IMG/VR virus record: IMGVR_UViG_3300020442_002355
Span: 1-54,147 of that record
DNA length: 54,147 nucleotides
DNA from: a virus
Taxonomy: Duplodnaviria; Caudoviricetes
Direction: 5' to 3' (one strand)
Translations under genes and position numbers: made by a program
Part shown: positions 1 to 54,147 of the stretch, in pieces
Position numbering within the stretch: position 1 is the stretch's first letter
Layout: each line of letters starts with the position of its first letter
Notes under the pieces: model-generated
What the model saw: only the letters and a program-made list of their open reading frames with translations
Told to the model about the DNA's origin: nothing
The model's database searches: none

Positions 1-122
1 TTTTTAGTAAAGTAAACAGGGTCTTGCTTACATTTAATAAACTCTTCAACCTGCTCCTGAGTAAACTCAATAGGAGTATTTGCTTTTTTTAATAACGGAT
101 TACCAAGATATACGTCACTCAT
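1..122 (-). CDS. gp17: Terminase large subunit, N-terminal part (runs off window)
   Basis: Manual translation from ATG at 122: MSDVYLGNPLLKKANTPIEFTQEQVEEFIKCKQDPVYFT, the typical T4-like gp17 N-terminus (YLGNP..LK, KC..DPVYF); lies downstream of gp16. Confidence 0.9.
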   Translation of the reverse strand, partial: MSDVYLGNPLLKKANTPIEFTQEQVEEFIKCKQDPVYFTK

Positions 123-132
123 ATCAAAAAAA

Positions 133-417
133 TTATCCCTGATAAACTACCGATGTTGCGTATACATCTGATGCACTTGAATAAATTAAATCTGTTCTTT
201 CCTTGTGAATAATAATTGGGTCTTTCCCTGCCATATGGACACTTCCATATGTAACACCTGCACCAGTCCTCACTTCAACCAAACGGTCTGATGAGTGAGA
301 ATGTTGTACCATTACATACTCTGCACCAACTCCACCATTTGCTGATGAAGGAACAGATGACCCAGAACCAACATTTACTTGAACTGATTCTCCTAAAAGT
401 TTTACTACAAAAGCCAT
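133..417 (-). CDS. Small hypothetical (likely virion) protein
   Basis: ORF 133..468; the more plausible start is MAFVVKLLG at 417, just after the upstream stop at 419. Confidence 0.65.
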   Translation of the reverse strand: MAFVVKLLGESVQVNVGSGSSVPSSANGGVGAEYVMVQHSHSSDRLVEVRTGAGVTYGSVHMAGKDPIIIHKERTDLIYSSASDVYATSVVYQG

Positions 418-418
418 A

Positions 419-1942
419 TCAGCAATTCCACGCTCTAAGGGACTTATTGATTCTGCTATCAGGATCATTAGCAGTTTTAGAAGAAGTCAGTTTCTTCTTC
501 ATACCTTTCATTCTCGCACAAAAAGACGCTCTTCTAGGATTGCCAACTTTTTTTGAAGGTGCCTTAAGATCGCTTCCTGGGTTCTCGCGCTCATACGACT
601 TTCTACCTTTTTCATTCAATCCTCCTTTTTCATTTTTACCTGACTTTTTTGTCCAGGCAGCACCCTCAGTAACATGTAAGAATGATTCGCCTGGTTGTGG
701 TTCTACAACCTTGAAATAAGTAACCCTACACTCAGGGTATACCTTTTCCAGTTCTGCTTGAACTTCAGATTTCTTAGGCATTCTAACCTGAGGGAAGAAC
801 ATCTTCATTCCTAAAGTTCTACCTTTCCAGGTTAAAATTACGTGAATGAGATTGCCAGTTTCTGCTTTGACTCTGGTTGCTTCCTCTAATTCATATGTAT
901 CATACTCAGCAGCAGAAGTAACAACTTGAATTGGTTCTGGTTCAATCAAGTTAGTGACTACAGCAAATGTATCACCATATGCATCAGTCAGTTCCAGTTC
1001 TTCTTTCTTAGTCTTATTACCCCAGTTCTTAGCGCCTTTCTTACGGCACTTGACTAAAGCACCAGAAGCATATGCAGAAGGCCATACAGAATAGCGAGAC
1101 TTGACCTTATGGTAACAAGCGTCCTTCTTACCTTCTTCAACTACAATCAGTTCAACTTCTTCTTTCTTGGTCTTTTTCTTCTTGACGCAGTTTGGATATC
1201 TCTTACCAAACATCGTCTTCATACCTTTCTTCTCATATCCATCCCAACAATCTTCTCCGAATTCCATTTCTTCTTTCTTCAGACCTAACCTACCAAGTAA
1301 AGACTTTTTCTTCTTTACAGGAGCATTATATCCCTTCTGACGCTTTGCATAATCCATATACGACTCACCCTTACGCAGTTTCTTGGAGTCGTCTTTCTTA
1401 GCAGAAGAAGATGAGGAGGATGGTTGTGAACCACGGTCTTCACGGTGTCTTGCCTTTGCTTCACCACCATACTGACGATCTTTCTTAGGATCGGGATGCC
1501 AGTAATCTGCTTCGTGGAGTGTTTCTTCTGTCTTCACGTTAATTGCCTTCCCTTTTCTATTTGGATTTGGATCTTCTTTTTGTTTGCGACGGAATGCTGC
1601 TTCCTCTTCACCTTTATCAAGATTGCGCTTCATCTTACTAGAACCACACTTGGGTTTAGTAGTCTGACCAGGTTGTTTAGCACAAGGTTTGCCAGCATAC
1701 TTACCACCTAACTGAACCCAACCTTTCTTCCCGTCAGAAGACTTGGATTTGTTGAACCAGTCATGCAGTGAACTGTCTCCACTCTTATTGCCTTCAGTTA
1801 TACCAGCTTCAGATGCTGCCTCAGCAGTTTCTTTCTCAGTGGCATCATCCACACTGTACTTATCGAACAGTTTAGGACCATAACCACACTGGTTCCTGGT
1901 TTCTTTCTTCTTACAAAGACGGCAATACTTCTTTTCAGACAT
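419..1942 (-). CDS. Lys-rich modular protein, probable internal head protein / polyprotein
   Basis: 507 aa; basic Cys/Trp modules (CWDGY..G.K....PNCV; DACYHKVKSRY.VWPSAYASGALVKCR; RRASFCARM...SL.AWNC) separated by acidic linkers; late promoter at 1966-1972. Confidence 0.75.
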   Translation of the reverse strand: MSEKKYCRLCKKKETRNQCGYGPKLFDKYSVDDATEKETAEAASEAGITEGNKSGDSSLHDWFNKSKSSDGKKGWVQLGGKYAGKPCAKQPGQTTKPKCGSSKMKRNLDKGEEEAAFRRKQKEDPNPNRKGKAINVKTEETLHEADYWHPDPKKDRQYGGEAKARHREDRGSQPSSSSSSAKKDDSKKLRKGESYMDYAKRQKGYNAPVKKKKSLLGRLGLKKEEMEFGEDCWDGYEKKGMKTMFGKRYPNCVKKKKTKKEEVELIVVEEGKKDACYHKVKSRYSVWPSAYASGALVKCRKKGAKNWGNKTKKEELELTDAYGDTFAVVTNLIEPEPIQVVTSAAEYDTYELEEATRVKAETGNLIHVILTWKGRTLGMKMFFPQVRMPKKSEVQAELEKVYPECRVTYFKVVEPQPGESFLHVTEGAAWTKKSGKNEKGGLNEKGRKSYERENPGSDLKAPSKKVGNPRRASFCARMKGMKKKLTSSKTANDPDSRINKSLRAWNC

Positions 1943-1965
1943 TATAGCAAGACAATGCTTTCAGT

Positions 1966-1972
1966 TATTTAT
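1966..1972 (-). promoter_or_regulatory. T4-type late promoter (ATAAATA)
   Basis: ATAAATA on minus strand about 24 nt upstream of the ATG at 1942. Confidence 0.65.
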
Positions 1973-3114
1973 GCCCTTATAAGATTTCTATACATTTTAA
2001 ATACTGTGGAAGTTGCAGAAGTGGGAGTTGCTAATATTCTTACATTTCCTGAGTTTATATCTGCAGTGAATGTTGCTAAAATAGCACCAGTATTAATTGT
2101 TCCAAATTCACTAACATAAACATCTGTTCCGTCATGAACAATATTTAAAGATGTAACGTGATATTCTGTTCCCCTTGTTATTTGTATCTGATAACTTGCA
2201 GATCTATAGTCAGTTACACTAAACGTATCTACAGAATCTTGTGAAGTTGATGTTGTTGTTGAAGTTGATGTATTAAGATTGAGAATTACGGGACCACCAA
2301 TTTCAATTCCAGACCTAGCAGTAATAATTCCAATAGAGTCTACATTAGTTACATCTTCGTATGTTAATGTTCCTCCAATAGAAACATTTCCAGTAAATGT
2401 TGCGCTAGATGCTGTTATTGAATCAACTTCAATATTTGGAGTTCCAGTTAAACCTTGAGATACAGTAGATATCCCTGCTGTGTGAGCATAACCAACAACA
2501 TCATTACTGGTAGCAGTTGTTCCAATAAATTTTCCTGTGGTTTCATTCCAAGCAATAACCTTTCCATCAACTTTTACGGAATCCCTATCAACATCATCTA
2601 AAAACTCAAGACGAACTTCGCCACCACCACCTTGGGCATTAACAAGGTTTTTAAGATACTCTATTTCTCCGCGAATTTTAACAATTTCTGGGTCACTTAC
2701 ATTTTCTCTTACTTCTTCTTTTGACTTAATAGTCTCCAGAATTTTTAGTGCATGATCAACTGCATCTTCTTCTGTTTCTTCTTCTGTTTCTTCTTCTGTT
2801 TCTTCTTCTACCTCTTCCTTCTCCTCAATTACTTCTTCCTCTATTTCATCTTCTTCATATGGAAGAACTATGGGAGTCGATGCTTCAATAATTTCTTCTT
2901 TCTTTTCTTCTACTTCAGTATATAACCAGGATTCAAGTGCTGCTATTTGCTTTTTTTGAGTCTCTTTTTTCTTCTTATCTTCTTCTAATGAGATTTTAAC
3001 CTGAGAAAACATTGAGTCAATATCAATCTCTCCTACAAGAGAACGAACTTCGTCCTCTTTTTCTTTTTTTGCTTTACCAATAGCAGAGAAAAAATCTTTT
3101 AAATCTGATGTCAT
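1969..3114 (-). CDS. Structural protein: acidic coiled-coil N-terminus, fibre-like C-terminus
   Basis: 381 aa; Glu-rich N-half, GGGGEVRLEFLDDVD linker, FTGNVSIGGTLTYEDVTNVDSIGIITARSG motif seen in cyanophage fibre proteins. Confidence 0.7.
   Translation of the reverse strand: MTSDLKDFFSAIGKAKKEKEDEVRSLVGEIDIDSMFSQVKISLEEDKKKKETQKKQIAALESWLYTEVEEKKEEIIEASTPIVLPYEEDEIEEEVIEEKEEVEEETEEETEEETEEDAVDHALKILETIKSKEEVRENVSDPEIVKIRGEIEYLKNLVNAQGGGGEVRLEFLDDVDRDSVKVDGKVIAWNETTGKFIGTTATSNDVVGYAHTAGISTVSQGLTGTPNIEVDSITASSATFTGNVSIGGTLTYEDVTNVDSIGIITARSGIEIGGPVILNLNTSTSTTTSTSQDSVDTFSVTDYRSASYQIQITRGTEYHVTSLNIVHDGTDVYVSEFGTINTGAILATFTADINSGNVRILATPTSATSTVFKMYRNLIRA
2765..2809. repeat. 12-bp tandem repeat (about 3.5 copies) encoding EEET
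   Basis: (tcttcttctgtt)n visible in the sequence. Confidence 0.8.
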
Positions 3115-3118
3115 AATA

Positions 3119-3451
3119 TTATGTGCTGATTCCTGCAGTTACCATTGCCATACCCTCTGCCAATCTTGATTTTGCTCCTGCAGAAGTTGTAAGTCTAACA
3201 TCATAGAGATATCTTCCTGGTTCCAATGGTGTTGTTATACCAGAAGTCATTGCAATAGAAACTTGACCTGTTGATGAGGTTATTCCAACAGTAAAAGAGT
3301 ATGAGGTTGCAGAACCTGAGTGTTTTTTTATTTTTGCTTCTCCAGTATAACCGGTTAAATCAGTTGCAGCACCGTTAGTTTCCAGAGAGGTAAAGGTCTT
3401 TGAAAAATCAGAACCTTGTGGAATAGTTATGTTCGCGACAATTTTCGCCAT
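3119..3451 (-). CDS. Small Ig-like virion structural protein
   Basis: 110 aa; I.QGSDFS..F...DLTGYT....IKK...GRY.YDV.L pattern; late promoter at 3468-3474. Confidence 0.65.
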   Translation of the reverse strand: MAKIVANITIPQGSDFSKTFTSLETNGAATDLTGYTGEAKIKKHSGSATSYSFTVGITSSTGQVSIAMTSGITTPLEPGRYLYDVRLTTSAGAKSRLAEGMAMVTAGIST

Positions 3452-3462
3452 CTCTCTCTTTT

Positions 3463-3888
3463 TTAACTATTTATGTTTTGGTCTGCCTTTTTAATCATCT
3501 TCTGAAGTTCAGCAGTAGAACCTACAAACAAAGCATTGGTAACATTTGTAGGTCCCTTTTGAACAGTATCTTCTTCCACATCTTTTAACTTCTTCTGAAG
3601 TTCCATCAGTTTATCAGTGGCATCTGAGACACTCTTAATTAACTGACCAGCAACTTCATATGCTCTTGGTTGTTCAGTCTCTTGTGCTAACTCAAGAATT
3701 CCGTTGATTGCTTCCTGTCCCTTTTCAATAATTGAATATAAGTTGCCACGGGTGTATTCATAATCTTTACGAATATCTTGTGGAGAAGAAGACTTAGGTT
3801 TAACCTGCTCTACCTCTTTCTTTTCTGCAGGAAGAATCTCTCCTGCTAAATTAAATGCCTCATCTAAATTGTTAAATTTATCAGTCAT
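3463..3888 (-). CDS. gp16: Terminase small subunit
   Basis: DYEYTRGNLYSIIEKGQEAI...PRAYEVAGQLIK...NALFVGSTAELQK; synteny after gp15. Confidence 0.92.
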   Translation of the reverse strand: MTDKFNNLDEAFNLAGEILPAEKKEVEQVKPKSSSPQDIRKDYEYTRGNLYSIIEKGQEAINGILELAQETEQPRAYEVAGQLIKSVSDATDKLMELQKKLKDVEEDTVQKGPTNVTNALFVGSTAELQKMIKKADQNINS

Positions 3889-3890
3889 AA

Positions 3891-4883
3891 TTACATAAAG
3901 GTATTACCATCAAAACCAAAGTCATCTCCAATCTCAATCAGGTCATTATCTGCTTGTGTAATAGACTTGAGTGCTGAACCCTTAACGTGGTCTTTTGCTA
4001 TTGTATTATCTCTTGCTCTATCAATAGTAATTTGATTATTACTACCAACCTTCTTAATGTAGATTGACTCTCCATCAATTTCAAAGTAAGTATCTGCTGT
4101 GATACCACTATTGTCTGCTACCTTAATTGTAGTAGCACTAGATAAGATATCTTCAGCAAGAGTTGTTACAGTAGAATCATCATAATCCTTGACTGCTCTA
4201 GGAGTAACTCTGTAAGCAAGATCTCTCTTCTCAGCATTATCAGTATAGTAAGAGAGTGTTGCTTGCTTGATTGGTTCGACTCTTGTGACAGGACCGAACA
4301 GATATGTCTTCGCAGTAAATCTTAATGTATAAAGAAGAACTCTTCTAGTACTGTAATCTCCCTCATAATCATCCTGCATTGTAATATTTTCTAATACAAT
4401 AGGAATATCTCTTTTTTCTTTAAGAGTATCAATCAACTCTACGGAAAGATTAAATGCTGGTTGGAAATAAGGTAAAATCTGTTCCACAATTTGAAGTGCA
4501 TCATCATTCAACTTAGACATAATGCTAAGTTCAAACTGCATATTATAAGGAACAGGAGTAAAAACTTTATTTACTTTTTTAGCAGTATTAGGATCCTTTA
4601 CTGCAATTTTTTGAGTTGTAGTTACTTTACGAGCAGCATCGTAAGTGAGACCAGTAAACTCAAAAGACATTCTTGGCAAAGACAAACTAGTAGACTTATT
4701 CAAATCTCCAGATTGCTCAAGTCTCGCCAAAAACTTCTGTGTAGGACCATATGCCAGAGGAATTTTCATTACACTGAAATCCGTATCAGAAGCATCCTTC
4801 TTCTGAATAGTAATATTATTAAAAAGAGTACCAAAAGATATGATAGTCTTTCTTAAGATTTCGTGGTAAAAATGCTCAAACAT
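3891..4883 (-). CDS. gp15: Tail sheath stabilizer / tail terminator
   Basis: FYHEILRKTIISFGTLFNNI, PLAYGP..KFLARL, LPRMSFE, QIVEQILPYFQP motifs. Confidence 0.93.
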   Translation of the reverse strand: MFEHFYHEILRKTIISFGTLFNNITIQKKDASDTDFSVMKIPLAYGPTQKFLARLEQSGDLNKSTSLSLPRMSFEFTGLTYDAARKVTTTQKIAVKDPNTAKKVNKVFTPVPYNMQFELSIMSKLNDDALQIVEQILPYFQPAFNLSVELIDTLKEKRDIPIVLENITMQDDYEGDYSTRRVLLYTLRFTAKTYLFGPVTRVEPIKQATLSYYTDNAEKRDLAYRVTPRAVKDYDDSTVTTLAEDILSSATTIKVADNSGITADTYFEIDGESIYIKKVGSNNQITIDRARDNTIAKDHVKGSALKSITQADNDLIEIGDDFGFDGNTFM

Positions 4884-4910
4884 AATTATTGGTCACTGTA
4901 TAGTATTTAG

Positions 4911-6299
4911 TTATGGAATTCCGAAAGGATTCTTCTCAGTAAAGTCAAGTATTCCATCTGCCTCAAGTTCAATTGTGTCATTTTCAGCATAACCGTCATC
5001 GGCAGGATCATTATCTAATGAGAATATTGTATGTGTGGCAGAAGAATCAGCGCCAACAATATTTTCGCCAACAGTAAATGTACCGCTAACATTACCAAGT
5101 TCAAGGACATTAGTATTTGTGTTCCAAGTTCTGACTCTTGCAGTTGTACCACTTGTAGAACCAGTAACGACTTCGTTGTAAATAAAGTCTCCACTGTCCG
5201 TTAAACTTGGACTGGATATTGTGATTGTTGGAGCAACAGTGTAACCAATACCAGCCTCAGTAATATTGATAGCAGTAATAGTTCCTGCAGCAGAAACAAC
5301 TGCGGTTGCAGCAGCGGATACTGTAGAAATTCCAGTAAAGGTAATTGTTGGAGTAGTTGTATACCCAGAACCGCCACTAGTTACAGTGATAATTCCGACA
5401 GAACCAAAATCTCCAATTGTAGCATCTGCAGTTGCACCAATTCCAGTAGGACTTACAAATACAACTTCAGGAGTAACTGTGTATCCTGCACCAGGATTTG
5501 TTAGAGTAACTGTCTTTAATGCATCTCTATCTAAAGTAACAGTAGCAACACCTGTCGTTCCTCCGGCAGGGGCAGAAGAAATAGTAACTGCTGGTGCAAC
5601 TGTATAGAATGCTCCTTGACTACCAAGGTTTATAGAACGAATAGCACCATCAACTATACCTGTAACAGCAGTAGCAGTCGTCGCGCTGCCAACTAAGGTC
5701 ATAGTCAGAGTTCCACCAAGAATAGTGGAATAACCAGTTTCACCAACTCCATCGGTATCACTACCAACTAAAGTATCATCAATCTCATCAACACCAGTAT
5801 CAATAACCTCGTCCTCATAACGGAAGAGTTCACATCTCAGTTCATAAACATAGTTTTTCTGTAACTGATAGAATGGTTTTTCATGCTCAACAAACTTTAT
5901 TTCAAACATCCTATCACCAAAAGGCATATAGATGATATCACCTTCTTTAGGTCTGGATGTAAGTCTGAGGTTTGCTTTTCCTTCAGTTAAAGGTGTAATA
6001 TAATTTTCAAATCTTTCTTTAGAGATAATAAAGGTCATCTCCTGGGTTGATTGAATACCAAACTTAGATAGTAATGTGCTATTGTCATCATATCCTTCAT
6101 AGTTCTGAACATATGCCTCAATAGGATATGCATTTTCAAAGGAAGATTGAATGACTTCTTCAATAACAGTATTAGTGGTCAGATAAGAACGTGGAAGATA
6201 GTATACCTCCACTCCATACATCCTCAACTGTTCATTGATTAAATCCTGAACAAGATTCTGTTCTCCTCTTGTGCCTTGAGTAAAGAATGGATTTAACAT
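4911..6299 (-). CDS. gp14: Neck protein with inserted beta-repeat region
   Basis: EQNLVQDLINEQLRMYGVEVYYLPR, RPKEGD.IY, FVEHEKPFYQL, C-terminal DFTEKNPFG. Confidence 0.92.
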   Translation of the reverse strand: MLNPFFTQGTRGEQNLVQDLINEQLRMYGVEVYYLPRSYLTTNTVIEEVIQSSFENAYPIEAYVQNYEGYDDNSTLLSKFGIQSTQEMTFIISKERFENYITPLTEGKANLRLTSRPKEGDIIYMPFGDRMFEIKFVEHEKPFYQLQKNYVYELRCELFRYEDEVIDTGVDEIDDTLVGSDTDGVGETGYSTILGGTLTMTLVGSATTATAVTGIVDGAIRSINLGSQGAFYTVAPAVTISSAPAGGTTGVATVTLDRDALKTVTLTNPGAGYTVTPEVVFVSPTGIGATADATIGDFGSVGIITVTSGGSGYTTTPTITFTGISTVSAAATAVVSAAGTITAINITEAGIGYTVAPTITISSPSLTDSGDFIYNEVVTGSTSGTTARVRTWNTNTNVLELGNVSGTFTVGENIVGADSSATHTIFSLDNDPADDGYAENDTIELEADGILDFTEKNPFGIP

Positions 6300-6300
6300 A

Positions 6301-7149
6301 TCAACCTATCATATCTAAAGGTGGAAGTTCATATGTATTTGACATCTTCTCCATCAAGTCATCAATCTCTTTTACTGCATCATCATAAATCTGTCTTCCA
6401 TTAAGTTCTACTCCACCCGGAAGTTTGACACCCTGGAACTTAATAAGATTCTGACCCCATTGCTTTTTGATAAGCATAGTCAGATATTTTTTGACGAAGG
6501 AATCGTTCCAAACTCTTGAAAAATCATTTGGATCTACTAATCTAGTACAATCAATAATAATATAATCTCCTACGGATACTCCTCCCCAGTCTATATCAAG
6601 ATACAATCTATCCATTCTCTGGTTAAATCTAATTTGCTTATCTGTAGAAAGAAGAAAATCAATATCTTCCAGATAAGTCTTTGTCATCGCATATGTCAAT
6701 AACTCAGATGACCCCCAATAATAAACGTCATTGAGGAACATCTGATATTTGATGCTGAACATATTACTTACAGAAGTATTAGTTCCATCAAATTTAAATA
6801 TTTTTTGAATCCCTATAATATTAGGAGGGACTTGTAAGTAGTTGCTGTTCTCAGTGTAACTGAAGGTAGTTGCTGTACCAACTATAGATGTGCTAGCAGT
6901 GGTCGTTGCTACTCCTGCTGTAGAACTTTCTCCTGCGGGTGCTCTACCTCTATCCTTATCTTCCTGCGTAATCTTATATTTTAAATACACTTGAGCAGCA
7001 CCGTCATAGTGCCGCTCATGCCAATACTGAAGGGCATCATCAACTAAGTCATCAATTTGCTCATCAGCAACGTTGATTTCCAATACAGGAGCACCTAACT
7101 GCCTTTTACAGTAATCTATTAAAGTCTGCCTAGATGATGGTTGTGCCAT
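6301..7149 (-). CDS. gp13: Neck protein
   Basis: LIDYCKRQLGAPVLEINV...QWGQNLIKFQGVKLPGGVELNG; late promoter at 7174-7180. Confidence 0.93.
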   Translation of the reverse strand: MAQPSSRQTLIDYCKRQLGAPVLEINVADEQIDDLVDDALQYWHERHYDGAAQVYLKYKITQEDKDRGRAPAGESSTAGVATTTASTSIVGTATTFSYTENSNYLQVPPNIIGIQKIFKFDGTNTSVSNMFSIKYQMFLNDVYYWGSSELLTYAMTKTYLEDIDFLLSTDKQIRFNQRMDRLYLDIDWGGVSVGDYIIIDCTRLVDPNDFSRVWNDSFVKKYLTMLIKKQWGQNLIKFQGVKLPGGVELNGRQIYDDAVKEIDDLMEKMSNTYELPPLDMIG

Positions 7150-7180
7150 TTATTCACAAGTTCCCTATGTGTATATTTAT

Positions 7181-7345
7181 CTATATCGCAGCAATGGTTT
7201 CTTGTTGTTTAAAATACAACTTACAGAATGCTTTTGCCATATTTCTTAACTCATTTGTATCATCACAACCATCAATTTGAGATGCGATTTTGTGATACTC
7301 AAAACTTTTTGTCAGATTTTTGAGTTCAATTTCATTTGGATCCAT
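7181..7345 (-). CDS. 54-aa protein resembling NblA (phycobilisome degradation adaptor); not in ORF track
   Basis: Manual translation MDPNEIELKNLTKSFEYHKIASQIDGCDDTNELRNMAKAFCKLYFKQQETIAAI; fills the gap before gp13. The ORF is fairly secure, the NblA call is tentative. Confidence 0.55.
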   Translation of the reverse strand: MDPNEIELKNLTKSFEYHKIASQIDGCDDTNELRNMAKAFCKLYFKQQETIAAI

Positions 7346-7562
7346 TTAGTAACTCCTTTAGTAAGTGTTTGATTTCGTTAATATCCTCTTTCATACTAGC
7401 AACTTCTTGCTCAATGTTCTGTACTTTCTGATTCTTTTTATTTTTTGCCTCACGTCTGGCAATATACCTTTCATAACCAAGAGAATCTACATTTACAATT
7501 GAATCATTATTAGGGTCTCTCAAAAGATTTGAGTGACCCTCTACTCCATGATATTCCATCAT
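7332..7562 (-). CDS. Conserved small coiled-coil hypothetical protein
   Basis: VEGHSNLLRD...IVN motif with C-terminal coiled coil; 4-nt overlap with upstream gene. Confidence 0.8.
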   Translation of the reverse strand: MMEYHGVEGHSNLLRDPNNDSIVNVDSLGYERYIARREAKNKKNQKVQNIEQEVASMKEDINEIKHLLKELLNGSK

Positions 7563-10500
7563 GCTAATGCAATAACCCTGAGGTCTTTAATTCTAGGCAC
7601 ATAAACCTGGTTGGTTGATGTCATTACGAGTTTGATTCTATAGTATCTAAATGGTTCCAAATTATCAATTGTAAAGGTATATTCCTTGTATTCAAGGTTG
7701 TTGCTATTAAAGTCAAGGACATTCGTCTTTTGAATCAATGTATCGGATCTGCCGTCATTGTTCTTAAGATCTATTACATCTCCATTTGATTTTAGATTCA
7801 AATATCCAGGGAAAGGTGTAAATACTGGATTTGCTGTGGGTTCACTACCAACGCAATAGAATGCTCTGATATCGGAGAATGTATTAATGTATCCATTAGT
7901 AATAATCTTAATGGAACTTGCAGAATTCTCTAGTGAAAGTTCTCTAGAGATGTATTGGAATGCTGAAGGATCAGTATCAATACCATTTACTCTAGCATCA
8001 GTAATATAATTTGTGACAGGGTTGTTGATTCTATTAGTAGTGAAAATAGTGTTCATTCTCTGAGAATCAACAACAGGACTTACTCTTGTATCAACAGAAT
8101 TAAGGAACAGTCTAAGAGTCATAGACTTGTTACCTGGAACATTAGTAAGTTTCTGGTCCTCATTAACCTTAGAGAATATTGCTCTTGGTGTGGAGAGGTA
8201 GTTGGGTTTGTTCAATGTAACCTGCTCAAATCCATTATCAACAAATGGAATCTCATTACCACTAATACCAGTCGATGTTGTAGATCTAAACTGAGCACTG
8301 ATTGTAGATCCTTGAACAGTTTGAGAATGAATCATAGGAGTTACAATCTCATATGGAATATTTTGAGATGCATATGCTCCATAACCACCAGCAGACTTAG
8401 TATCCCCAATGTACAATTGAGGGAAGAATGTATCTACGTTTCTTGGTCTAGCATCAACAGTGCCTTTAGTTGAACCGAATACTTCACTCATATCAAGTTT
8501 TACATAGTAAGAATCAAATGTGATAGGATCGGCAACAGTGACATCATTCATATCATGAATCTTATTGATCCTTGCCAGGTTGACACCAGACAACTCATAC
8601 TTATAAACTAAAGTTCCAATTGGATAAGATGCCTGATTTGCTCCTCTAGTAATCGTTCCGCCAATAGTATTAGTTCCTGAAGTAGCACTGTATTCAATAA
8701 TTTCGTCACCAATCTTTAAGAATCCTCTGTTAGTCGTGCCAACATTAGCACCTTCAAATTGCGTAAAGGATGTATTATCTTCAACTGTAATTGAAGCTGC
8801 AGATCCAGCATCATAAGCAACTGTAAGTTTGGTTGGAACTACGTCCGACTCAACCCCAGATATCTCTACTCTGTTGTCCTCAAAATACATTCCATGATTT
8901 GTATGATTAACTTTGATATGTAATCCATCAGAATCATTAGAGAATGAGTTTATGCTAGTAGGATAAACGCCACCAAAAGCAGTATTGGTATGGTTAAATG
9001 ATGTCTCAATACCAGTAGATCTTACATAACGTATCTCTTGGCTGCTATTTGTTGTGAATTGTCCCTGAACATTGTCAAGTATAATTGTATTTGTTGATCC
9101 AATTCCAGCAACAGTTAACTTCAGATCTCTACCAACTTCAGTAGAACTGAGAGAAAGTACATCACCTACTTGATAAGCAGTTCCTCCATTATTGTTAATG
9201 GTTGCTGCAGTAACAGATCCATTGTTGAATGTGACACTTGCGTTGGCACCACTTCCATTGCCGGAAAGAGAAACCAAGGAAAGAGTACGAGTATCAGTAC
9301 CGGTAGAAGGAGTGTAACCAACACCAGCATTGGTTATTGTCAGAGAACCAACAGCAGAAGCACCAGCACCAACAAGATTTCCTGTAGCATTAGTTCCATC
9401 CTGTTTGAAGGTGTTGCCTAATACATAATCGTTGGTAATCAATGAACCTTCAGAGAGTGCAATCTTAATTTTCCTTGATTTTAATTCAAGTGAATCAGGG
9501 AGAAGATTTGAAACCTGTCTATTTCCCTTAGAAAGACGTGGGTTATACAAATCTACAGTACCAGAAGTTTCAAATTCTGCTCTGTAAAGTGTAAACTTAA
9601 GATCTTCCCACTGACTTGCTTCCCAACCAGAAGCATTCTGTGACTTGAACATTGAACCAAGGAAAGGTTGGGTGGAGATTAATGTGTCCGTAAGGAAATC
9701 TTCCTGTCCAATCCTTGATACAAATACATCATATTTTGTGGAGTTTGTTAAGAGACAAATTGCATACTCCTTTCTGCCCTCAAGGTAAATTGGTGCCTTA
9801 AAGGTAAACGATGTAGCAATTGAACTGTCAGTTGAGATAGAAACTTCATCGGGGTCTAAGATTACTTCCGACATTGGAAGAACTTTAGATGTAGGAATTC
9901 CTCCTTCAACAGTTCTAATCTGTAAGGTGATAGGAATATCCATATCATCCTTATCTTTGAAGAAGATGTCGCATCTTGTTAAGAAGATGCCAGTCTCATC
10001 ATCAACAACAAATGTTTGTGCTAATGGATCATACCAAGCAGTAATAGTCTCAGGTGAAGTTCTATTGACTACACTGGTTCCGACAATTTGAGTGCCAGAA
10101 GATCTGCTTACAGTTTGCTGCTCAAACTCTTTCTTGTCTTCAAGTCTGATGCTTCTAATAGAACCTTCATTAGCAATAACACCAGTAGCAGAGTAATGCT
10201 CCGAAGCAATTGTAGTTACATTCTCAGCATCATTATTTTCATTACTAGAAAGTGTAAATGCTCTAATACCAGACTCAAATCTTGGGTGATAAGATGTAAT
10301 TGTTTCTGGGATATAGAAACTGCCAATAACAGAAGACTGATTGTCAACAACCAATCTCAGATTAGATACAGTTGCGGTAGCACCACTGCTTTCGCCTACA
10401 AGTAAAGTTCCAACTTCAACATATCCGTAATACTCACCTTGAGTCTCATTTGACAATGAATATGTATCAATATTCAGAATTGTTGAGGTAGAGGTATATG

Positions 10501-13500
10501 AAGCAGGAATTAGTTGTCCATTATATGGATTCTGCTCATATGTTCTAGTTGCAGAATTATACTCACCTTCTTTATGATTAATCTGGGCAACCCTAGCATA
10601 GAATTTAGGAGCAGTAACACCTTTCTTCAAAGGAATGCTGCGTACATTCTCGCCAACAGTAAACGTGCCTGAAGTCATTGTAATTTCAATGAGTTTAGGA
10701 GTACAGTATCTGGCAACACTAACTCCATCAAAGTAAGGATAGACTTGAGTTCCTGGTTTTAATTTCTTTGACTTAAACTCAATATTTCTAGATCTCATAA
10801 ATGGAACGAGATCTCTACTTACAGTTCTATCGTTTATAGAAGTCTTTTCATACTCTTCATGGACGATAGTTCTTGTTCCACCTCTAGATTCTGTTCCAAG
10901 ATCAAATGTTTCTTGGAATTCTTCTTGTGAAACAGTAGTAGTATTTCTTCTTACCCACTGACCAGGACCAGATGTTCCATCAAGTTTCTTAGTAGATTCT
11001 GAAACAGCATCGGTTGCTGCTCTGCTTTCGGACTCAGCAGTATCTAATACACCAGTCCAGTTGGTCTCCCAAGAATCCCAAAGAATAGGAACAAATCCAG
11101 TTTGAGCATCTAATTCATTTGTTCTTTCATAGTAATCAACCGTAGCAGCATAATTGCCTTCAGTTTCAATGATTCTGGTTTGAACTCTAACAGTATCAAC
11201 CCAAGTATCCGAAGCAGGAGTAAGTTCAATAGTTCCTTGCCAGAAACTTACTGTAAATGGAGTAATAGTTTCTGATCTAGTTGCAAATGTCTGCTGTAAC
11301 CAATTTACTTCAGAGTAATCTAAAGTTAAAATATCATTAGATCTTGAGATATTCTCTCCGTCAATTACATTGAACTTAAAGTCTGTGGTCGAATCTACTC
11401 CTTCAACTGGACCAAAGATAAGGTCTACTGAGTTTGTATAGTGTTTTGGTCTAAGTTCTTTATTCTTTCTATCAATTGAGTTATTAAGAGTTGCTTTTGT
11501 TTCTTGAGATTTGAAGGAATTGAAATTATCTACAAAGAAACCACTCTTAAATCTATTAAAACCGTCACTATCTGCAATAAAGGCACTCTCAGTCTTGGAC
11601 TCAAGCAGAGACAGTGAAGTGTAATACTCAAGATTTCTAATTCTGTTCTCAAGTTGCTTGATATCAGACATTCTATATCTCTTATGCTCTAAGAACTTAA
11701 GAGATGCTTGCTCAGGGTTAAAGAGATAAGGAGGAAGTTTAATTGATGCAATTTCCATCGCATCATCAATTGCTACAGGAGGTTCTGGTCTTTCAGCAGG
11801 TGTTCCATAAACAACTTGGAACTTACCATCCTTGGTAAGGAACAGTCTATCAATTCTTCCAAGATAATGTGAGAAATCAAATACCAGATTTTCTTGGGAA
11901 GCAAGGATATTTGCCCCAGAGTTGCCTGATTGATTATAATATCTTCCTTCAAATTCTAGTGGAGAACGTGCTCCTTCAGTAACTGCATAATTTGAAACTC
12001 TTGGTCTGATATCAATGATATCACTATTAGATATTCCATCAATAGATTGAATCTCTGTCGCATAGTCAAAAGTATTATAACTTTCTACTGTTGTTATATC
12101 GCCAGAATCAGCCGAATCATAAACAGCAGAAGCATAATATACAATTATCTTCTTAGTTGGTGCCGTAGAAGATGCTCTTCTTCTCAGAGAACTGTAAGAG
12201 TAAATTGTTTTCTTTTGACCTGTGCTAAAGGTAAAGTTTGAAGATATATTGAAACTCTCCTCAACAATACCACTGATAGTACCTTCAACTAAACTTTGTT
12301 GGAAAATAACAGTTTCTCCTTCAACAAAATCAATTTGATTTTTTGTGATAAAAGATACGCTTAAATTATCAGGTTTTCCTACAGAAACGGCAATTGCTCC
12401 ACTGGTTTGTCCAATAAGAACTTCACCATCAACAACATCCTGTGTCGTTGAAGACTGACTTGTTATTGCAGAGAAAGTCATCTTAGGAGCAGCAGGAGTT
12501 CCTGTTCCTTCAGACTCATAAACTCCATGAATTTCTAAAACGTCAGGTACGTTTAAAGAAATAACTTCATCTTCAACTCTAGTTCCAAATGGATAGTTTC
12601 CATATTCAAGTCCATTATTTAAAGTTGTTGTGCCAGTACCAGATCCCTCTAATTTTGACTTACTAACAATCAAAGAGGAGACATTAATTTTATTCTTTGT
12701 TTTTGACTTTGGTTTTGACTTTCTTAGAGTTGCAACTAATTTCGCTGCTCCGGCACCGCCAGAGATATTAAATATATTGACAATTTGGTCAGAGCTGACA
12801 GAAAATACAACTTTATCTTCCGTCAATTCAACAGTTTCGCCAGAGTCTTCTCTAATAAGAGAATATCTCTCGGGGGTAAATGGTAAGAATGTTTGATTGA
12901 ATCCTGCTTCCATTGGAGTAGCAGTATCAATAGATCCATTAGCAAGAATATTTACATCATAAACCTTTCTTATGGTTATTGTAGATTCGTTAAGATCTAC
13001 TGTTGCAATATTCTGTTTCGTAAGTTTTGTATATAAACTGTTGTCAGAAGACTTGTCTAATGCAGTCTTTACAACATCCATATCAGCAACATTAATTGCT
13101 GCACCGGGCAGACTGCCATTTACTACTCCGCCTACAGTATGAACACCAGCAACAGTGATATGATCTGTACCAACGGTCTCAACTTTAACCATAATTTTGT
13201 CAGTTGAGGTTGTAAGATCTGAATATGTAATCAGATCGCCAACAGAAACGTTATCCAAGAATCTTGGATTAGCACTTTCAATGCGTCCTGCAGGACTAAC
13301 ACTTGCTACACCAACATTAAAAGATCTGGTTTGAACAACATCAGCAGCAAAAGTGTTGATACCAACTAATCTATCATCAGTTGCATAAACAGATTTAACG
13401 TCCGCAATAGTTTTTTCAGTGATTGCAATAGCAACTCTACCGTCTTGAATTCCATTAAAACTTAATGGTTCATTCTGAATAAATGAACCATTTCTATCAT

Positions 13501-15076
13501 AAAGAGTTAAAGTAGTGCCTGAAGTTACAGCATCTCTAAGAAATGCAGTAGCACCACTGTTTGAACCCTTAACAAAAGTTGGAACAGGTAAAGTATGTGC
13601 CTGATTAAGTGTGACAACTGTAAATGGTTGTACATCAAACAAAGAGAGTCCCCACTGATTAGTATCGGGGTTATCTGCATCATAAGAACCAGACTCTAAT
13701 TTAAAATCATAAACCCTAGCAAGACCAACTTCAGTTCCTGGTGGTGTTGCTGTATCATTTACTTCGGCACTTCTTTCATCTCTTAAGCTTAAGACATATG
13801 TATTACCAATTCCAATACCTGGTGCGGGAGTTCTTAGTACTCTATTGACTCTAAAAGTTGCACCAGTATTATAAGATAAAGACTCTCCACTTACATCGGC
13901 AGTTGTTCTTGGTTTTTCAACATCAATAAAAGTTGGTGTTGAAGTCTCAATATCATAACCTTTTACATATGCTTTACCTGACGAAATCTTTAAGATTGCC
14001 AAGTCATCAGATGCAAGAGATCCCCCGTAAGTAAATTCTCCACCTTCAAATAATCCATTATTACCAAGATTATTATTGAGAGAGTTAAATACTGCTACAT
14101 CAAAAGGTTTTACAACATAATGACCACTTTGCTCAAATGTTCTCTGAGCAAGAGTATCCATCAAGTCTTCACGGAAGACTTTGCCAGATCCAGCGCCTAC
14201 ATCTTTAATCTGTGTTCTTAAAACACCATCTTCAATTACTGCTAATTCGATGAAGTTATTATCATCAAAATCGTCAAGTGGTTTTTTGAAGAGACTTACT
14301 GAAATTTTTAATCTATCAGCACCTGGAGCAGAATAGTTATTAAATCCCTGAGAGTTATCGTTCAGGGTTTCATCTAAATCGGAAGTTATAATTTCTTCTC
14401 TAATCTGAAGACCAACTCTATAGTTTGGTCTATTTGCATATTGATCCAGGATCAGAGTCTCAGTATCTACTTGTACAAAATTTCCTCTGATGAAATATAC
14501 ACCCTGCTGAATTTGAAAAGCAGAACCAACAGAACTTGCATTTTGTGCAATAGTTACAGCAAAAGGACTATTTGCTGGAATTGTGGAATTTCCTAAAAGA
14601 CTAGAATTAATTGAAGTGCTACAAACTAATTCTTCATTATCAAAAAATTCCTGCGTTAAGTTATTTGCAGTATTGGCATTAATATAATTAACATACAGTG
14701 TTAAATTGCCGTTTGCAGAATCTGCAGGAAGAAGAACACTATCAACAACCGCAGTTACACCTGAGTCTTGTCCAGTTATCTTCAACCCTACGAGTTGGTC
14801 AGCATAAGCAGAAACCGGAACACCTTGGTAATTGTTATTTAACTGAACGTTATAATAAAGTTGTGTATATCCTGTATTTCCTGGGATTACTTTAGATCCC
14901 TCTTTGAAAAAGTGCTGTCCAAACTTTTCAATCTGATTTTGTAAAATCGACTGAAGCGTTGTCAGTTCTCTTGCCTGTACTGGATAACCAGGTTTGAACA
15001 GAACTTTATGAAAATCACTAGACGGATCGTAATCATCAAAATATGGCGATACGTTGAGATTAGTTTGTTGTGGCAT
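7559..15076 (-). CDS. Large virion structural protein (VrlC / DUF4815-like)
   Basis: 2505 aa; MPQ.TNLNVSPYFDD...VLFKPGYPVQARELT.LQSILQNQ start, DPLAQTF motif, PRIKDLRVIALA end; follows gp8. Confidence 0.85.
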   Translation of the reverse strand: MPQQTNLNVSPYFDDYDPSSDFHKVLFKPGYPVQARELTTLQSILQNQIEKFGQHFFKEGSKVIPGNTGYTQLYYNVQLNNNYQGVPVSAYADQLVGLKITGQDSGVTAVVDSVLLPADSANGNLTLYVNYINANTANNLTQEFFDNEELVCSTSINSSLLGNSTIPANSPFAVTIAQNASSVGSAFQIQQGVYFIRGNFVQVDTETLILDQYANRPNYRVGLQIREEIITSDLDETLNDNSQGFNNYSAPGADRLKISVSLFKKPLDDFDDNNFIELAVIEDGVLRTQIKDVGAGSGKVFREDLMDTLAQRTFEQSGHYVVKPFDVAVFNSLNNNLGNNGLFEGGEFTYGGSLASDDLAILKISSGKAYVKGYDIETSTPTFIDVEKPRTTADVSGESLSYNTGATFRVNRVLRTPAPGIGIGNTYVLSLRDERSAEVNDTATPPGTEVGLARVYDFKLESGSYDADNPDTNQWGLSLFDVQPFTVVTLNQAHTLPVPTFVKGSNSGATAFLRDAVTSGTTLTLYDRNGSFIQNEPLSFNGIQDGRVAIAITEKTIADVKSVYATDDRLVGINTFAADVVQTRSFNVGVASVSPAGRIESANPRFLDNVSVGDLITYSDLTTSTDKIMVKVETVGTDHITVAGVHTVGGVVNGSLPGAAINVADMDVVKTALDKSSDNSLYTKLTKQNIATVDLNESTITIRKVYDVNILANGSIDTATPMEAGFNQTFLPFTPERYSLIREDSGETVELTEDKVVFSVSSDQIVNIFNISGGAGAAKLVATLRKSKPKSKTKNKINVSSLIVSKSKLEGSGTGTTTLNNGLEYGNYPFGTRVEDEVISLNVPDVLEIHGVYESEGTGTPAAPKMTFSAITSQSSTTQDVVDGEVLIGQTSGAIAVSVGKPDNLSVSFITKNQIDFVEGETVIFQQSLVEGTISGIVEESFNISSNFTFSTGQKKTIYSYSSLRRRASSTAPTKKIIVYYASAVYDSADSGDITTVESYNTFDYATEIQSIDGISNSDIIDIRPRVSNYAVTEGARSPLEFEGRYYNQSGNSGANILASQENLVFDFSHYLGRIDRLFLTKDGKFQVVYGTPAERPEPPVAIDDAMEIASIKLPPYLFNPEQASLKFLEHKRYRMSDIKQLENRIRNLEYYTSLSLLESKTESAFIADSDGFNRFKSGFFVDNFNSFKSQETKATLNNSIDRKNKELRPKHYTNSVDLIFGPVEGVDSTTDFKFNVIDGENISRSNDILTLDYSEVNWLQQTFATRSETITPFTVSFWQGTIELTPASDTWVDTVRVQTRIIETEGNYAATVDYYERTNELDAQTGFVPILWDSWETNWTGVLDTAESESRAATDAVSESTKKLDGTSGPGQWVRRNTTTVSQEEFQETFDLGTESRGGTRTIVHEEYEKTSINDRTVSRDLVPFMRSRNIEFKSKKLKPGTQVYPYFDGVSVARYCTPKLIEITMTSGTFTVGENVRSIPLKKGVTAPKFYARVAQINHKEGEYNSATRTYEQNPYNGQLIPASYTSTSTILNIDTYSLSNETQGEYYGYVEVGTLLVGESSGATATVSNLRLVVDNQSSVIGSFYIPETITSYHPRFESGIRAFTLSSNENNDAENVTTIASEHYSATGVIANEGSIRSIRLEDKKEFEQQTVSRSSGTQIVGTSVVNRTSPETITAWYDPLAQTFVVDDETGIFLTRCDIFFKDKDDMDIPITLQIRTVEGGIPTSKVLPMSEVILDPDEVSISTDSSIATSFTFKAPIYLEGRKEYAICLLTNSTKYDVFVSRIGQEDFLTDTLISTQPFLGSMFKSQNASGWEASQWEDLKFTLYRAEFETSGTVDLYNPRLSKGNRQVSNLLPDSLELKSRKIKIALSEGSLITNDYVLGNTFKQDGTNATGNLVGAGASAVGSLTITNAGVGYTPSTGTDTRTLSLVSLSGNGSGANASVTFNNGSVTAATINNNGGTAYQVGDVLSLSSTEVGRDLKLTVAGIGSTNTIILDNVQGQFTTNSSQEIRYVRSTGIETSFNHTNTAFGGVYPTSINSFSNDSDGLHIKVNHTNHGMYFEDNRVEISGVESDVVPTKLTVAYDAGSAASITVEDNTSFTQFEGANVGTTNRGFLKIGDEIIEYSATSGTNTIGGTITRGANQASYPIGTLVYKYELSGVNLARINKIHDMNDVTVADPITFDSYYVKLDMSEVFGSTKGTVDARPRNVDTFFPQLYIGDTKSAGGYGAYASQNIPYEIVTPMIHSQTVQGSTISAQFRSTTSTGISGNEIPFVDNGFEQVTLNKPNYLSTPRAIFSKVNEDQKLTNVPGNKSMTLRLFLNSVDTRVSPVVDSQRMNTIFTTNRINNPVTNYITDARVNGIDTDPSAFQYISRELSLENSASSIKIITNGYINTFSDIRAFYCVGSEPTANPVFTPFPGYLNLKSNGDVIDLKNNDGRSDTLIQKTNVLDFNSNNLEYKEYTFTIDNLEPFRYYRIKLVMTSTNQVYVPRIKDLRVIALA

Positions 15077-15082
15077 AATCCT

Positions 15083-16645
15083 TTAGAACTGCAAGATAAT
15101 TTTTATGTCTTCCTTTTGATTCGACGATCTAGTAATAGAAGGTCTATTATCAACGTAAATGATATTACCAGATTGTTTTTGAACTTCTGGTAACGCAATA
15201 CCGTCCGTAAAATTAAGACCATAATAGTAGGTCCTATTATTTATTACGGTAGAGGAACCTGTAAAAGAACTATCAATAGTTAATATTGAATTAGTACCAC
15301 TGTCTGGTACAATTGTAAGAGATCCGCCAGTGTCTGGGGTACTTGTAAATTCTGCCAAATCATATCCATATCTTGGATTGATATTTTGAGTTCCATCGGC
15401 AGTATTAAACCCAACCAAATATCTGTCTTGCCAGAATTTCAAAACTCCAGTTGCCTGATCATAACTAACCACTCTACCAAAAGCAGTTGTTCCTGTGGCA
15501 ATAGTTTGCGAAACCATTGAGTTTGCTGTAAACTCTGCAGTGCTATATCCAGTTCCTACAAGTTTCAACGCACCAACAACACTTGCTCTTGGTTTATCCA
15601 AGATAGTATTAGAATTTAACTCTGTTGGATTCTCTACAATACCAACTCTGGCAATTTTATTGCCAGTAATAAAATCTGGGTTCTGACTATCATTTTCAAT
15701 TCTTGCATACATTAAGAGATTAGATGCTCCTAACTCCTTGTATATGTCATGTCCGTGACCTCCTTGAGGAGGAATAATTACATCGAATTTTGGTCTAACT
15801 GTACCTGTTGGTACTGCACCAGCAACTAAATCAACAGTTCCATATGTATATCCAGAACCTTGATTTGATACTTCTACTGAACTGACCTGAGAATTTTCAT
15901 CAATAGTAATAGTACACTCTGCACCAGTTCCATCCCCTTTGATTGGAACGTTTCTATACTGCAAATTTGCTGCTCCTACATTAAGACCTTTATTTGTTAC
16001 TGTAACAATCTTAATAGAACCAGCAACTGCATTATCCCTAACAAGGGCATTATCAGTTGAAGTTTCCCAGTTGTTTGGAACTGGCATGAACTCTGTAGAG
16101 TCAAACTTAATGATATCTGAAGGACTTAAAGTATACAGATATTTCCAAATATATCCATCTCCACTGGAACCAGCAACTCTTGGTTCCAAATCCGTGAACA
16201 ATGGTTCATCCAAAGAGGATTTTCCTGTTGGGTTGTCAGGACTAGTTCCGTTCTGTAAACAAATATAGACCCTAAAGTCTCTATTCATCACATAGAAAAA
16301 TGACGCATATAAATTTGTGGAACTAGAAACTGCAGCAGTGTTGTCAATACTGTAATCATGACGATACATGTCATACTTTGCACCAGAAGACCATATTCTT
16401 TTTGGTATAACATGCATAATATCAGAAGAAGTAATCTTCTTCATAGCAATCATGGTGTCCCAATAATCATTCTCCTGGTTAAAATTATCTCTGGGAGAAG
16501 GAGGAGTCTCCTCCCACTTTTCATTAAAATCAGAAGAATTAGTCAGTCCTACAAAGGTGTAATAAGCATTAGAAGTGCTTAATACACCATTGCGGAAATT
16601 TTTCGCATTTAAAATTCTAATTTGATCTGTAATTATTGCAGACAT
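15083..16645 (-). CDS. gp8: Baseplate wedge subunit
   Basis: MSAIITDQIRILNA, YDMYRHDY, DGYIWKYLYT, QKEDIKIILQF. Confidence 0.9.
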   Translation of the reverse strand: MSAIITDQIRILNAKNFRNGVLSTSNAYYTFVGLTNSSDFNEKWEETPPSPRDNFNQENDYWDTMIAMKKITSSDIMHVIPKRIWSSGAKYDMYRHDYSIDNTAAVSSSTNLYASFFYVMNRDFRVYICLQNGTSPDNPTGKSSLDEPLFTDLEPRVAGSSGDGYIWKYLYTLSPSDIIKFDSTEFMPVPNNWETSTDNALVRDNAVAGSIKIVTVTNKGLNVGAANLQYRNVPIKGDGTGAECTITIDENSQVSSVEVSNQGSGYTYGTVDLVAGAVPTGTVRPKFDVIIPPQGGHGHDIYKELGASNLLMYARIENDSQNPDFITGNKIARVGIVENPTELNSNTILDKPRASVVGALKLVGTGYSTAEFTANSMVSQTIATGTTAFGRVVSYDQATGVLKFWQDRYLVGFNTADGTQNINPRYGYDLAEFTSTPDTGGSLTIVPDSGTNSILTIDSSFTGSSTVINNRTYYYGLNFTDGIALPEVQKQSGNIIYVDNRPSITRSSNQKEDIKIILQF

Positions 16646-16664
16646 TTTGCCACAGTTTTTTCTT

Positions 16665-16671
16665 TATTTAG
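16665..16671 (-). promoter_or_regulatory. Late promoter (CTAAATA)
   Basis: CTAAATA about 20 nt upstream of the gp8 ATG. Confidence 0.55.
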
Positions 16672-19600
16672 TTACAGAGTTTCGTCATATCTTACGAACG
16701 CAAGAGATTTATCTCTTACAACTAACGTAGATGTAGATATGCCACCAAATCCACTCATGTTGTATGCAGTAGAAGCAACCGAAACTCCACTTTCAAGAAT
16801 AATCTTACCCCAACTATAAGAACCCAAATATGTTCCTGTAGTCATTCCAGTAACACCATTGAAATTGGTATCAAAATCATATCCAAGAGGAGGATTATCA
16901 ACCTTAGCACGAACTCTTATCACAGCATCCTGCTCATTACCTATAACAATAGGATGATCTCTTCTTTCTACAACTTCATAAACACCATCCACAAATGATG
17001 TGCTGATACCTAAAACATTACCATTTCCATCATAACTTGTTATAGAAGTTGTTGCTGCTCCTAAGTTTGAATTGAAGATTGTAAATACATCACCTTGCTC
17101 TATCGCAGAAACTGTTATTCCAGTACCAACATACTTAGATTGACTAAAGATATTATCCTGGTCGGGGATAAACAGATCAAACAAAGCATAAGTCTCATTA
17201 CTGATTGAAGTTGTTGCAAAACCAACAATACTACCAGAATCACCTCTATAACCACCAGGGAAAAATACCTTAATAGTTTGAGTTGTACCTTGACTTGGTG
17301 GAGAAATTAAGACTTTAGGAGCAGTTACTGTAGAATAACCAACTCCACCACCTGTTACGGTTATCCCAGTAACAACTCCATTCGTAATAGTAGCTCTTGC
17401 TTTTGCTGTTGTAGTTGTTCCAATACCAACACCAGTAGTACTTGCGATACTTACATTTGGAGCAGATAGATATCCACTTCCTCCATTTGTTATTGTAAAA
17501 CCAGTAACTGTTCCTGCCATAGAAACAGTAGCAGTAGCAGCTGCTGAAACTTTTACCTCTTGCTGGTGAATTTTGATTCTGTTCTGAGACAAACGACCTT
17601 GAGTTGTATCAAATTCATTACGCTGGTTAAACAGTGGTCTAACAGTGCTAAGATTTAATACAGTAGAACCAATTCCAACCGGTTTAAGTAAATAAGCAGC
17701 AGGTAAAATATTTGGTTCATGGAAGGTTCTTGCTTTAGAGACACTCTGTCCATCAATAATCTTATCTTCGGTCTGACGACACCAAGTAACAGGTCTTGTA
17801 AAATTAACATCATCAGTGTTTCCTGGACCAAAATATGGAAGAGTTTCTACAGTATCTGTGGAAACAATATCACTTATAGTTCTCTTATCCTCTTTGTAAA
17901 TTAGATCATCTGAAGTAATCTGAAGAGTATCACCTTCCTTCACAGTTTGAATTACATCAGTTTCAATAACATCATTACCTTCACCATTACCCTTGTAGAA
18001 AACAATTCTCAAGAAATCGCCAACTCTAGGTGCTTCGGAGAATCTAATTCTATTTCCTCCAAAGAAGAAGTAAGAATCACCTGGGACCTGAAGAATATTA
18101 TTCAAGAATACTAAGAGTAACTGATCTGTTTGAATTTTCGACCCTTTAGCAGCAATAATTGAAAGTCTTTCTCCACCTCTAAACAGTGGGAAGAGTTTTC
18201 TCTTACCATCAATATAACTATCAACATTATCCAGAATCTCAAGTTCACCAAGAGACCATCCATTAAAGGTGTCGTCAAAGGTTTTATCTACTGTAATTTG
18301 GAATTCTCTAAAATTAGATGTGGTTGGAATTCCAGTTCTTCCTCCTACAGGAACAGTTAGGATATCACTTTCGCCATAAGCGTAACCATTGTTTGTAATG
18401 TTATACGAAACTACACTAGAACCATTGCCAACCTGAATATCAATTTTACCTTGCGTACCTAATCCAGTTAATACCTGATCATTGGAATATACCAAAGGCA
18501 TATTTGCATATGGTTCTGGATCATCAAATATAATTTGAGGAACAATTGTTAGTGTATTAACACCAACATTAAGGTTGAATCCTGGATTAGTAATATTAAC
18601 ACTAGTAGAAATATTACCAGTGCCAGTAATAACAGTTGCAAAACCAATATGCTGGACAGATGTAGTTGCAACACTTACAACAGCACCAGCATCACTACCA
18701 ACAAAAGTATGTGTATACTGACCACCAGCGCGAACAGCATTTGCCGTTGCACTCACAAATGTATGAGCACCAGAAGCAACAGTTGCTGGGTTAGTCCCAA
18801 CATTGACAGTAATCGTAGTAGAAGTTACTGAACTAATATCGAGAGTTGTATTTGCTGCAGGGTCAGTTGCACGAGGATAAGAATGCTGAGTTGCATTACC
18901 ATCCTGAGCACAGGTAAAGGTCAGTGAATTGGTCTCAAGGGATATGCCTCTGCCAGCAACAAAATTATGACTGCCAATAGTAAGTTCTAAATCGCCAGTG
19001 TTATGGTCATAAACCGCACCGGAAACATTAAAGTAAACAAACGTTGAGAAACCAACAAATACTATAGCATCTTGACCTCGAATCTCTTCAATTCTCAATG
19101 GTCTTCTGCTTGCCCTAGTGTCAAGATTAGGTCTAGGATATGACTTGGTACTAGTATTATTATCACTAGCACAAGTAAAGCGTAGACTATTATCGTTAAT
19201 TGTAATATAATCTCCAGAATTTAACGCATGGTTTGCTGGAAGAGTTATAGACAGGAGTCCAGTTGTAGGAATATAATCTGCATCCAATACATCATAAGTA
19301 AGTCCTGCAACTGCTCCTGGACTAATATTACTAGTAGCAGCACTAACATTAACAATACCAAATGGTAAAGTAACTCCGATACTTACTCTAGTTCCTGCAG
19401 GAACATCATTAACTGGAGCAGCACTCGTAGGAACTTGAATATGAGTAATCCCAGCTCCAACATCGGCACCTAGATAAGCAACTTTAGTACTATCTAATTT
19501 TCTGAAAGTTCCAATTCCAATATAAGCATTATTTCCATCAAATACAGTCTCTAAGACGCCAAATACGCTATTTTCATTAGTCAAATAGATGTTGGTTGAA

Positions 19601-22600
19601 CCTGCAGAAATAGTAGAACTAGTTGATACAAGAATCTCATAATTATCTTTACATCTGTATCCACTTCCAGTATAACCAACAGATATGTTAGTTACTGTTC
19701 CAGCAGCGGAAACGGTAACAGTTCCTGCAGCAGCAACAAGAGGTTGATAACCAAATCCTTCAGTAGAACCAATAGATTGAATAATACCTGCAGCAGGGAA
19801 ACTACTAATTCCAACATCATATCCGATTGATTGAGCACTTCCATTAAATACTAACTGAGTATCCCCAGCAGCTTCTTGGAGGTTGTAATCCTCTTCTACA
19901 GTTATGCCTGGAAGTTGGAATACACTATTGATCAGTACAATAGCATTATCATCAGCAATATTCGTTATACTTTCTCCCTCAGTAGTTTTAATAGGGAAGT
20001 TTCTTTCAATACCATTAAATCTATCAGCAACATCTTTGAAAACATGATTATTAGCATAAGTCTCAGATAATCCTGTAGAGATAGGACCTCTCATATAACT
20101 TCTTCCATGGAAAGAAGAACCTTTAGCAATACCCTCCCAATCAAGGGAATTAGGATCTGAAGGATCTGCTACTGGATCTGGACCATATGGAGGTTCTGCA
20201 AAACTCAGTTTGTTACCAATAATATTGTAGTTTCCAGAGATCTTAGTAACTAAGTCGCCAGCGGTATGATTTGCAAATTGTGTTCCCAATCTTGCTCTTC
20301 TAACTCTAACTTTATTAGGGTCGTTATTTGCTCCAACTCCAGTAACCTTCATAATTTCATCATTAACTTGGAAGAAGTCTCCACCAAAGAATGAAGTAAC
20401 TCCAACAAAATCAACAATGTCAGTTGTAGAAAGAGCATCAGCACTTAATGTCGTCGTAATTGCTGTAGAAACAATTGGACTTTGGATCATATTATCAAGT
20501 GTAATCAACACTCTAGCATTTTGTCGTGTAGTTATAAATCTATGAGAAGTACCACTACCTACATTTGTAATATCAATTAGTGAAGGAGTAACACTTTGAG
20601 CATTTTCGGCACTGGTGCTCAATCCAATATAGTTGTCATCAATCTTAACTGCATAAACATTATCTCCTCCATTAGGAAGAAGCGTTGTTAATCCAACACC
20701 AACAAAGAAAGTTTGTGCAACACCAATTGCAGAAGATTCATCATTAATGTCATTTCTATAGTAACTCAGTCTTTCGCCAGAAACAAAGAAGTGGTTTGGA
20801 AGTCTAATAGTATCGGATGTTGTACTAACAATTCCAACATTTCCACCATCAAACCAATATTGGAATATATCTTGTCCCCCATGTTCTAAATCAAAGTCTG
20901 TTTTGACATCATTAAATGTTCCAATGTAATCATCTCTATCGTCAGTAATAAGACCATTACCAAAATCAAGTTCCGTCTCTACAACATCACTTGTTTCAGA
21001 CTTCAGGTGATGAGCAAAAACATTTACTTCAGTATCAATATTTGGATTTGGAGTAAAATGTAAATGTAATTCAAATCCAGTAGAATCAATTCCTGCTCCA
21101 AAAGTACCAAGACCTGATGAAGTCCTTACATTACCATATTCTGTGAGGAATGCTTCACTAGTAACACCAACAGCATTAATTGTATCCACTGCAACTAATT
21201 CTACAAATTCATGCTCATTATTCGTTTTGTCTGCTACATGTACCCAATACTTGGATGCATGGAATTCTTCACTATTATCAATATAACGATATTTGTTTAC
21301 AGTAGTGATTCCTGGAGATGCTGATGATGCAATAGTGGTGGATTCTGCCTGAATCCTTGCATGGTTCATATTATACGTTGCAATTCCTGATGTTGCTGTC
21401 TGAGCAATACCAATTTGAATTGTATTGATAACCGCAGTTGTACCAATTCCGGCATTAGGAATAAACTCAACTACAAGATTATTATTAGCAAGATACGGCC
21501 AGAATGTTCCATATCCAACAGAAGAATCTATAGATCCTAAATCGGTAGACAGATTTGTAATTTCTCCGCTCGTTGCTATATCTACTCCATCATGAACAAA
21601 GTTCATTTGAGTAAAATTAAATTCCTCATTCTGAGAACCATTATCAGGGTTTATGGAGAACATAACAGAAACAGAATTAAAACTGCTTCCCATAGAAACA
21701 ACTGTAACTCCAGTTCCTACAGTATTAAGTTTAGAACTTGAAGTTTGTATGACAGCAATATCACCAAATGTACTAGTTCCTATTCCAACAAAACTATCTT
21801 CTATCTTATAGGCAACATATGAAACATTAAAGTCATTATATGCTATTTTATCATCGACAGGATAGAATCTAATGAATCCTTGTCCCTCAGAAATAGCAAA
21901 ATCAAATGTACCAATATCACCAACTGTTTGGAGGAATGCATATTCATTAGAATATCCATAAGTGCCGTCGTGAATAACATCAAAAATTGATACTTGTCTT
22001 TCTGAAGTAAATCTTCTATCTCTAACCAAAGTATAATATCTTAAGAATCTTCTCTTATCAAGATCAAACGTATCAATATCAACATATTCTTCTGATCTTG
22101 GGCGATGACTAAATTGATCACTAATATCGTCAATACTTAAGACTCTGTTGAATACTGCCTGGTCAAACGAAGATATGAGTCTACTTTCAAAATAAATCTC
22201 TGTTGAAACTAAATCTCCAACATCAATAAAGTTTTCTCTGACAAGATCAAAGTCATTAACACAATTCATATCAACAGTTTCTACAATATCTTTTATCAAA
22301 TTGAGATAGGTAGATCCTTTTGTTGGATTTGTATCTACTCTAAGTCCTCTTTCATAGGACTCTAATTGATAATTCGCAAACTTCTTATAACCAGAAATGT
22401 GGTTCATCGAAGATATGGGGTCATTCCAAGTTTGTAGAGGTACAGTAGATTTCAAAGAGTAAGAGAAGTTTTGATAATAATCATTGTCAGGTGTTCTCTG
22501 AAGATCATTATTTAAGAATCCTGCTATTTGTTTCCAACCCTTATTTTGCTGTATTGTACTTCCATATCTTCCATATTCTTTGAATGGAAAAATATTTTCG

Positions 22601-25600
22601 CCAACAGTAGCAATTGATTTTGAAGTTCTACCAGAAATAGAATCATTAGTAGAAAATTCATCAATAGAATTAATTTTGAGAATTGAGAATTCTTCATCCC
22701 AGTCTTCTACAACAGCAGTCTTATTGCCGGAGGTAATAATTTCATCAGGGATAAACTTATTCTTCTTAAGTTTAATATCAAATACAGGGAAATCTCTCTC
22801 AGGTAACAATCTTGCAGCAGAGTTAATCTTATCATATGCAGTAACCGTATCTGTTGCTTCCAATTGATCTGCCATACTAAAGGTTACAATTCCAGCCGCA
22901 CCCCCGAAATTGGGATCAACTTCTGTAATAGTGTATAATTTATAGTTGTGCTCAGAACTATTAAATCCTTTTTCTGATCCAATTCCAGGATTAGAACCTT
23001 CAACCATTAATTTTTCGCCAACCACGAATGGATAATAGTCTCCAGTAGAATACTCTGTTTTTATTTGTGCTGCAACTGTTTTGGTCAATGGATCATAAAC
23101 CATACCAATGCTACCTTGACTGTTGTCAACAGGAACTCCTCCACCAGAATTTACTGGATAAATTTTTGGAAGGACATCACTCATTCCGTAAGTATTTTGA
23201 AGTATTTTTACCTGAGGACTAGAACTGTTATATTCTAACTCAATATCCTCTACAATAGTATTAAAAATTCCATCAATAACAACCAACTCCTGTTTTCCTA
23301 AGTACCCTCTTCCGAAAGAAGAAATTCCTACAGAATCCAAAGATGTAAATGGAGTTATCTTCAGCGATTGAGGATAATAGAAAAGAGGTCTGATTGTTTG
23401 ATCATATGGAAAATCATATCCATAATCTGTTATTTCTACCTTATTAATTTTTCCAATATCAGAACTTACTACTTCGATGATGGAATTAGTTCCATCGGCA
23501 GTAGTTATAGTTGTAAATCCAGGAAGAACTTTATAATTATCTCCAGTATTTAAAATTTCAATTTCAGAAATAGGTCCATCAGTATGAGTGCAATCTGTAA
23601 CATAAGACATTTTTGCACTGGAGGACGTATAAGAAGAAGACTCAGGTGCTTCTACTAAATTGTATGTAAATGAAGTGGCAGTAGCAACTTTTACTTTGTG
23701 CGAACCAGAATAACCACTATTAGAAATTGTGATAGATCCAGCACCTTTTATAGACTTATCCAAGTATACGTCTTTTTTGGTATCCGCTAAAGGTACACCT
23801 TGAGTATACTTTGCATTTAAATTATAGAACAAATTCTTCGGAGTATTTGAATCTATAATTAATTTTACAATTCCATCTGTGCCAACAGTACCAGTTTTTA
23901 ATACTTTGAATTCAGTATCATCTATATTTTTTAACCATGGTTTTTCAAGGGTTTCGCCAATATAGAAATCCAAATCAAATGCAGGATAATCGACAAGAGA
24001 ATATTCATACCTCAATGATTCATCACTCAGATCAAAAATTATTTGATTAAATCCTTCACTATCAATAGGAGGATTGACTATACCTAAAGTACCTGCTGTT
24101 GTTGCCACACCGACAACAGTTACGGGTTGATCGAGAGTTGCATTATAAAGGGTTGAAGCAAGTTTAAATTTATCGGAGTCAATCTTAACAGCATAATACG
24201 CAGAATTATTATCAAAGGCAGTGTTTGTCCATTCACTTGTATGAATTAACTTGTCGCCCGTAGAGAAACCATGATCTACAATGGTTACTACACCACTTTC
24301 TGTGTTTACTCCAAGTGGTTCAAAGGATTTAGGATTGAAGATAATATTTCTATTATAATCGTCATACTTTACAATTACAGTCTTTTGACGATTGGGTACA
24401 ACATCAAATACAATTCTATGATCAGAACTTAATCCATGAGTAGTTGCAGTAGAGACTAGTACTCTATTTTTAATCGCGTCTGCAGTAATTTTTGGATATT
24501 GTGTAGTAAAACTATGATACTCATTTGTACCAGCATTAGTAAAATCAAGCAATCCAATATTTCTAGTTGTTAATGCTACACCAGAAAATACGCCAGTCGA
24601 ACCAAGACCAACTTGAACCGTTGCAATGCCAATAAAGTCTTTATCAATTTTAGCAACGTAGTAGTTTTGTCCTCTGGTAAAGAATGATCCGACACCTACG
24701 GTTGTAGTAGAATCTTCATATTTCAGTGCAACAGCAAGAGGATCATTCACTTCGTATTTTACTACATCCCCAGTTTTCAACCCATGATCTTTCAGATACA
24801 AAGATTTTGGTTTTATGTAAACAGAAGTTGCACCCGCTCCTGGAGATGAGAAAAATACTGTGGTGCCAGAACCAGGATTTACATAACTATCAGATAATCC
24901 AACAGATTCTGATGGATCAAAGTAGTACTCTTTATTTGATCTAAATTTAAATGAGTTATCATAGTCGGAATTAAAGAAAAACTGTCTCTGCATCAATGTT
25001 GCAGCTGTGCCGACAGTATGGATGGATGATGAAGATCCATAAAACTCTCTAAGTATCCTAAGTCTACCAGAAAGTTTATCAACATTTAAGACTTTGAATT
25101 TTTCTTGATTGACTTGGAAAACATCATTTTCTCTTACACGATCAAAACTTAACTTGGTAGTATACGCATAAGTGACAATTCCAGTGTTTGCCACTGTATC
25201 CAAAGCATACGTAGTAGAACCAAGACCAACAAGGTTGAATGTTGTTGGTTGAACAGTTACTTCATAACTACCTTGAAATTTAGATTTTACTGTAGAGAAA
25301 TTTGTTAAGGTTATTAATTCTTTATCAAAATAACCATGAGCAGTAGATGCTATTCCAACAAATTGACCTTTCTTATCTGTTGGATAAATTTCAATTTCAG
25401 TTTCTGTAGTATCACACTCAATTTTGCTGATTTCTTTTCCTTTGACGAAAGAAACCTTAGCAGCAACTCCATTACCGCCAGAACCCTCTTGATCAAATAC
25501 TAATCTATCATTTACTTTATAAAAATCTCCACTATTTAAAATCTTAACAGAATCAACCTTTCCATCAGTAACTGTCTTAACTGTTACTTTTTGCTTGAGG

Positions 25601-28600
25601 TCATTTGGAAGAGTTATATATGGATATCTGACATCTTTATCAAAGAAATTATACACTGAGGTATTTCTCTTGTATTCACTACTATTCAGATCAAAATCAT
25701 TTTGGTTTGATTTTCTATCTTTATTAAACTTACTTGGTACAGAGAAATAATTGTCACCGATTAAGTATGGGAATACTGGTCTTCTATAACTTCTAAATGG
25801 ACCAGAGTCTTCAGATGTTCCACTTATTGTTGTAAAATACGCATAAGTTCCGTTTGGAAATTCTGGCGTAACACAATACCTTCCATTATTTTCATCAAGT
25901 ACTGTATCATCATCAACTCTATAGTAAGTGAAGTCTTCAACAAAATACCCCGAAGGATATTTGGGAGGTCTATTGGTTCTCAAAAGCGACTCATCAGAGT
26001 AACCACTCTTCATTCTTACAGCAACGCCACCAGACTTGGAAGAGTATCCATATGGTCCATAAATTGGATTTCCATCATATGCCCATCCAATAATAGGAGA
26101 ATGATTAGGTGAATCAATCTCTACTCTATTAAAAGGAAGATCGCTGGAACCATACTTCTTTTGTCCTTCAGAATCACTAGGGATTAAGATATTTCTTAGA
26201 TATCTTGGAGCAAAAAGATGACAATATTGAATTCCATAATTCTCAAAAAATGATCTAGTTAAAATACCATCGTCATTTTTTAACTTACCTATAGAATCTT
26301 CAAATAAATTTATTTTCCAAGATTGTAGATGTGGTTGAAATTTTGAACGAGAAAGTGATTCTGATGCTACTAAACTAATAGTAGTATTGTTTTGATTATA
26401 ACCTCTACCACCTTCAAGTACAAATATTTCATCTATAGTGCCATCATTCTTTATAGTTGCAGTTAATACTGCTCCAGTTCCATCTCCCTCTACAATAACA
26501 TCAGGTGCAGAAGTAAAAGACTCACCTCTGTTTAGAGGAATTGCTTCTGTTACTGCACCATTATTGACAATTGCCTTTACCTGAGTATTTTTGCCAATAG
26601 AATATGTAACTCTTGGTACTCTTTCAAAATCTTGTATATTGGTTACACCATACCCAACACCACCGTTAGAAATATGAACATTATCAATTGTACCCAAGAA
26701 TTTTGGTTGGAGTTCAGCAACAAACTCAGAACCAACATTAGTTTTTCCGGTTAAAATAACTTGAATTGGTGGATGATTGAAAATATGTGTTCCAACACCA
26801 GCGTTTGTTATATTAACGTATTCTTTTCTATCTGCAAATATGTTGACAGTATTTCCAATACCAGATATGGATAGAGTAAAGTTATCCTTATCCAAAACTG
26901 TAGCAATATAATCAGTATTTAATGAAAGACCTGTTAACTGAGTGTCAGTACCACTAGCAACACCCTTGTAATGAATAATATCGCCATTAGAGTATCCATG
27001 ATTGATACTAGTAATAGTATTTGTTGATGTATTGATTCCTGTGTTTAAACATGTAGTCTTTCTATTTGAATATCCCTCACCAGGTTCAACAACATTAATA
27101 GAATCTATTTGCCTCTTACTAAGAATTGCCTTTAGACTATGGACACCTATTCCGTAGGCAGTAAGATTTATTGTGTTTATTCCAGAAACCGCATCACTAC
27201 GAGAATTGAATAATTTAATATTCTGTAAATCCGTAGATTTAACAAAGTAAGAAGAATTAGTTGTTAAACCGGCAATTGCTCTTTGTCCGTTAGTTTGATA
27301 TACAACTTCTTCATAATCTCTAAACTTATGATAGGTAGAGAATCCAATACTATCACTAGTAAGACTTATACCTCTACTATTAAAAGTTGAAACATGCTCA
27401 GTTTGCTTCATGTTCACTAATACAGAAGCACCTTGACCATTACCACCTACAATCTTAATTGTAGGAGTTCCTTCATAGTCAAAACCTCTATTTACCAACT
27501 TAACATTATTGAGAGATCCTGTTACTCCTAAGTAACCATTTGCATTTTTCCCCTGAGAGTCTTCAATAACTAAATTTGGAGGATTAATAATATCAAATTG
27601 CTCATCTGAGAAAATTACATCAACACTCTTAACTTCACCATAGTAAATGTTATTCTTAGACTTGTAATTTAAGATTTCTACTCCATTCAGAAGCATTCCG
27701 GTTGTACCTGGAAGAGTTTTTATTTTTTCTGCAGAACTCTCTGAAGGTACAGGAATTTCTTTTAATAATCTTTGATCTTCAAGTTTTTGTTCGTAGAAAT
27801 CATATAATCTAATTTTATTATTAGATACAGTTATGGAAGAAAATTCAACAAATTTCTTTGAGAAAATATTCTCCTTACTCAAAGAAAACTTTACAGTTTT
27901 AGAATCGACTTTTGTAATGTAATAAATTCCTTCATTAAATAATTTAGAACCTTCAACTAATCTAGTTGTATAATTGAAGTTCTCATCAATAACTTTCTCC
28001 TCAATAGTCTCAGGATAATAATAAACCTTATCTCCCGTCTTTAAATTGTGATCAGTAGAAAATGTTACTTCTGTTCCACTAAATGTTCCATCAATTTCTA
28101 AATCTATATTCTCAATGCCAATTGATTCTGATGGTATCGAAGAAGAAGCGACTAGTAAATTCTGCCCATCATTAGTATATACATTCTGAACATTAGAATG
28201 ATAGTCCCTTACTAAAGGGAATGAAGCAGAAGTTCCCTTAAGAATAGTTCTCTTAAGTGTATAAATTTTAGTTAAGTCCAGTGTAGAAACAGATCTAACA
28301 TTTATAGATTTTTCATTGATAACTGATTCGACTACTGCATCTACAGTGTTATTTGCATTATCAACAAACTGTACATTATCACCTTTAAAAATATAGTGAA
28401 TATTATTTAAATTTACACGGTATATTTTATCCGTAAGATCAATAGCAGTAGTTGAATCAATAGTAAATATCTTCTTATCATTATAAACCCACTCATTAAA
28501 TTTAAATCCTTCGCCTTCATATCCAAGAGTTTTAACTCTTGAAACAACATCTTTAATATTATAAAGAGATTTTGCTGGATACTTTACATCTGCAATAATT

Positions 28601-29799
28601 GAGGATATGTTACACTCAACCTTCTTTCCATTAATAGTTGCGTATGCAAAAGTATCCTTATCGGTTATATTTTCTTCTTCCTTGATTTCTTTATAGATAT
28701 AATCAATATCTCTGAATTGATTAATTGTTCTAGATCCATAGTATAAAGATCCGCTTGTTCCATCACTATAATTAAATGAGATATTTCCTGTATTCGCAAA
28801 ACCAACGGTTGATTCTACATCAAGGTAAGTTGCTCCAATAGAAACTGGGTTTACCAATTTCGTTTTTGGTGTTACTTTAAAATCGCCGTAGATTGCGCCA
28901 TCAAATGTAATATCTTTATTATATCCTGCATCAATGTCAAGTCTGTAATATACTTTAGAGTCTTTTCCTTGTACTCTTTCTGAGTATGTGATGGGTGCGT
29001 ATGATTTTGATGGAAAATCTTGGAAAAGAGTAATATTTTGAATATTGTCAAATTCGCTTGAGTTGACAGTTGGTTCTACAACTAAACTTTCAACTTTATC
29101 ATATTGTGCGTCTGAAGGTCTAAACAGCAAATCTGCAGGATTTACTAACTCTACATTTACACCATAAAGTGCCTTAAACAGAATTTTAAAAGAATCTTCC
29201 GTTCCTTTTGAAGCATAGAAACTTCTTACTTGCTTTAAGAATGTATTCTGATTCAGTTGAGAATAAAAATCTCTATCATCGAATCCGAGAGCAATTTCTT
29301 TTTTTGTCTTGTTTAAGAACTCTGCTAAGAATAATACACTAAGATTTAAAACTTGTGCTCCCTTTGAATGAACTTCTGCTCTTGTTGATTCAAATAGAAC
29401 TTCATCAGGTGAATTATTTTTTGAAAGATCACAAATTCCACTAAATCCTCTAACACAACCAGTAAAAGTTGTTGGAGTTTTGCCGGTGTAAGTAATGATC
29501 TCATTATCAATCTTTAAAAGACCATAAGAATCTGGAAATCCTTGAGTATCAGACACTTCAATAATAGTGTCTGTTGTACCAATTGATTTTCCAAGATCAA
29601 TGGAATATACTCTATTAGTAAATGAATCAATCTTGAGATATCTATCGATATTACTAATGAGGTCAATAGGACCACTTTGGTATTCCTGTCCCTTGTAATA
29701 CTCTTTTAAAAATTCAGTTATCAGAGGAAAATCTGTCCTAACATAGTCAGGAACTTGACTTTTAACAATTGTGGAAAGTTGAACTCTTTTTTCTGTCAT
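16672..29799 (-). CDS. gp7: Baseplate wedge initiator, very large (4375 aa)
   Basis: Between gp6 and gp8; FY.SKGT..SFKILFKALYG, HSPIIGWAYDGNPIYGPYG / NGRYCVTPEFPNGTYAYF (YHYH-like), DNDYYQNFSYSLKS. Confidence 0.85.
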   Translation of the reverse strand: MTEKRVQLSTIVKSQVPDYVRTDFPLITEFLKEYYKGQEYQSGPIDLISNIDRYLKIDSFTNRVYSIDLGKSIGTTDTIIEVSDTQGFPDSYGLLKIDNEIITYTGKTPTTFTGCVRGFSGICDLSKNNSPDEVLFESTRAEVHSKGAQVLNLSVLFLAEFLNKTKKEIALGFDDRDFYSQLNQNTFLKQVRSFYASKGTEDSFKILFKALYGVNVELVNPADLLFRPSDAQYDKVESLVVEPTVNSSEFDNIQNITLFQDFPSKSYAPITYSERVQGKDSKVYYRLDIDAGYNKDITFDGAIYGDFKVTPKTKLVNPVSIGATYLDVESTVGFANTGNISFNYSDGTSGSLYYGSRTINQFRDIDYIYKEIKEEENITDKDTFAYATINGKKVECNISSIIADVKYPAKSLYNIKDVVSRVKTLGYEGEGFKFNEWVYNDKKIFTIDSTTAIDLTDKIYRVNLNNIHYIFKGDNVQFVDNANNTVDAVVESVINEKSINVRSVSTLDLTKIYTLKRTILKGTSASFPLVRDYHSNVQNVYTNDGQNLLVASSSIPSESIGIENIDLEIDGTFSGTEVTFSTDHNLKTGDKVYYYPETIEEKVIDENFNYTTRLVEGSKLFNEGIYYITKVDSKTVKFSLSKENIFSKKFVEFSSITVSNNKIRLYDFYEQKLEDQRLLKEIPVPSESSAEKIKTLPGTTGMLLNGVEILNYKSKNNIYYGEVKSVDVIFSDEQFDIINPPNLVIEDSQGKNANGYLGVTGSLNNVKLVNRGFDYEGTPTIKIVGGNGQGASVLVNMKQTEHVSTFNSRGISLTSDSIGFSTYHKFRDYEEVVYQTNGQRAIAGLTTNSSYFVKSTDLQNIKLFNSRSDAVSGINTINLTAYGIGVHSLKAILSKRQIDSINVVEPGEGYSNRKTTCLNTGINTSTNTITSINHGYSNGDIIHYKGVASGTDTQLTGLSLNTDYIATVLDKDNFTLSISGIGNTVNIFADRKEYVNITNAGVGTHIFNHPPIQVILTGKTNVGSEFVAELQPKFLGTIDNVHISNGGVGYGVTNIQDFERVPRVTYSIGKNTQVKAIVNNGAVTEAIPLNRGESFTSAPDVIVEGDGTGAVLTATIKNDGTIDEIFVLEGGRGYNQNNTTISLVASESLSRSKFQPHLQSWKINLFEDSIGKLKNDDGILTRSFFENYGIQYCHLFAPRYLRNILIPSDSEGQKKYGSSDLPFNRVEIDSPNHSPIIGWAYDGNPIYGPYGYSSKSGGVAVRMKSGYSDESLLRTNRPPKYPSGYFVEDFTYYRVDDDTVLDENNGRYCVTPEFPNGTYAYFTTISGTSEDSGPFRSYRRPVFPYLIGDNYFSVPSKFNKDRKSNQNDFDLNSSEYKRNTSVYNFFDKDVRYPYITLPNDLKQKVTVKTVTDGKVDSVKILNSGDFYKVNDRLVFDQEGSGGNGVAAKVSFVKGKEISKIECDTTETEIEIYPTDKKGQFVGIASTAHGYFDKELITLTNFSTVKSKFQGSYEVTVQPTTFNLVGLGSTTYALDTVANTGIVTYAYTTKLSFDRVRENDVFQVNQEKFKVLNVDKLSGRLRILREFYGSSSSIHTVGTAATLMQRQFFFNSDYDNSFKFRSNKEYYFDPSESVGLSDSYVNPGSGTTVFFSSPGAGATSVYIKPKSLYLKDHGLKTGDVVKYEVNDPLAVALKYEDSTTTVGVGSFFTRGQNYYVAKIDKDFIGIATVQVGLGSTGVFSGVALTTRNIGLLDFTNAGTNEYHSFTTQYPKITADAIKNRVLVSTATTHGLSSDHRIVFDVVPNRQKTVIVKYDDYNRNIIFNPKSFEPLGVNTESGVVTIVDHGFSTGDKLIHTSEWTNTAFDNNSAYYAVKIDSDKFKLASTLYNATLDQPVTVVGVATTAGTLGIVNPPIDSEGFNQIIFDLSDESLRYEYSLVDYPAFDLDFYIGETLEKPWLKNIDDTEFKVLKTGTVGTDGIVKLIIDSNTPKNLFYNLNAKYTQGVPLADTKKDVYLDKSIKGAGSITISNSGYSGSHKVKVATATSFTYNLVEAPESSSYTSSSAKMSYVTDCTHTDGPISEIEILNTGDNYKVLPGFTTITTADGTNSIIEVVSSDIGKINKVEITDYGYDFPYDQTIRPLFYYPQSLKITPFTSLDSVGISSFGRGYLGKQELVVIDGIFNTIVEDIELEYNSSSPQVKILQNTYGMSDVLPKIYPVNSGGGVPVDNSQGSIGMVYDPLTKTVAAQIKTEYSTGDYYPFVVGEKLMVEGSNPGIGSEKGFNSSEHNYKLYTITEVDPNFGGAAGIVTFSMADQLEATDTVTAYDKINSAARLLPERDFPVFDIKLKKNKFIPDEIITSGNKTAVVEDWDEEFSILKINSIDEFSTNDSISGRTSKSIATVGENIFPFKEYGRYGSTIQQNKGWKQIAGFLNNDLQRTPDNDYYQNFSYSLKSTVPLQTWNDPISSMNHISGYKKFANYQLESYERGLRVDTNPTKGSTYLNLIKDIVETVDMNCVNDFDLVRENFIDVGDLVSTEIYFESRLISSFDQAVFNRVLSIDDISDQFSHRPRSEEYVDIDTFDLDKRRFLRYYTLVRDRRFTSERQVSIFDVIHDGTYGYSNEYAFLQTVGDIGTFDFAISEGQGFIRFYPVDDKIAYNDFNVSYVAYKIEDSFVGIGTSTFGDIAVIQTSSSKLNTVGTGVTVVSMGSSFNSVSVMFSINPDNGSQNEEFNFTQMNFVHDGVDIATSGEITNLSTDLGSIDSSVGYGTFWPYLANNNLVVEFIPNAGIGTTAVINTIQIGIAQTATSGIATYNMNHARIQAESTTIASSASPGITTVNKYRYIDNSEEFHASKYWVHVADKTNNEHEFVELVAVDTINAVGVTSEAFLTEYGNVRTSSGLGTFGAGIDSTGFELHLHFTPNPNIDTEVNVFAHHLKSETSDVVETELDFGNGLITDDRDDYIGTFNDVKTDFDLEHGGQDIFQYWFDGGNVGIVSTTSDTIRLPNHFFVSGERLSYYRNDINDESSAIGVAQTFFVGVGLTTLLPNGGDNVYAVKIDDNYIGLSTSAENAQSVTPSLIDITNVGSGTSHRFITTRQNARVLITLDNMIQSPIVSTAITTTLSADALSTTDIVDFVGVTSFFGGDFFQVNDEIMKVTGVGANNDPNKVRVRRARLGTQFANHTAGDLVTKISGNYNIIGNKLSFAEPPYGPDPVADPSDPNSLDWEGIAKGSSFHGRSYMRGPISTGLSETYANNHVFKDVADRFNGIERNFPIKTTEGESITNIADDNAIVLINSVFQLPGITVEEDYNLQEAAGDTQLVFNGSAQSIGYDVGISSFPAAGIIQSIGSTEGFGYQPLVAAAGTVTVSAAGTVTNISVGYTGSGYRCKDNYEILVSTSSTISAGSTNIYLTNENSVFGVLETVFDGNNAYIGIGTFRKLDSTKVAYLGADVGAGITHIQVPTSAAPVNDVPAGTRVSIGVTLPFGIVNVSAATSNISPGAVAGLTYDVLDADYIPTTGLLSITLPANHALNSGDYITINDNSLRFTCASDNNTSTKSYPRPNLDTRASRRPLRIEEIRGQDAIVFVGFSTFVYFNVSGAVYDHNTGDLELTIGSHNFVAGRGISLETNSLTFTCAQDGNATQHSYPRATDPAANTTLDISSVTSTTITVNVGTNPATVASGAHTFVSATANAVRAGGQYTHTFVGSDAGAVVSVATTSVQHIGFATVITGTGNISTSVNITNPGFNLNVGVNTLTIVPQIIFDDPEPYANMPLVYSNDQVLTGLGTQGKIDIQVGNGSSVVSYNITNNGYAYGESDILTVPVGGRTGIPTTSNFREFQITVDKTFDDTFNGWSLGELEILDNVDSYIDGKRKLFPLFRGGERLSIIAAKGSKIQTDQLLLVFLNNILQVPGDSYFFFGGNRIRFSEAPRVGDFLRIVFYKGNGEGNDVIETDVIQTVKEGDTLQITSDDLIYKEDKRTISDIVSTDTVETLPYFGPGNTDDVNFTRPVTWCRQTEDKIIDGQSVSKARTFHEPNILPAAYLLKPVGIGSTVLNLSTVRPLFNQRNEFDTTQGRLSQNRIKIHQQEVKVSAAATATVSMAGTVTGFTITNGGSGYLSAPNVSIASTTGVGIGTTTTAKARATITNGVVTGITVTGGGVGYSTVTAPKVLISPPSQGTTQTIKVFFPGGYRGDSGSIVGFATTSISNETYALFDLFIPDQDNIFSQSKYVGTGITVSAIEQGDVFTIFNSNLGAATTSITSYDGNGNVLGISTSFVDGVYEVVERRDHPIVIGNEQDAVIRVRAKVDNPPLGYDFDTNFNGVTGMTTGTYLGSYSWGKIILESGVSVASTAYNMSGFGGISTSTLVVRDKSLAFVRYDETL

Positions 29800-29812
29800 T
29801 TTAATTTAAGTA

Positions 29813-31984
29813 TTAGTATCCGCTGCTGTAACCGCCACCGCCGGAAGAACCGGAGGAACCTGAGGAACTGGAAGAACCTGAGGAACTGGAAGAACCTGAG
29901 GAACCGGCAAATGAGGAGGAAGAAGATGTAGAGGATGTAGAGGATGATGTGGATGCTGTATTAGTTGCAGGTGAAACGCCAGTGTTATAAACGCTGGTTC
30001 CGCTGGTAGTAGATGCTCTTGCCTGTGCTTCAGCGAGAGGAGTGGATCCTGCTCTTCCGCCAGACCTGACCAAATTACCATTGGCATAACTAGAAGTTGA
30101 CACATAGGTAGATGCTGAAGAATCTACGCCAGAGGCAATATTATCAACCACCATGTCAAAAATGCTATTTCCAATGTCCAATTGTAAATATAGATCTTGT
30201 AATCCAATTACGTCATTTGACTTTGGTGTGGCAGAAATTTCAATAATGGGTTGACCATCACGCAATTTGCCAGAAGTTATATTTACTGGATTCAGAGTTA
30301 CAATTCCATTTACATAATCAATTGTTCCAACATTTCTTCTTATAATCGTGGGATTTTGAGATGTTAGTGTTGGAACAGTAAAGAAGAACAAATCTCCAGT
30401 TTGATTATCAAAGTTTGGTACATCTCCAATATACAGAGTTTCTTGTATTCCACTAACAGTAAAACCAGATGATTTTATGTTGTATCCTTCAAGACTCTTA
30501 ATGTGGAATTCGTTGCCAAATCCAATAGAGTACTCTGCAAAAGTGTTTAAGACAACTCTTAAGTCTCTTCTTATACTAATAGTAGTTATATTAGATGTAA
30601 TTGCCTGATTACTGTCATCAATGATTCTTTGGAACTTGGAATACTTAAATCTTGCTCCATATTTGTTCAACTCTGTGGATTCGCCGTATTTTTGTACATT
30701 ATTTTGCACAATTGAAGAAATACGCTGTGCAGACGGCGTTAAATTTGAGTTATAATAGACTTTTGAGTCAATTTCAATATACAAATACTTCAAATCAAGG
30801 ATTTCAGTGACAATTCCTGCTACAGAGTATCTTTTAAGTTCTTTCTTGATATTTTCTTTAATCAAATTTGGTAAGAAGTCGCCAAATTTCGGTTTTATGC
30901 TAATAAAGACTTTTCCATATTGTGGAGGTACTAATTCTTCACCTCCAAAAACAGAAATTGACTCAGTTTCGGGATAAATCTTTGCAGGAATCAGAGTTTC
31001 ATAATCTGTAGACGTAACTGCTCTATTTTGGGTTGCAAATACCCTTGGAGCAAACTTTTTGATGGATTCTACGCTTTCAATATTTTCACCACCTGAAGAA
31101 GAAACGCCAGTTGTTAATAATGAGATACCATCAGTTACATTATACTCAGTTGCATTTCTTTGATATGTAATTCTGCCATTAAAGGTAAATGCACTAATAC
31201 CATTACCGCTATCGCCATTAGATCTAATGTAATTTACCGTGATAGAATTGCCTTCTTCAAGTTTTTGGGCAAAAATGCCATCTCCAAACAAAATTTCGTA
31301 TCTTTCATCTTCTACTTCTTGCAAAAAGTACGTTTTTGCGTATCTATCAGACCCAAATAGGTTATCTTGTCTTGAATAACGTGTTGCTGCCGTTGCAGTT
31401 TCGCTATCTTTCACAAAAACTGACATTAAATCAACATCAATACCAGAATTTGGTAAAATAAACTTCTGATTATAGTCTCTAGGGTCATAAATAAACGTTT
31501 GAGTCAGTAATGGACCCTCATAAATTGGAATATTGCTGAAAATTGCGATTCCATTGGAAACAGGAACTGTAATATCGTCAATAATTGAGAAAATAAACGA
31601 AGAATTTGCAAAACTTCCCTGAGAAGTTGCAATTGGACCCTTTCTAAGGGTTAATGAGACCGGTGCAGGGGTTACTGTAGAGACATCTACAAAGAAACTG
31701 ACAGTTGCACGCGCTGCTTTTCGCGATCTTGGTAAATATCCAATATTTCTTGCGATAGAAACCACATTTTCTCTTAATGTAGCACTATCAAGGAACACTT
31801 CGTTTGCCACCATGTTGGCATTATACGAAGTGATGTATGTATTATACGCTAAAACGTCAAGTATTGATGACAGGTTAGAACCCTCAAAGTCATAATCCGT
31901 AAAATTGGAGTTTGCCTGAAGATAATCTTTGAGTGATTGTTTAACCTGATCGAAATCTAGGTTAGAAAAATTTGATAACGGCAT
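29813..31984 (-). CDS. gp6: Baseplate wedge subunit with Ser/Gly-rich C-tail
   Basis: LDFDQ.K..L..YL...FTDYDFEGSNLS.ILDVLAYNT, FLDSATLRENVVS.A, QNRAVT..DY. Confidence 0.93.
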   Translation of the reverse strand: MPLSNFSNLDFDQVKQSLKDYLQANSNFTDYDFEGSNLSSILDVLAYNTYITSYNANMVANEVFLDSATLRENVVSIARNIGYLPRSRKAARATVSFFVDVSTVTPAPVSLTLRKGPIATSQGSFANSSFIFSIIDDITVPVSNGIAIFSNIPIYEGPLLTQTFIYDPRDYNQKFILPNSGIDVDLMSVFVKDSETATAATRYSRQDNLFGSDRYAKTYFLQEVEDERYEILFGDGIFAQKLEEGNSITVNYIRSNGDSGNGISAFTFNGRITYQRNATEYNVTDGISLLTTGVSSSGGENIESVESIKKFAPRVFATQNRAVTSTDYETLIPAKIYPETESISVFGGEELVPPQYGKVFISIKPKFGDFLPNLIKENIKKELKRYSVAGIVTEILDLKYLYIEIDSKVYYNSNLTPSAQRISSIVQNNVQKYGESTELNKYGARFKYSKFQRIIDDSNQAITSNITTISIRRDLRVVLNTFAEYSIGFGNEFHIKSLEGYNIKSSGFTVSGIQETLYIGDVPNFDNQTGDLFFFTVPTLTSQNPTIIRRNVGTIDYVNGIVTLNPVNITSGKLRDGQPIIEISATPKSNDVIGLQDLYLQLDIGNSIFDMVVDNIASGVDSSASTYVSTSSYANGNLVRSGGRAGSTPLAEAQARASTTSGTSVYNTGVSPATNTASTSSSTSSTSSSSSFAGSSGSSSSSGSSSSSGSSGSSGGGGYSSGY
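29853..29907. repeat. 18-bp tandem repeat encoding SSSSGS in the gp6 tail
   Basis: gaacctgaggaactggaa repeated about 3 times. Confidence 0.8.
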
Positions 31985-31987
31985 TTT

Positions 31988-32389
31988 TTACCTAGTTGCT
32001 TGCAAAATAAAACTTATTTGTTGCGGATCAATGTCTGCTCCGATGATACTATAAGAAATTTCAACGTCATAACCATTATTATCAAAGTCAGGAGACACAA
32101 TCACATCAATAAGACGGATTCTTTGCTCATATGTCTCTAACGAATACATGATCTGGTCCTTAATTGCTGCCGCAGATGTCTCATCTAAGAGTTCAAAGAG
32201 AGAATCAGTGATGTTTGTACCAAAATCAGGGTTAAACATCTTCTCGCCAGGAACTGTAAAGATGATATTTCTTACAGAACGTGCAATTGCATTTTCATTT
32301 TTAAGGGCAATCAAGTCATTTGACAGGGGATTAACCTGAAATGACATACTTACGTCTTTAAATCCCTTACTAACCCTCTCTAAAGGCAC
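31988..32389 (-). CDS. gp25: Baseplate wedge subunit gp25
   Basis: AI.RSVRNIIFT.PGEK.F.PDFG; late promoter at 32411-32417. Confidence 0.92.
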   Translation of the reverse strand: MPLERVSKGFKDVSMSFQVNPLSNDLIALKNENAIARSVRNIIFTVPGEKMFNPDFGTNITDSLFELLDETSAAAIKDQIMYSLETYEQRIRLIDVIVSPDFDNNGYDVEISYSIIGADIDPQQISFILQATR

Positions 32390-32413
32390 TCTAATACAGC
32401 AATTATGAGTTAT

Positions 32414-32581
32414 TTATGACCAACGATCGATCATTTCTTGAGACTTTTGCTCTCTTACACGCTCCTCTCTTGCCTTCTTCAAATATTTCTCACTTTCGAC
32501 CTCTGTAATTAAGGTCATTCCATCCTCAATGAAGGATTTTGACTTATCTACTGAACCGTCAAGATGCTGTGGATGACTCAT
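32414..32581 (-). CDS. 55-aa hypothetical protein (not in ORF track)
   Basis: MSHPQHLDGSVDKSKSFIEDGMTLITEVESEKYLKKAREERVREQKSQEMIDRWS; fills intergenic gap. Confidence 0.6.
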   Translation of the reverse strand: MSHPQHLDGSVDKSKSFIEDGMTLITEVESEKYLKKAREERVREQKSQEMIDRWS

Positions 32582-32600
32582 GATACCCTTTTTGAGTTAT

Positions 32601-33335
32601 TTATTGAGTATCTAACGGTCTGTCTTGAGACTTATACATCTCAATTGGGTCTTCATTTACACTAAATCCATCTGCTTTGACAATTTCTTCACGTTCTTTT
32701 GCAGTCTTCCAAAAATATTCATCCTCTCGTCCCATACCAAGTCTATCATTTCCATTCTCAACTTGATAATACTGAGTCGATACCTTAAAATCAGGCATCT
32801 TTGGTTCAACAGGAGTTAAACTATTATCATAGATACGTAACCTATTGTTTGGATATAGTGCATACTGCCCATTTTCAAGTTCAATTAGATTATGTGACTT
32901 ATGTTCTGCAGGATTTTCACTGGTCGCATAATCAACATAATCAGGATCATGATGATAATTGTCAATCGTACAAATATATGTTCCCTTTACATTGCCATGA
33001 TCGCGAGTATAACACTCAAAATCCATACTACCAATAAACTTCTTATCCACTGATACAACCCCATAATCCATACAATTCCAAAATTGTAGGTTAGGTAGAC
33101 TCATATCAGGTTTAGGCGTCTCAGGGGCGCTTACAAAGGCACTGATGGGCAATTTATCGTACATTGCAGCATACTCAGGTAAATACGTCTCAAAGTAAAA
33201 TGCACGTCCAGGTATACTTTTCACTGATACCCATACACCTTTTACAAATTCTCCCCATCCACTTTGATGGTCAGTCAAATACTCCTTTCTTACCCATATC
33301 TCTTGAGAAGGTAAATTTGCAATTAAACATGCCAT
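32601..33335 (-). CDS. Conserved marine-phage hypothetical protein
   Basis: 244 aa; L.ANLP...WVRKEYL.D...G.GEF, EHKSHN.IEL.NGQYALYPNNR. Confidence 0.8.
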   Translation of the reverse strand: MACLIANLPSQEIWVRKEYLTDHQSGWGEFVKGVWVSVKSIPGRAFYFETYLPEYAAMYDKLPISAFVSAPETPKPDMSLPNLQFWNCMDYGVVSVDKKFIGSMDFECYTRDHGNVKGTYICTIDNYHHDPDYVDYATSENPAEHKSHNLIELENGQYALYPNNRLRIYDNSLTPVEPKMPDFKVSTQYYQVENGNDRLGMGREDEYFWKTAKEREEIVKADGFSVNEDPIEMYKSQDRPLDTQ

Positions 33336-33366
33336 AACTCATAACTTTATATTTCTTTATCTATAC

Positions 33367-33391
33367 AAAAAAAGAGGACCCGTAGGTCCCC
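33367..33391 (-). terminator. Rho-independent terminator
   Basis: Minus strand GGGGACC-TACG-GGTCCTC followed by T7 (UNCG tetraloop). Confidence 0.85.
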
Positions 33392-33398
33392 TTTAATA

Positions 33399-33536
33399 TT
33401 ATTTCTTTCCTTGCCCGCGATAACGCTTACGCTTACCATTACGAGAGGATGCACTCAATAATGTATTCTGTGAACATCCCTGACGGGTCTTCTTTGGTTT
33501 GCCAGGAATGTAATTCCCACCTTTCATCATTGCCAT
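33399..33536 (-). CDS. 45-aa basic protein (not in ORF track)
   Basis: MAMMKGGNYIPGKPKKTRQGCSQNTLLSASSRNGKRKRYRGQGKK; GAGGAGG RBS upstream, terminator downstream. Confidence 0.75.
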   Translation of the reverse strand: MAMMKGGNYIPGKPKKTRQGCSQNTLLSASSRNGKRKRYRGQGKK

Positions 33537-33640
33537 AACTTAATACCTCCTCTTGGTTGTAATAGACGTTTTATTGCCTGTAACCATCATACCTGAGACG
33601 AGTAAAACGGTCAAGAGCATCACATAAAGAAAACTTCCCA

Positions 33641-34411
33641 TCAGATAATACGAGTTTTCTCATGTCCTACTCGAATACGAGGGTCGCACCAAATTTCAAA
33701 ACCCTTCTCCTTTGCATCTAAACAGAAACTTACATCCTCTCCACACATATCTTGCACACTCCCAGACTCAAACACCTGCATCTTAGGAGCAAACCATGGA
33801 TACTCAAGATTCTCAAAGACTCCGTTTTTAATGAGCACCCATCCAAAACCTGTGTAGTCTACAGTGAATGGCTTACGCCGCTTCTGAATCGATTCCACTG
33901 TTTCGTGGTTCATTACTCCACCATTCTGTCGGAAATCATCCTCCTCTAACCAATGTGCCACAGAAGTCGTCTGTCCATCCTCTGTTGCATACCATCCACT
34001 TACAACCTCTCTCTCAGTACCATCTTCATCAATTGCCATATCACACAATTGCCAGAATTGATTACTATTAAACACAATATCACTATCAATCCATAACTGA
34101 TAGTCATACTTCAATTTACCATCCCATGGCACCTGATTCGGTCCACGCAATACATTCGCACCTAAACACTTACATCGTGCAAAATTAACCATCGATGAAT
34201 AATCTTGACTAATCTGAATACTCATACCGTTCTGTACCATGTCAAAACATAACTGTACAAAGTTCTTCAGAAAAATATAAGAACACCCTCGACCAGGAAG
34301 ACAAAATACTATTGTCTTCCCACGCATCCTTTCTTTGATTGCATCAATGTCCCAATCTGCTTTCTTCTCAACAGTTGGCGATTTTGCTTTTACAGTGAAT
34401 CCTTTGGCCAT
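33641..34411 (-). CDS. Glycosyltransferase family 2-like (GT-A fold) protein
   Basis: LWIDSDIVF (DxD), TGFGWVLI, GEDVSFC...IWCDP...VGHEK. Confidence 0.75.
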   Translation of the reverse strand: MAKGFTVKAKSPTVEKKADWDIDAIKERMRGKTIVFCLPGRGCSYIFLKNFVQLCFDMVQNGMSIQISQDYSSMVNFARCKCLGANVLRGPNQVPWDGKLKYDYQLWIDSDIVFNSNQFWQLCDMAIDEDGTEREVVSGWYATEDGQTTSVAHWLEEDDFRQNGGVMNHETVESIQKRRKPFTVDYTGFGWVLIKNGVFENLEYPWFAPKMQVFESGSVQDMCGEDVSFCLDAKEKGFEIWCDPRIRVGHEKTRII

Positions 34412-34435
34412 AAATCGAAAATTCCTTTCAGTTCA

Positions 34436-34464
34436 ATTCTAGTCTATTATGTAGTCAATGTCAA
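34436..34464 (-). promoter_or_regulatory. sigma70-type promoter TTGACA-17-TAGAAT
   Basis: Consensus -35, 17-nt spacer, 24 nt upstream of the ATG at 34411. Confidence 0.8.
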
Positions 34465-34470
34465 GGTAGT

Positions 34471-34644
34471 TCAGGGTAGTACTTTCCCCACCTCTGAATA
34501 CCTATATGATAAATCCTTTGAATCATACTCAGTCTTCATTAACCCTACCATTCCATTCAACTGGTCCCAGGTACTACGAAACTCCTTCTCAGGTAGATTG
34601 TGATATACACACTCTTCCTTAATGTAAATGTTATAAACTTTCAA
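34471..34644 (-). CDS. 57-aa hypothetical protein, TTG start (not in ORF track)
   Basis: MKVYNIYIKEECVYHNLPEKEFRSTWDQLNGMVGLMKTEYDSKDLSY...; GGAGG upstream. Confidence 0.6.
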   Translation of the reverse strand: MKVYNIYIKEECVYHNLPEKEFRSTWDQLNGMVGLMKTEYDSKDLSYRYSEVGKVLP

Positions 34645-35015
34645 ATGGTCATACCTCCGATTCTTTTCACTATTTAATCAGCGAGACCAGTACGGACCCC
34701 ACTACAACATACATTACATACCTCCCAGTGCTTGCACAAGTGCGTCCTCTCCATATTGCCATTAGTACATCATAAAAAACCCGCGCAGTCACATACGTGA
34801 AAACTACACGGGGGATATTCCAGTACCGCAAATTTTTTTTACTCACGCGAACTCCACAGTCGTTTTTTATATACGCGAAATTTTTTGAAATGAACTTGAT
34901 ATCACTCTCGCGTTTTGTCACCTCTGTAGGTTAGGGTAGTTAGACGTTTTTATATCACGCCCGCCGCCCGCTATAACCAACGGCACGCAAAACACTGTGT
35001 TTCAGTGATACTCTG

Positions 35016-35054
35016 AGTCTAGCACATATGGGGCAGAGTGTCAACAACTGCCCC
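35016..35054 (-). promoter_or_regulatory. sigma70 promoter TTGACA-17-TAGACT with -35 inside a GGGGCAG/CTGCCCC stem-loop
   Basis: -35 at 35039-35044, -10 at 35016-35021 with TGn extension; stem arms 35030-35036 and 35048-35054. Confidence 0.75.
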
Positions 35055-35064
35055 GCACTGTGTA

Positions 35065-35313
35065 TCAGAAATCCTCCAACATTTCATTGAGTTCGATGAT
35101 ATCCAACTCAGAGGACTGCCAGTTAACACCATCGGGCGTTTCAGGTCCGAAAAGTTCAACTAACAGGTGGGAGAGAGACTTATAACCATGCTCCGCATAT
35201 CCGCGTGCAAGGTTATACATTCCCTCATCATTACCTAACCAGAGAGCAACATTCCAAGTGGCATGATTAGCGAACCCGTTGTAAGTTTCGGTGGTCATGT
35301 GTGTTTGAGTCAT
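35065..35313 (-). CDS. Hypothetical protein (YNG+.N..TWNVALW family)
   Basis: ORF track; follows repeat copy 1; true start may be 35298. Confidence 0.75.
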   Translation of the reverse strand: MTQTHMTTETYNGFANHATWNVALWLGNDEGMYNLARGYAEHGYKSLSHLLVELFGPETPDGVNWQSSELDIIELNEMLEDF

Positions 35314-35356
35314 GCTTACACTACTGAGACACTTTAGAGGCTTCAGTTAGCATTAC

Positions 35357-35530
35357 TCACCACGTATCAGGTGTATGCAAGTCCTCGACATATGCCTCGC
35401 AGTATTCACTACCCTCCAAACCGAAGAGTTTATCCCAGTTGATATTATGCGGGTCAAAGTCATTCATTGCCTCAATCTCTAAGGTAATGCGATACTTACT
35501 CTTCTGTGCCTGGTGATAGATAGCGGGCAT
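35357..35530 (-). CDS. 57-aa hypothetical protein (not in ORF track)
   Basis: MPAIYHQAQKSKYRITLEIEAMNDFDPHNINWDKLFGLEGSEYCEAYVEDLHTPDTW; own promoter upstream. Confidence 0.7.
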   Translation of the reverse strand: MPAIYHQAQKSKYRITLEIEAMNDFDPHNINWDKLFGLEGSEYCEAYVEDLHTPDTW

Positions 35531-35559
35531 TTGTGAGAACCTCTGAGTGATACTTTGTT

Positions 35560-35588
35560 ATTGTACTATGGACTGAGAGATATAGCAA
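35560..35588 (-). promoter_or_regulatory. sigma70 promoter TTGCTA-17-TACAAT
   Basis: 17-nt spacing, 29 nt upstream of the ATG at 35530. Confidence 0.6.
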
Positions 35589-35626
35589 GCACCTCAAGTC
35601 CTATTTAGAAAGTGTCTGCCGGGTGC

Positions 35627-35655
35627 TTGACTTTTGGGGGAGTTCGTGTTAGACT
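35627..35655 (+). promoter_or_regulatory. Plus-strand sigma70 promoter TTGACT-17-TAGACT
   Basis: 17-nt spacing, TGn extension; points into the non-coding region. Confidence 0.6.
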
Positions 35656-35753
35656 GAAGGCCAGGATCACTATGCTGAGAAGGATTTAGAGAGTGTATTC
35701 AGAGGGTCTTCAGAGATACTTAGCAGCGTCTCTGGGGTGTACTTAAGGGCATA

Positions 35754-35850
35754 TTTTCCACAGTTTCTAACACTATTGTGGAAAACATTGTGGAAAAGAT
35801 AAAACGTTCAAATACATTTAAAATAACATTTTTAATATAAAAAAACCCTA
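35754..35850. other. Three TTTTCCACA (DnaA-box-like) sites plus AT-rich tract; candidate origin
   Basis: ttttccaca 35754-35762; tgtggaaaa 35777-35785 and 35789-35797; A/T tract 35798-35850. Confidence 0.5.
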
Positions 35851-35995
35851 ATCTTGTATATATCAGGGCAGAAAAGGTGAGTTTTTGGATATTACAGAGG
35901 TCTTACATGTATTGGTCCATCACACACAACCCGGACCTCAAATGCCTATACTTCACTGTTACATAAGCAATCAAATCATAGGACAGTTACTGTTA

Positions 35996-36145
35996 TCAGA
36001 ACTCAGTAGGATTGCCCTCGAAATCAACAGCAACAGCGCCAGCGTTAGTCATACTTTCGTCGGCAACAATCACGTCCAGGATAGAAAGAATGTCTTCTCC
36101 ATTGTTAGCAGTGGAGAGCATACCAATTGCCAGTTCTTTGTTCAT
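35996..36145 (-). CDS. 49-aa acidic hypothetical protein (not in ORF track)
   Basis: MNKELAIGMLSTANNGEDILSILDVIVADESMTNAGAVAVDFEGNPTEF. Confidence 0.55.
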   Translation of the reverse strand: MNKELAIGMLSTANNGEDILSILDVIVADESMTNAGAVAVDFEGNPTEF

Positions 36146-36258
36146 TAGAAAGTGTTAATAAGTGAATGGAGTTGAACGTTAGTGAAACGTCTAGTTAGTT
36201 GTTAATCTAGGTCTTACGTTACTTATAGGTCTCCCTATAACTTACTGCCTAGTAAGTG

Positions 36259-36453
36259 TTATTCTAAGAGATCAGGATAGTATTCTTTCACCTCTGTAAT
36301 CAGTTCATCTACGGTATAAGAATCATAACTATTATCTAATTGATCAGCAACTAATTGCATCAATGTTTTGAGGTCCATGTCATCAAGAATCCGATCAATT
36401 AGGTTTTGTTGAAGTTCATCACGATCGATGATGTTGTCTGTGGTAGTGTTCAT
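36259..36453 (-). CDS. Small acidic hypothetical protein
   Basis: ORF track; paralogue of the adjacent gene. Confidence 0.75.
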   Translation of the reverse strand: MNTTTDNIIDRDELQQNLIDRILDDMDLKTLMQLVADQLDNSYDSYTVDELITEVKEYYPDLLE

Positions 36454-36632
36454 GATTCAGGAATTAGATGTGGGGCATACTGTTTAACGTCTTCTACAAG
36501 TTCATCATCATCAAGGTCATTCAATTCTCTGTTCTGTGTTACAATGAAGAAGTCCCTTAAGTCTTCTTCTGTCATCTGATTTAGATCCCATTCGATGTAC
36601 TCTTCTTGGATTTGTTCTCTTGTTTTGTTCAT
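36450..36632 (-). CDS. Small acidic hypothetical protein
   Basis: ORF track; ATGA overlap with its paralogue. Confidence 0.75.
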   Translation of the reverse strand: MNKTREQIQEEYIEWDLNQMTEEDLRDFFIVTQNRELNDLDDDELVEDVKQYAPHLIPES

Positions 36633-36641
36633 TGTTTTGTA

Positions 36642-36989
36642 TCAGGCAAAAGTGTAACCATGAGTGAATGATTCGGTTTTGAATACTTTTTCATTACCAA
36701 TTTGACCGACAAACTTTCTTACAAACCATTGATAATTCTTTTGGAAAACTCCTTCTCCAGCAATGCAGAACTCATTACATAGTGCGTTCAATCGTGATTT
36801 GGTTGTTTTAGTTTGCCAACCACCATCATAGATTGTCATGTCAGTATCTGTCACAGTAGCAATCAGATTGCCGTGCAGATATACATTTGAATTGTTTGTA
36901 TCAGGATCAAATGTGACGCTTGTGTTATCCTTTGACCAGTTGCGATTGTTGTTAATTGCACGGATCATTTCAAATTCGATTTTTCTCAT
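36642..36989 (-). CDS. Conserved phage hypothetical protein
   Basis: MRKIE..M..AI, VYLHGN.IA, GGWQT.TTKSRLNAL; follows repeat 2. Confidence 0.8.
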   Translation of the reverse strand: MRKIEFEMIRAINNNRNWSKDNTSVTFDPDTNNSNVYLHGNLIATVTDTDMTIYDGGWQTKTTKSRLNALCNEFCIAGEGVFQKNYQWFVRKFVGQIGNEKVFKTESFTHGYTFA

Positions 36990-37055
36990 GATGTTTGTGT
37001 GTTGAGTGTGTGGTTACAATACTAGGACACTTTAGAGGCTTCAGTTAGTATCACC

Positions 37056-37262
37056 TCATATCTCGGCAATTAATAGTTTCAGGCATCTGTCTGCTTCAGT
37101 GAGAACATCATCATCTAATTCATCCCATTCGACTTCAGCATAGGCACTAAATGCCGTTTCATATGTACCATCTGAAAGAAGAGGAGCATAATACAAAACC
37201 GCAGAATGATCAGGGTCTAATGTATAAGTACAACCGTTGATTGATGAAACAAGAAAAACCAT
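37056..37262 (-). CDS. Hypothetical protein
   Basis: Exactly fills the interval between repeats 2 and 3. Confidence 0.75.
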   Translation of the reverse strand: MVFLVSSINGCTYTLDPDHSAVLYYAPLLSDGTYETAFSAYAEVEWDELDDDVLTEADRCLKLLIAEI

Positions 37263-37317
37263 AATGTGAGTTGATTGTGTGAGTTACACTACTAGGACAC
37301 TTTAGAGGCTTCAGTTA

Positions 37318-37470
37318 CTAAACCTCACGAATTGCATCGATAATAAACTCTTTTTCAGTAGAATGTATGTGATTGATGCAATCATCCATATCTACACATT
37401 CTTCGACCGTGATAAACTTGAATCGGTCGGGATTGTCAATACGAGAAAGAGTGACGTTGAAAGTTTTCAT
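37318..37470 (-). CDS. 50-aa hypothetical protein (not in ORF track)
   Basis: MKTFNVTLSRIDNPDRFKFITVEECVDMDDCINHIHSTEKEFIIDAIREV; fills the interval between repeats 3 and 4. Confidence 0.7.
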   Translation of the reverse strand: MKTFNVTLSRIDNPDRFKFITVEECVDMDDCINHIHSTEKEFIIDAIREV

Positions 37471-37532
37471 TTAGTGTGTGAATTGTGGGCGTTACACTAC
37501 TGGGACACTTTAGAGGCTTCAGTTACTAAACC

Positions 37533-37856
37533 TCAGGCATATGACATCTCAGTATCATAAACAACACGGATGTTTGTACCAATCACAGGATCAATCGGTC
37601 CCCACTTATAACATTTTTCGTCAGCAAAATATCGTGCTACCTTACTCATCAGACGATCATCAACTTCACCACTATCACCAAGAATTGTGGTCTCAACATA
37701 TGGATAACCATCAACCTCAATCATATCACGAATCCAACCATACATTTCAACCTTATTATCAAACAACTTACTAGTGCGTAAATCACCACCAGCAACCGCA
37801 AGATATGCTCCTGAAAACTCAGGATTCATTTTGGAGAATGTCATTGAAGAGTGCAT
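37533..37856 (-). CDS. Hypothetical protein
   Basis: Fills the interval between repeats 4 and 5. Confidence 0.75.
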   Translation of the reverse strand: MHSSMTFSKMNPEFSGAYLAVAGGDLRTSKLFDNKVEMYGWIRDMIEVDGYPYVETTILGDSGEVDDRLMSKVARYFADEKCYKWGPIDPVIGTNIRVVYDTEMSYA

Positions 37857-37903
37857 AATGTTTGAATGTTGTGTGATTACACTACTAGGACACTTTAGAG
37901 GCT

Positions 37904-38305
37904 TCAGTTACTGACATCATACATTTGTGCCATATATGTCTCATATTGTTGTTGAGTGAAGAGATTACCATCAACCCAGAAAAACTCTTCTTGACCAATA
38001 CAAGAGTCGCCACAATCCTCTAGAAGACCATCAACAATCGTTGCCCATCTACGCGGTACAACTTGAATCAATGCTTCCTCATTATCGTCTAGATTGTTTG
38101 CACACTGAGCATAAACATAGTCATATAAATCACCACCCATCTGCTCAAACCAGTAGGTATCAACAGATTCAATTCTTTCGCCTTCGATAGCATAATCATC
38201 CTCTAATTCAAATTCATATGCTTCAATTGTGAAAAGTTGTGCCTTACCAAGTTCAAGTGTTTGAGTCATTGTGTTAGGATCAGTGGGAGAAGAAATAAAG
38301 GACAT
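37904..38305 (-). CDS. Acidic hypothetical protein
   Basis: ORF 37904..38347; likely start MSFISS (38305) or MTQTLE; TGA stop lies within repeat 5. Confidence 0.7.
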   Translation of the reverse strand: MSFISSPTDPNTMTQTLELGKAQLFTIEAYEFELEDDYAIEGERIESVDTYWFEQMGGDLYDYVYAQCANNLDDNEEALIQVVPRRWATIVDGLLEDCGDSCIGQEEFFWVDGNLFTQQQYETYMAQMYDVSN

Positions 38306-38309
38306 ACTA

Positions 38310-38657
38310 TCAGCGGAGATAAAGGAATGAACCGTAGGCATCAACAACCTCAGGATGATCTACCAGAAAATCCATATAGAATCGGATACCTTTAGCAGGT
38401 GCTTTGTATGATGCAGACTTATAAACTGCACCGTTATTCTTATCAACGAACATGAAGCAACTGCGACCACGCAGCGGCACACCATTGCTCACAAGATAAG
38501 ACCAGACTTTGATATATTTCCGACCAACCTCATACTCAAGTTGAGTATAAGTGTTACGACCGGATTCAAGTGAATCAACCTTGAAACGGTTGTTCACAAC
38601 TTCGAGCAGACATTCAGTCAGATACTCTGCTTTGAGATTAGGAGCGCAAAAAGTCAT
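38310..38657 (-). CDS. Conserved phage hypothetical protein (GRKYIKV ... YK.AS.KAPAK family)
   Basis: ORF track; follows repeat 6. Confidence 0.8.
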   Translation of the reverse strand: MTFCAPNLKAEYLTECLLEVVNNRFKVDSLESGRNTYTQLEYEVGRKYIKVWSYLVSNGVPLRGRSCFMFVDKNNGAVYKSASYKAPAKGIRFYMDFLVDHPEVVDAYGSFLYLR

Positions 38658-38717
38658 TTTAGTGTGTTTGAATTGTGTGCTTACACTACTGGGACACTTT
38701 AGAGGCTTCAGTTACTA

Positions 38718-38882
38718 TCACATTGATTCGATGATAGATTGACGTGCCTGATATGCTTCAAATTGACTGTTGAATGTCGCAATCTTAGTCATATCATCTG
38801 CCCAATAGATGGCAAACTTATGTGAACCAAATACACCCTTCACTTTGATAGGGTTGTCGATACCAAGAGGATAAGATTTCAT
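38718..38882 (-). CDS. Small hypothetical protein
   Basis: Likely start MKSYPLGIDNP within ORF 38718..38936. Confidence 0.6.
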   Translation of the reverse strand: MKSYPLGIDNPIKVKGVFGSHKFAIYWADDMTKIATFNSQFEAYQARQSIIESM

Positions 38883-38925
38883 GGTGTAAGAAGAAAGTTC
38901 AGAAAATAATGTGTAAACCTTTGTA

Positions 38926-39105
38926 TCACATTCCATTCATAAACTCATGCAGTTCAGCAAGATACTGTTCTTCAGTTTCAAACTTTCGACCATAGATTTC
39001 ACAAGGGAAAGTTTTCTTTTGGAACATAGTTGATGCCACGCTGACATCTTGTCGATCATAACCCATAGAAATAAGGTTTTCGACGTAGGGATTAGTTTGA
39101 GTCAT
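38926..39105 (-). CDS. 59-aa hypothetical protein (not in ORF track)
   Basis: MTQTNPYVENLISMGYDRQDVSVASTMFQKKTFPCEIYGRKFETEEQYLAELHEFMNGM; follows repeat 7. Confidence 0.7.
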   Translation of the reverse strand: MTQTNPYVENLISMGYDRQDVSVASTMFQKKTFPCEIYGRKFETEEQYLAELHEFMNGM

Positions 39106-39153
39106 AATTGTGTTTTGATTGTGTGCTTACACTACTAGGACACTTTAGGGGCT

Positions 39154-39339
39154 TCAGTTAGACATACCGCCAATGGTCTCATCATAGATTTTCTCTACGA
39201 TTGCCCACTCAGAGTAGGTCAGTGCAGAAACTTGAGAGAGAATATAGTCAGTTGCCATATCCCAGTCAGCATTAGTTTCCTCGATGAATTGTGGGAAACC
39301 TGCAACAACAGAGGAAAAAGGAGTAAGAGAAGTGATCAT
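39154..39339 (-). CDS. Hypothetical protein
   Basis: Fills the interval between repeats 7 and 8; stop lies in the repeat. Confidence 0.75.
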   Translation of the reverse strand: MITSLTPFSSVVAGFPQFIEETNADWDMATDYILSQVSALTYSEWAIVEKIYDETIGGMSN

Positions 39340-39390
39340 AGTGTGTTTTGATTGTGTGCTTACACTACTGGGACACTTTAGAGGCTTCAG

Positions 39391-39597
39391 TTACTTACTC
39401 TTACGTTTTTTGAGTTTTGTGATAAAGTTCTCTGCACTCTGTTTGTTCCTACACACCTTCATCTTACAGTTATCATATACTACCATATATTTCTTGCCTG
39501 TGCCCATTGGAATTGCCGCAATCTCCCAGTCTTTACCAACAACCCATCCTAATCGTGGTTTAGGTTCTAATATGCTACTGTTTGTTGGATACTTCAT
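39391..39597 (-). CDS. Small basic hypothetical protein
   Basis: ATGA-coupled to the helicase; TAA stop lies in repeat 8. Confidence 0.75.
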   Translation of the reverse strand: MKYPTNSSILEPKPRLGWVVGKDWEIAAIPMGTGKKYMVVYDNCKMKVCRNKQSAENFITKLKKRKSK

Positions 39598-40778
39598 CGG
39601 CGCACAACAGAATCATACAACTCACCTTGCTCAAACACAATATCAACAACCTTCTGCAATGCTTTGGCGGTGCTGATACCAACCTTAGAATAGGAAGGTA
39701 CAACACAGAGACCATAAGTTTTCTTTGCAGCAGGTGCCAAACGCAGAACACGTCCGATTGTTTGTGTCAATTCAATCACGTCCATGTTACGCATAAAGAT
39801 AACACAATCAAGCATGGAAACATTGATACCCTCTGAAAGGATAGAGCGGTGGAGAACAACAAATTTCTTGTCTGATTGGCGTCCCCAAGCGTTCAGAACC
39901 TCGAAGAACTTCTCTCTAGATACTTTCACCCCATCGATGATTGCACCCGTCTTAGAGGTGATATAGAGGTACGAATAACCACGGTCAGCAAGTTGCTGTG
40001 CAAAATCTGTCTGAAAGATTGTAGTCAACTGCTTAGTAGTCTTGGCACAGACCAACACTTTCTTAGTGCCAACTTCGTCGATAGTTGTCAGCACATTGTT
40101 GGATTCAAGGTGTGGAGTGATAGACTGACGGTCAACCTTATCCATCTCAATCACCTTGACTTTAGGCGGTAAGATATAACCACCATCAACCAGTTCAGGT
40201 GCAGAAACCCGACAAATGATGTTGCCATAGACCTCAACATCGTTCATGCCTGGTTTATTGATAGTGACCGAAGTCTTGCGCGTTGCAGTGAAATAGTAGC
40301 AACGTTCTGCCTTGCGTGAGAAATACTCAGTAGCAGGGAAGAAGTTACGCTTGACGCTGTTATGTGCTTCGTCAAAGTAAATCGTATCGACATCAATACC
40401 AGACTCCATCACACGACCAAGAGAATTGTAGGTCGTGAAGATGAGAACATGCTCACGCACTGTCTGACACATATCAACAAACAATTTGATACGCTCAGAC
40501 TTAGTGGTGCTGAAATGTTTTGTCTCGCCACTATGAACGTGCAGCACATTTGCATTAGTGATGTGCTCAAGGTACTCAGAAGAGAGTTGCTCTGCCAACA
40601 GAATACGAGGAGCAACAACAACAATGGTGCGGGGAACTTTGATACTGAAACGACGCACTGCATCTTGAATAGCAATCAAAGTTTTTCCGCCGCCAGTAGG
40701 CACCAAAATCTGACCAATAGCATTAGAAAGCATTGCATCAAGTCCGCGCTGTTGATGAGGGCGAAGGGTGATTGTCAT
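39594..40778 (-). CDS. SF2 DEAH helicase (ResIII / restriction-enzyme-type)
   Basis: LRPHQ, PTGGGKT, DEAH, TAT, SEGINV, QTIGRVLR. Confidence 0.9.
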   Translation of the reverse strand: MTITLRPHQQRGLDAMLSNAIGQILVPTGGGKTLIAIQDAVRRFSIKVPRTIVVVAPRILLAEQLSSEYLEHITNANVLHVHSGETKHFSTTKSERIKLFVDMCQTVREHVLIFTTYNSLGRVMESGIDVDTIYFDEAHNSVKRNFFPATEYFSRKAERCYYFTATRKTSVTINKPGMNDVEVYGNIICRVSAPELVDGGYILPPKVKVIEMDKVDRQSITPHLESNNVLTTIDEVGTKKVLVCAKTTKQLTTIFQTDFAQQLADRGYSYLYITSKTGAIIDGVKVSREKFFEVLNAWGRQSDKKFVVLHRSILSEGINVSMLDCVIFMRNMDVIELTQTIGRVLRLAPAAKKTYGLCVVPSYSKVGISTAKALQKVVDIVFEQGELYDSVVRR

Positions 40779-40816
40779 AATGTAGTGTGTAGTAATACTA
40801 GGACAGTTTAGAGGCT

Positions 40817-41221
40817 TCAGTTAAAGAACCCTTCTAATCCAATAGGTTCTCCAAAAGAATAATCATAGGTAAGTGCATCATGACAGACAAAGTGAGGGTG
40901 ATCAACTGCAACACCTAGTTTCTTACACATCTCTGCATGATTATCCTCCATAAGTTCTACTGCATAGAGCATATTATCGTTGATATGTTGTAAAGAGTGA
41001 TATTTCAATAATTCTGTCTGCAGTGCTAGTAGGAAGTTCCCTGACCCTGCCGCCGGATCTAAAAATGTGCTCTTTGCATCTTGCAGCATCGATTGAGGCA
41101 GTTCAGACACCATCTCAGCACACAATTCCATAGGTGTGAATACCTCACCAGTCTGATCAATTCTTTCATCAGATCGTTCAATATCTGATCCTACTGTTGA
41201 ATTGTGTGTGTTCTTAGGCAT
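40817..41221 (-). CDS. Stand-alone SAM-binding half of an N6-adenine DNA methyltransferase
   Basis: GEVFTP (motif X), FLDPAAGSGNF (motif I), YAVEL, CHDAL; no NPPY. Confidence 0.85.
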   Translation of the reverse strand: MPKNTHNSTVGSDIERSDERIDQTGEVFTPMELCAEMVSELPQSMLQDAKSTFLDPAAGSGNFLLALQTELLKYHSLQHINDNMLYAVELMEDNHAEMCKKLGVAVDHPHFVCHDALTYDYSFGEPIGLEGFFN

Positions 41222-41780
41222 ACTGCTCCTTTACAATGTTGCGTAAATCATTCCAGAAAATGACATTGTTATCGACACGTCTTGCCATCTTCTCTCTATC
41301 GATGCAATGGACATTTGCCATGGCATGTTTAGGATGAACGCCCTTACATGATGTCACTATTATAACATTCTTTCCATTATATTGCAGTCCTTCGTTCATA
41401 GTTGCATCGGCAGCAATGTTAGAGATATTGTCTGCATTGGTCAATTGAGTGTTAGGATTTGCCTTGAATTTGACCTGAATTACATTAGGTTTGCCGTCAA
41501 TTGTAGAGAGTCCACGTCCATCAATACCGCGATCATAATCGAAATTTGGTTCATAGTTTGCAGTGTATGTGAGTGTATGATCGCCATTGAAGAACTTGAG
41601 GAAGTATTCAACGAACCACTCAAATCCATCTCCCATGAACTTCAATGGGTCATAGAAGTCTGGATCTTGCTTCTTACCAAGGGCAACCAACTTTTTCAGG
41701 AATGAATCTAACTTATTGTCAGAGATTAGAGAGTCAATCTCTTCACAATCAAAACCAAATGTGTGTTGCAGTTTCATCAC
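41214..41780 (-). CDS. Mrr-like PD-(D/E)xK restriction endonuclease
   Basis: GDGFEWFVEYFL ... DRGIDG ... VIQVKF, matching the Mrr-type FE / DxGID / QxK signature. Confidence 0.7.
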   Translation of the reverse strand: MMKLQHTFGFDCEEIDSLISDNKLDSFLKKLVALGKKQDPDFYDPLKFMGDGFEWFVEYFLKFFNGDHTLTYTANYEPNFDYDRGIDGRGLSTIDGKPNVIQVKFKANPNTQLTNADNISNIAADATMNEGLQYNGKNVIIVTSCKGVHPKHAMANVHCIDREKMARRVDNNVIFWNDLRNIVKEQYA

Positions 41781-42907
41781 TTGATGGCAGAGAGGGGGAT
41801 GTAGTTGAGAGGTTTGTCGGAAAGATAACGCTGAGAGAAGAGAATGGATTCTTTGATTTTGTTGAACTTATCGCCGTTCAAGAAATTGACCATCTCCTCT
41901 GAAGTATCGAGAACATAGTAGATGTGTCTACCACAACCTTCGTTCTCAACCCTTGCCATTGATTTGCCCTGATCACGAAACACAGTCTTAGGCACATCGT
42001 GGTGTTCATGCATCTTAGAAGAGTAAAGGTAAGTAATACCTTCGCTGTTCAGTTTTTCAATGATTGAATACTGATGCTGGTCAGTTTTGACCTTACTCAT
42101 GTGCTTCAACCGTGATTCATGAGAATAACTCTGATAAACCTTCAGTTTCTCTTCATCAGACTCAAATGCTTCTGTCCAGAAATCGATGCTGGAATTAGGA
42201 ATGAAAGGAAACTGAGTTACATCATACTCACCTTTGACACCATCAGAAAACTCAATGATTGTTTTCTTGTAAGGTGCAACTTTTTCGATGGTGTAGATAT
42301 CGAAAGGGGTGGATGCTTTGAATACTTTTTTGCCTTCCTTTGCATCATTGATCTTCAATGAGACCAACTGATAATCCTTGTAGATATAAGAAAGTTTGTC
42401 ATTAGGTTGACGCCAACGGGGAGGATTGATGAATGAAAGAAAACCACCATCATTCAACAATTCAAGGGATTGTGCTACAAAGGTGTCCCAGATTGTGTTG
42501 CCAGAGGTCTTAGTACCTGCCTGATATGGAGGGTTGGCAATAACAACATCGAATTTCATGGGGCACCTAGACAGTTTGTTGAAAGGGGGAATATAATAAT
42601 TTATACCAATCTTAGAGCAAATACCTTTGACATTATTATAGTATTTCTCCTCCATTTTTGTCAATCGAACATTAGCACGTTCGATGAGAGTCAGATTGGT
42701 GAATCCATGCTCTTGAAGAGTCAAGCACAGAGTCAAGAAAGTATCAACAACTGCAATAGGTGCATCCTTAGCAACACCAAAAGAAACGAGTTGTTGAACC
42801 ATCTCCTGTGCAATCTCTTCAGAGATAGGACGACGATCGTCAGCAGGTTTGATACCCTGAGAATAAAACTTTCTCAGTGCTTCACGTTTTTGGAATAGAG
42901 TTGCCAT
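41777..42907 (-). CDS. N6-adenine DNA methyltransferase catalytic domain + TRD (Eco57I/TaqI-like), lacking an intact motif I
   Basis: FDVVIANPPYQ (motif IV), LLNDGGFLSFINP; no FxGxG in the N-terminal part. Confidence 0.85.
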   Translation of the reverse strand: MATLFQKREALRKFYSQGIKPADDRRPISEEIAQEMVQQLVSFGVAKDAPIAVVDTFLTLCLTLQEHGFTNLTLIERANVRLTKMEEKYYNNVKGICSKIGINYYIPPFNKLSRCPMKFDVVIANPPYQAGTKTSGNTIWDTFVAQSLELLNDGGFLSFINPPRWRQPNDKLSYIYKDYQLVSLKINDAKEGKKVFKASTPFDIYTIEKVAPYKKTIIEFSDGVKGEYDVTQFPFIPNSSIDFWTEAFESDEEKLKVYQSYSHESRLKHMSKVKTDQHQYSIIEKLNSEGITYLYSSKMHEHHDVPKTVFRDQGKSMARVENEGCGRHIYYVLDTSEEMVNFLNGDKFNKIKESILFSQRYLSDKPLNYIPLSAIK

Positions 42908-42955
42908 TGGTTGTGTGCTTGTATTACTAGGACAGTTTAGAGGCTTCAGTTACTA

Positions 42956-44362
42956 TCAATCAAACATATCCATGGGTTCATCAACACTCATCAGTTCGTC
43001 AATCTTGAGAGTGTGTTGCCATTGAATATCATAATCATTGATACGCTGGCGAATATCTTCTTCAAGATCTTCAACCACTTCATCCTCTTTGCCGCGTCCA
43101 GATACCTCAGTCAGAATACCATCAACAGGAACACCCATGCTGAGAAGTTGGTGGACAATATCACTGATGGCAGTGAAAGCATCATCAGTATCATCAGCGT
43201 GTTGAATGATAGTTACAATACCATACTTTTTGCCAGGGGAGGAACGAATGACCCGACCCATTGCCTGAACTGCTTTGATATTAGAGGAGATATTGCGAAG
43301 GAAAATAGTACCAGTGAATGCCTTCACATCGATACCCTCACCCAGCATATCATAGTGCAGGACAATCATCTTCTGAGTCAGATCCTGACCCAGTTCATCA
43401 AGTTTAGTGATGAACTTACCCTTATCAGAACCGCTGCAAATCTTGTCGTTGTTGATGTAACCACCATTGACAGAATCAACAGTCAGAACATCATAACCCT
43501 TTGCATTTGCCCACTTCATGATGGAATTGCGGATGTCCTGAATGTTCTTGGTTCCGCGACATGCAACCAGAACTTTGTGTGCTCCGGTGTCATAATGCTT
43601 GACTTCATAATAGTTGATGGTCTCCATGATTGCATCAACATCAGTAGAAACCTCATCAAGATTCTTTGCAGAAGCATTAGAAACTTGTAGGTGCAGGTAA
43701 GGGTGAACAATGGACCCCGAATCAATCAGGTCCTTGAACTTTACATTGCAGATGTTCTGACCATATACTTCAGCATTGTCAAATCCTGCACCAGTTGTAG
43801 ACTCACTACGACGGGGAGTTGCAGTAAAGAAATAGCAGTTATTAGCGTTAGAACTAATATATTTGACACTAGGGAAGCAGTTACTATCAGCAGCATTGTG
43901 TGCTTCATCGAAGTAAACTGCATCAATCTTCAGATTAGCAGATACAACCCGCTCAAGACTCTTGTAGGTAGTGAACAGAATCAGAGGTTGATCTGCTTTC
44001 TGTGCAATTCTGTAAGTATCTTGAATATCATCAATGACAGTAGAAGGAGACTGTGGTTGAACTTTAGTTCTGAACTTCAGATTGCGACGATCACGCTGAA
44101 ATGTCTCAGATTCAGAAGAAACTTGACGATAGACAAAATCTACATCAGACAGGTGATAATCGAACTCAGTGAACAACTGCTTAGCAAGAAGCAGTTGAGG
44201 AGCAACAACAACAATGACACTGCCAGGTGTTAGAAACCGGCGAGAATCAGTGATCATTGTGTAAGTTTTACCACCGCCAGTTCCACAGGTGATATAACCT
44301 TTCTTGTTGATTTGCATCGCGGAAAGCATATCTTCCTGATGCTGACGGAGAGTAAAAGTCAT
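42956..44362 (-). CDS. SF2 DEAH helicase (paralogue of 39594..40778)
   Basis: LRQHQ, GTGGGKT, DEAH, TATP, GEGIDV, QAMGRVIR. Confidence 0.9.
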   Translation of the reverse strand: MTFTLRQHQEDMLSAMQINKKGYITCGTGGGKTYTMITDSRRFLTPGSVIVVVAPQLLLAKQLFTEFDYHLSDVDFVYRQVSSESETFQRDRRNLKFRTKVQPQSPSTVIDDIQDTYRIAQKADQPLILFTTYKSLERVVSANLKIDAVYFDEAHNAADSNCFPSVKYISSNANNCYFFTATPRRSESTTGAGFDNAEVYGQNICNVKFKDLIDSGSIVHPYLHLQVSNASAKNLDEVSTDVDAIMETINYYEVKHYDTGAHKVLVACRGTKNIQDIRNSIMKWANAKGYDVLTVDSVNGGYINNDKICSGSDKGKFITKLDELGQDLTQKMIVLHYDMLGEGIDVKAFTGTIFLRNISSNIKAVQAMGRVIRSSPGKKYGIVTIIQHADDTDDAFTAISDIVHQLLSMGVPVDGILTEVSGRGKEDEVVEDLEEDIRQRINDYDIQWQHTLKIDELMSVDEPMDMFD

Positions 44363-44410
44363 GATGTTGTGTTGGTTGTGTGCTTACAATACTAGGACAC
44401 TTTAGAGGCT

Positions 44411-44881
44411 TCAGTTAGTTTCATCAATGGTTTGAACCTCTTCGATACCATTCTGAGAGTTGTATTCTGCTTTGATAGCAGTACCGCTAGCAAAACCAAC
44501 AATACTAGATGTTGAAACAATAGCAGCAAGGATTAGAGAGGCATTCTTACCACTCACACGGTTCTTTGCCAGTTTGTAAGAACCAAACCCGGCACCACCT
44601 AGCAGCACCCAAGGAAGCAACCACCAGGCAATCCCAATAGCACAAACAAGACCGATAAGTGCCCAACTTCCCTCAACATCAGAGGCACTGAATGAAGAAC
44701 CAGATGAAGAAGAGGAAGAAGAATTGTCATCGTGAATCTCAAAGATACGATTTACATCACTCTCGTCTACACCCTCACGTCTTGCAATTTGTTTCTTAGC
44801 AGCAAAAACATTTGCAGCATTTACCTCTACTTGGTATGGATGATCTCCAGATACCCAGACTTGTGCTTCAAAACGTGCCAT
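44411..44881 (-). CDS. Membrane protein (N-terminal domain, Ser linker, 2-3 TM helices)
   Basis: Hydrophobic segments WALIGLVCAIGIAWWLLPWVLLGG and LILAAIVSTSSIVGF; fills the interval between repeats 11 and 12. Confidence 0.75.
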   Translation of the reverse strand: MARFEAQVWVSGDHPYQVEVNAANVFAAKKQIARREGVDESDVNRIFEIHDDNSSSSSSSGSSFSASDVEGSWALIGLVCAIGIAWWLLPWVLLGGAGFGSYKLAKNRVSGKNASLILAAIVSTSSIVGFASGTAIKAEYNSQNGIEEVQTIDETN

Positions 44882-44933
44882 GATGTTGTGTTGGTTGCGT
44901 GCTTACAATACTAGGACAGTTTAGGGGCTTCAG

Positions 44934-45095
44934 TTACAGTATCTCACCTCGCATCTGTGCAAGTTTAGCAACACTATAGCACTCTAGGATAGTATATGCA
45001 ACCTCACCAGATACCATGTGCTCATCACAAAAATACTCCATTGTGTCCTCAATCAGTTCGATGAGTTGTTGATGCTTTGCTTCAGTGATAGTCAT
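44934..45095 (-). CDS. 53-aa hypothetical protein (not in ORF track)
   Basis: MTITEAKHQQLIELIEDTMEYFCDEHMVSGEVAYTILECYSVAKLAQMRGEIL; ATGA overlap, TAA stop in repeat 12. Confidence 0.7.
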   Translation of the reverse strand: MTITEAKHQQLIELIEDTMEYFCDEHMVSGEVAYTILECYSVAKLAQMRGEIL

Positions 45096-45967
45096 GCGTT
45101 TGTAGCGAAGTTTGCGAAAGAAAAGGACTCACGATTGACGAGTTTGAACATACCAAACTCATTGGTGCGGACATAACCCTCACCGATGCATTGACGGTTG
45201 CCTAGGAATGCCTTAGGACCGTTATTGCGACAGAGTTTAAGCATGTCCTCCTTGATAGATTTGATGAGGAACCAGTAACTAATCAGACGAGAGTTGTTGA
45301 ACTCCTCAGGGTCAATCTCACGTCCCTCACGAATACACTTGTTCAGTGCAATCTTAAGTTGTGCTGCCTCAGATACAGAGACAAAATCTACCAGTTGTGC
45401 CATCTGACGGGCAAAACCAATAATGTCACTGAAATCTTTGTCAACTGACCAGCAGTCAGGTTGAACAAACTTGACGAACTCATTGTCAGCGAATACCTCC
45501 ATATCTACCATGTCCATGATAGTGTAGGCATCCTTAAGTTCACCATCAGTCGCATAAAGAGTGTGAGGAGCGACAACAATGATTTGCTCAATAGGGTCAG
45601 GGAAGACATAAGTCACGGTATTAGGTGTGAAGGTATCTTCAAACATACCCCAACCTAGGAAGTCACCCTGAACAATGCCATCATATTGAGGCAGGAAAGT
45701 GAGACAATCGTGAAGGATTCGTGCAACCTCACCCTCATAGAGATCGTCAATCTCTTGATGAGAATGTGCAATCTTGATCTTTTTCTTGTTGAATACTGAT
45801 TTAGTGCCAACAAATTTGGTGCCAGTAGCAGGGTCAGTGCCCCACACAATAGCAGGTTTGCCATCAATCTTGACTGACATATCACTGTCAGACATAAACC
45901 AATCAAGGACAGATAAGTCACCCGTAAGGATGCTGTCCTCTGGATGTTCAAGGTGAGTGTTCTTCAT
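45092..45967 (-). CDS. Conserved phage protein with ligase-like nucleotidyltransferase motifs
   Basis: HLEHPED, SVKIDG (KxDG), VQGDF, GEGYV, FKLVNR. Confidence 0.7.
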   Translation of the reverse strand: MKNTHLEHPEDSILTGDLSVLDWFMSDSDMSVKIDGKPAIVWGTDPATGTKFVGTKSVFNKKKIKIAHSHQEIDDLYEGEVARILHDCLTFLPQYDGIVQGDFLGWGMFEDTFTPNTVTYVFPDPIEQIIVVAPHTLYATDGELKDAYTIMDMVDMEVFADNEFVKFVQPDCWSVDKDFSDIIGFARQMAQLVDFVSVSEAAQLKIALNKCIREGREIDPEEFNNSRLISYWFLIKSIKEDMLKLCRNNGPKAFLGNRQCIGEGYVRTNEFGMFKLVNRESFSFANFATNA

Positions 45968-45990
45968 ACTACTAGGACAGTTTAGGGGCT

Positions 45991-46179
45991 TCAGTTCTTG
46001 ATAAGCTCAAGAGTTTCAACAATACTAGTCATACAAGAACGTGAATAACCAGTAGCATAAGGATAACTTTTCTCAATTCCATCAGAACTACTATCCACAC
46101 CATGGCAGACAGCAATACTTTCTTTGAGGTTCTGAATCATAAGTTCCAGAACGTATTCGTCAATTTGATAGGTTTTCAT
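45991..46179 (-). CDS. Hypothetical protein
   Basis: Fills the interval between repeats 13 and 14. Confidence 0.75.
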   Translation of the reverse strand: MKTYQIDEYVLELMIQNLKESIAVCHGVDSSSDGIEKSYPYATGYSRSCMTSIVETLELIKN

Positions 46180-46228
46180 AGTTTAGTTGAGTGCTTACAC
46201 TACTAGGACACTTTAGGGGCTTCAGTTA

Positions 46229-46849
46229 TTACTTGTTAGTTGCCCAAGTTCTACTAAAGTTCTTTAATTTTACATCTTTTGGATTCTTACCTTGCTTTTC
46301 TGCTTCTGCATCTCTAACTCTTCTTTCAAGTTCTCTTTCACCTTGACGCATCAACTTTTGTCTTTCGCTTCTTGTGTATGATTTTTTAGGTTTACCTGCC
46401 TTTGGATCATATTTTGGAGAAACAGTCTTAGTTGTCTTCTTACTCAACAACTGTGATGCTGTAGGTGTTTTCTTTGCTGATGTAGGTGCTGGTTTACCAC
46501 TCTTTCTAGCAGCGATTCGTGCCTGTGCTGCTTTCTTTCTTTCTGCTTTTGCTGCTGCTGCCTGTGCAGATGCTGCACTTCCACGCTCACGGGTAGGTTG
46601 TTGCTCTCTTGTAGATGCTTGACGTTGAGAACCAATATCCTTACGTTTCTTATAGGGAGAAACGGGAGCAGTTTTACCACCACCAATTGCCTTGGTTCTT
46701 CTCATCTCCGGCGCAGACTTCTTACGGTCACGACCTACACGACCATCTGCATCTGTCTTCCTAATCTGACTACGACCCTGAACTTCCTTGTCGTATGCCT
46801 CAAATTGTATAGAATATGCTTCCGAAAGGAATTGTTGGAGAGTCTTCAT
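46229..46849 (-). CDS. Basic internal-head-like protein with capsid-targeting-like N-terminus
   Basis: MKTLQQFLSEA resembles the T4 IP capsid targeting sequence; Lys/Arg/Ala-rich; late promoter at 46876-46882. Confidence 0.7.
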   Translation of the reverse strand: MKTLQQFLSEAYSIQFEAYDKEVQGRSQIRKTDADGRVGRDRKKSAPEMRRTKAIGGGKTAPVSPYKKRKDIGSQRQASTREQQPTRERGSAASAQAAAAKAERKKAAQARIAARKSGKPAPTSAKKTPTASQLLSKKTTKTVSPKYDPKAGKPKKSYTRSERQKLMRQGERELERRVRDAEAEKQGKNPKDVKLKNFSRTWATNK

Positions 46850-46869
46850 CGGTCGTGTTTGTTATTCAT

Positions 46870-46908
46870 ATTATATATTTATCCCCTGCCCCCGTCAAGG
46901 GGCAGGGG
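46870..46908 (-). promoter_or_regulatory. Composite promoter: TTGACG-17-TATAAT + ATAAATA + 10-bp hairpin
   Basis: cccctgcccc-cgtcaa-ggggcagggg; the loop is exactly the -35 hexamer. Confidence 0.8.
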
Positions 46909-46916
46909 ACACTACG

Positions 46917-47144
46917 TCAATCGTCCTCTTCTTCAGTATCTTCAAGACCCCGAATCTTCTTCAGGGATTGATACGGACCTTTCCAAACTAGGTCTTCTTC
47001 ATAGAAGTAATTGACCCGTTCTTTGCGTGCTTGTTGCAACATATCCATTTGCAACTGTTGGTCCTTAGTAAAGACGAAATTCTGCTCCCTCCAAATCTTT
47101 TTCAGTTCGTTAATGTGGGACAGGACGTTTACAGTTTGGGTCAT
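46917..47144 (-). CDS. Hypothetical protein
   Basis: ORF track, co-oriented and gap-filling. Confidence 0.7.
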   Translation of the reverse strand: MTQTVNVLSHINELKKIWREQNFVFTKDQQLQMDMLQQARKERVNYFYEEDLVWKGPYQSLKKIRGLEDTEEEDD

Positions 47145-47147
47145 GAT

Positions 47148-47273
47148 TCAGACAGTGTAGGTTTCTTGGGCGAATTCGTCACACTTGACGTTGTTTTCAG
47201 GGTTATCTTCGTCGATAATGTCAAAGATTTCTCCTTGCATATCTTGAATCTCAGACCAAAGTTCGTCGTGCAT
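47148..47273 (-). CDS. 41-aa acidic protein (not in ORF track)
   Basis: MHDELWSEIQDMQGEIFDIIDEDNPENNVKCDEFAQETYTV; follows repeat 15. Confidence 0.6.
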   Translation of the reverse strand: MHDELWSEIQDMQGEIFDIIDEDNPENNVKCDEFAQETYTV

Positions 47274-47322
47274 AATTTTGATTGGTGCTTACACTAATGG
47301 GACACTTTAGAGGCTTCAGTTG

Positions 47323-47469
47323 TTATTTGGCAAGGATTTGGATGTTTGTTGCTCCTTGGTCCTTTACAATTCCCTCCCAGAATACAGCATCCTCAATTTT
47401 GTAGAACGTTGCAGTCTGCATTGCGTTGCCTTTTTTCTTCGGTTTGAGATACTTGACTTGATACTTCAT
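47323..47469 (-). CDS. 48-aa hypothetical protein (not in ORF track)
   Basis: MKYQVKYLKPKKKGNAMQTATFYKIEDAVFWEGIVKDQGATNIQILAK; stop abuts repeat 15. Confidence 0.65.
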   Translation of the reverse strand: MKYQVKYLKPKKKGNAMQTATFYKIEDAVFWEGIVKDQGATNIQILAK

Positions 47470-47629
47470 TCCAGTGTCTTAATACTCCAGATACAATAAA
47501 AAGGTTAGTGACCATGTAACTAACAAATATAAGGGTGCGAATGAGAGCAACCCAATCATCATAAGTTTCTGTCTTTGTGTCACTGAAACTCCCTAACGAA
47601 TATTTCCATATCGTCCAAATTCGTCGCAT
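47393..47629 (-). CDS. Small membrane protein
   Basis: W.IWKYSLGSFSD.KT...D.WVALIRT.IF...TN.FIVSGV.RHWN; C-terminus overlaps the next gene. Confidence 0.65.
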   Translation of the reverse strand: MRRIWTIWKYSLGSFSDTKTETYDDWVALIRTLIFVSYMVTNLFIVSGVLRHWNEVSSQVSQTEEKRQRNADCNVLQN

Positions 47630-47843
47630 TCTTATATCTCCTACTCTTCACATATACAAGTTCATCGTAATTATAACTGTTGACTACAATTAGGCAATGA
47701 TGTTTCTTGTGCATAGGCACTAGGTTGTCTGCTTTTGGTTTCACACTTATCTCAATAGTGAGATGATCCTCATCAAGATAATACACCCAACCCTCAACAT
47801 TTCTCCACTTGACGTAGTCATCAATTTTAGGTCGATAAGTCAT
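47580..47843 (-). CDS. Hypothetical protein
   Basis: ORF track; coupled small-gene chain. Confidence 0.7.
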   Translation of the reverse strand: MTYRPKIDDYVKWRNVEGWVYYLDEDHLTIEISVKPKADNLVPMHKKHHCLIVVNSYNYDELVYVKSRRYKNATNLDDMEIFVREFQ

Positions 47844-48148
47844 AGAAAAGCACGCTCTAATGGATTCAGATTGAGAGGCATAGCAGTGTAAGTTCTGGTG
47901 TCAGATAACTGAACTTCCTTACCTACTTTCTTGTGGTTGACTGGAGAATAATACTTTCGTTTTTTTGAATCATAGAACCCCCAGATGGTTCTAACGGGAT
48001 CAGAAGTGTAAGAAAAAGTAGAATGGTTCCGCAACCATATAGCAGTAACATTGCGTTTGAACGAAGTGTACTCATAAGAATAACCTTCAGGTGCTTTGTG
48101 TGTAAAATCAGGCGGACAGAGGTCGATCACTGACGGACAAGGATTCAT
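47840..48148 (-). CDS. Conserved cyanophage hypothetical protein
   Basis: H..PEGYSYE...TIWGF...TYTAMP.NLNPLE.AF. Confidence 0.75.
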   Translation of the reverse strand: MNPCPSVIDLCPPDFTHKAPEGYSYEYTSFKRNVTAIWLRNHSTFSYTSDPVRTIWGFYDSKKRKYYSPVNHKKVGKEVQLSDTRTYTAMPLNLNPLERAFL

Positions 48149-48335
48149 AGTCTGGATACATTGTAGTCACAATATACGTCGCAAGTTGTTGATTTGGTGC
48201 CACTACATCCACTGCCACATCTAACCACTGTGGAGCATCTTCAGGGGCATCTTGCATTGGCAGTTCAATACTGACCCGCCAAATGTTACCGTTCTTGAGA
48301 TGTTTGTCCCAAGATACTATCATATCAGGTTGCAT
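48108..48335 (-). CDS. Hypothetical protein
   Basis: ORF track; coupled chain. Confidence 0.7.
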   Translation of the reverse strand: MQPDMIVSWDKHLKNGNIWRVSIELPMQDAPEDAPQWLDVAVDVVAPNQQLATYIVTTMYPDYESLSVSDRPLSA

Positions 48336-48573
48336 GGTGTGCCTTTAAGTCAGGGTTTGCTTGAGATTTAGTGAGGTCACGACGAGACTGGTTCTTAATA
48401 ATAATGAACGCATCTTTGTTGTATTTGCGTGTGCCGATGGGAGATTGCCACTTTTTGTTGTACTCTTCCCCCACATCAATACCTGATACGGAAGTACCAC
48501 CAATCTCTACAGTGATTTCATCACCATCTTCCCACTTAAGTTTTTCGATGATAGCATTGATTTCATCAATCAT
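48325..48573 (-). CDS. Hypothetical protein
   Basis: ORF track; coupled chain. Confidence 0.7.
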   Translation of the reverse strand: MIDEINAIIEKLKWEDGDEITVEIGGTSVSGIDVGEEYNKKWQSPIGTRKYNKDAFIIIKNQSRRDLTKSQANPDLKAHHAT

Positions 48574-48809
48574 GTTGTAAACTGCTCCACAATTTCAGAC
48601 TCAACATCTTCTGCAAGGGCATACGTTGGTGCCTTCAAAATGTTTTCACGAAGACGATTGTAATAATCATCGTTCAATCCATCATCTTCCCTAGCAATCA
48701 AATCAAAACACTCTTCATCACTCTTGGCAACAACATTCCAGATGCCACCATATTCAGAGCGAGGGAATGGAATGAAATGATCAACAACGTAAAGGAATTT
48801 CTGAGTCAT
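48570..48809 (-). CDS. Conserved cyanophage hypothetical protein
   Basis: LY.VD...PFP.SEYGG.W.V.A. Confidence 0.75.
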   Translation of the reverse strand: MTQKFLYVVDHFIPFPRSEYGGIWNVVAKSDEECFDLIAREDDGLNDDYYNRLRENILKAPTYALAEDVESEIVEQFTT

Positions 48810-48838
48810 TGTCTCCTATGAATTACAGTTTGATTATA

Positions 48839-48958
48839 TCAGGAACAGAAAAATTCTGCAAGGTAGTAGTCAACTGTCACCTCAAGTTCTGCTGCTTCTT
48901 TTTCTACTTGATCCCAGAATTCTTGGGCACAAGCATCAAGTGGGTCTTTTTCAATCAT
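48839..48958 (-). CDS. 39-aa acidic protein (not in ORF track)
   Basis: MIEKDPLDACAQEFWDQVEKEAAELEVTVDYYLAEFFCS; follows repeat 16. Confidence 0.65.
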   Translation of the reverse strand: MIEKDPLDACAQEFWDQVEKEAAELEVTVDYYLAEFFCS

Positions 48959-48996
48959 AATCAGGTTGCTTACACTCCTAGGACAGTTTAGAGGCT

Positions 48997-49245
48997 TCAG
49001 TGAATATCAATGTGCAGGAAGGGCACTAAGTAATGAGAATGCCCGTGTCCTTTGTGATGATAATGCTTCTTAGGTCCGTGCCATAAACCGTGATGCCTTC
49101 CACTGTGCTTATGGCAGTGATGAATTGCTTTCTTAGGATGAATGTGGCAATGACTATGTTTGTGATGTGAATGATGGTGGTTACTATGTGCCATAGCAGG
49201 AGCACCAACCAATCCAAATAACATCAATGCAGGAAAGAGTTTCAT
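48997..49245 (-). CDS. Secreted His-rich peptide
   Basis: Signal-like MKLFPALMLFGLVGAPAMA followed by 63 aa with 25 His; stop lies in repeat 16. Confidence 0.7.
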   Translation of the reverse strand: MKLFPALMLFGLVGAPAMAHSNHHHSHHKHSHCHIHPKKAIHHCHKHSGRHHGLWHGPKKHYHHKGHGHSHYLVPFLHIDIH

Positions 49246-49264
49246 TAATTTAAGAATTTCTATT

Positions 49265-49301
49265 AGTATATACAAAAAAAGGGATGCTAGTCAAGCACCC
49301 C
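49265..49301 (-). terminator. Terminator overlapping a sigma70 promoter (TTGACT-18-TATACT)
   Basis: Minus strand GGGGTGCT-TGACT-AGCATCCC-T7; -35 lies at the loop. Confidence 0.65.
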
Positions 49302-49313
49302 TGTGTCAGTATT

Positions 49314-49469
49314 TCAATTGTCTTCACTTTTCAGTTTTCTGACCAGATGCTCTGCCCATTCTTCCATCTTATCTGGATGAATAGCACGAATACCTGAATC
49401 TTTCACTGCATTCTCAATAGAAGTCATCTCCTTATTACAAAGTTTTTTAGATTTGGAAGGAAGAGTCAT
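49314..49469 (-). CDS. 51-aa hypothetical protein (not in ORF track)
   Basis: MTLPSKSKKLCNKEMTSIENAVKDSGIRAIHPDKMEEWAEHLVRKLKSEDN. Confidence 0.6.
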   Translation of the reverse strand: MTLPSKSKKLCNKEMTSIENAVKDSGIRAIHPDKMEEWAEHLVRKLKSEDN

Positions 49470-49537
49470 ATGCAGATTTGAAATACTATAGTATTATATC
49501 AGTATTTACAAACAAACTTCCGTATCTTAATTATCAC

Positions 49538-49714
49538 TTAAGATTCTTGTTTCATTTGCTTACGAACTTTCTTTAACTCTTTAAGTTCACTCTTAATCAT
49601 CTGATATGCGTCTTCCGATGATAGTTTCTTTGCCATTTCCATAGCAGAGATAACTTCTACCCTTGTACCAAAGTGTTGCAATGCTCTTTCAAATGAATCT
49701 AAGTAGCTATACAT
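49538..49714 (-). CDS. Conserved small helical hypothetical protein
   Basis: Likely start MYSYLDSFERALQHFGTRVE within ORF 49538..49762. Confidence 0.7.
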   Translation of the reverse strand: MYSYLDSFERALQHFGTRVEVISAMEMAKKLSSEDAYQMIKSELKELKKVRKQMKQES

Positions 49715-49715
49715 A

Positions 49716-50156
49716 TCAGTTTCGGTTTCGTTTGTAGGGTCCAAGCGGCAACCTCCCAGCAATCCAATCGTCTCCTGGACATTCTACACTACGTTTGTTA
49801 GATTGTCCATTATTCCACCAGGTTGTTCCCTTTTGATTGTTATGAACTCCTGGAAAAGGTTTCCCTTTATATAGTTTGCTTAGTTTCTGTTTAACCTCTT
49901 CTGTGTGTGTCTTCCCCAAAAAGTTGTGAGGATTATTCTTAAGATATTCTTTTGCTCTCTTTGACATTAACTTGCGCGTTTCTGCTGACGCTTCTTTATC
50001 GGCATAATATTCGCGCAGAGTATTAGAAATAGCGTCTCTCATTTTTGGAGACATCCAATCAGCAGTATCAAAAATATATTCTATATTCTCTTCTTCAGGT
50101 AAGAATAAGGGCGCGTCTATTCCGAACGCCCTGTTAAGGGTTGTGTAATCTTTCAT
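49716..50156 (-). CDS. NUMOD3-containing homing-endonuclease-like protein lacking an evident nuclease domain
   Basis: SAETRKLMS and GKTHTEEVKQKLS (NUMOD3), KGTTWWNNG...PG..W..GR; no GIY-YIG or HNH motif. Confidence 0.7.
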   Translation of the reverse strand: MKDYTTLNRAFGIDAPLFLPEEENIEYIFDTADWMSPKMRDAISNTLREYYADKEASAETRKLMSKRAKEYLKNNPHNFLGKTHTEEVKQKLSKLYKGKPFPGVHNNQKGTTWWNNGQSNKRSVECPGDDWIAGRLPLGPYKRNRN

Positions 50157-50157
50157 A

Positions 50158-50240
50158 GTAGTCTTGGCGTATGACTATACTTATTTATACAAATTATAAC
50201 ATAAAAGTGGGACTTACGCAACTAAATCCGCCAAGACTAC
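50158..50240 (-). promoter_or_regulatory. 12-bp inverted repeat enclosing TTGCGT-17-TATAAT and TATAAATA promoters
   Basis: gtagtcttggcg 50158-50169 / cgccaagactac 50229-50240; late promoter 50182-50189; -10 at 50193-50198, -35 at 50216-50221. Confidence 0.8.
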
Positions 50241-50257
50241 CTGTTGCCGCCCACTAA

Positions 50258-50503
50258 TTACTTCTTCTCTTCGTTCATCTCATCGTCCAGAGTATCTAGA
50301 AGGTCTTTCTTCTTGTTTCTGGAGTTCTCAATCGCGTCTCTGACCTTCTCTAGGGTTCTCCTAGATACGTTAGTCTCAATCTCTTTTGTCTGCTGTTTGT
50401 TGGTCTTTTCTTTCTCCAACTTCGCTTCCTGTGCCTTACGATTTGCCAACATATCTTTAGCACGTTGTTCTAAATCTTCAGATAGTTTAGAGAAGGATTT
50501 CAT
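50258..50503 (-). CDS. Charged small protein with CTS-like start
   Basis: MKSFSKLSE; late promoter ATAAATA at 50524-50530. Confidence 0.65.
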   Translation of the reverse strand: MKSFSKLSEDLEQRAKDMLANRKAQEAKLEKEKTNKQQTKEIETNVSRRTLEKVRDAIENSRNKKKDLLDTLDDEMNEEKK

Positions 50504-50522
50504 AAGAGGCAGGATTCTCTAC

Positions 50523-50729
50523 TTATTTATCTTTAGACTCCTTATTTGTTATATTATACACTACTGGTTGAATTTTATCAATCTTTGCCTGTAATCTATT
50601 CTCTAATTCATATAATGCATTAGTCGTTTCTATGTTTTCCATTTCTAATTCATCAACACGACTTTCTAATTCTGAAATATAACGGTACACGGAGACATTA
50701 ACGAATCTCCTTATAAGTTTTCCTAACAT
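50523..50729 (-). CDS. Coiled-coil hypothetical protein
   Basis: ORF track. Confidence 0.65.
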   Translation of the reverse strand: MLGKLIRRFVNVSVYRYISELESRVDELEMENIETTNALYELENRLQAKIDKIQPVVYNITNKESKDK

Positions 50730-50731
50730 TA

Positions 50732-50893
50732 TTAAATTTTTGGTAATTTACAGTCTCTAGGTGATGCCTCCTTAATTTCATGCAATAGTTCCATCTTTAC
50801 AGAACGCGGAAGGTCTTTTACCTTCTCCAAATTAAGAATCAATCTTTGTGCATCAGAGCAAGATATTATCGTTGATAATAGTATTTCTATCAT
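50732..50893 (-). CDS. 53-aa hypothetical protein (not in ORF track)
   Basis: MIEILLSTIISCSDAQRLILNLEKVKDLPRSVKMELLHEIKEASPRDCKLPKI. Confidence 0.6.
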   Translation of the reverse strand: MIEILLSTIISCSDAQRLILNLEKVKDLPRSVKMELLHEIKEASPRDCKLPKI

Positions 50894-50913
50894 AATGCAC
50901 TCCTGCAGTTACA

Positions 50914-51117
50914 CTATTTAATCACAGACCAGTGTTTATCTTCATGTTCATTAATCCAAAAAAAGTAACGTCCATTGATAGATGCTAGAAACACTTTTCC
51001 ATCTTCTCTCTTCTCAACACGACAAGAATGAAGACTATGCATTTCATTAGCAAAGCGATTCTTTGCTTTGGATGTCTTGGGTTGTACGCAAAGAAACTCT
51101 GATTTCATAGTAGTCAT
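50914..51117 (-). CDS. Conserved cyanophage hypothetical protein
   Basis: V.PK.SKAKNRFAN.M..LHSC.VE....K.FL.SI..RY.FW. Confidence 0.75.
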   Translation of the reverse strand: MTTMKSEFLCVQPKTSKAKNRFANEMHSLHSCRVEKREDGKVFLASINGRYFFWINEHEDKHWSVIK

Positions 51118-51146
51118 AATTTGTCTTGAACCCCAACAAAGGTATT

Positions 51147-51563
51147 CTACAGGGATTTTAGATACTTGTCAAGTAATACACTTTCCATTGCTTCTGCTTC
51201 AATCTCCCATGGTTGATCCGTATAGTCCATCAGAGAGCAGTCTGTGCCCTTCCAGCAACGTTTACTACGGGCAAAGGATAAATCCCCCCTAACGTGTTGT
51301 AATAGGTGCCACAGTTCGTGTAGAAGGGTAACTGTGTAGGTATCAGCATCTAGGTTGGATTGCATCTCAATCTCAAAATGTCTAGGACGATATTGAGAAC
51401 CAACAGGACCAATCCATGCCAGAGCACAATCACGTCTCATACCACGATGGTTTATATCCACAGTGATTTTGTGTCTTGGTAGATACTCACCAATGAACCA
51501 GTTGACAATACTTTGAGCACGGCGTATACTGTAACCGTACCCATAGGTTTCAAGATACAACAT
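51147..51563 (-). CDS. Zincin-like metallopeptidase
   Basis: TLLHELWHLLQH (HExxH) with downstream Y...PWEIEA; likely start MLYLETYG. Confidence 0.75.
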   Translation of the reverse strand: MLYLETYGYGYSIRRAQSIVNWFIGEYLPRHKITVDINHRGMRRDCALAWIGPVGSQYRPRHFEIEMQSNLDADTYTVTLLHELWHLLQHVRGDLSFARSKRCWKGTDCSLMDYTDQPWEIEAEAMESVLLDKYLKSL

Positions 51564-51651
51564 AACGAATAATAAGTTCAGATACACGAACCCCCCAATT
51601 CATAAGAATGAAGAAGGAGGAGACAAAGATGAGTTTTTCTAAACCAGTCAT
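51550..51651 (-). CDS. 33-aa hydrophobic peptide (not in ORF track)
   Basis: MTGLEKLIFVSSFFILMNWGVRVSELIIRYVVS; 11 nt after repeat 17. Confidence 0.5.
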   Translation of the reverse strand: MTGLEKLIFVSSFFILMNWGVRVSELIIRYVVS

Positions 51652-51693
51652 CCTAGTAGTCTATTCACTACTAGGACACTTTAGAGGCTTCAG

Positions 51694-52869
51694 TTAGGTC
51701 AATTCTGCGTCGAAAGCAAAATAAGCATCTGCATTATTGGTTGTGACTATTCCACCATTACCCACAGCCCCATTTGTTCCAGTACCAGTATCGATAGCAG
51801 CACTATTGTTATTCTTTCTAGTTATAGCCATAACATCAAACGCATCAAGAAGACCTGCACTATAAATTCCATAGTATCCAGTGCCAGTTTCATAATCAAG
51901 ATTAGGTGGTATGCGCATAGTTACTGGAAAATGAACAGAAAAGGCAAATAAGGTAGTTGCGTAATAGTGACCAGTCCCTAAATCTTTTAAATTACCTTCA
52001 GCATGTTTGTAATAATATCTCTGACACAATGCTAACTCTTCAGCATAAGAACGATGCTCAAATTCAGTGGCATTTTTACCGACTTCTAGTTGGGCATGAG
52101 CAAATTCTAAAGTTGCACCAACCACATCCATTTGGTCACCAGCACAAGTAGTCAAGTTTGCATAACCTGACGTTGATGCCCAAGCACCTTTTGTTCCACC
52201 AGTAAAATTGGAACCCATTGTCCACATCAGAGTAAATCTTAATCCAGTGCTGTTTCCATATAGATTCCAGGAACCATTTGAATCACCAGGAACAACAATA
52301 ACTTTTTTCTCCCAAGTATCTGCTGTTTTTATAGTGTAGTCTGATGGAAAAACTCTTGTACCATCATGATTTTGGAAACTTGCTGGAAACTTTCCAGTTT
52401 TATTTGACTTTACCCAAAAACTAAATGTAAAAGGTTTTGCTTCACTAGTACCAAATCTAAATCTTCCAAAATCATTTGCTTCTATATGGTATAGAAACTG
52501 TGCAAAGTTGGAAGAAGTAGTACTACTCCTTGCAGTTGTTGTTTCAACTTTTAGGCTATGTGCCCAATATGGTCCATTATTCCAAGCAGTATTCTGAGAA
52601 ACTGTCACTTGAGCATTAGTAGAAGCCTCATACTTCCAACGGTCTACTCCATAAGCACCACTGGCAGCAACAGCAAAACTTGTGCCTCTCTCGGCAATCC
52701 TCATATCACCATTGATAATCAAATTCTTCCTACCAGCACTTACAAGGTCTCTGGCATCTTGAACAGTTTCTGCTGCTGCAAGTTCAGAACCTTTCAGACC
52801 AAAACGTCTTCCAAGTTCAGTAAGTTTCTCTCTAATATTAAAAGAACCTTTGTTGACTCTTACTGCCAT
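51694..52869 (-). CDS. Tail-fibre-associated / carbohydrate-binding virion protein
   Basis: RKNLIINGDM.I..RG, FSFWVKSNKTG, QLEVG..AT.FEHRSY.EELALCQRYY, F..DAEL; TAA stop lies in repeat 17. Confidence 0.75.
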   Translation of the reverse strand: MAVRVNKGSFNIREKLTELGRRFGLKGSELAAAETVQDARDLVSAGRKNLIINGDMRIAERGTSFAVAASGAYGVDRWKYEASTNAQVTVSQNTAWNNGPYWAHSLKVETTTARSSTTSSNFAQFLYHIEANDFGRFRFGTSEAKPFTFSFWVKSNKTGKFPASFQNHDGTRVFPSDYTIKTADTWEKKVIVVPGDSNGSWNLYGNSTGLRFTLMWTMGSNFTGGTKGAWASTSGYANLTTCAGDQMDVVGATLEFAHAQLEVGKNATEFEHRSYAEELALCQRYYYKHAEGNLKDLGTGHYYATTLFAFSVHFPVTMRIPPNLDYETGTGYYGIYSAGLLDAFDVMAITRKNNNSAAIDTGTGTNGAVGNGGIVTTNNADAYFAFDAELT

Positions 52870-52872
52870 TCT

Positions 52873-54147
52873 TTATTCCTCTGCTACAAGACCGTTAGAT
52901 GCTGAAATCGCAGTAGTGACTGCTGTTGTAGTATTATTTATTCTACGCAGTCCTCGGAAATCACTACGACCTGATGATGTACCAACATATAATGTTTCCT
53001 CATCTTCATCATATGCTATTGCTGTTGGTAAATTTGATACACCGTATAAAGTACATTTTGCATTCTCTTGGAAGAGAACTTTTTCATCCTCATAGATTTT
53101 TTTGATTTGTTCTGGGGTTGGTGCTGAACCAGAGATACGAACTAATGCTAATGAACCCCCCCAACCATAAGCATAGTTATACCCATTTCCAATGACTAAT
53201 TTATGATTACTATCGCCAACATTACCCGCCATTGCTGCAGTTCCAACTAATTTGCCATCCATATACAAAGATCCAGTCGAACCTGTTCTTGCATATGTGA
53301 TTTGGGTCCAACGATTTAGTTGTAGAGTAGTATCACTAATCAAAGTGGTACTATTTGCTTCATATAATTCTACAAATCCATTAGTATTATTAAAGTACAA
53401 AGAAACTCTATTAGTTTGAGTTCCATTTTGCCTTGATTTATCAACCATAACAGTTGTCGCGTTCACAGTTCTGTATGCCCATAAGATTATAGAATAATCA
53501 TCAGTTCCAAAATCTAAATCAGAGTTATAAGGTTGTTGCAGAAAATTATTAGAACTAAATCCACTATATGCCACCAAATCTGCACCAGTCGCAACAGCAG
53601 TCTTGGTGATTGTTCCGTATACTTGTAGTCCTTTGTTGTTTACACTGCGGTCTTCTTCTCCTATTTCTGTTAAAGAAACATTATCATAATATGCAACTGC
53701 ACCAGTATTGTTACCTGTTGATAGGTGTATATATCCTGTAACTTGAGTTGCCGTAAAAAATACAGACATAGCTTCCATTGTTGTACTAAAAGTACTTGCA
53801 GAATCAGTAATAAATGGTACGTTGCCAATAGATCCTTTTAAACCTATTGATGCTGCATATGAAGAGTTATTTGTTCTTGCATCAGCAGTTAACACATATT
53901 TTTTTCCTATTTCCATAGTAACTTCTTGAGTTGCAAATCCCCACAGACTAGTTCTTGTAATTTCAAGTTGATTACTGCTAAGAGCAAGAGTTGAATTAAA
54001 AGAACCCCATCCACTAATATTAGTATTAAAAGTTCCATTAGTAACCAACTCAACCCCACTCGCAGTCACATTCGTAGTAGAAGTATCAGACAAGAAAGCA
54101 CCTTTGATGTCTCCGTTCATATATCCAGTGTTATAGGAGGTGGTGGC
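52873..54147 (-). CDS. Virion structural protein with CBM-like and LamG domains (5' end beyond window)
   Basis: ELVTNGTF..N..GW module; DFGTDDYSI..W...W..I...R......LY.DG LamG pattern; frame stays open to the window edge. Confidence 0.75.
   Translation of the reverse strand, partial: ATTSYNTGYMNGDIKGAFLSDTSTTNVTASGVELVTNGTFNTNISGWGSFNSTLALSSNQLEITRTSLWGFATQEVTMEIGKKYVLTADARTNNSSYAASIGLKGSIGNVPFITDSASTFSTTMEAMSVFFTATQVTGYIHLSTGNNTGAVAYYDNVSLTEIGEEDRSVNNKGLQVYGTITKTAVATGADLVAYSGFSSNNFLQQPYNSDLDFGTDDYSIILWAYRTVNATTVMVDKSRQNGTQTNRVSLYFNNTNGFVELYEANSTTLISDTTLQLNRWTQITYARTGSTGSLYMDGKLVGTAAMAGNVGDSNHKLVIGNGYNYAYGWGGSLALVRISGSAPTPEQIKKIYEDEKVLFQENAKCTLYGVSNLPTAIAYDEDEETLYVGTSSGRSDFRGLRRINNTTTAVTTAISASNGLVAEE

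Follow-up and report, generated by a model that had tools for sequence, protein, structure and literature searches.

T4-like cyanophages rank among the most abundant marine viruses, and most of their variable genes lie in regions like the repeat array described here. A conserved non-host-like element is reportedly located upstream of early genes and abundant in T4-like cyanophages and metagenomes; this early regulatory element is said to have been defined in Syn9 (by Doron et al. 2016, ISME J). Recurring sites are also known from integrons, whose cassettes share one common promoter and whose attC sites vary in sequence, and from Cluster A mycobacteriophages, whose stoperators, about 13 bp long, are bound by repressor in these temperate phages. 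The closest described elements are the PeSLs (promoter-early stem-loop) of the T4-type phages RB49/phi1, T4/PST and KVP40/nt-1 (PMC2839356, PMC4122927). For the PeSL-associated gene shuffling, one report proposes homologous recombination between dispersed repeats and already draws the comparison with integrons (PMC2839356). In the cyanophage S-PM2 no PeSL-like density was found, according to a further report (PMC4503421).

Here we analyzed an entire IMG/VR record of 54,147 nt (the window), which represents about 25% of a phage genome according to CheckV. Gene junctions between 35.3 and 51.7 kb were occupied by 17 co-oriented copies of an element of ~33 nt, here named R. With the 34-mer as query, 14 sites in the window matched at ≤3 mismatches (expectation from 100 shuffles: 0), and the 20-nt core CTGAAGCCYCTAAASTGTCC was matched 17 times (16 exact, one with one mismatch; 0.01 expected), all on the minus strand. 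Over the whole record, 17 reverse matches stood against 0 forward matches and 0 in the control. The 17 co-oriented, near-identical junction repeats reported in the initial annotation were thus confirmed. The copies were 208-2693 nt apart, which agrees with the units of about 0.17-2.7 kb given there, and reached a density of 17 in 16.4 kb. All of them ran in the same orientation as the genes, and most genes of the R-headed units lacked a Pfam family. The features are, in window coordinates:

35316..35349, minus strand: R copy 1 (core 35327-35346, one mismatch), heading an 82-aa DUF7249 gene (35065-35313)
37014..37047, minus strand: R copy 2 (core from 37025), heading a unit whose first gene is Kyano_Gp96 (36642-36989)
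37284..37317, minus strand: R copy 3 (core from 37295), heading a 68-aa ORF (37056-37262)
37492..37525, minus strand: R copy 4 (core from 37503), heading a 50-aa ORF (37318-37470) that is located elsewhere in relatives L026 and L030
37877..37910, minus strand: R copy 5 (core from 37888), heading a 107-aa ORF (37533-37856)
38681..38714, minus strand: R copy 6 (core from 38692), heading a DUF7717 gene (38310-38657) and a 145-aa ORF
39127..39160, minus strand: R copy 7 (core from 39138), heading the ORFs 38926-39105 and 38718-38936
39360..39393, minus strand: R copy 8 (core from 39371), heading a one-gene unit (39154-39339, 61 aa) missing in L013, L025, L027 and L028
40790..40823, minus strand: R copy 9 (core from 40801), heading a helicase (39594-40778) and a 68-aa ORF; right-hand end of a 4.07-kb repeat-to-repeat indel
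42919..42952, minus strand: R copy 10 (core from 42930), heading the methyltransferase unit 40817-42907 (Eco57I-type MTase, 187-aa ORF, N6_Mtase fragment)
44384..44417, minus strand: R copy 11 (core from 44395), heading a ResIII/DEAD helicase (42956-44362)
44903..44936, minus strand: R copy 12 (core from 44914), heading a 156-aa ORF (44411-44881); left-hand end of the 4.07-kb indel
45964..45997, minus strand: R copy 13 (core from 45975), heading a DUF6267 gene (45092-45967) whose ATG is inside R, at R position 28
46195..46228, minus strand: R copy 14 (core from 46206), heading a 62-aa ORF (45991-46179); in L013 an additional unit of 1.15 kb is present here
47289..47322, minus strand: R copy 15 (core from 47300), heading the unit 46229-47273
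48970..49003, minus strand: R copy 16 (core from 48981), heading seven small, mostly overlapping ORFs in a row (47323-48958)
51663..51696, minus strand: R copy 17 (core from 51674), heading the unit 48997-51651; first copy in the direction of transcription
49716..50156, minus strand: 146-aa homing-endonuclease-like ORF with a NUMOD3 motif, inside an indel (49702-50539) without R at either end

At all 17 window copies the upstream ORF ended between 4 nt inside the core and 11 nt before it, with R's own TAA or TGA as the stop codon in nine of them, and the next start codon followed 7-35 nt past the core. The initially annotated distances from the 34-mer, up to 8 nt for the stop and up to 24 nt for the ATG, therefore held. 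One correction concerns the copy at 45975-45994. Here, the ATG of a 291-aa gene sits within the 34-mer, 7 nt past the core, so that this copy has no leader.

The anatomy of R was examined in 143 non-redundant copies, which came from 24 genome groups. These copies were nearly invariant from position -2 to +31, whereas the coding flanks were only 70-85% identical. The element consisted of two parts, a 3' half (TAAAGYGTCC-YWD-TAGTRTRA) and a 10-nt 5' box. The variants TAGTGT, TATTGT and TAGTAT had initially been taken for a -10-like box, and this was supported by the promoter-like location of the element and by the retention of TAGTRT at R positions 24-29 (T24 in 142, A25 in 130 and T29 in 128 of the 143 copies). 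The -35-like CTGAAG scored 3/6 by eye in a region that varied between lineages. In a sigma-70 consensus scan (≥9 of 12) R was not recognized as CTGAAG plus TAGTRT; the scan's single match at an R copy (47333-47304) paired an upstream TTGCCA with TAAAGT within the core.

Stop codons were present in all three frames within R, and overall the upstream ORF was ended by R's own stop codon in 35/143 copies. In 41/137 copies positions 28-30 read ATG, and 38 of these ATGs started an ORF of ≥40 codons. Position A34 was retained in 115/143 copies, and a G-poor leader extended to about +44. At the equivalent junction of relative L024 a hairpin is followed by TGCTATAAT and then by a leader with the same opening (GTAAGCA), which fits a transcript start near A34. 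Since an ATG at position 28 precedes such a start, genes of this kind, DUF6267 included, would need read-through from an upstream copy or a start elsewhere.

No secondary structure was detected in R, either in the RNA folds of five copies (z = 0.82, -0.52, 1.57, 1.13 and 0.20) or, beyond shuffled sequence, as a DNA hairpin on either strand (z from -0.66 to 0.89). R also showed no Shine-Dalgarno-like pairing and no Rfam match. A scan for terminator-like sites found 8 (10.9 expected by chance), none of them at R (0/8) and none between units.

PeSL and R are both short conserved intergenic repeats in a hyperplastic region of a T4-like myovirus, orientated like the small, mostly unknown genes around them and located at the boundaries of segments that were inserted, deleted or replaced between relatives. 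They also share the lack of a dedicated recombinase and a sequence that differs between phage groups. Unlike the PeSL, R has neither stem-loop nor terminator, and it appears to lack the near-consensus -35 and -10 of the strong sigma-70-like PeSL promoter (17-nt spacing). Furthermore, R combines a constant with a genome-specific half, abuts or overlaps stop and start codons and is carried by cyanophages. The stoperator arrays of Cluster A likewise contain many short, asymmetric, co-oriented and genome-specific sites, placed close to stop codons where the intergenic gaps are small. However, R is ~33 nt long, has no known cognate protein and is found in a lytic T4-like phage.

R-bounded units varied in presence and order among 38 related contigs, all of which had been found through the R motif itself. 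R was present at 184/688 gene junctions, and gene adjacency was conserved at 56/245 R junctions compared to 196/390 other junctions. Among 53 indel events R was located at both ends in 12, at one end only in 22 and at neither end in 19. With each event slid along its own contig, 5.3 events with R at both ends were expected (2.3-fold excess, P=0.004), the 53 events being not fully independent. Some association is to be expected anyway, because indels are tolerated only at gene junctions. Two of four association tests were not significant: next-gene diversity per gene family was 0.51 at R and 0.39 at other junctions (p=0.09), and identity jumps across R were not larger than those across other junctions (5.27 vs 4.48, p=0.54).

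In the alignments, R-to-R indels left exactly one intact R, with the homology switch inside it. Six relatives joined W24-R-W30 directly, without the window region 40826-44899. The comparison of relatives proposed in the initial annotation placed some breakpoints within the repeat. Its view of R as a site of cassette gain, loss and reordering, which a common gene order and indels unrelated to the repeat would have contradicted, agrees with these precise repeat-to-repeat changes and with the differing gene order, but does not extend to the 19 indels without R.

The 10-nt 5' boxes differed at 0.34 positions within a contig compared to 4.59 between contigs (45 contigs, 187 sites; 0/1000 permutations). 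Eighteen DUF6267 orthologues were located behind 12 different boxes, and each box matched, exactly or nearly so, the one that prevailed in its own contig. In the lineage of the window phage, R copies differed by 4.49 nt within and 5.62 nt between genomes (0/2000). No description of a split into a shared and a genome-specific half was found in the literature searched. Such a split points to strong exchange between copies or to a lineage-specific DNA-binding factor, and selection by a co-evolving factor could produce uniform boxes as well.

On balance we favor R as an early-type promoter element that is probably also a substrate for homologous recombination, PeSL-like but without the stem-loop. 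From the sequence we infer that R controls expression in cis, most likely as a promoter. It would stand at the head of units that comprise one to ten small early-type genes and belong to the variable region located upstream of the baseplate genes. Its 3' half is common to many cyanophage lineages, and its 5' box is the same within a genome and different between lineages. Crossovers between copies appear possible because a stretch of ~33 nt is present 13-17 times, nearly identical and in direct orientation, within ~16 kb. Carried out by the phage's own homologous recombination, they would delete, insert, replace or move entire units and also keep the copies alike. Any such crossover should leave genes intact, because R closes all three upstream frames and can supply the downstream start codon. 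By analogy to the PeSLs, recombination between dispersed direct repeats would be enough, and loss, gain and movement of units by ordinary recombination, as previously observed for T4-type phages infecting other bacteria, are probable here too. The junction element would thus explain how entire units such as helicases or the DNA methyltransferase module are swapped without breaking genes, and it offers a simple marker for R-headed units in metagenomes.

A purely regulatory array of promoters or operators, in which a fast-evolving factor of the lineage reads the 5' box, indels survive at gene boundaries and uniformity reflects selection instead of exchange, appears unlikely to us. It would account for the indels with R at one end or at neither, for the two non-significant tests and for a box that is constant within a genome and different between lineages, as for a co-evolving site and protein. 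The excess of indels with R at both ends and the single intact R at their junctions argue against it, and concerted change of the 10-nt box at 13-17 sites through independent mutation is far less economical than copy conversion. R might instead act in RNA, as a processing or re-initiation site between the cistrons of a long polycistronic RNA. At this site translation would stop whatever the frame and resume either at position 28 or behind a CA-rich leader. The three-frame stops with their frequent use, the in-frame ATGs which indicate that position 28 is translated, the lack of terminators between units and the weak sigma-70 match would suit this reading. We consider it very doubtful, as R is without RNA structure (z from -0.5 to 1.6), ribosome-binding-like pairing or Rfam match, and its conserved T24, A25 and T29 are the pattern needed by a -10 element. 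A start codon either 7 nt or 22-35 nt past the core also argues against a fixed translational signal.

An integron-like site-specific system, with R as attachment site and a recombinase encoded elsewhere in the genome, is highly improbable. Integrons share with the array co-oriented cassettes, a recurring separator site and cassette gain, loss and reordering, and the window covers only about a quarter of the genome. However, neither tyrosine recombinases (PF00589) nor serine recombinases/resolvases (PF00239) were matched in the window and four related records of 55-92 kb (records 25-43% complete), although the same searches of 14 control genomes detected PF00589 in 14 and PF00239 in 12. Additionally, an imperfect palindrome like that of attC sites is missing from R, its copies are near-identical where attC sites vary, and each unit has its own promoter-like signal instead of one common promoter. 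The integron-like platform of the initial annotation, for which a recombinase was to be sought in further sequence, was therefore not supported; the 19 indels without R also speak against it. More speculative, and rather unlikely, is a promoter with two keys. Its constant half would be read by host RNA polymerase or a conserved phage factor, and the 10-nt box would be a barcode for a fast-evolving lineage factor, perhaps carried in the virion. Copy conversion would keep all barcodes of a genome alike, and R's built-in stop and start codons would be a universal adaptor plugging any ORF into the early programme. In mixed infections a phage would in this way restrict early transcription, or its shut-off, to its own genome.

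R is the form that a two-part element takes in one lineage. Six other cultured cyanomyoviruses (Syn9, P-HM2, P-HM1, S-PM2, P-SSM2 and P-SSM4) lacked the 3' half. A search of Syn9 gave 0 matches at ≤3 mismatches and two isolated weak matches at ≤6, and no R-like word was enriched upstream of 208 ORFs. Syn9 is the phage in which the early regulatory element mentioned above was studied. R may be a lineage-restricted counterpart of that element or something different. At least 119 IMG/VR stretches contained the 3' half, as did the cultured phages S-SM2 and SynMITS9220M01. A relative of 91.6 kb carried 13 copies of R within 15 kb (41.3-56.4 kb), and in S-SM2 nine copies were located within 42.7-57.1 kb, upstream of gp25/gp6/gp7.

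The window is a complete IMG/VR record (54,147 nt; CheckV completeness 25%). Its nucleotide matches were to Synechococcus myoviruses only, with short stretches of approximately 80% (Bellamy) and 83% (S-SM2) identity. A 20-nt core, CTGAAGCCYCTAAASTGTCC, was found 17 times between 35327 and 51693, always on the - strand, and shuffled sequences gave 0-0.01 matches. The 34-mer of the initial annotation matched 14 times at ≤3 mismatches. The claimed array of near-identical, co-oriented repeats was thereby confirmed. Copies of this element, here named R, are 208 to 2693 nt apart with a density of about one per kb, and every ORF of this region is encoded on the - strand. The tight spacing of stop codon, repeat and ATG that had been described was found as well: without exception among the 17 copies, the end of the upstream ORF falls in a range from 4 nt inside to 11 nt before the core, with the following start codon 7-35 nt past it.

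The gene groups between the copies (here referred to as units) encode one protein of the Kyano_Gp96 family and proteins with DUF6267, DUF7249 and DUF7717. The following features are discussed below (position 1 of R is the first C of its core):

39594-40778, - strand: ResIII/DEAD helicase
40817-42907, - strand: methyltransferase unit, located between both helicases
42956-44362, - strand: second, paralogous ResIII/DEAD helicase, in a separate unit
45092-45967, - strand: DUF6267 gene with its ATG at position 28 of R, Pfam match from residue 3
49716-50156, - strand: 146-aa ORF with a NUMOD3 motif (homing-endonuclease-like)

The methyltransferase unit looks split: a 376-aa Eco57I-type methyltransferase is accompanied by a 187-aa ORF and by an N-terminal fragment of an N6_Mtase (134 aa). 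In S-SM2 and Bellamy the homologous small-gene region is located directly upstream of the baseplate genes gp25, gp6 and gp7. DUF6267 as an R-specific partner was ruled out, since 469 phage records carry it, mostly phages without R.

A scan of IMG/VR with the exact core yielded 38 stretches. Together with the window these contain 188-191 R copies at ≤4 mismatches, reduced to 143 non-redundant copies from 24 genome groups, and the coding sequence flanking R in these relatives shares 65-85% identity with the window. Positions -2 to +31 were nearly invariant among the 143 copies, with the consensus AA CTGAAGCC(T/C)C TAAA(G/C)TGTC(C/T) (C/T)AGTAGT(G/A)T(A/G)A. A34 was conserved in 115 of them, and the leader up to about +44 is CA-rich and poor in G. 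No secondary structure of R was found, folded either as RNA or as DNA; an upstream GAGGTTT pairs with AAGCCTC (7 bp) in some copies only and not in general. Terminators at R were not found either.

The stop codons of R cover all three frames (TAA at -3, TGA at 2, TAA at 11, TAG at 21 and 24, TAA at 29), and the upstream ORF is closed by one of these in 9 of the 17 window copies and 35 of 143 overall. Towards the downstream gene two forms of joining were observed. In the first, the sequence ...TAGTAGTGTAA is followed by the leader and by an ATG 22-35 nt past the core. In the second (...TAGTAGT-ATG-A) the start codon is part of R itself at position 28. Such an ATG was present in 41 of 137 copies, and 38 of these 41 began an ORF 40 or more codons long, far over the one third expected for an incidental ATG. 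The 59-aa gene at 38926-39105 was found in both forms, with a 32-nt leader in the window and a position-28 start in the relatives L013, L027 and L028. Unrelated ORFs starting at position 28 have the N-terminus MKNT, MKNN or similar, and the sequence ...GAGGT(T/A)TAG TAA closes many upstream ORFs that are unrelated to one another. Based on these common starts and ends, unit genes seem to derive their initial and final codons from the element. Homology of the R flanks extends into coding sequence, both in the relatives L001-L038 and in the contigs L041-L149 of the 3'-half scan.

The 3' half of R is not bound to the 5' box of the window. In S-SM2 it was present nine times at 42.7-57.1 kb behind another 5' box, GGGGGTCGCC, and the 3' half alone (TAAAGYGTCC-YWD-TAGTRTRA) was found in at least 119 IMG/VR stretches. 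Among the matches listed, at least 59 distinct 10-nt boxes stood in place of CTGAAGCCYC at no fewer than 235 sites, for example TTGGATCCTC, TAGTAACCTC, CTGAGCCACT, TACTCACCTC, GTGGGCCCTG and GGGGGACGTG. Within these listed matches, boxes differed by 0.34 per 10 nt within a contig versus 4.59 between contigs (187 sites in 45 contigs, each with three or more sites; 0 of 1000 label permutations as extreme). The junction upstream of DUF6267 had 12 different boxes across 18 contigs among the matches listed, and in 18 of 18 its box matched, exactly or nearly, the box carried by most sites of that contig. The box therefore tracks the genome and not the gene. The window lineage showed the same tendency in weaker form: within a genome group, paralogous copies differed by 4.49 nt, compared to 5.62 nt for copies from different junctions of different groups (0 of 2000 permutations). 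For orthologous copies the difference was 3.88 nt.

A box that is uniform across a genome but differs between lineages needs either repeated copy-to-copy exchange or selection by a co-evolving reader; it is implausible that 13-17 sites mutated independently to the same box. Several lineages among the listed matches of L041-L149 have palindromic or near-palindromic boxes (GGATCC, GGGCCC, GAGGCCTC, GAAGCTTC, GGGG-AG-CCCC), which hints at a symmetric reader of the box. However, TAGTAACCTC and TACTCACCTC are not palindromic. The box GAGGCTTC of one lineage is the reverse complement of GAAGCCTC of the window.

Among 50,697 phage records, matches were found only in S-SM2, SynMITS9220M01 and one viral contig of a single-cell amplified genome (AG-345-O18). 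Syn9, P-HM2, P-HM1, S-PM2, P-SSM2 and P-SSM4 had no matches above the reversed-pattern control, and a de novo word search in Syn9 returned late-promoter-like words and host-like TGCTATAAT promoters only, with no R-like element. A search of bacterial and archaeal genomes with the 3' half gave just three single matches, none of them cyanobacterial by record title. The genome-specific half of R and its restricted yet abundant distribution are testable in culture.

The closest cultured relative by protein is Bellamy (DUF6267 60.7%), which shares the helicase, methyltransferase and DUF6267 genes with the window; the helicase/methyltransferase set corresponds to Bellamy genes 83-88 and its order relative to DUF6267 differs. 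The Bellamy junctions (59751-78632) carry another element, with AGTG(T/G)C(A/C)CAC directly past the stop codon, a GC-rich hairpin and then TGTATATTA; its last part reads (C/T)GTATATTA plus leader. This hairpin-bearing element is nearer than R to the build of the promoter-early stem-loop (PeSL) of T4-type phages. In the relative L024 (oriented 5000-8400) a degenerate R variant of its own, CTGAAGCTTCCAAAATGTAT, was observed at three junctions, and at another junction a classical hairpin terminator precedes TGCTATAAT, behind which a leader starts with GTAAGCA. Thus, two kinds of junction signal are present in one genome.

According to the gene-order strings of the 38 relatives, the R-bounded units vary in presence and order. 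In L013, L025, L027, L028, L034 and L035 the gene before the R copy at 44914 is joined directly to the helicase after the copy at 40801, so that these six lack 4.07 kb with the 156-aa ORF, helicase 2 and the methyltransferase unit. The two alignments on either side of this deletion have an overlap of about 40 nt, located precisely at R, and at the L013 junction the upstream flank is that of one window copy and the downstream flank that of the other. Furthermore, the one-gene unit 39154-39339 was missing in four relatives, an extra 1.15-kb unit was present at R 46206 in L013, the 156-aa unit was flanked by other neighbours in L010, and in seven relatives the DUF6267 unit was located after instead of before the helicase unit.

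Pairwise indels, collapsed by flanks and content, gave 55 events of which 53 were scored; the events are partly overlapping and every relative had been selected via the R motif. Both ends were at an R junction in 12 events and one end in 22, compared to 5.3 and 22.5 expected when each event was slid along its own contig (P = 0.004 for both ends, P = 0.044 for any end). The remaining 19 events (25.2 expected) had R at neither end, a class which is somewhat inflated because the threshold of ≤4 mismatches misses at least three degenerate copies in L024. One of these is the NUMOD3 indel at 49702-50539; the 146-aa NUMOD3 ORF and the adjoining 81-aa ORF are both missing from L013 and L028. R was present at 184 of 688 gene junctions, and the adjacency of window neighbours was retained at 56 of 245 R junctions versus 196 of 390 others. 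Next-gene diversity per family was not significantly higher behind R (0.51 in 8 families versus 0.39 in 40, p = 0.09), nor were identity jumps at R (5.27 in 19 pairs versus 4.48 in 43 pairs at other junctions, p = 0.54). The check on breakpoints proposed in the initial annotation thus spoke for R with regard to events with both ends at the repeat, but not with regard to the R-free events and the last two tests.

Searches for tyrosine and serine recombinases gave no match in the window, in agreement with the initial annotation, or in four related records of 55-92 kb. R also has no attC-like structure, in which it differs from integrons. We infer as the economical mechanism a crossover between dispersed direct R repeats, which would be carried out by the general recombination system of the phage as proposed for PeSLs. 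This step draws on what is established about recombination in T4-type phages.

Whether R acts as a promoter is to be judged from several features. It heads co-oriented units, and in the TAGTRT at positions 24-29 the conservation of T24 (142/143), A25 (130/143) and T29 (128/143) is the pattern of a putative -10 element, with a conserved purine 5 nt beyond it. The leader which follows TGCTATAAT at the equivalent junction of L024 has the same GTAAGCA start as the R leader. T4 early promoters occur at approximately one per kb, comparable to the density of R. On the other hand, the lineage-variable box takes the region equivalent to -35, and the sigma-70 consensus scan left R unflagged in the CTGAAG/TAGTRT reading; the sole match at an R copy (47333-47304) paired TAAAGT within the core with a TTGCCA further upstream. 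TAAAGT (11-16) was discarded as -10 element, since the C at position 16 in other lineages speaks against it. The position-28 ATG that is used as a start codon precedes the predicted transcript start, which would speak against a promoter or is at least ambiguous. Genes starting there would have either read-through transcripts, possible since the units are not separated by terminators, or a 5' end before position 28.

On balance we rather favour the view that R is a promoter-like unit header and also a substrate for homologous recombination. From the initial interpretation as early promoter and integron-like recombination site, the promoter-like header and the variation of R-bounded units would be retained, and the integron-like platform would not.

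Other T4-type phages provide a precedent for the main idea. As described in the available parts of PMC2839356 and PMC4122927, PeSLs have setting and proposed role in common with R, but R has no stem-loop and does not score as a near-consensus sigma-70 promoter. PeSL-plus-ORF cassettes have already been likened to integrons by the PeSL authors (PMC2839356, in the part available). S-PM2 has no comparable PeSL density according to the accessible sections of PMC4503421, and in those of Sullivan et al. 2010 mobile cassettes are tied to tRNAs and endonucleases and not to a repeated junction element. A two-part build, a genome-specific box and built-in stop and start codons were not found described in the literature searched, where part of the R motif as a literal string occurred in unrelated primers only. 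The Syn9 study of Doron et al. in 2016 reportedly contains a cyanophage early regulatory element. Papers citing that study gave no motif sequence, and Syn9 lacks R; R may be a lineage-restricted counterpart of that element or something different.

Two further stretches of the window were conspicuous. Between 35600 and 36260 (- strand), flanked by a 49-aa and a 57-aa ORF, approximately 650 nt are without a convincing ORF; the direct repeat TTTTCCACAAT is present twice together with an inverted partner TGTGGAAAA, and a T-run lies behind a GC-rich stretch. A small RNA, an origin or a regulatory region would be candidates for this stretch; scans for tRNAs and Rfam families over the whole window, R included, gave no hits. 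At 29832-29939 on the + strand the sequence has a 9-nt period with ten overlapping copies (CCTGAGGAA / CTGGAAGAA).
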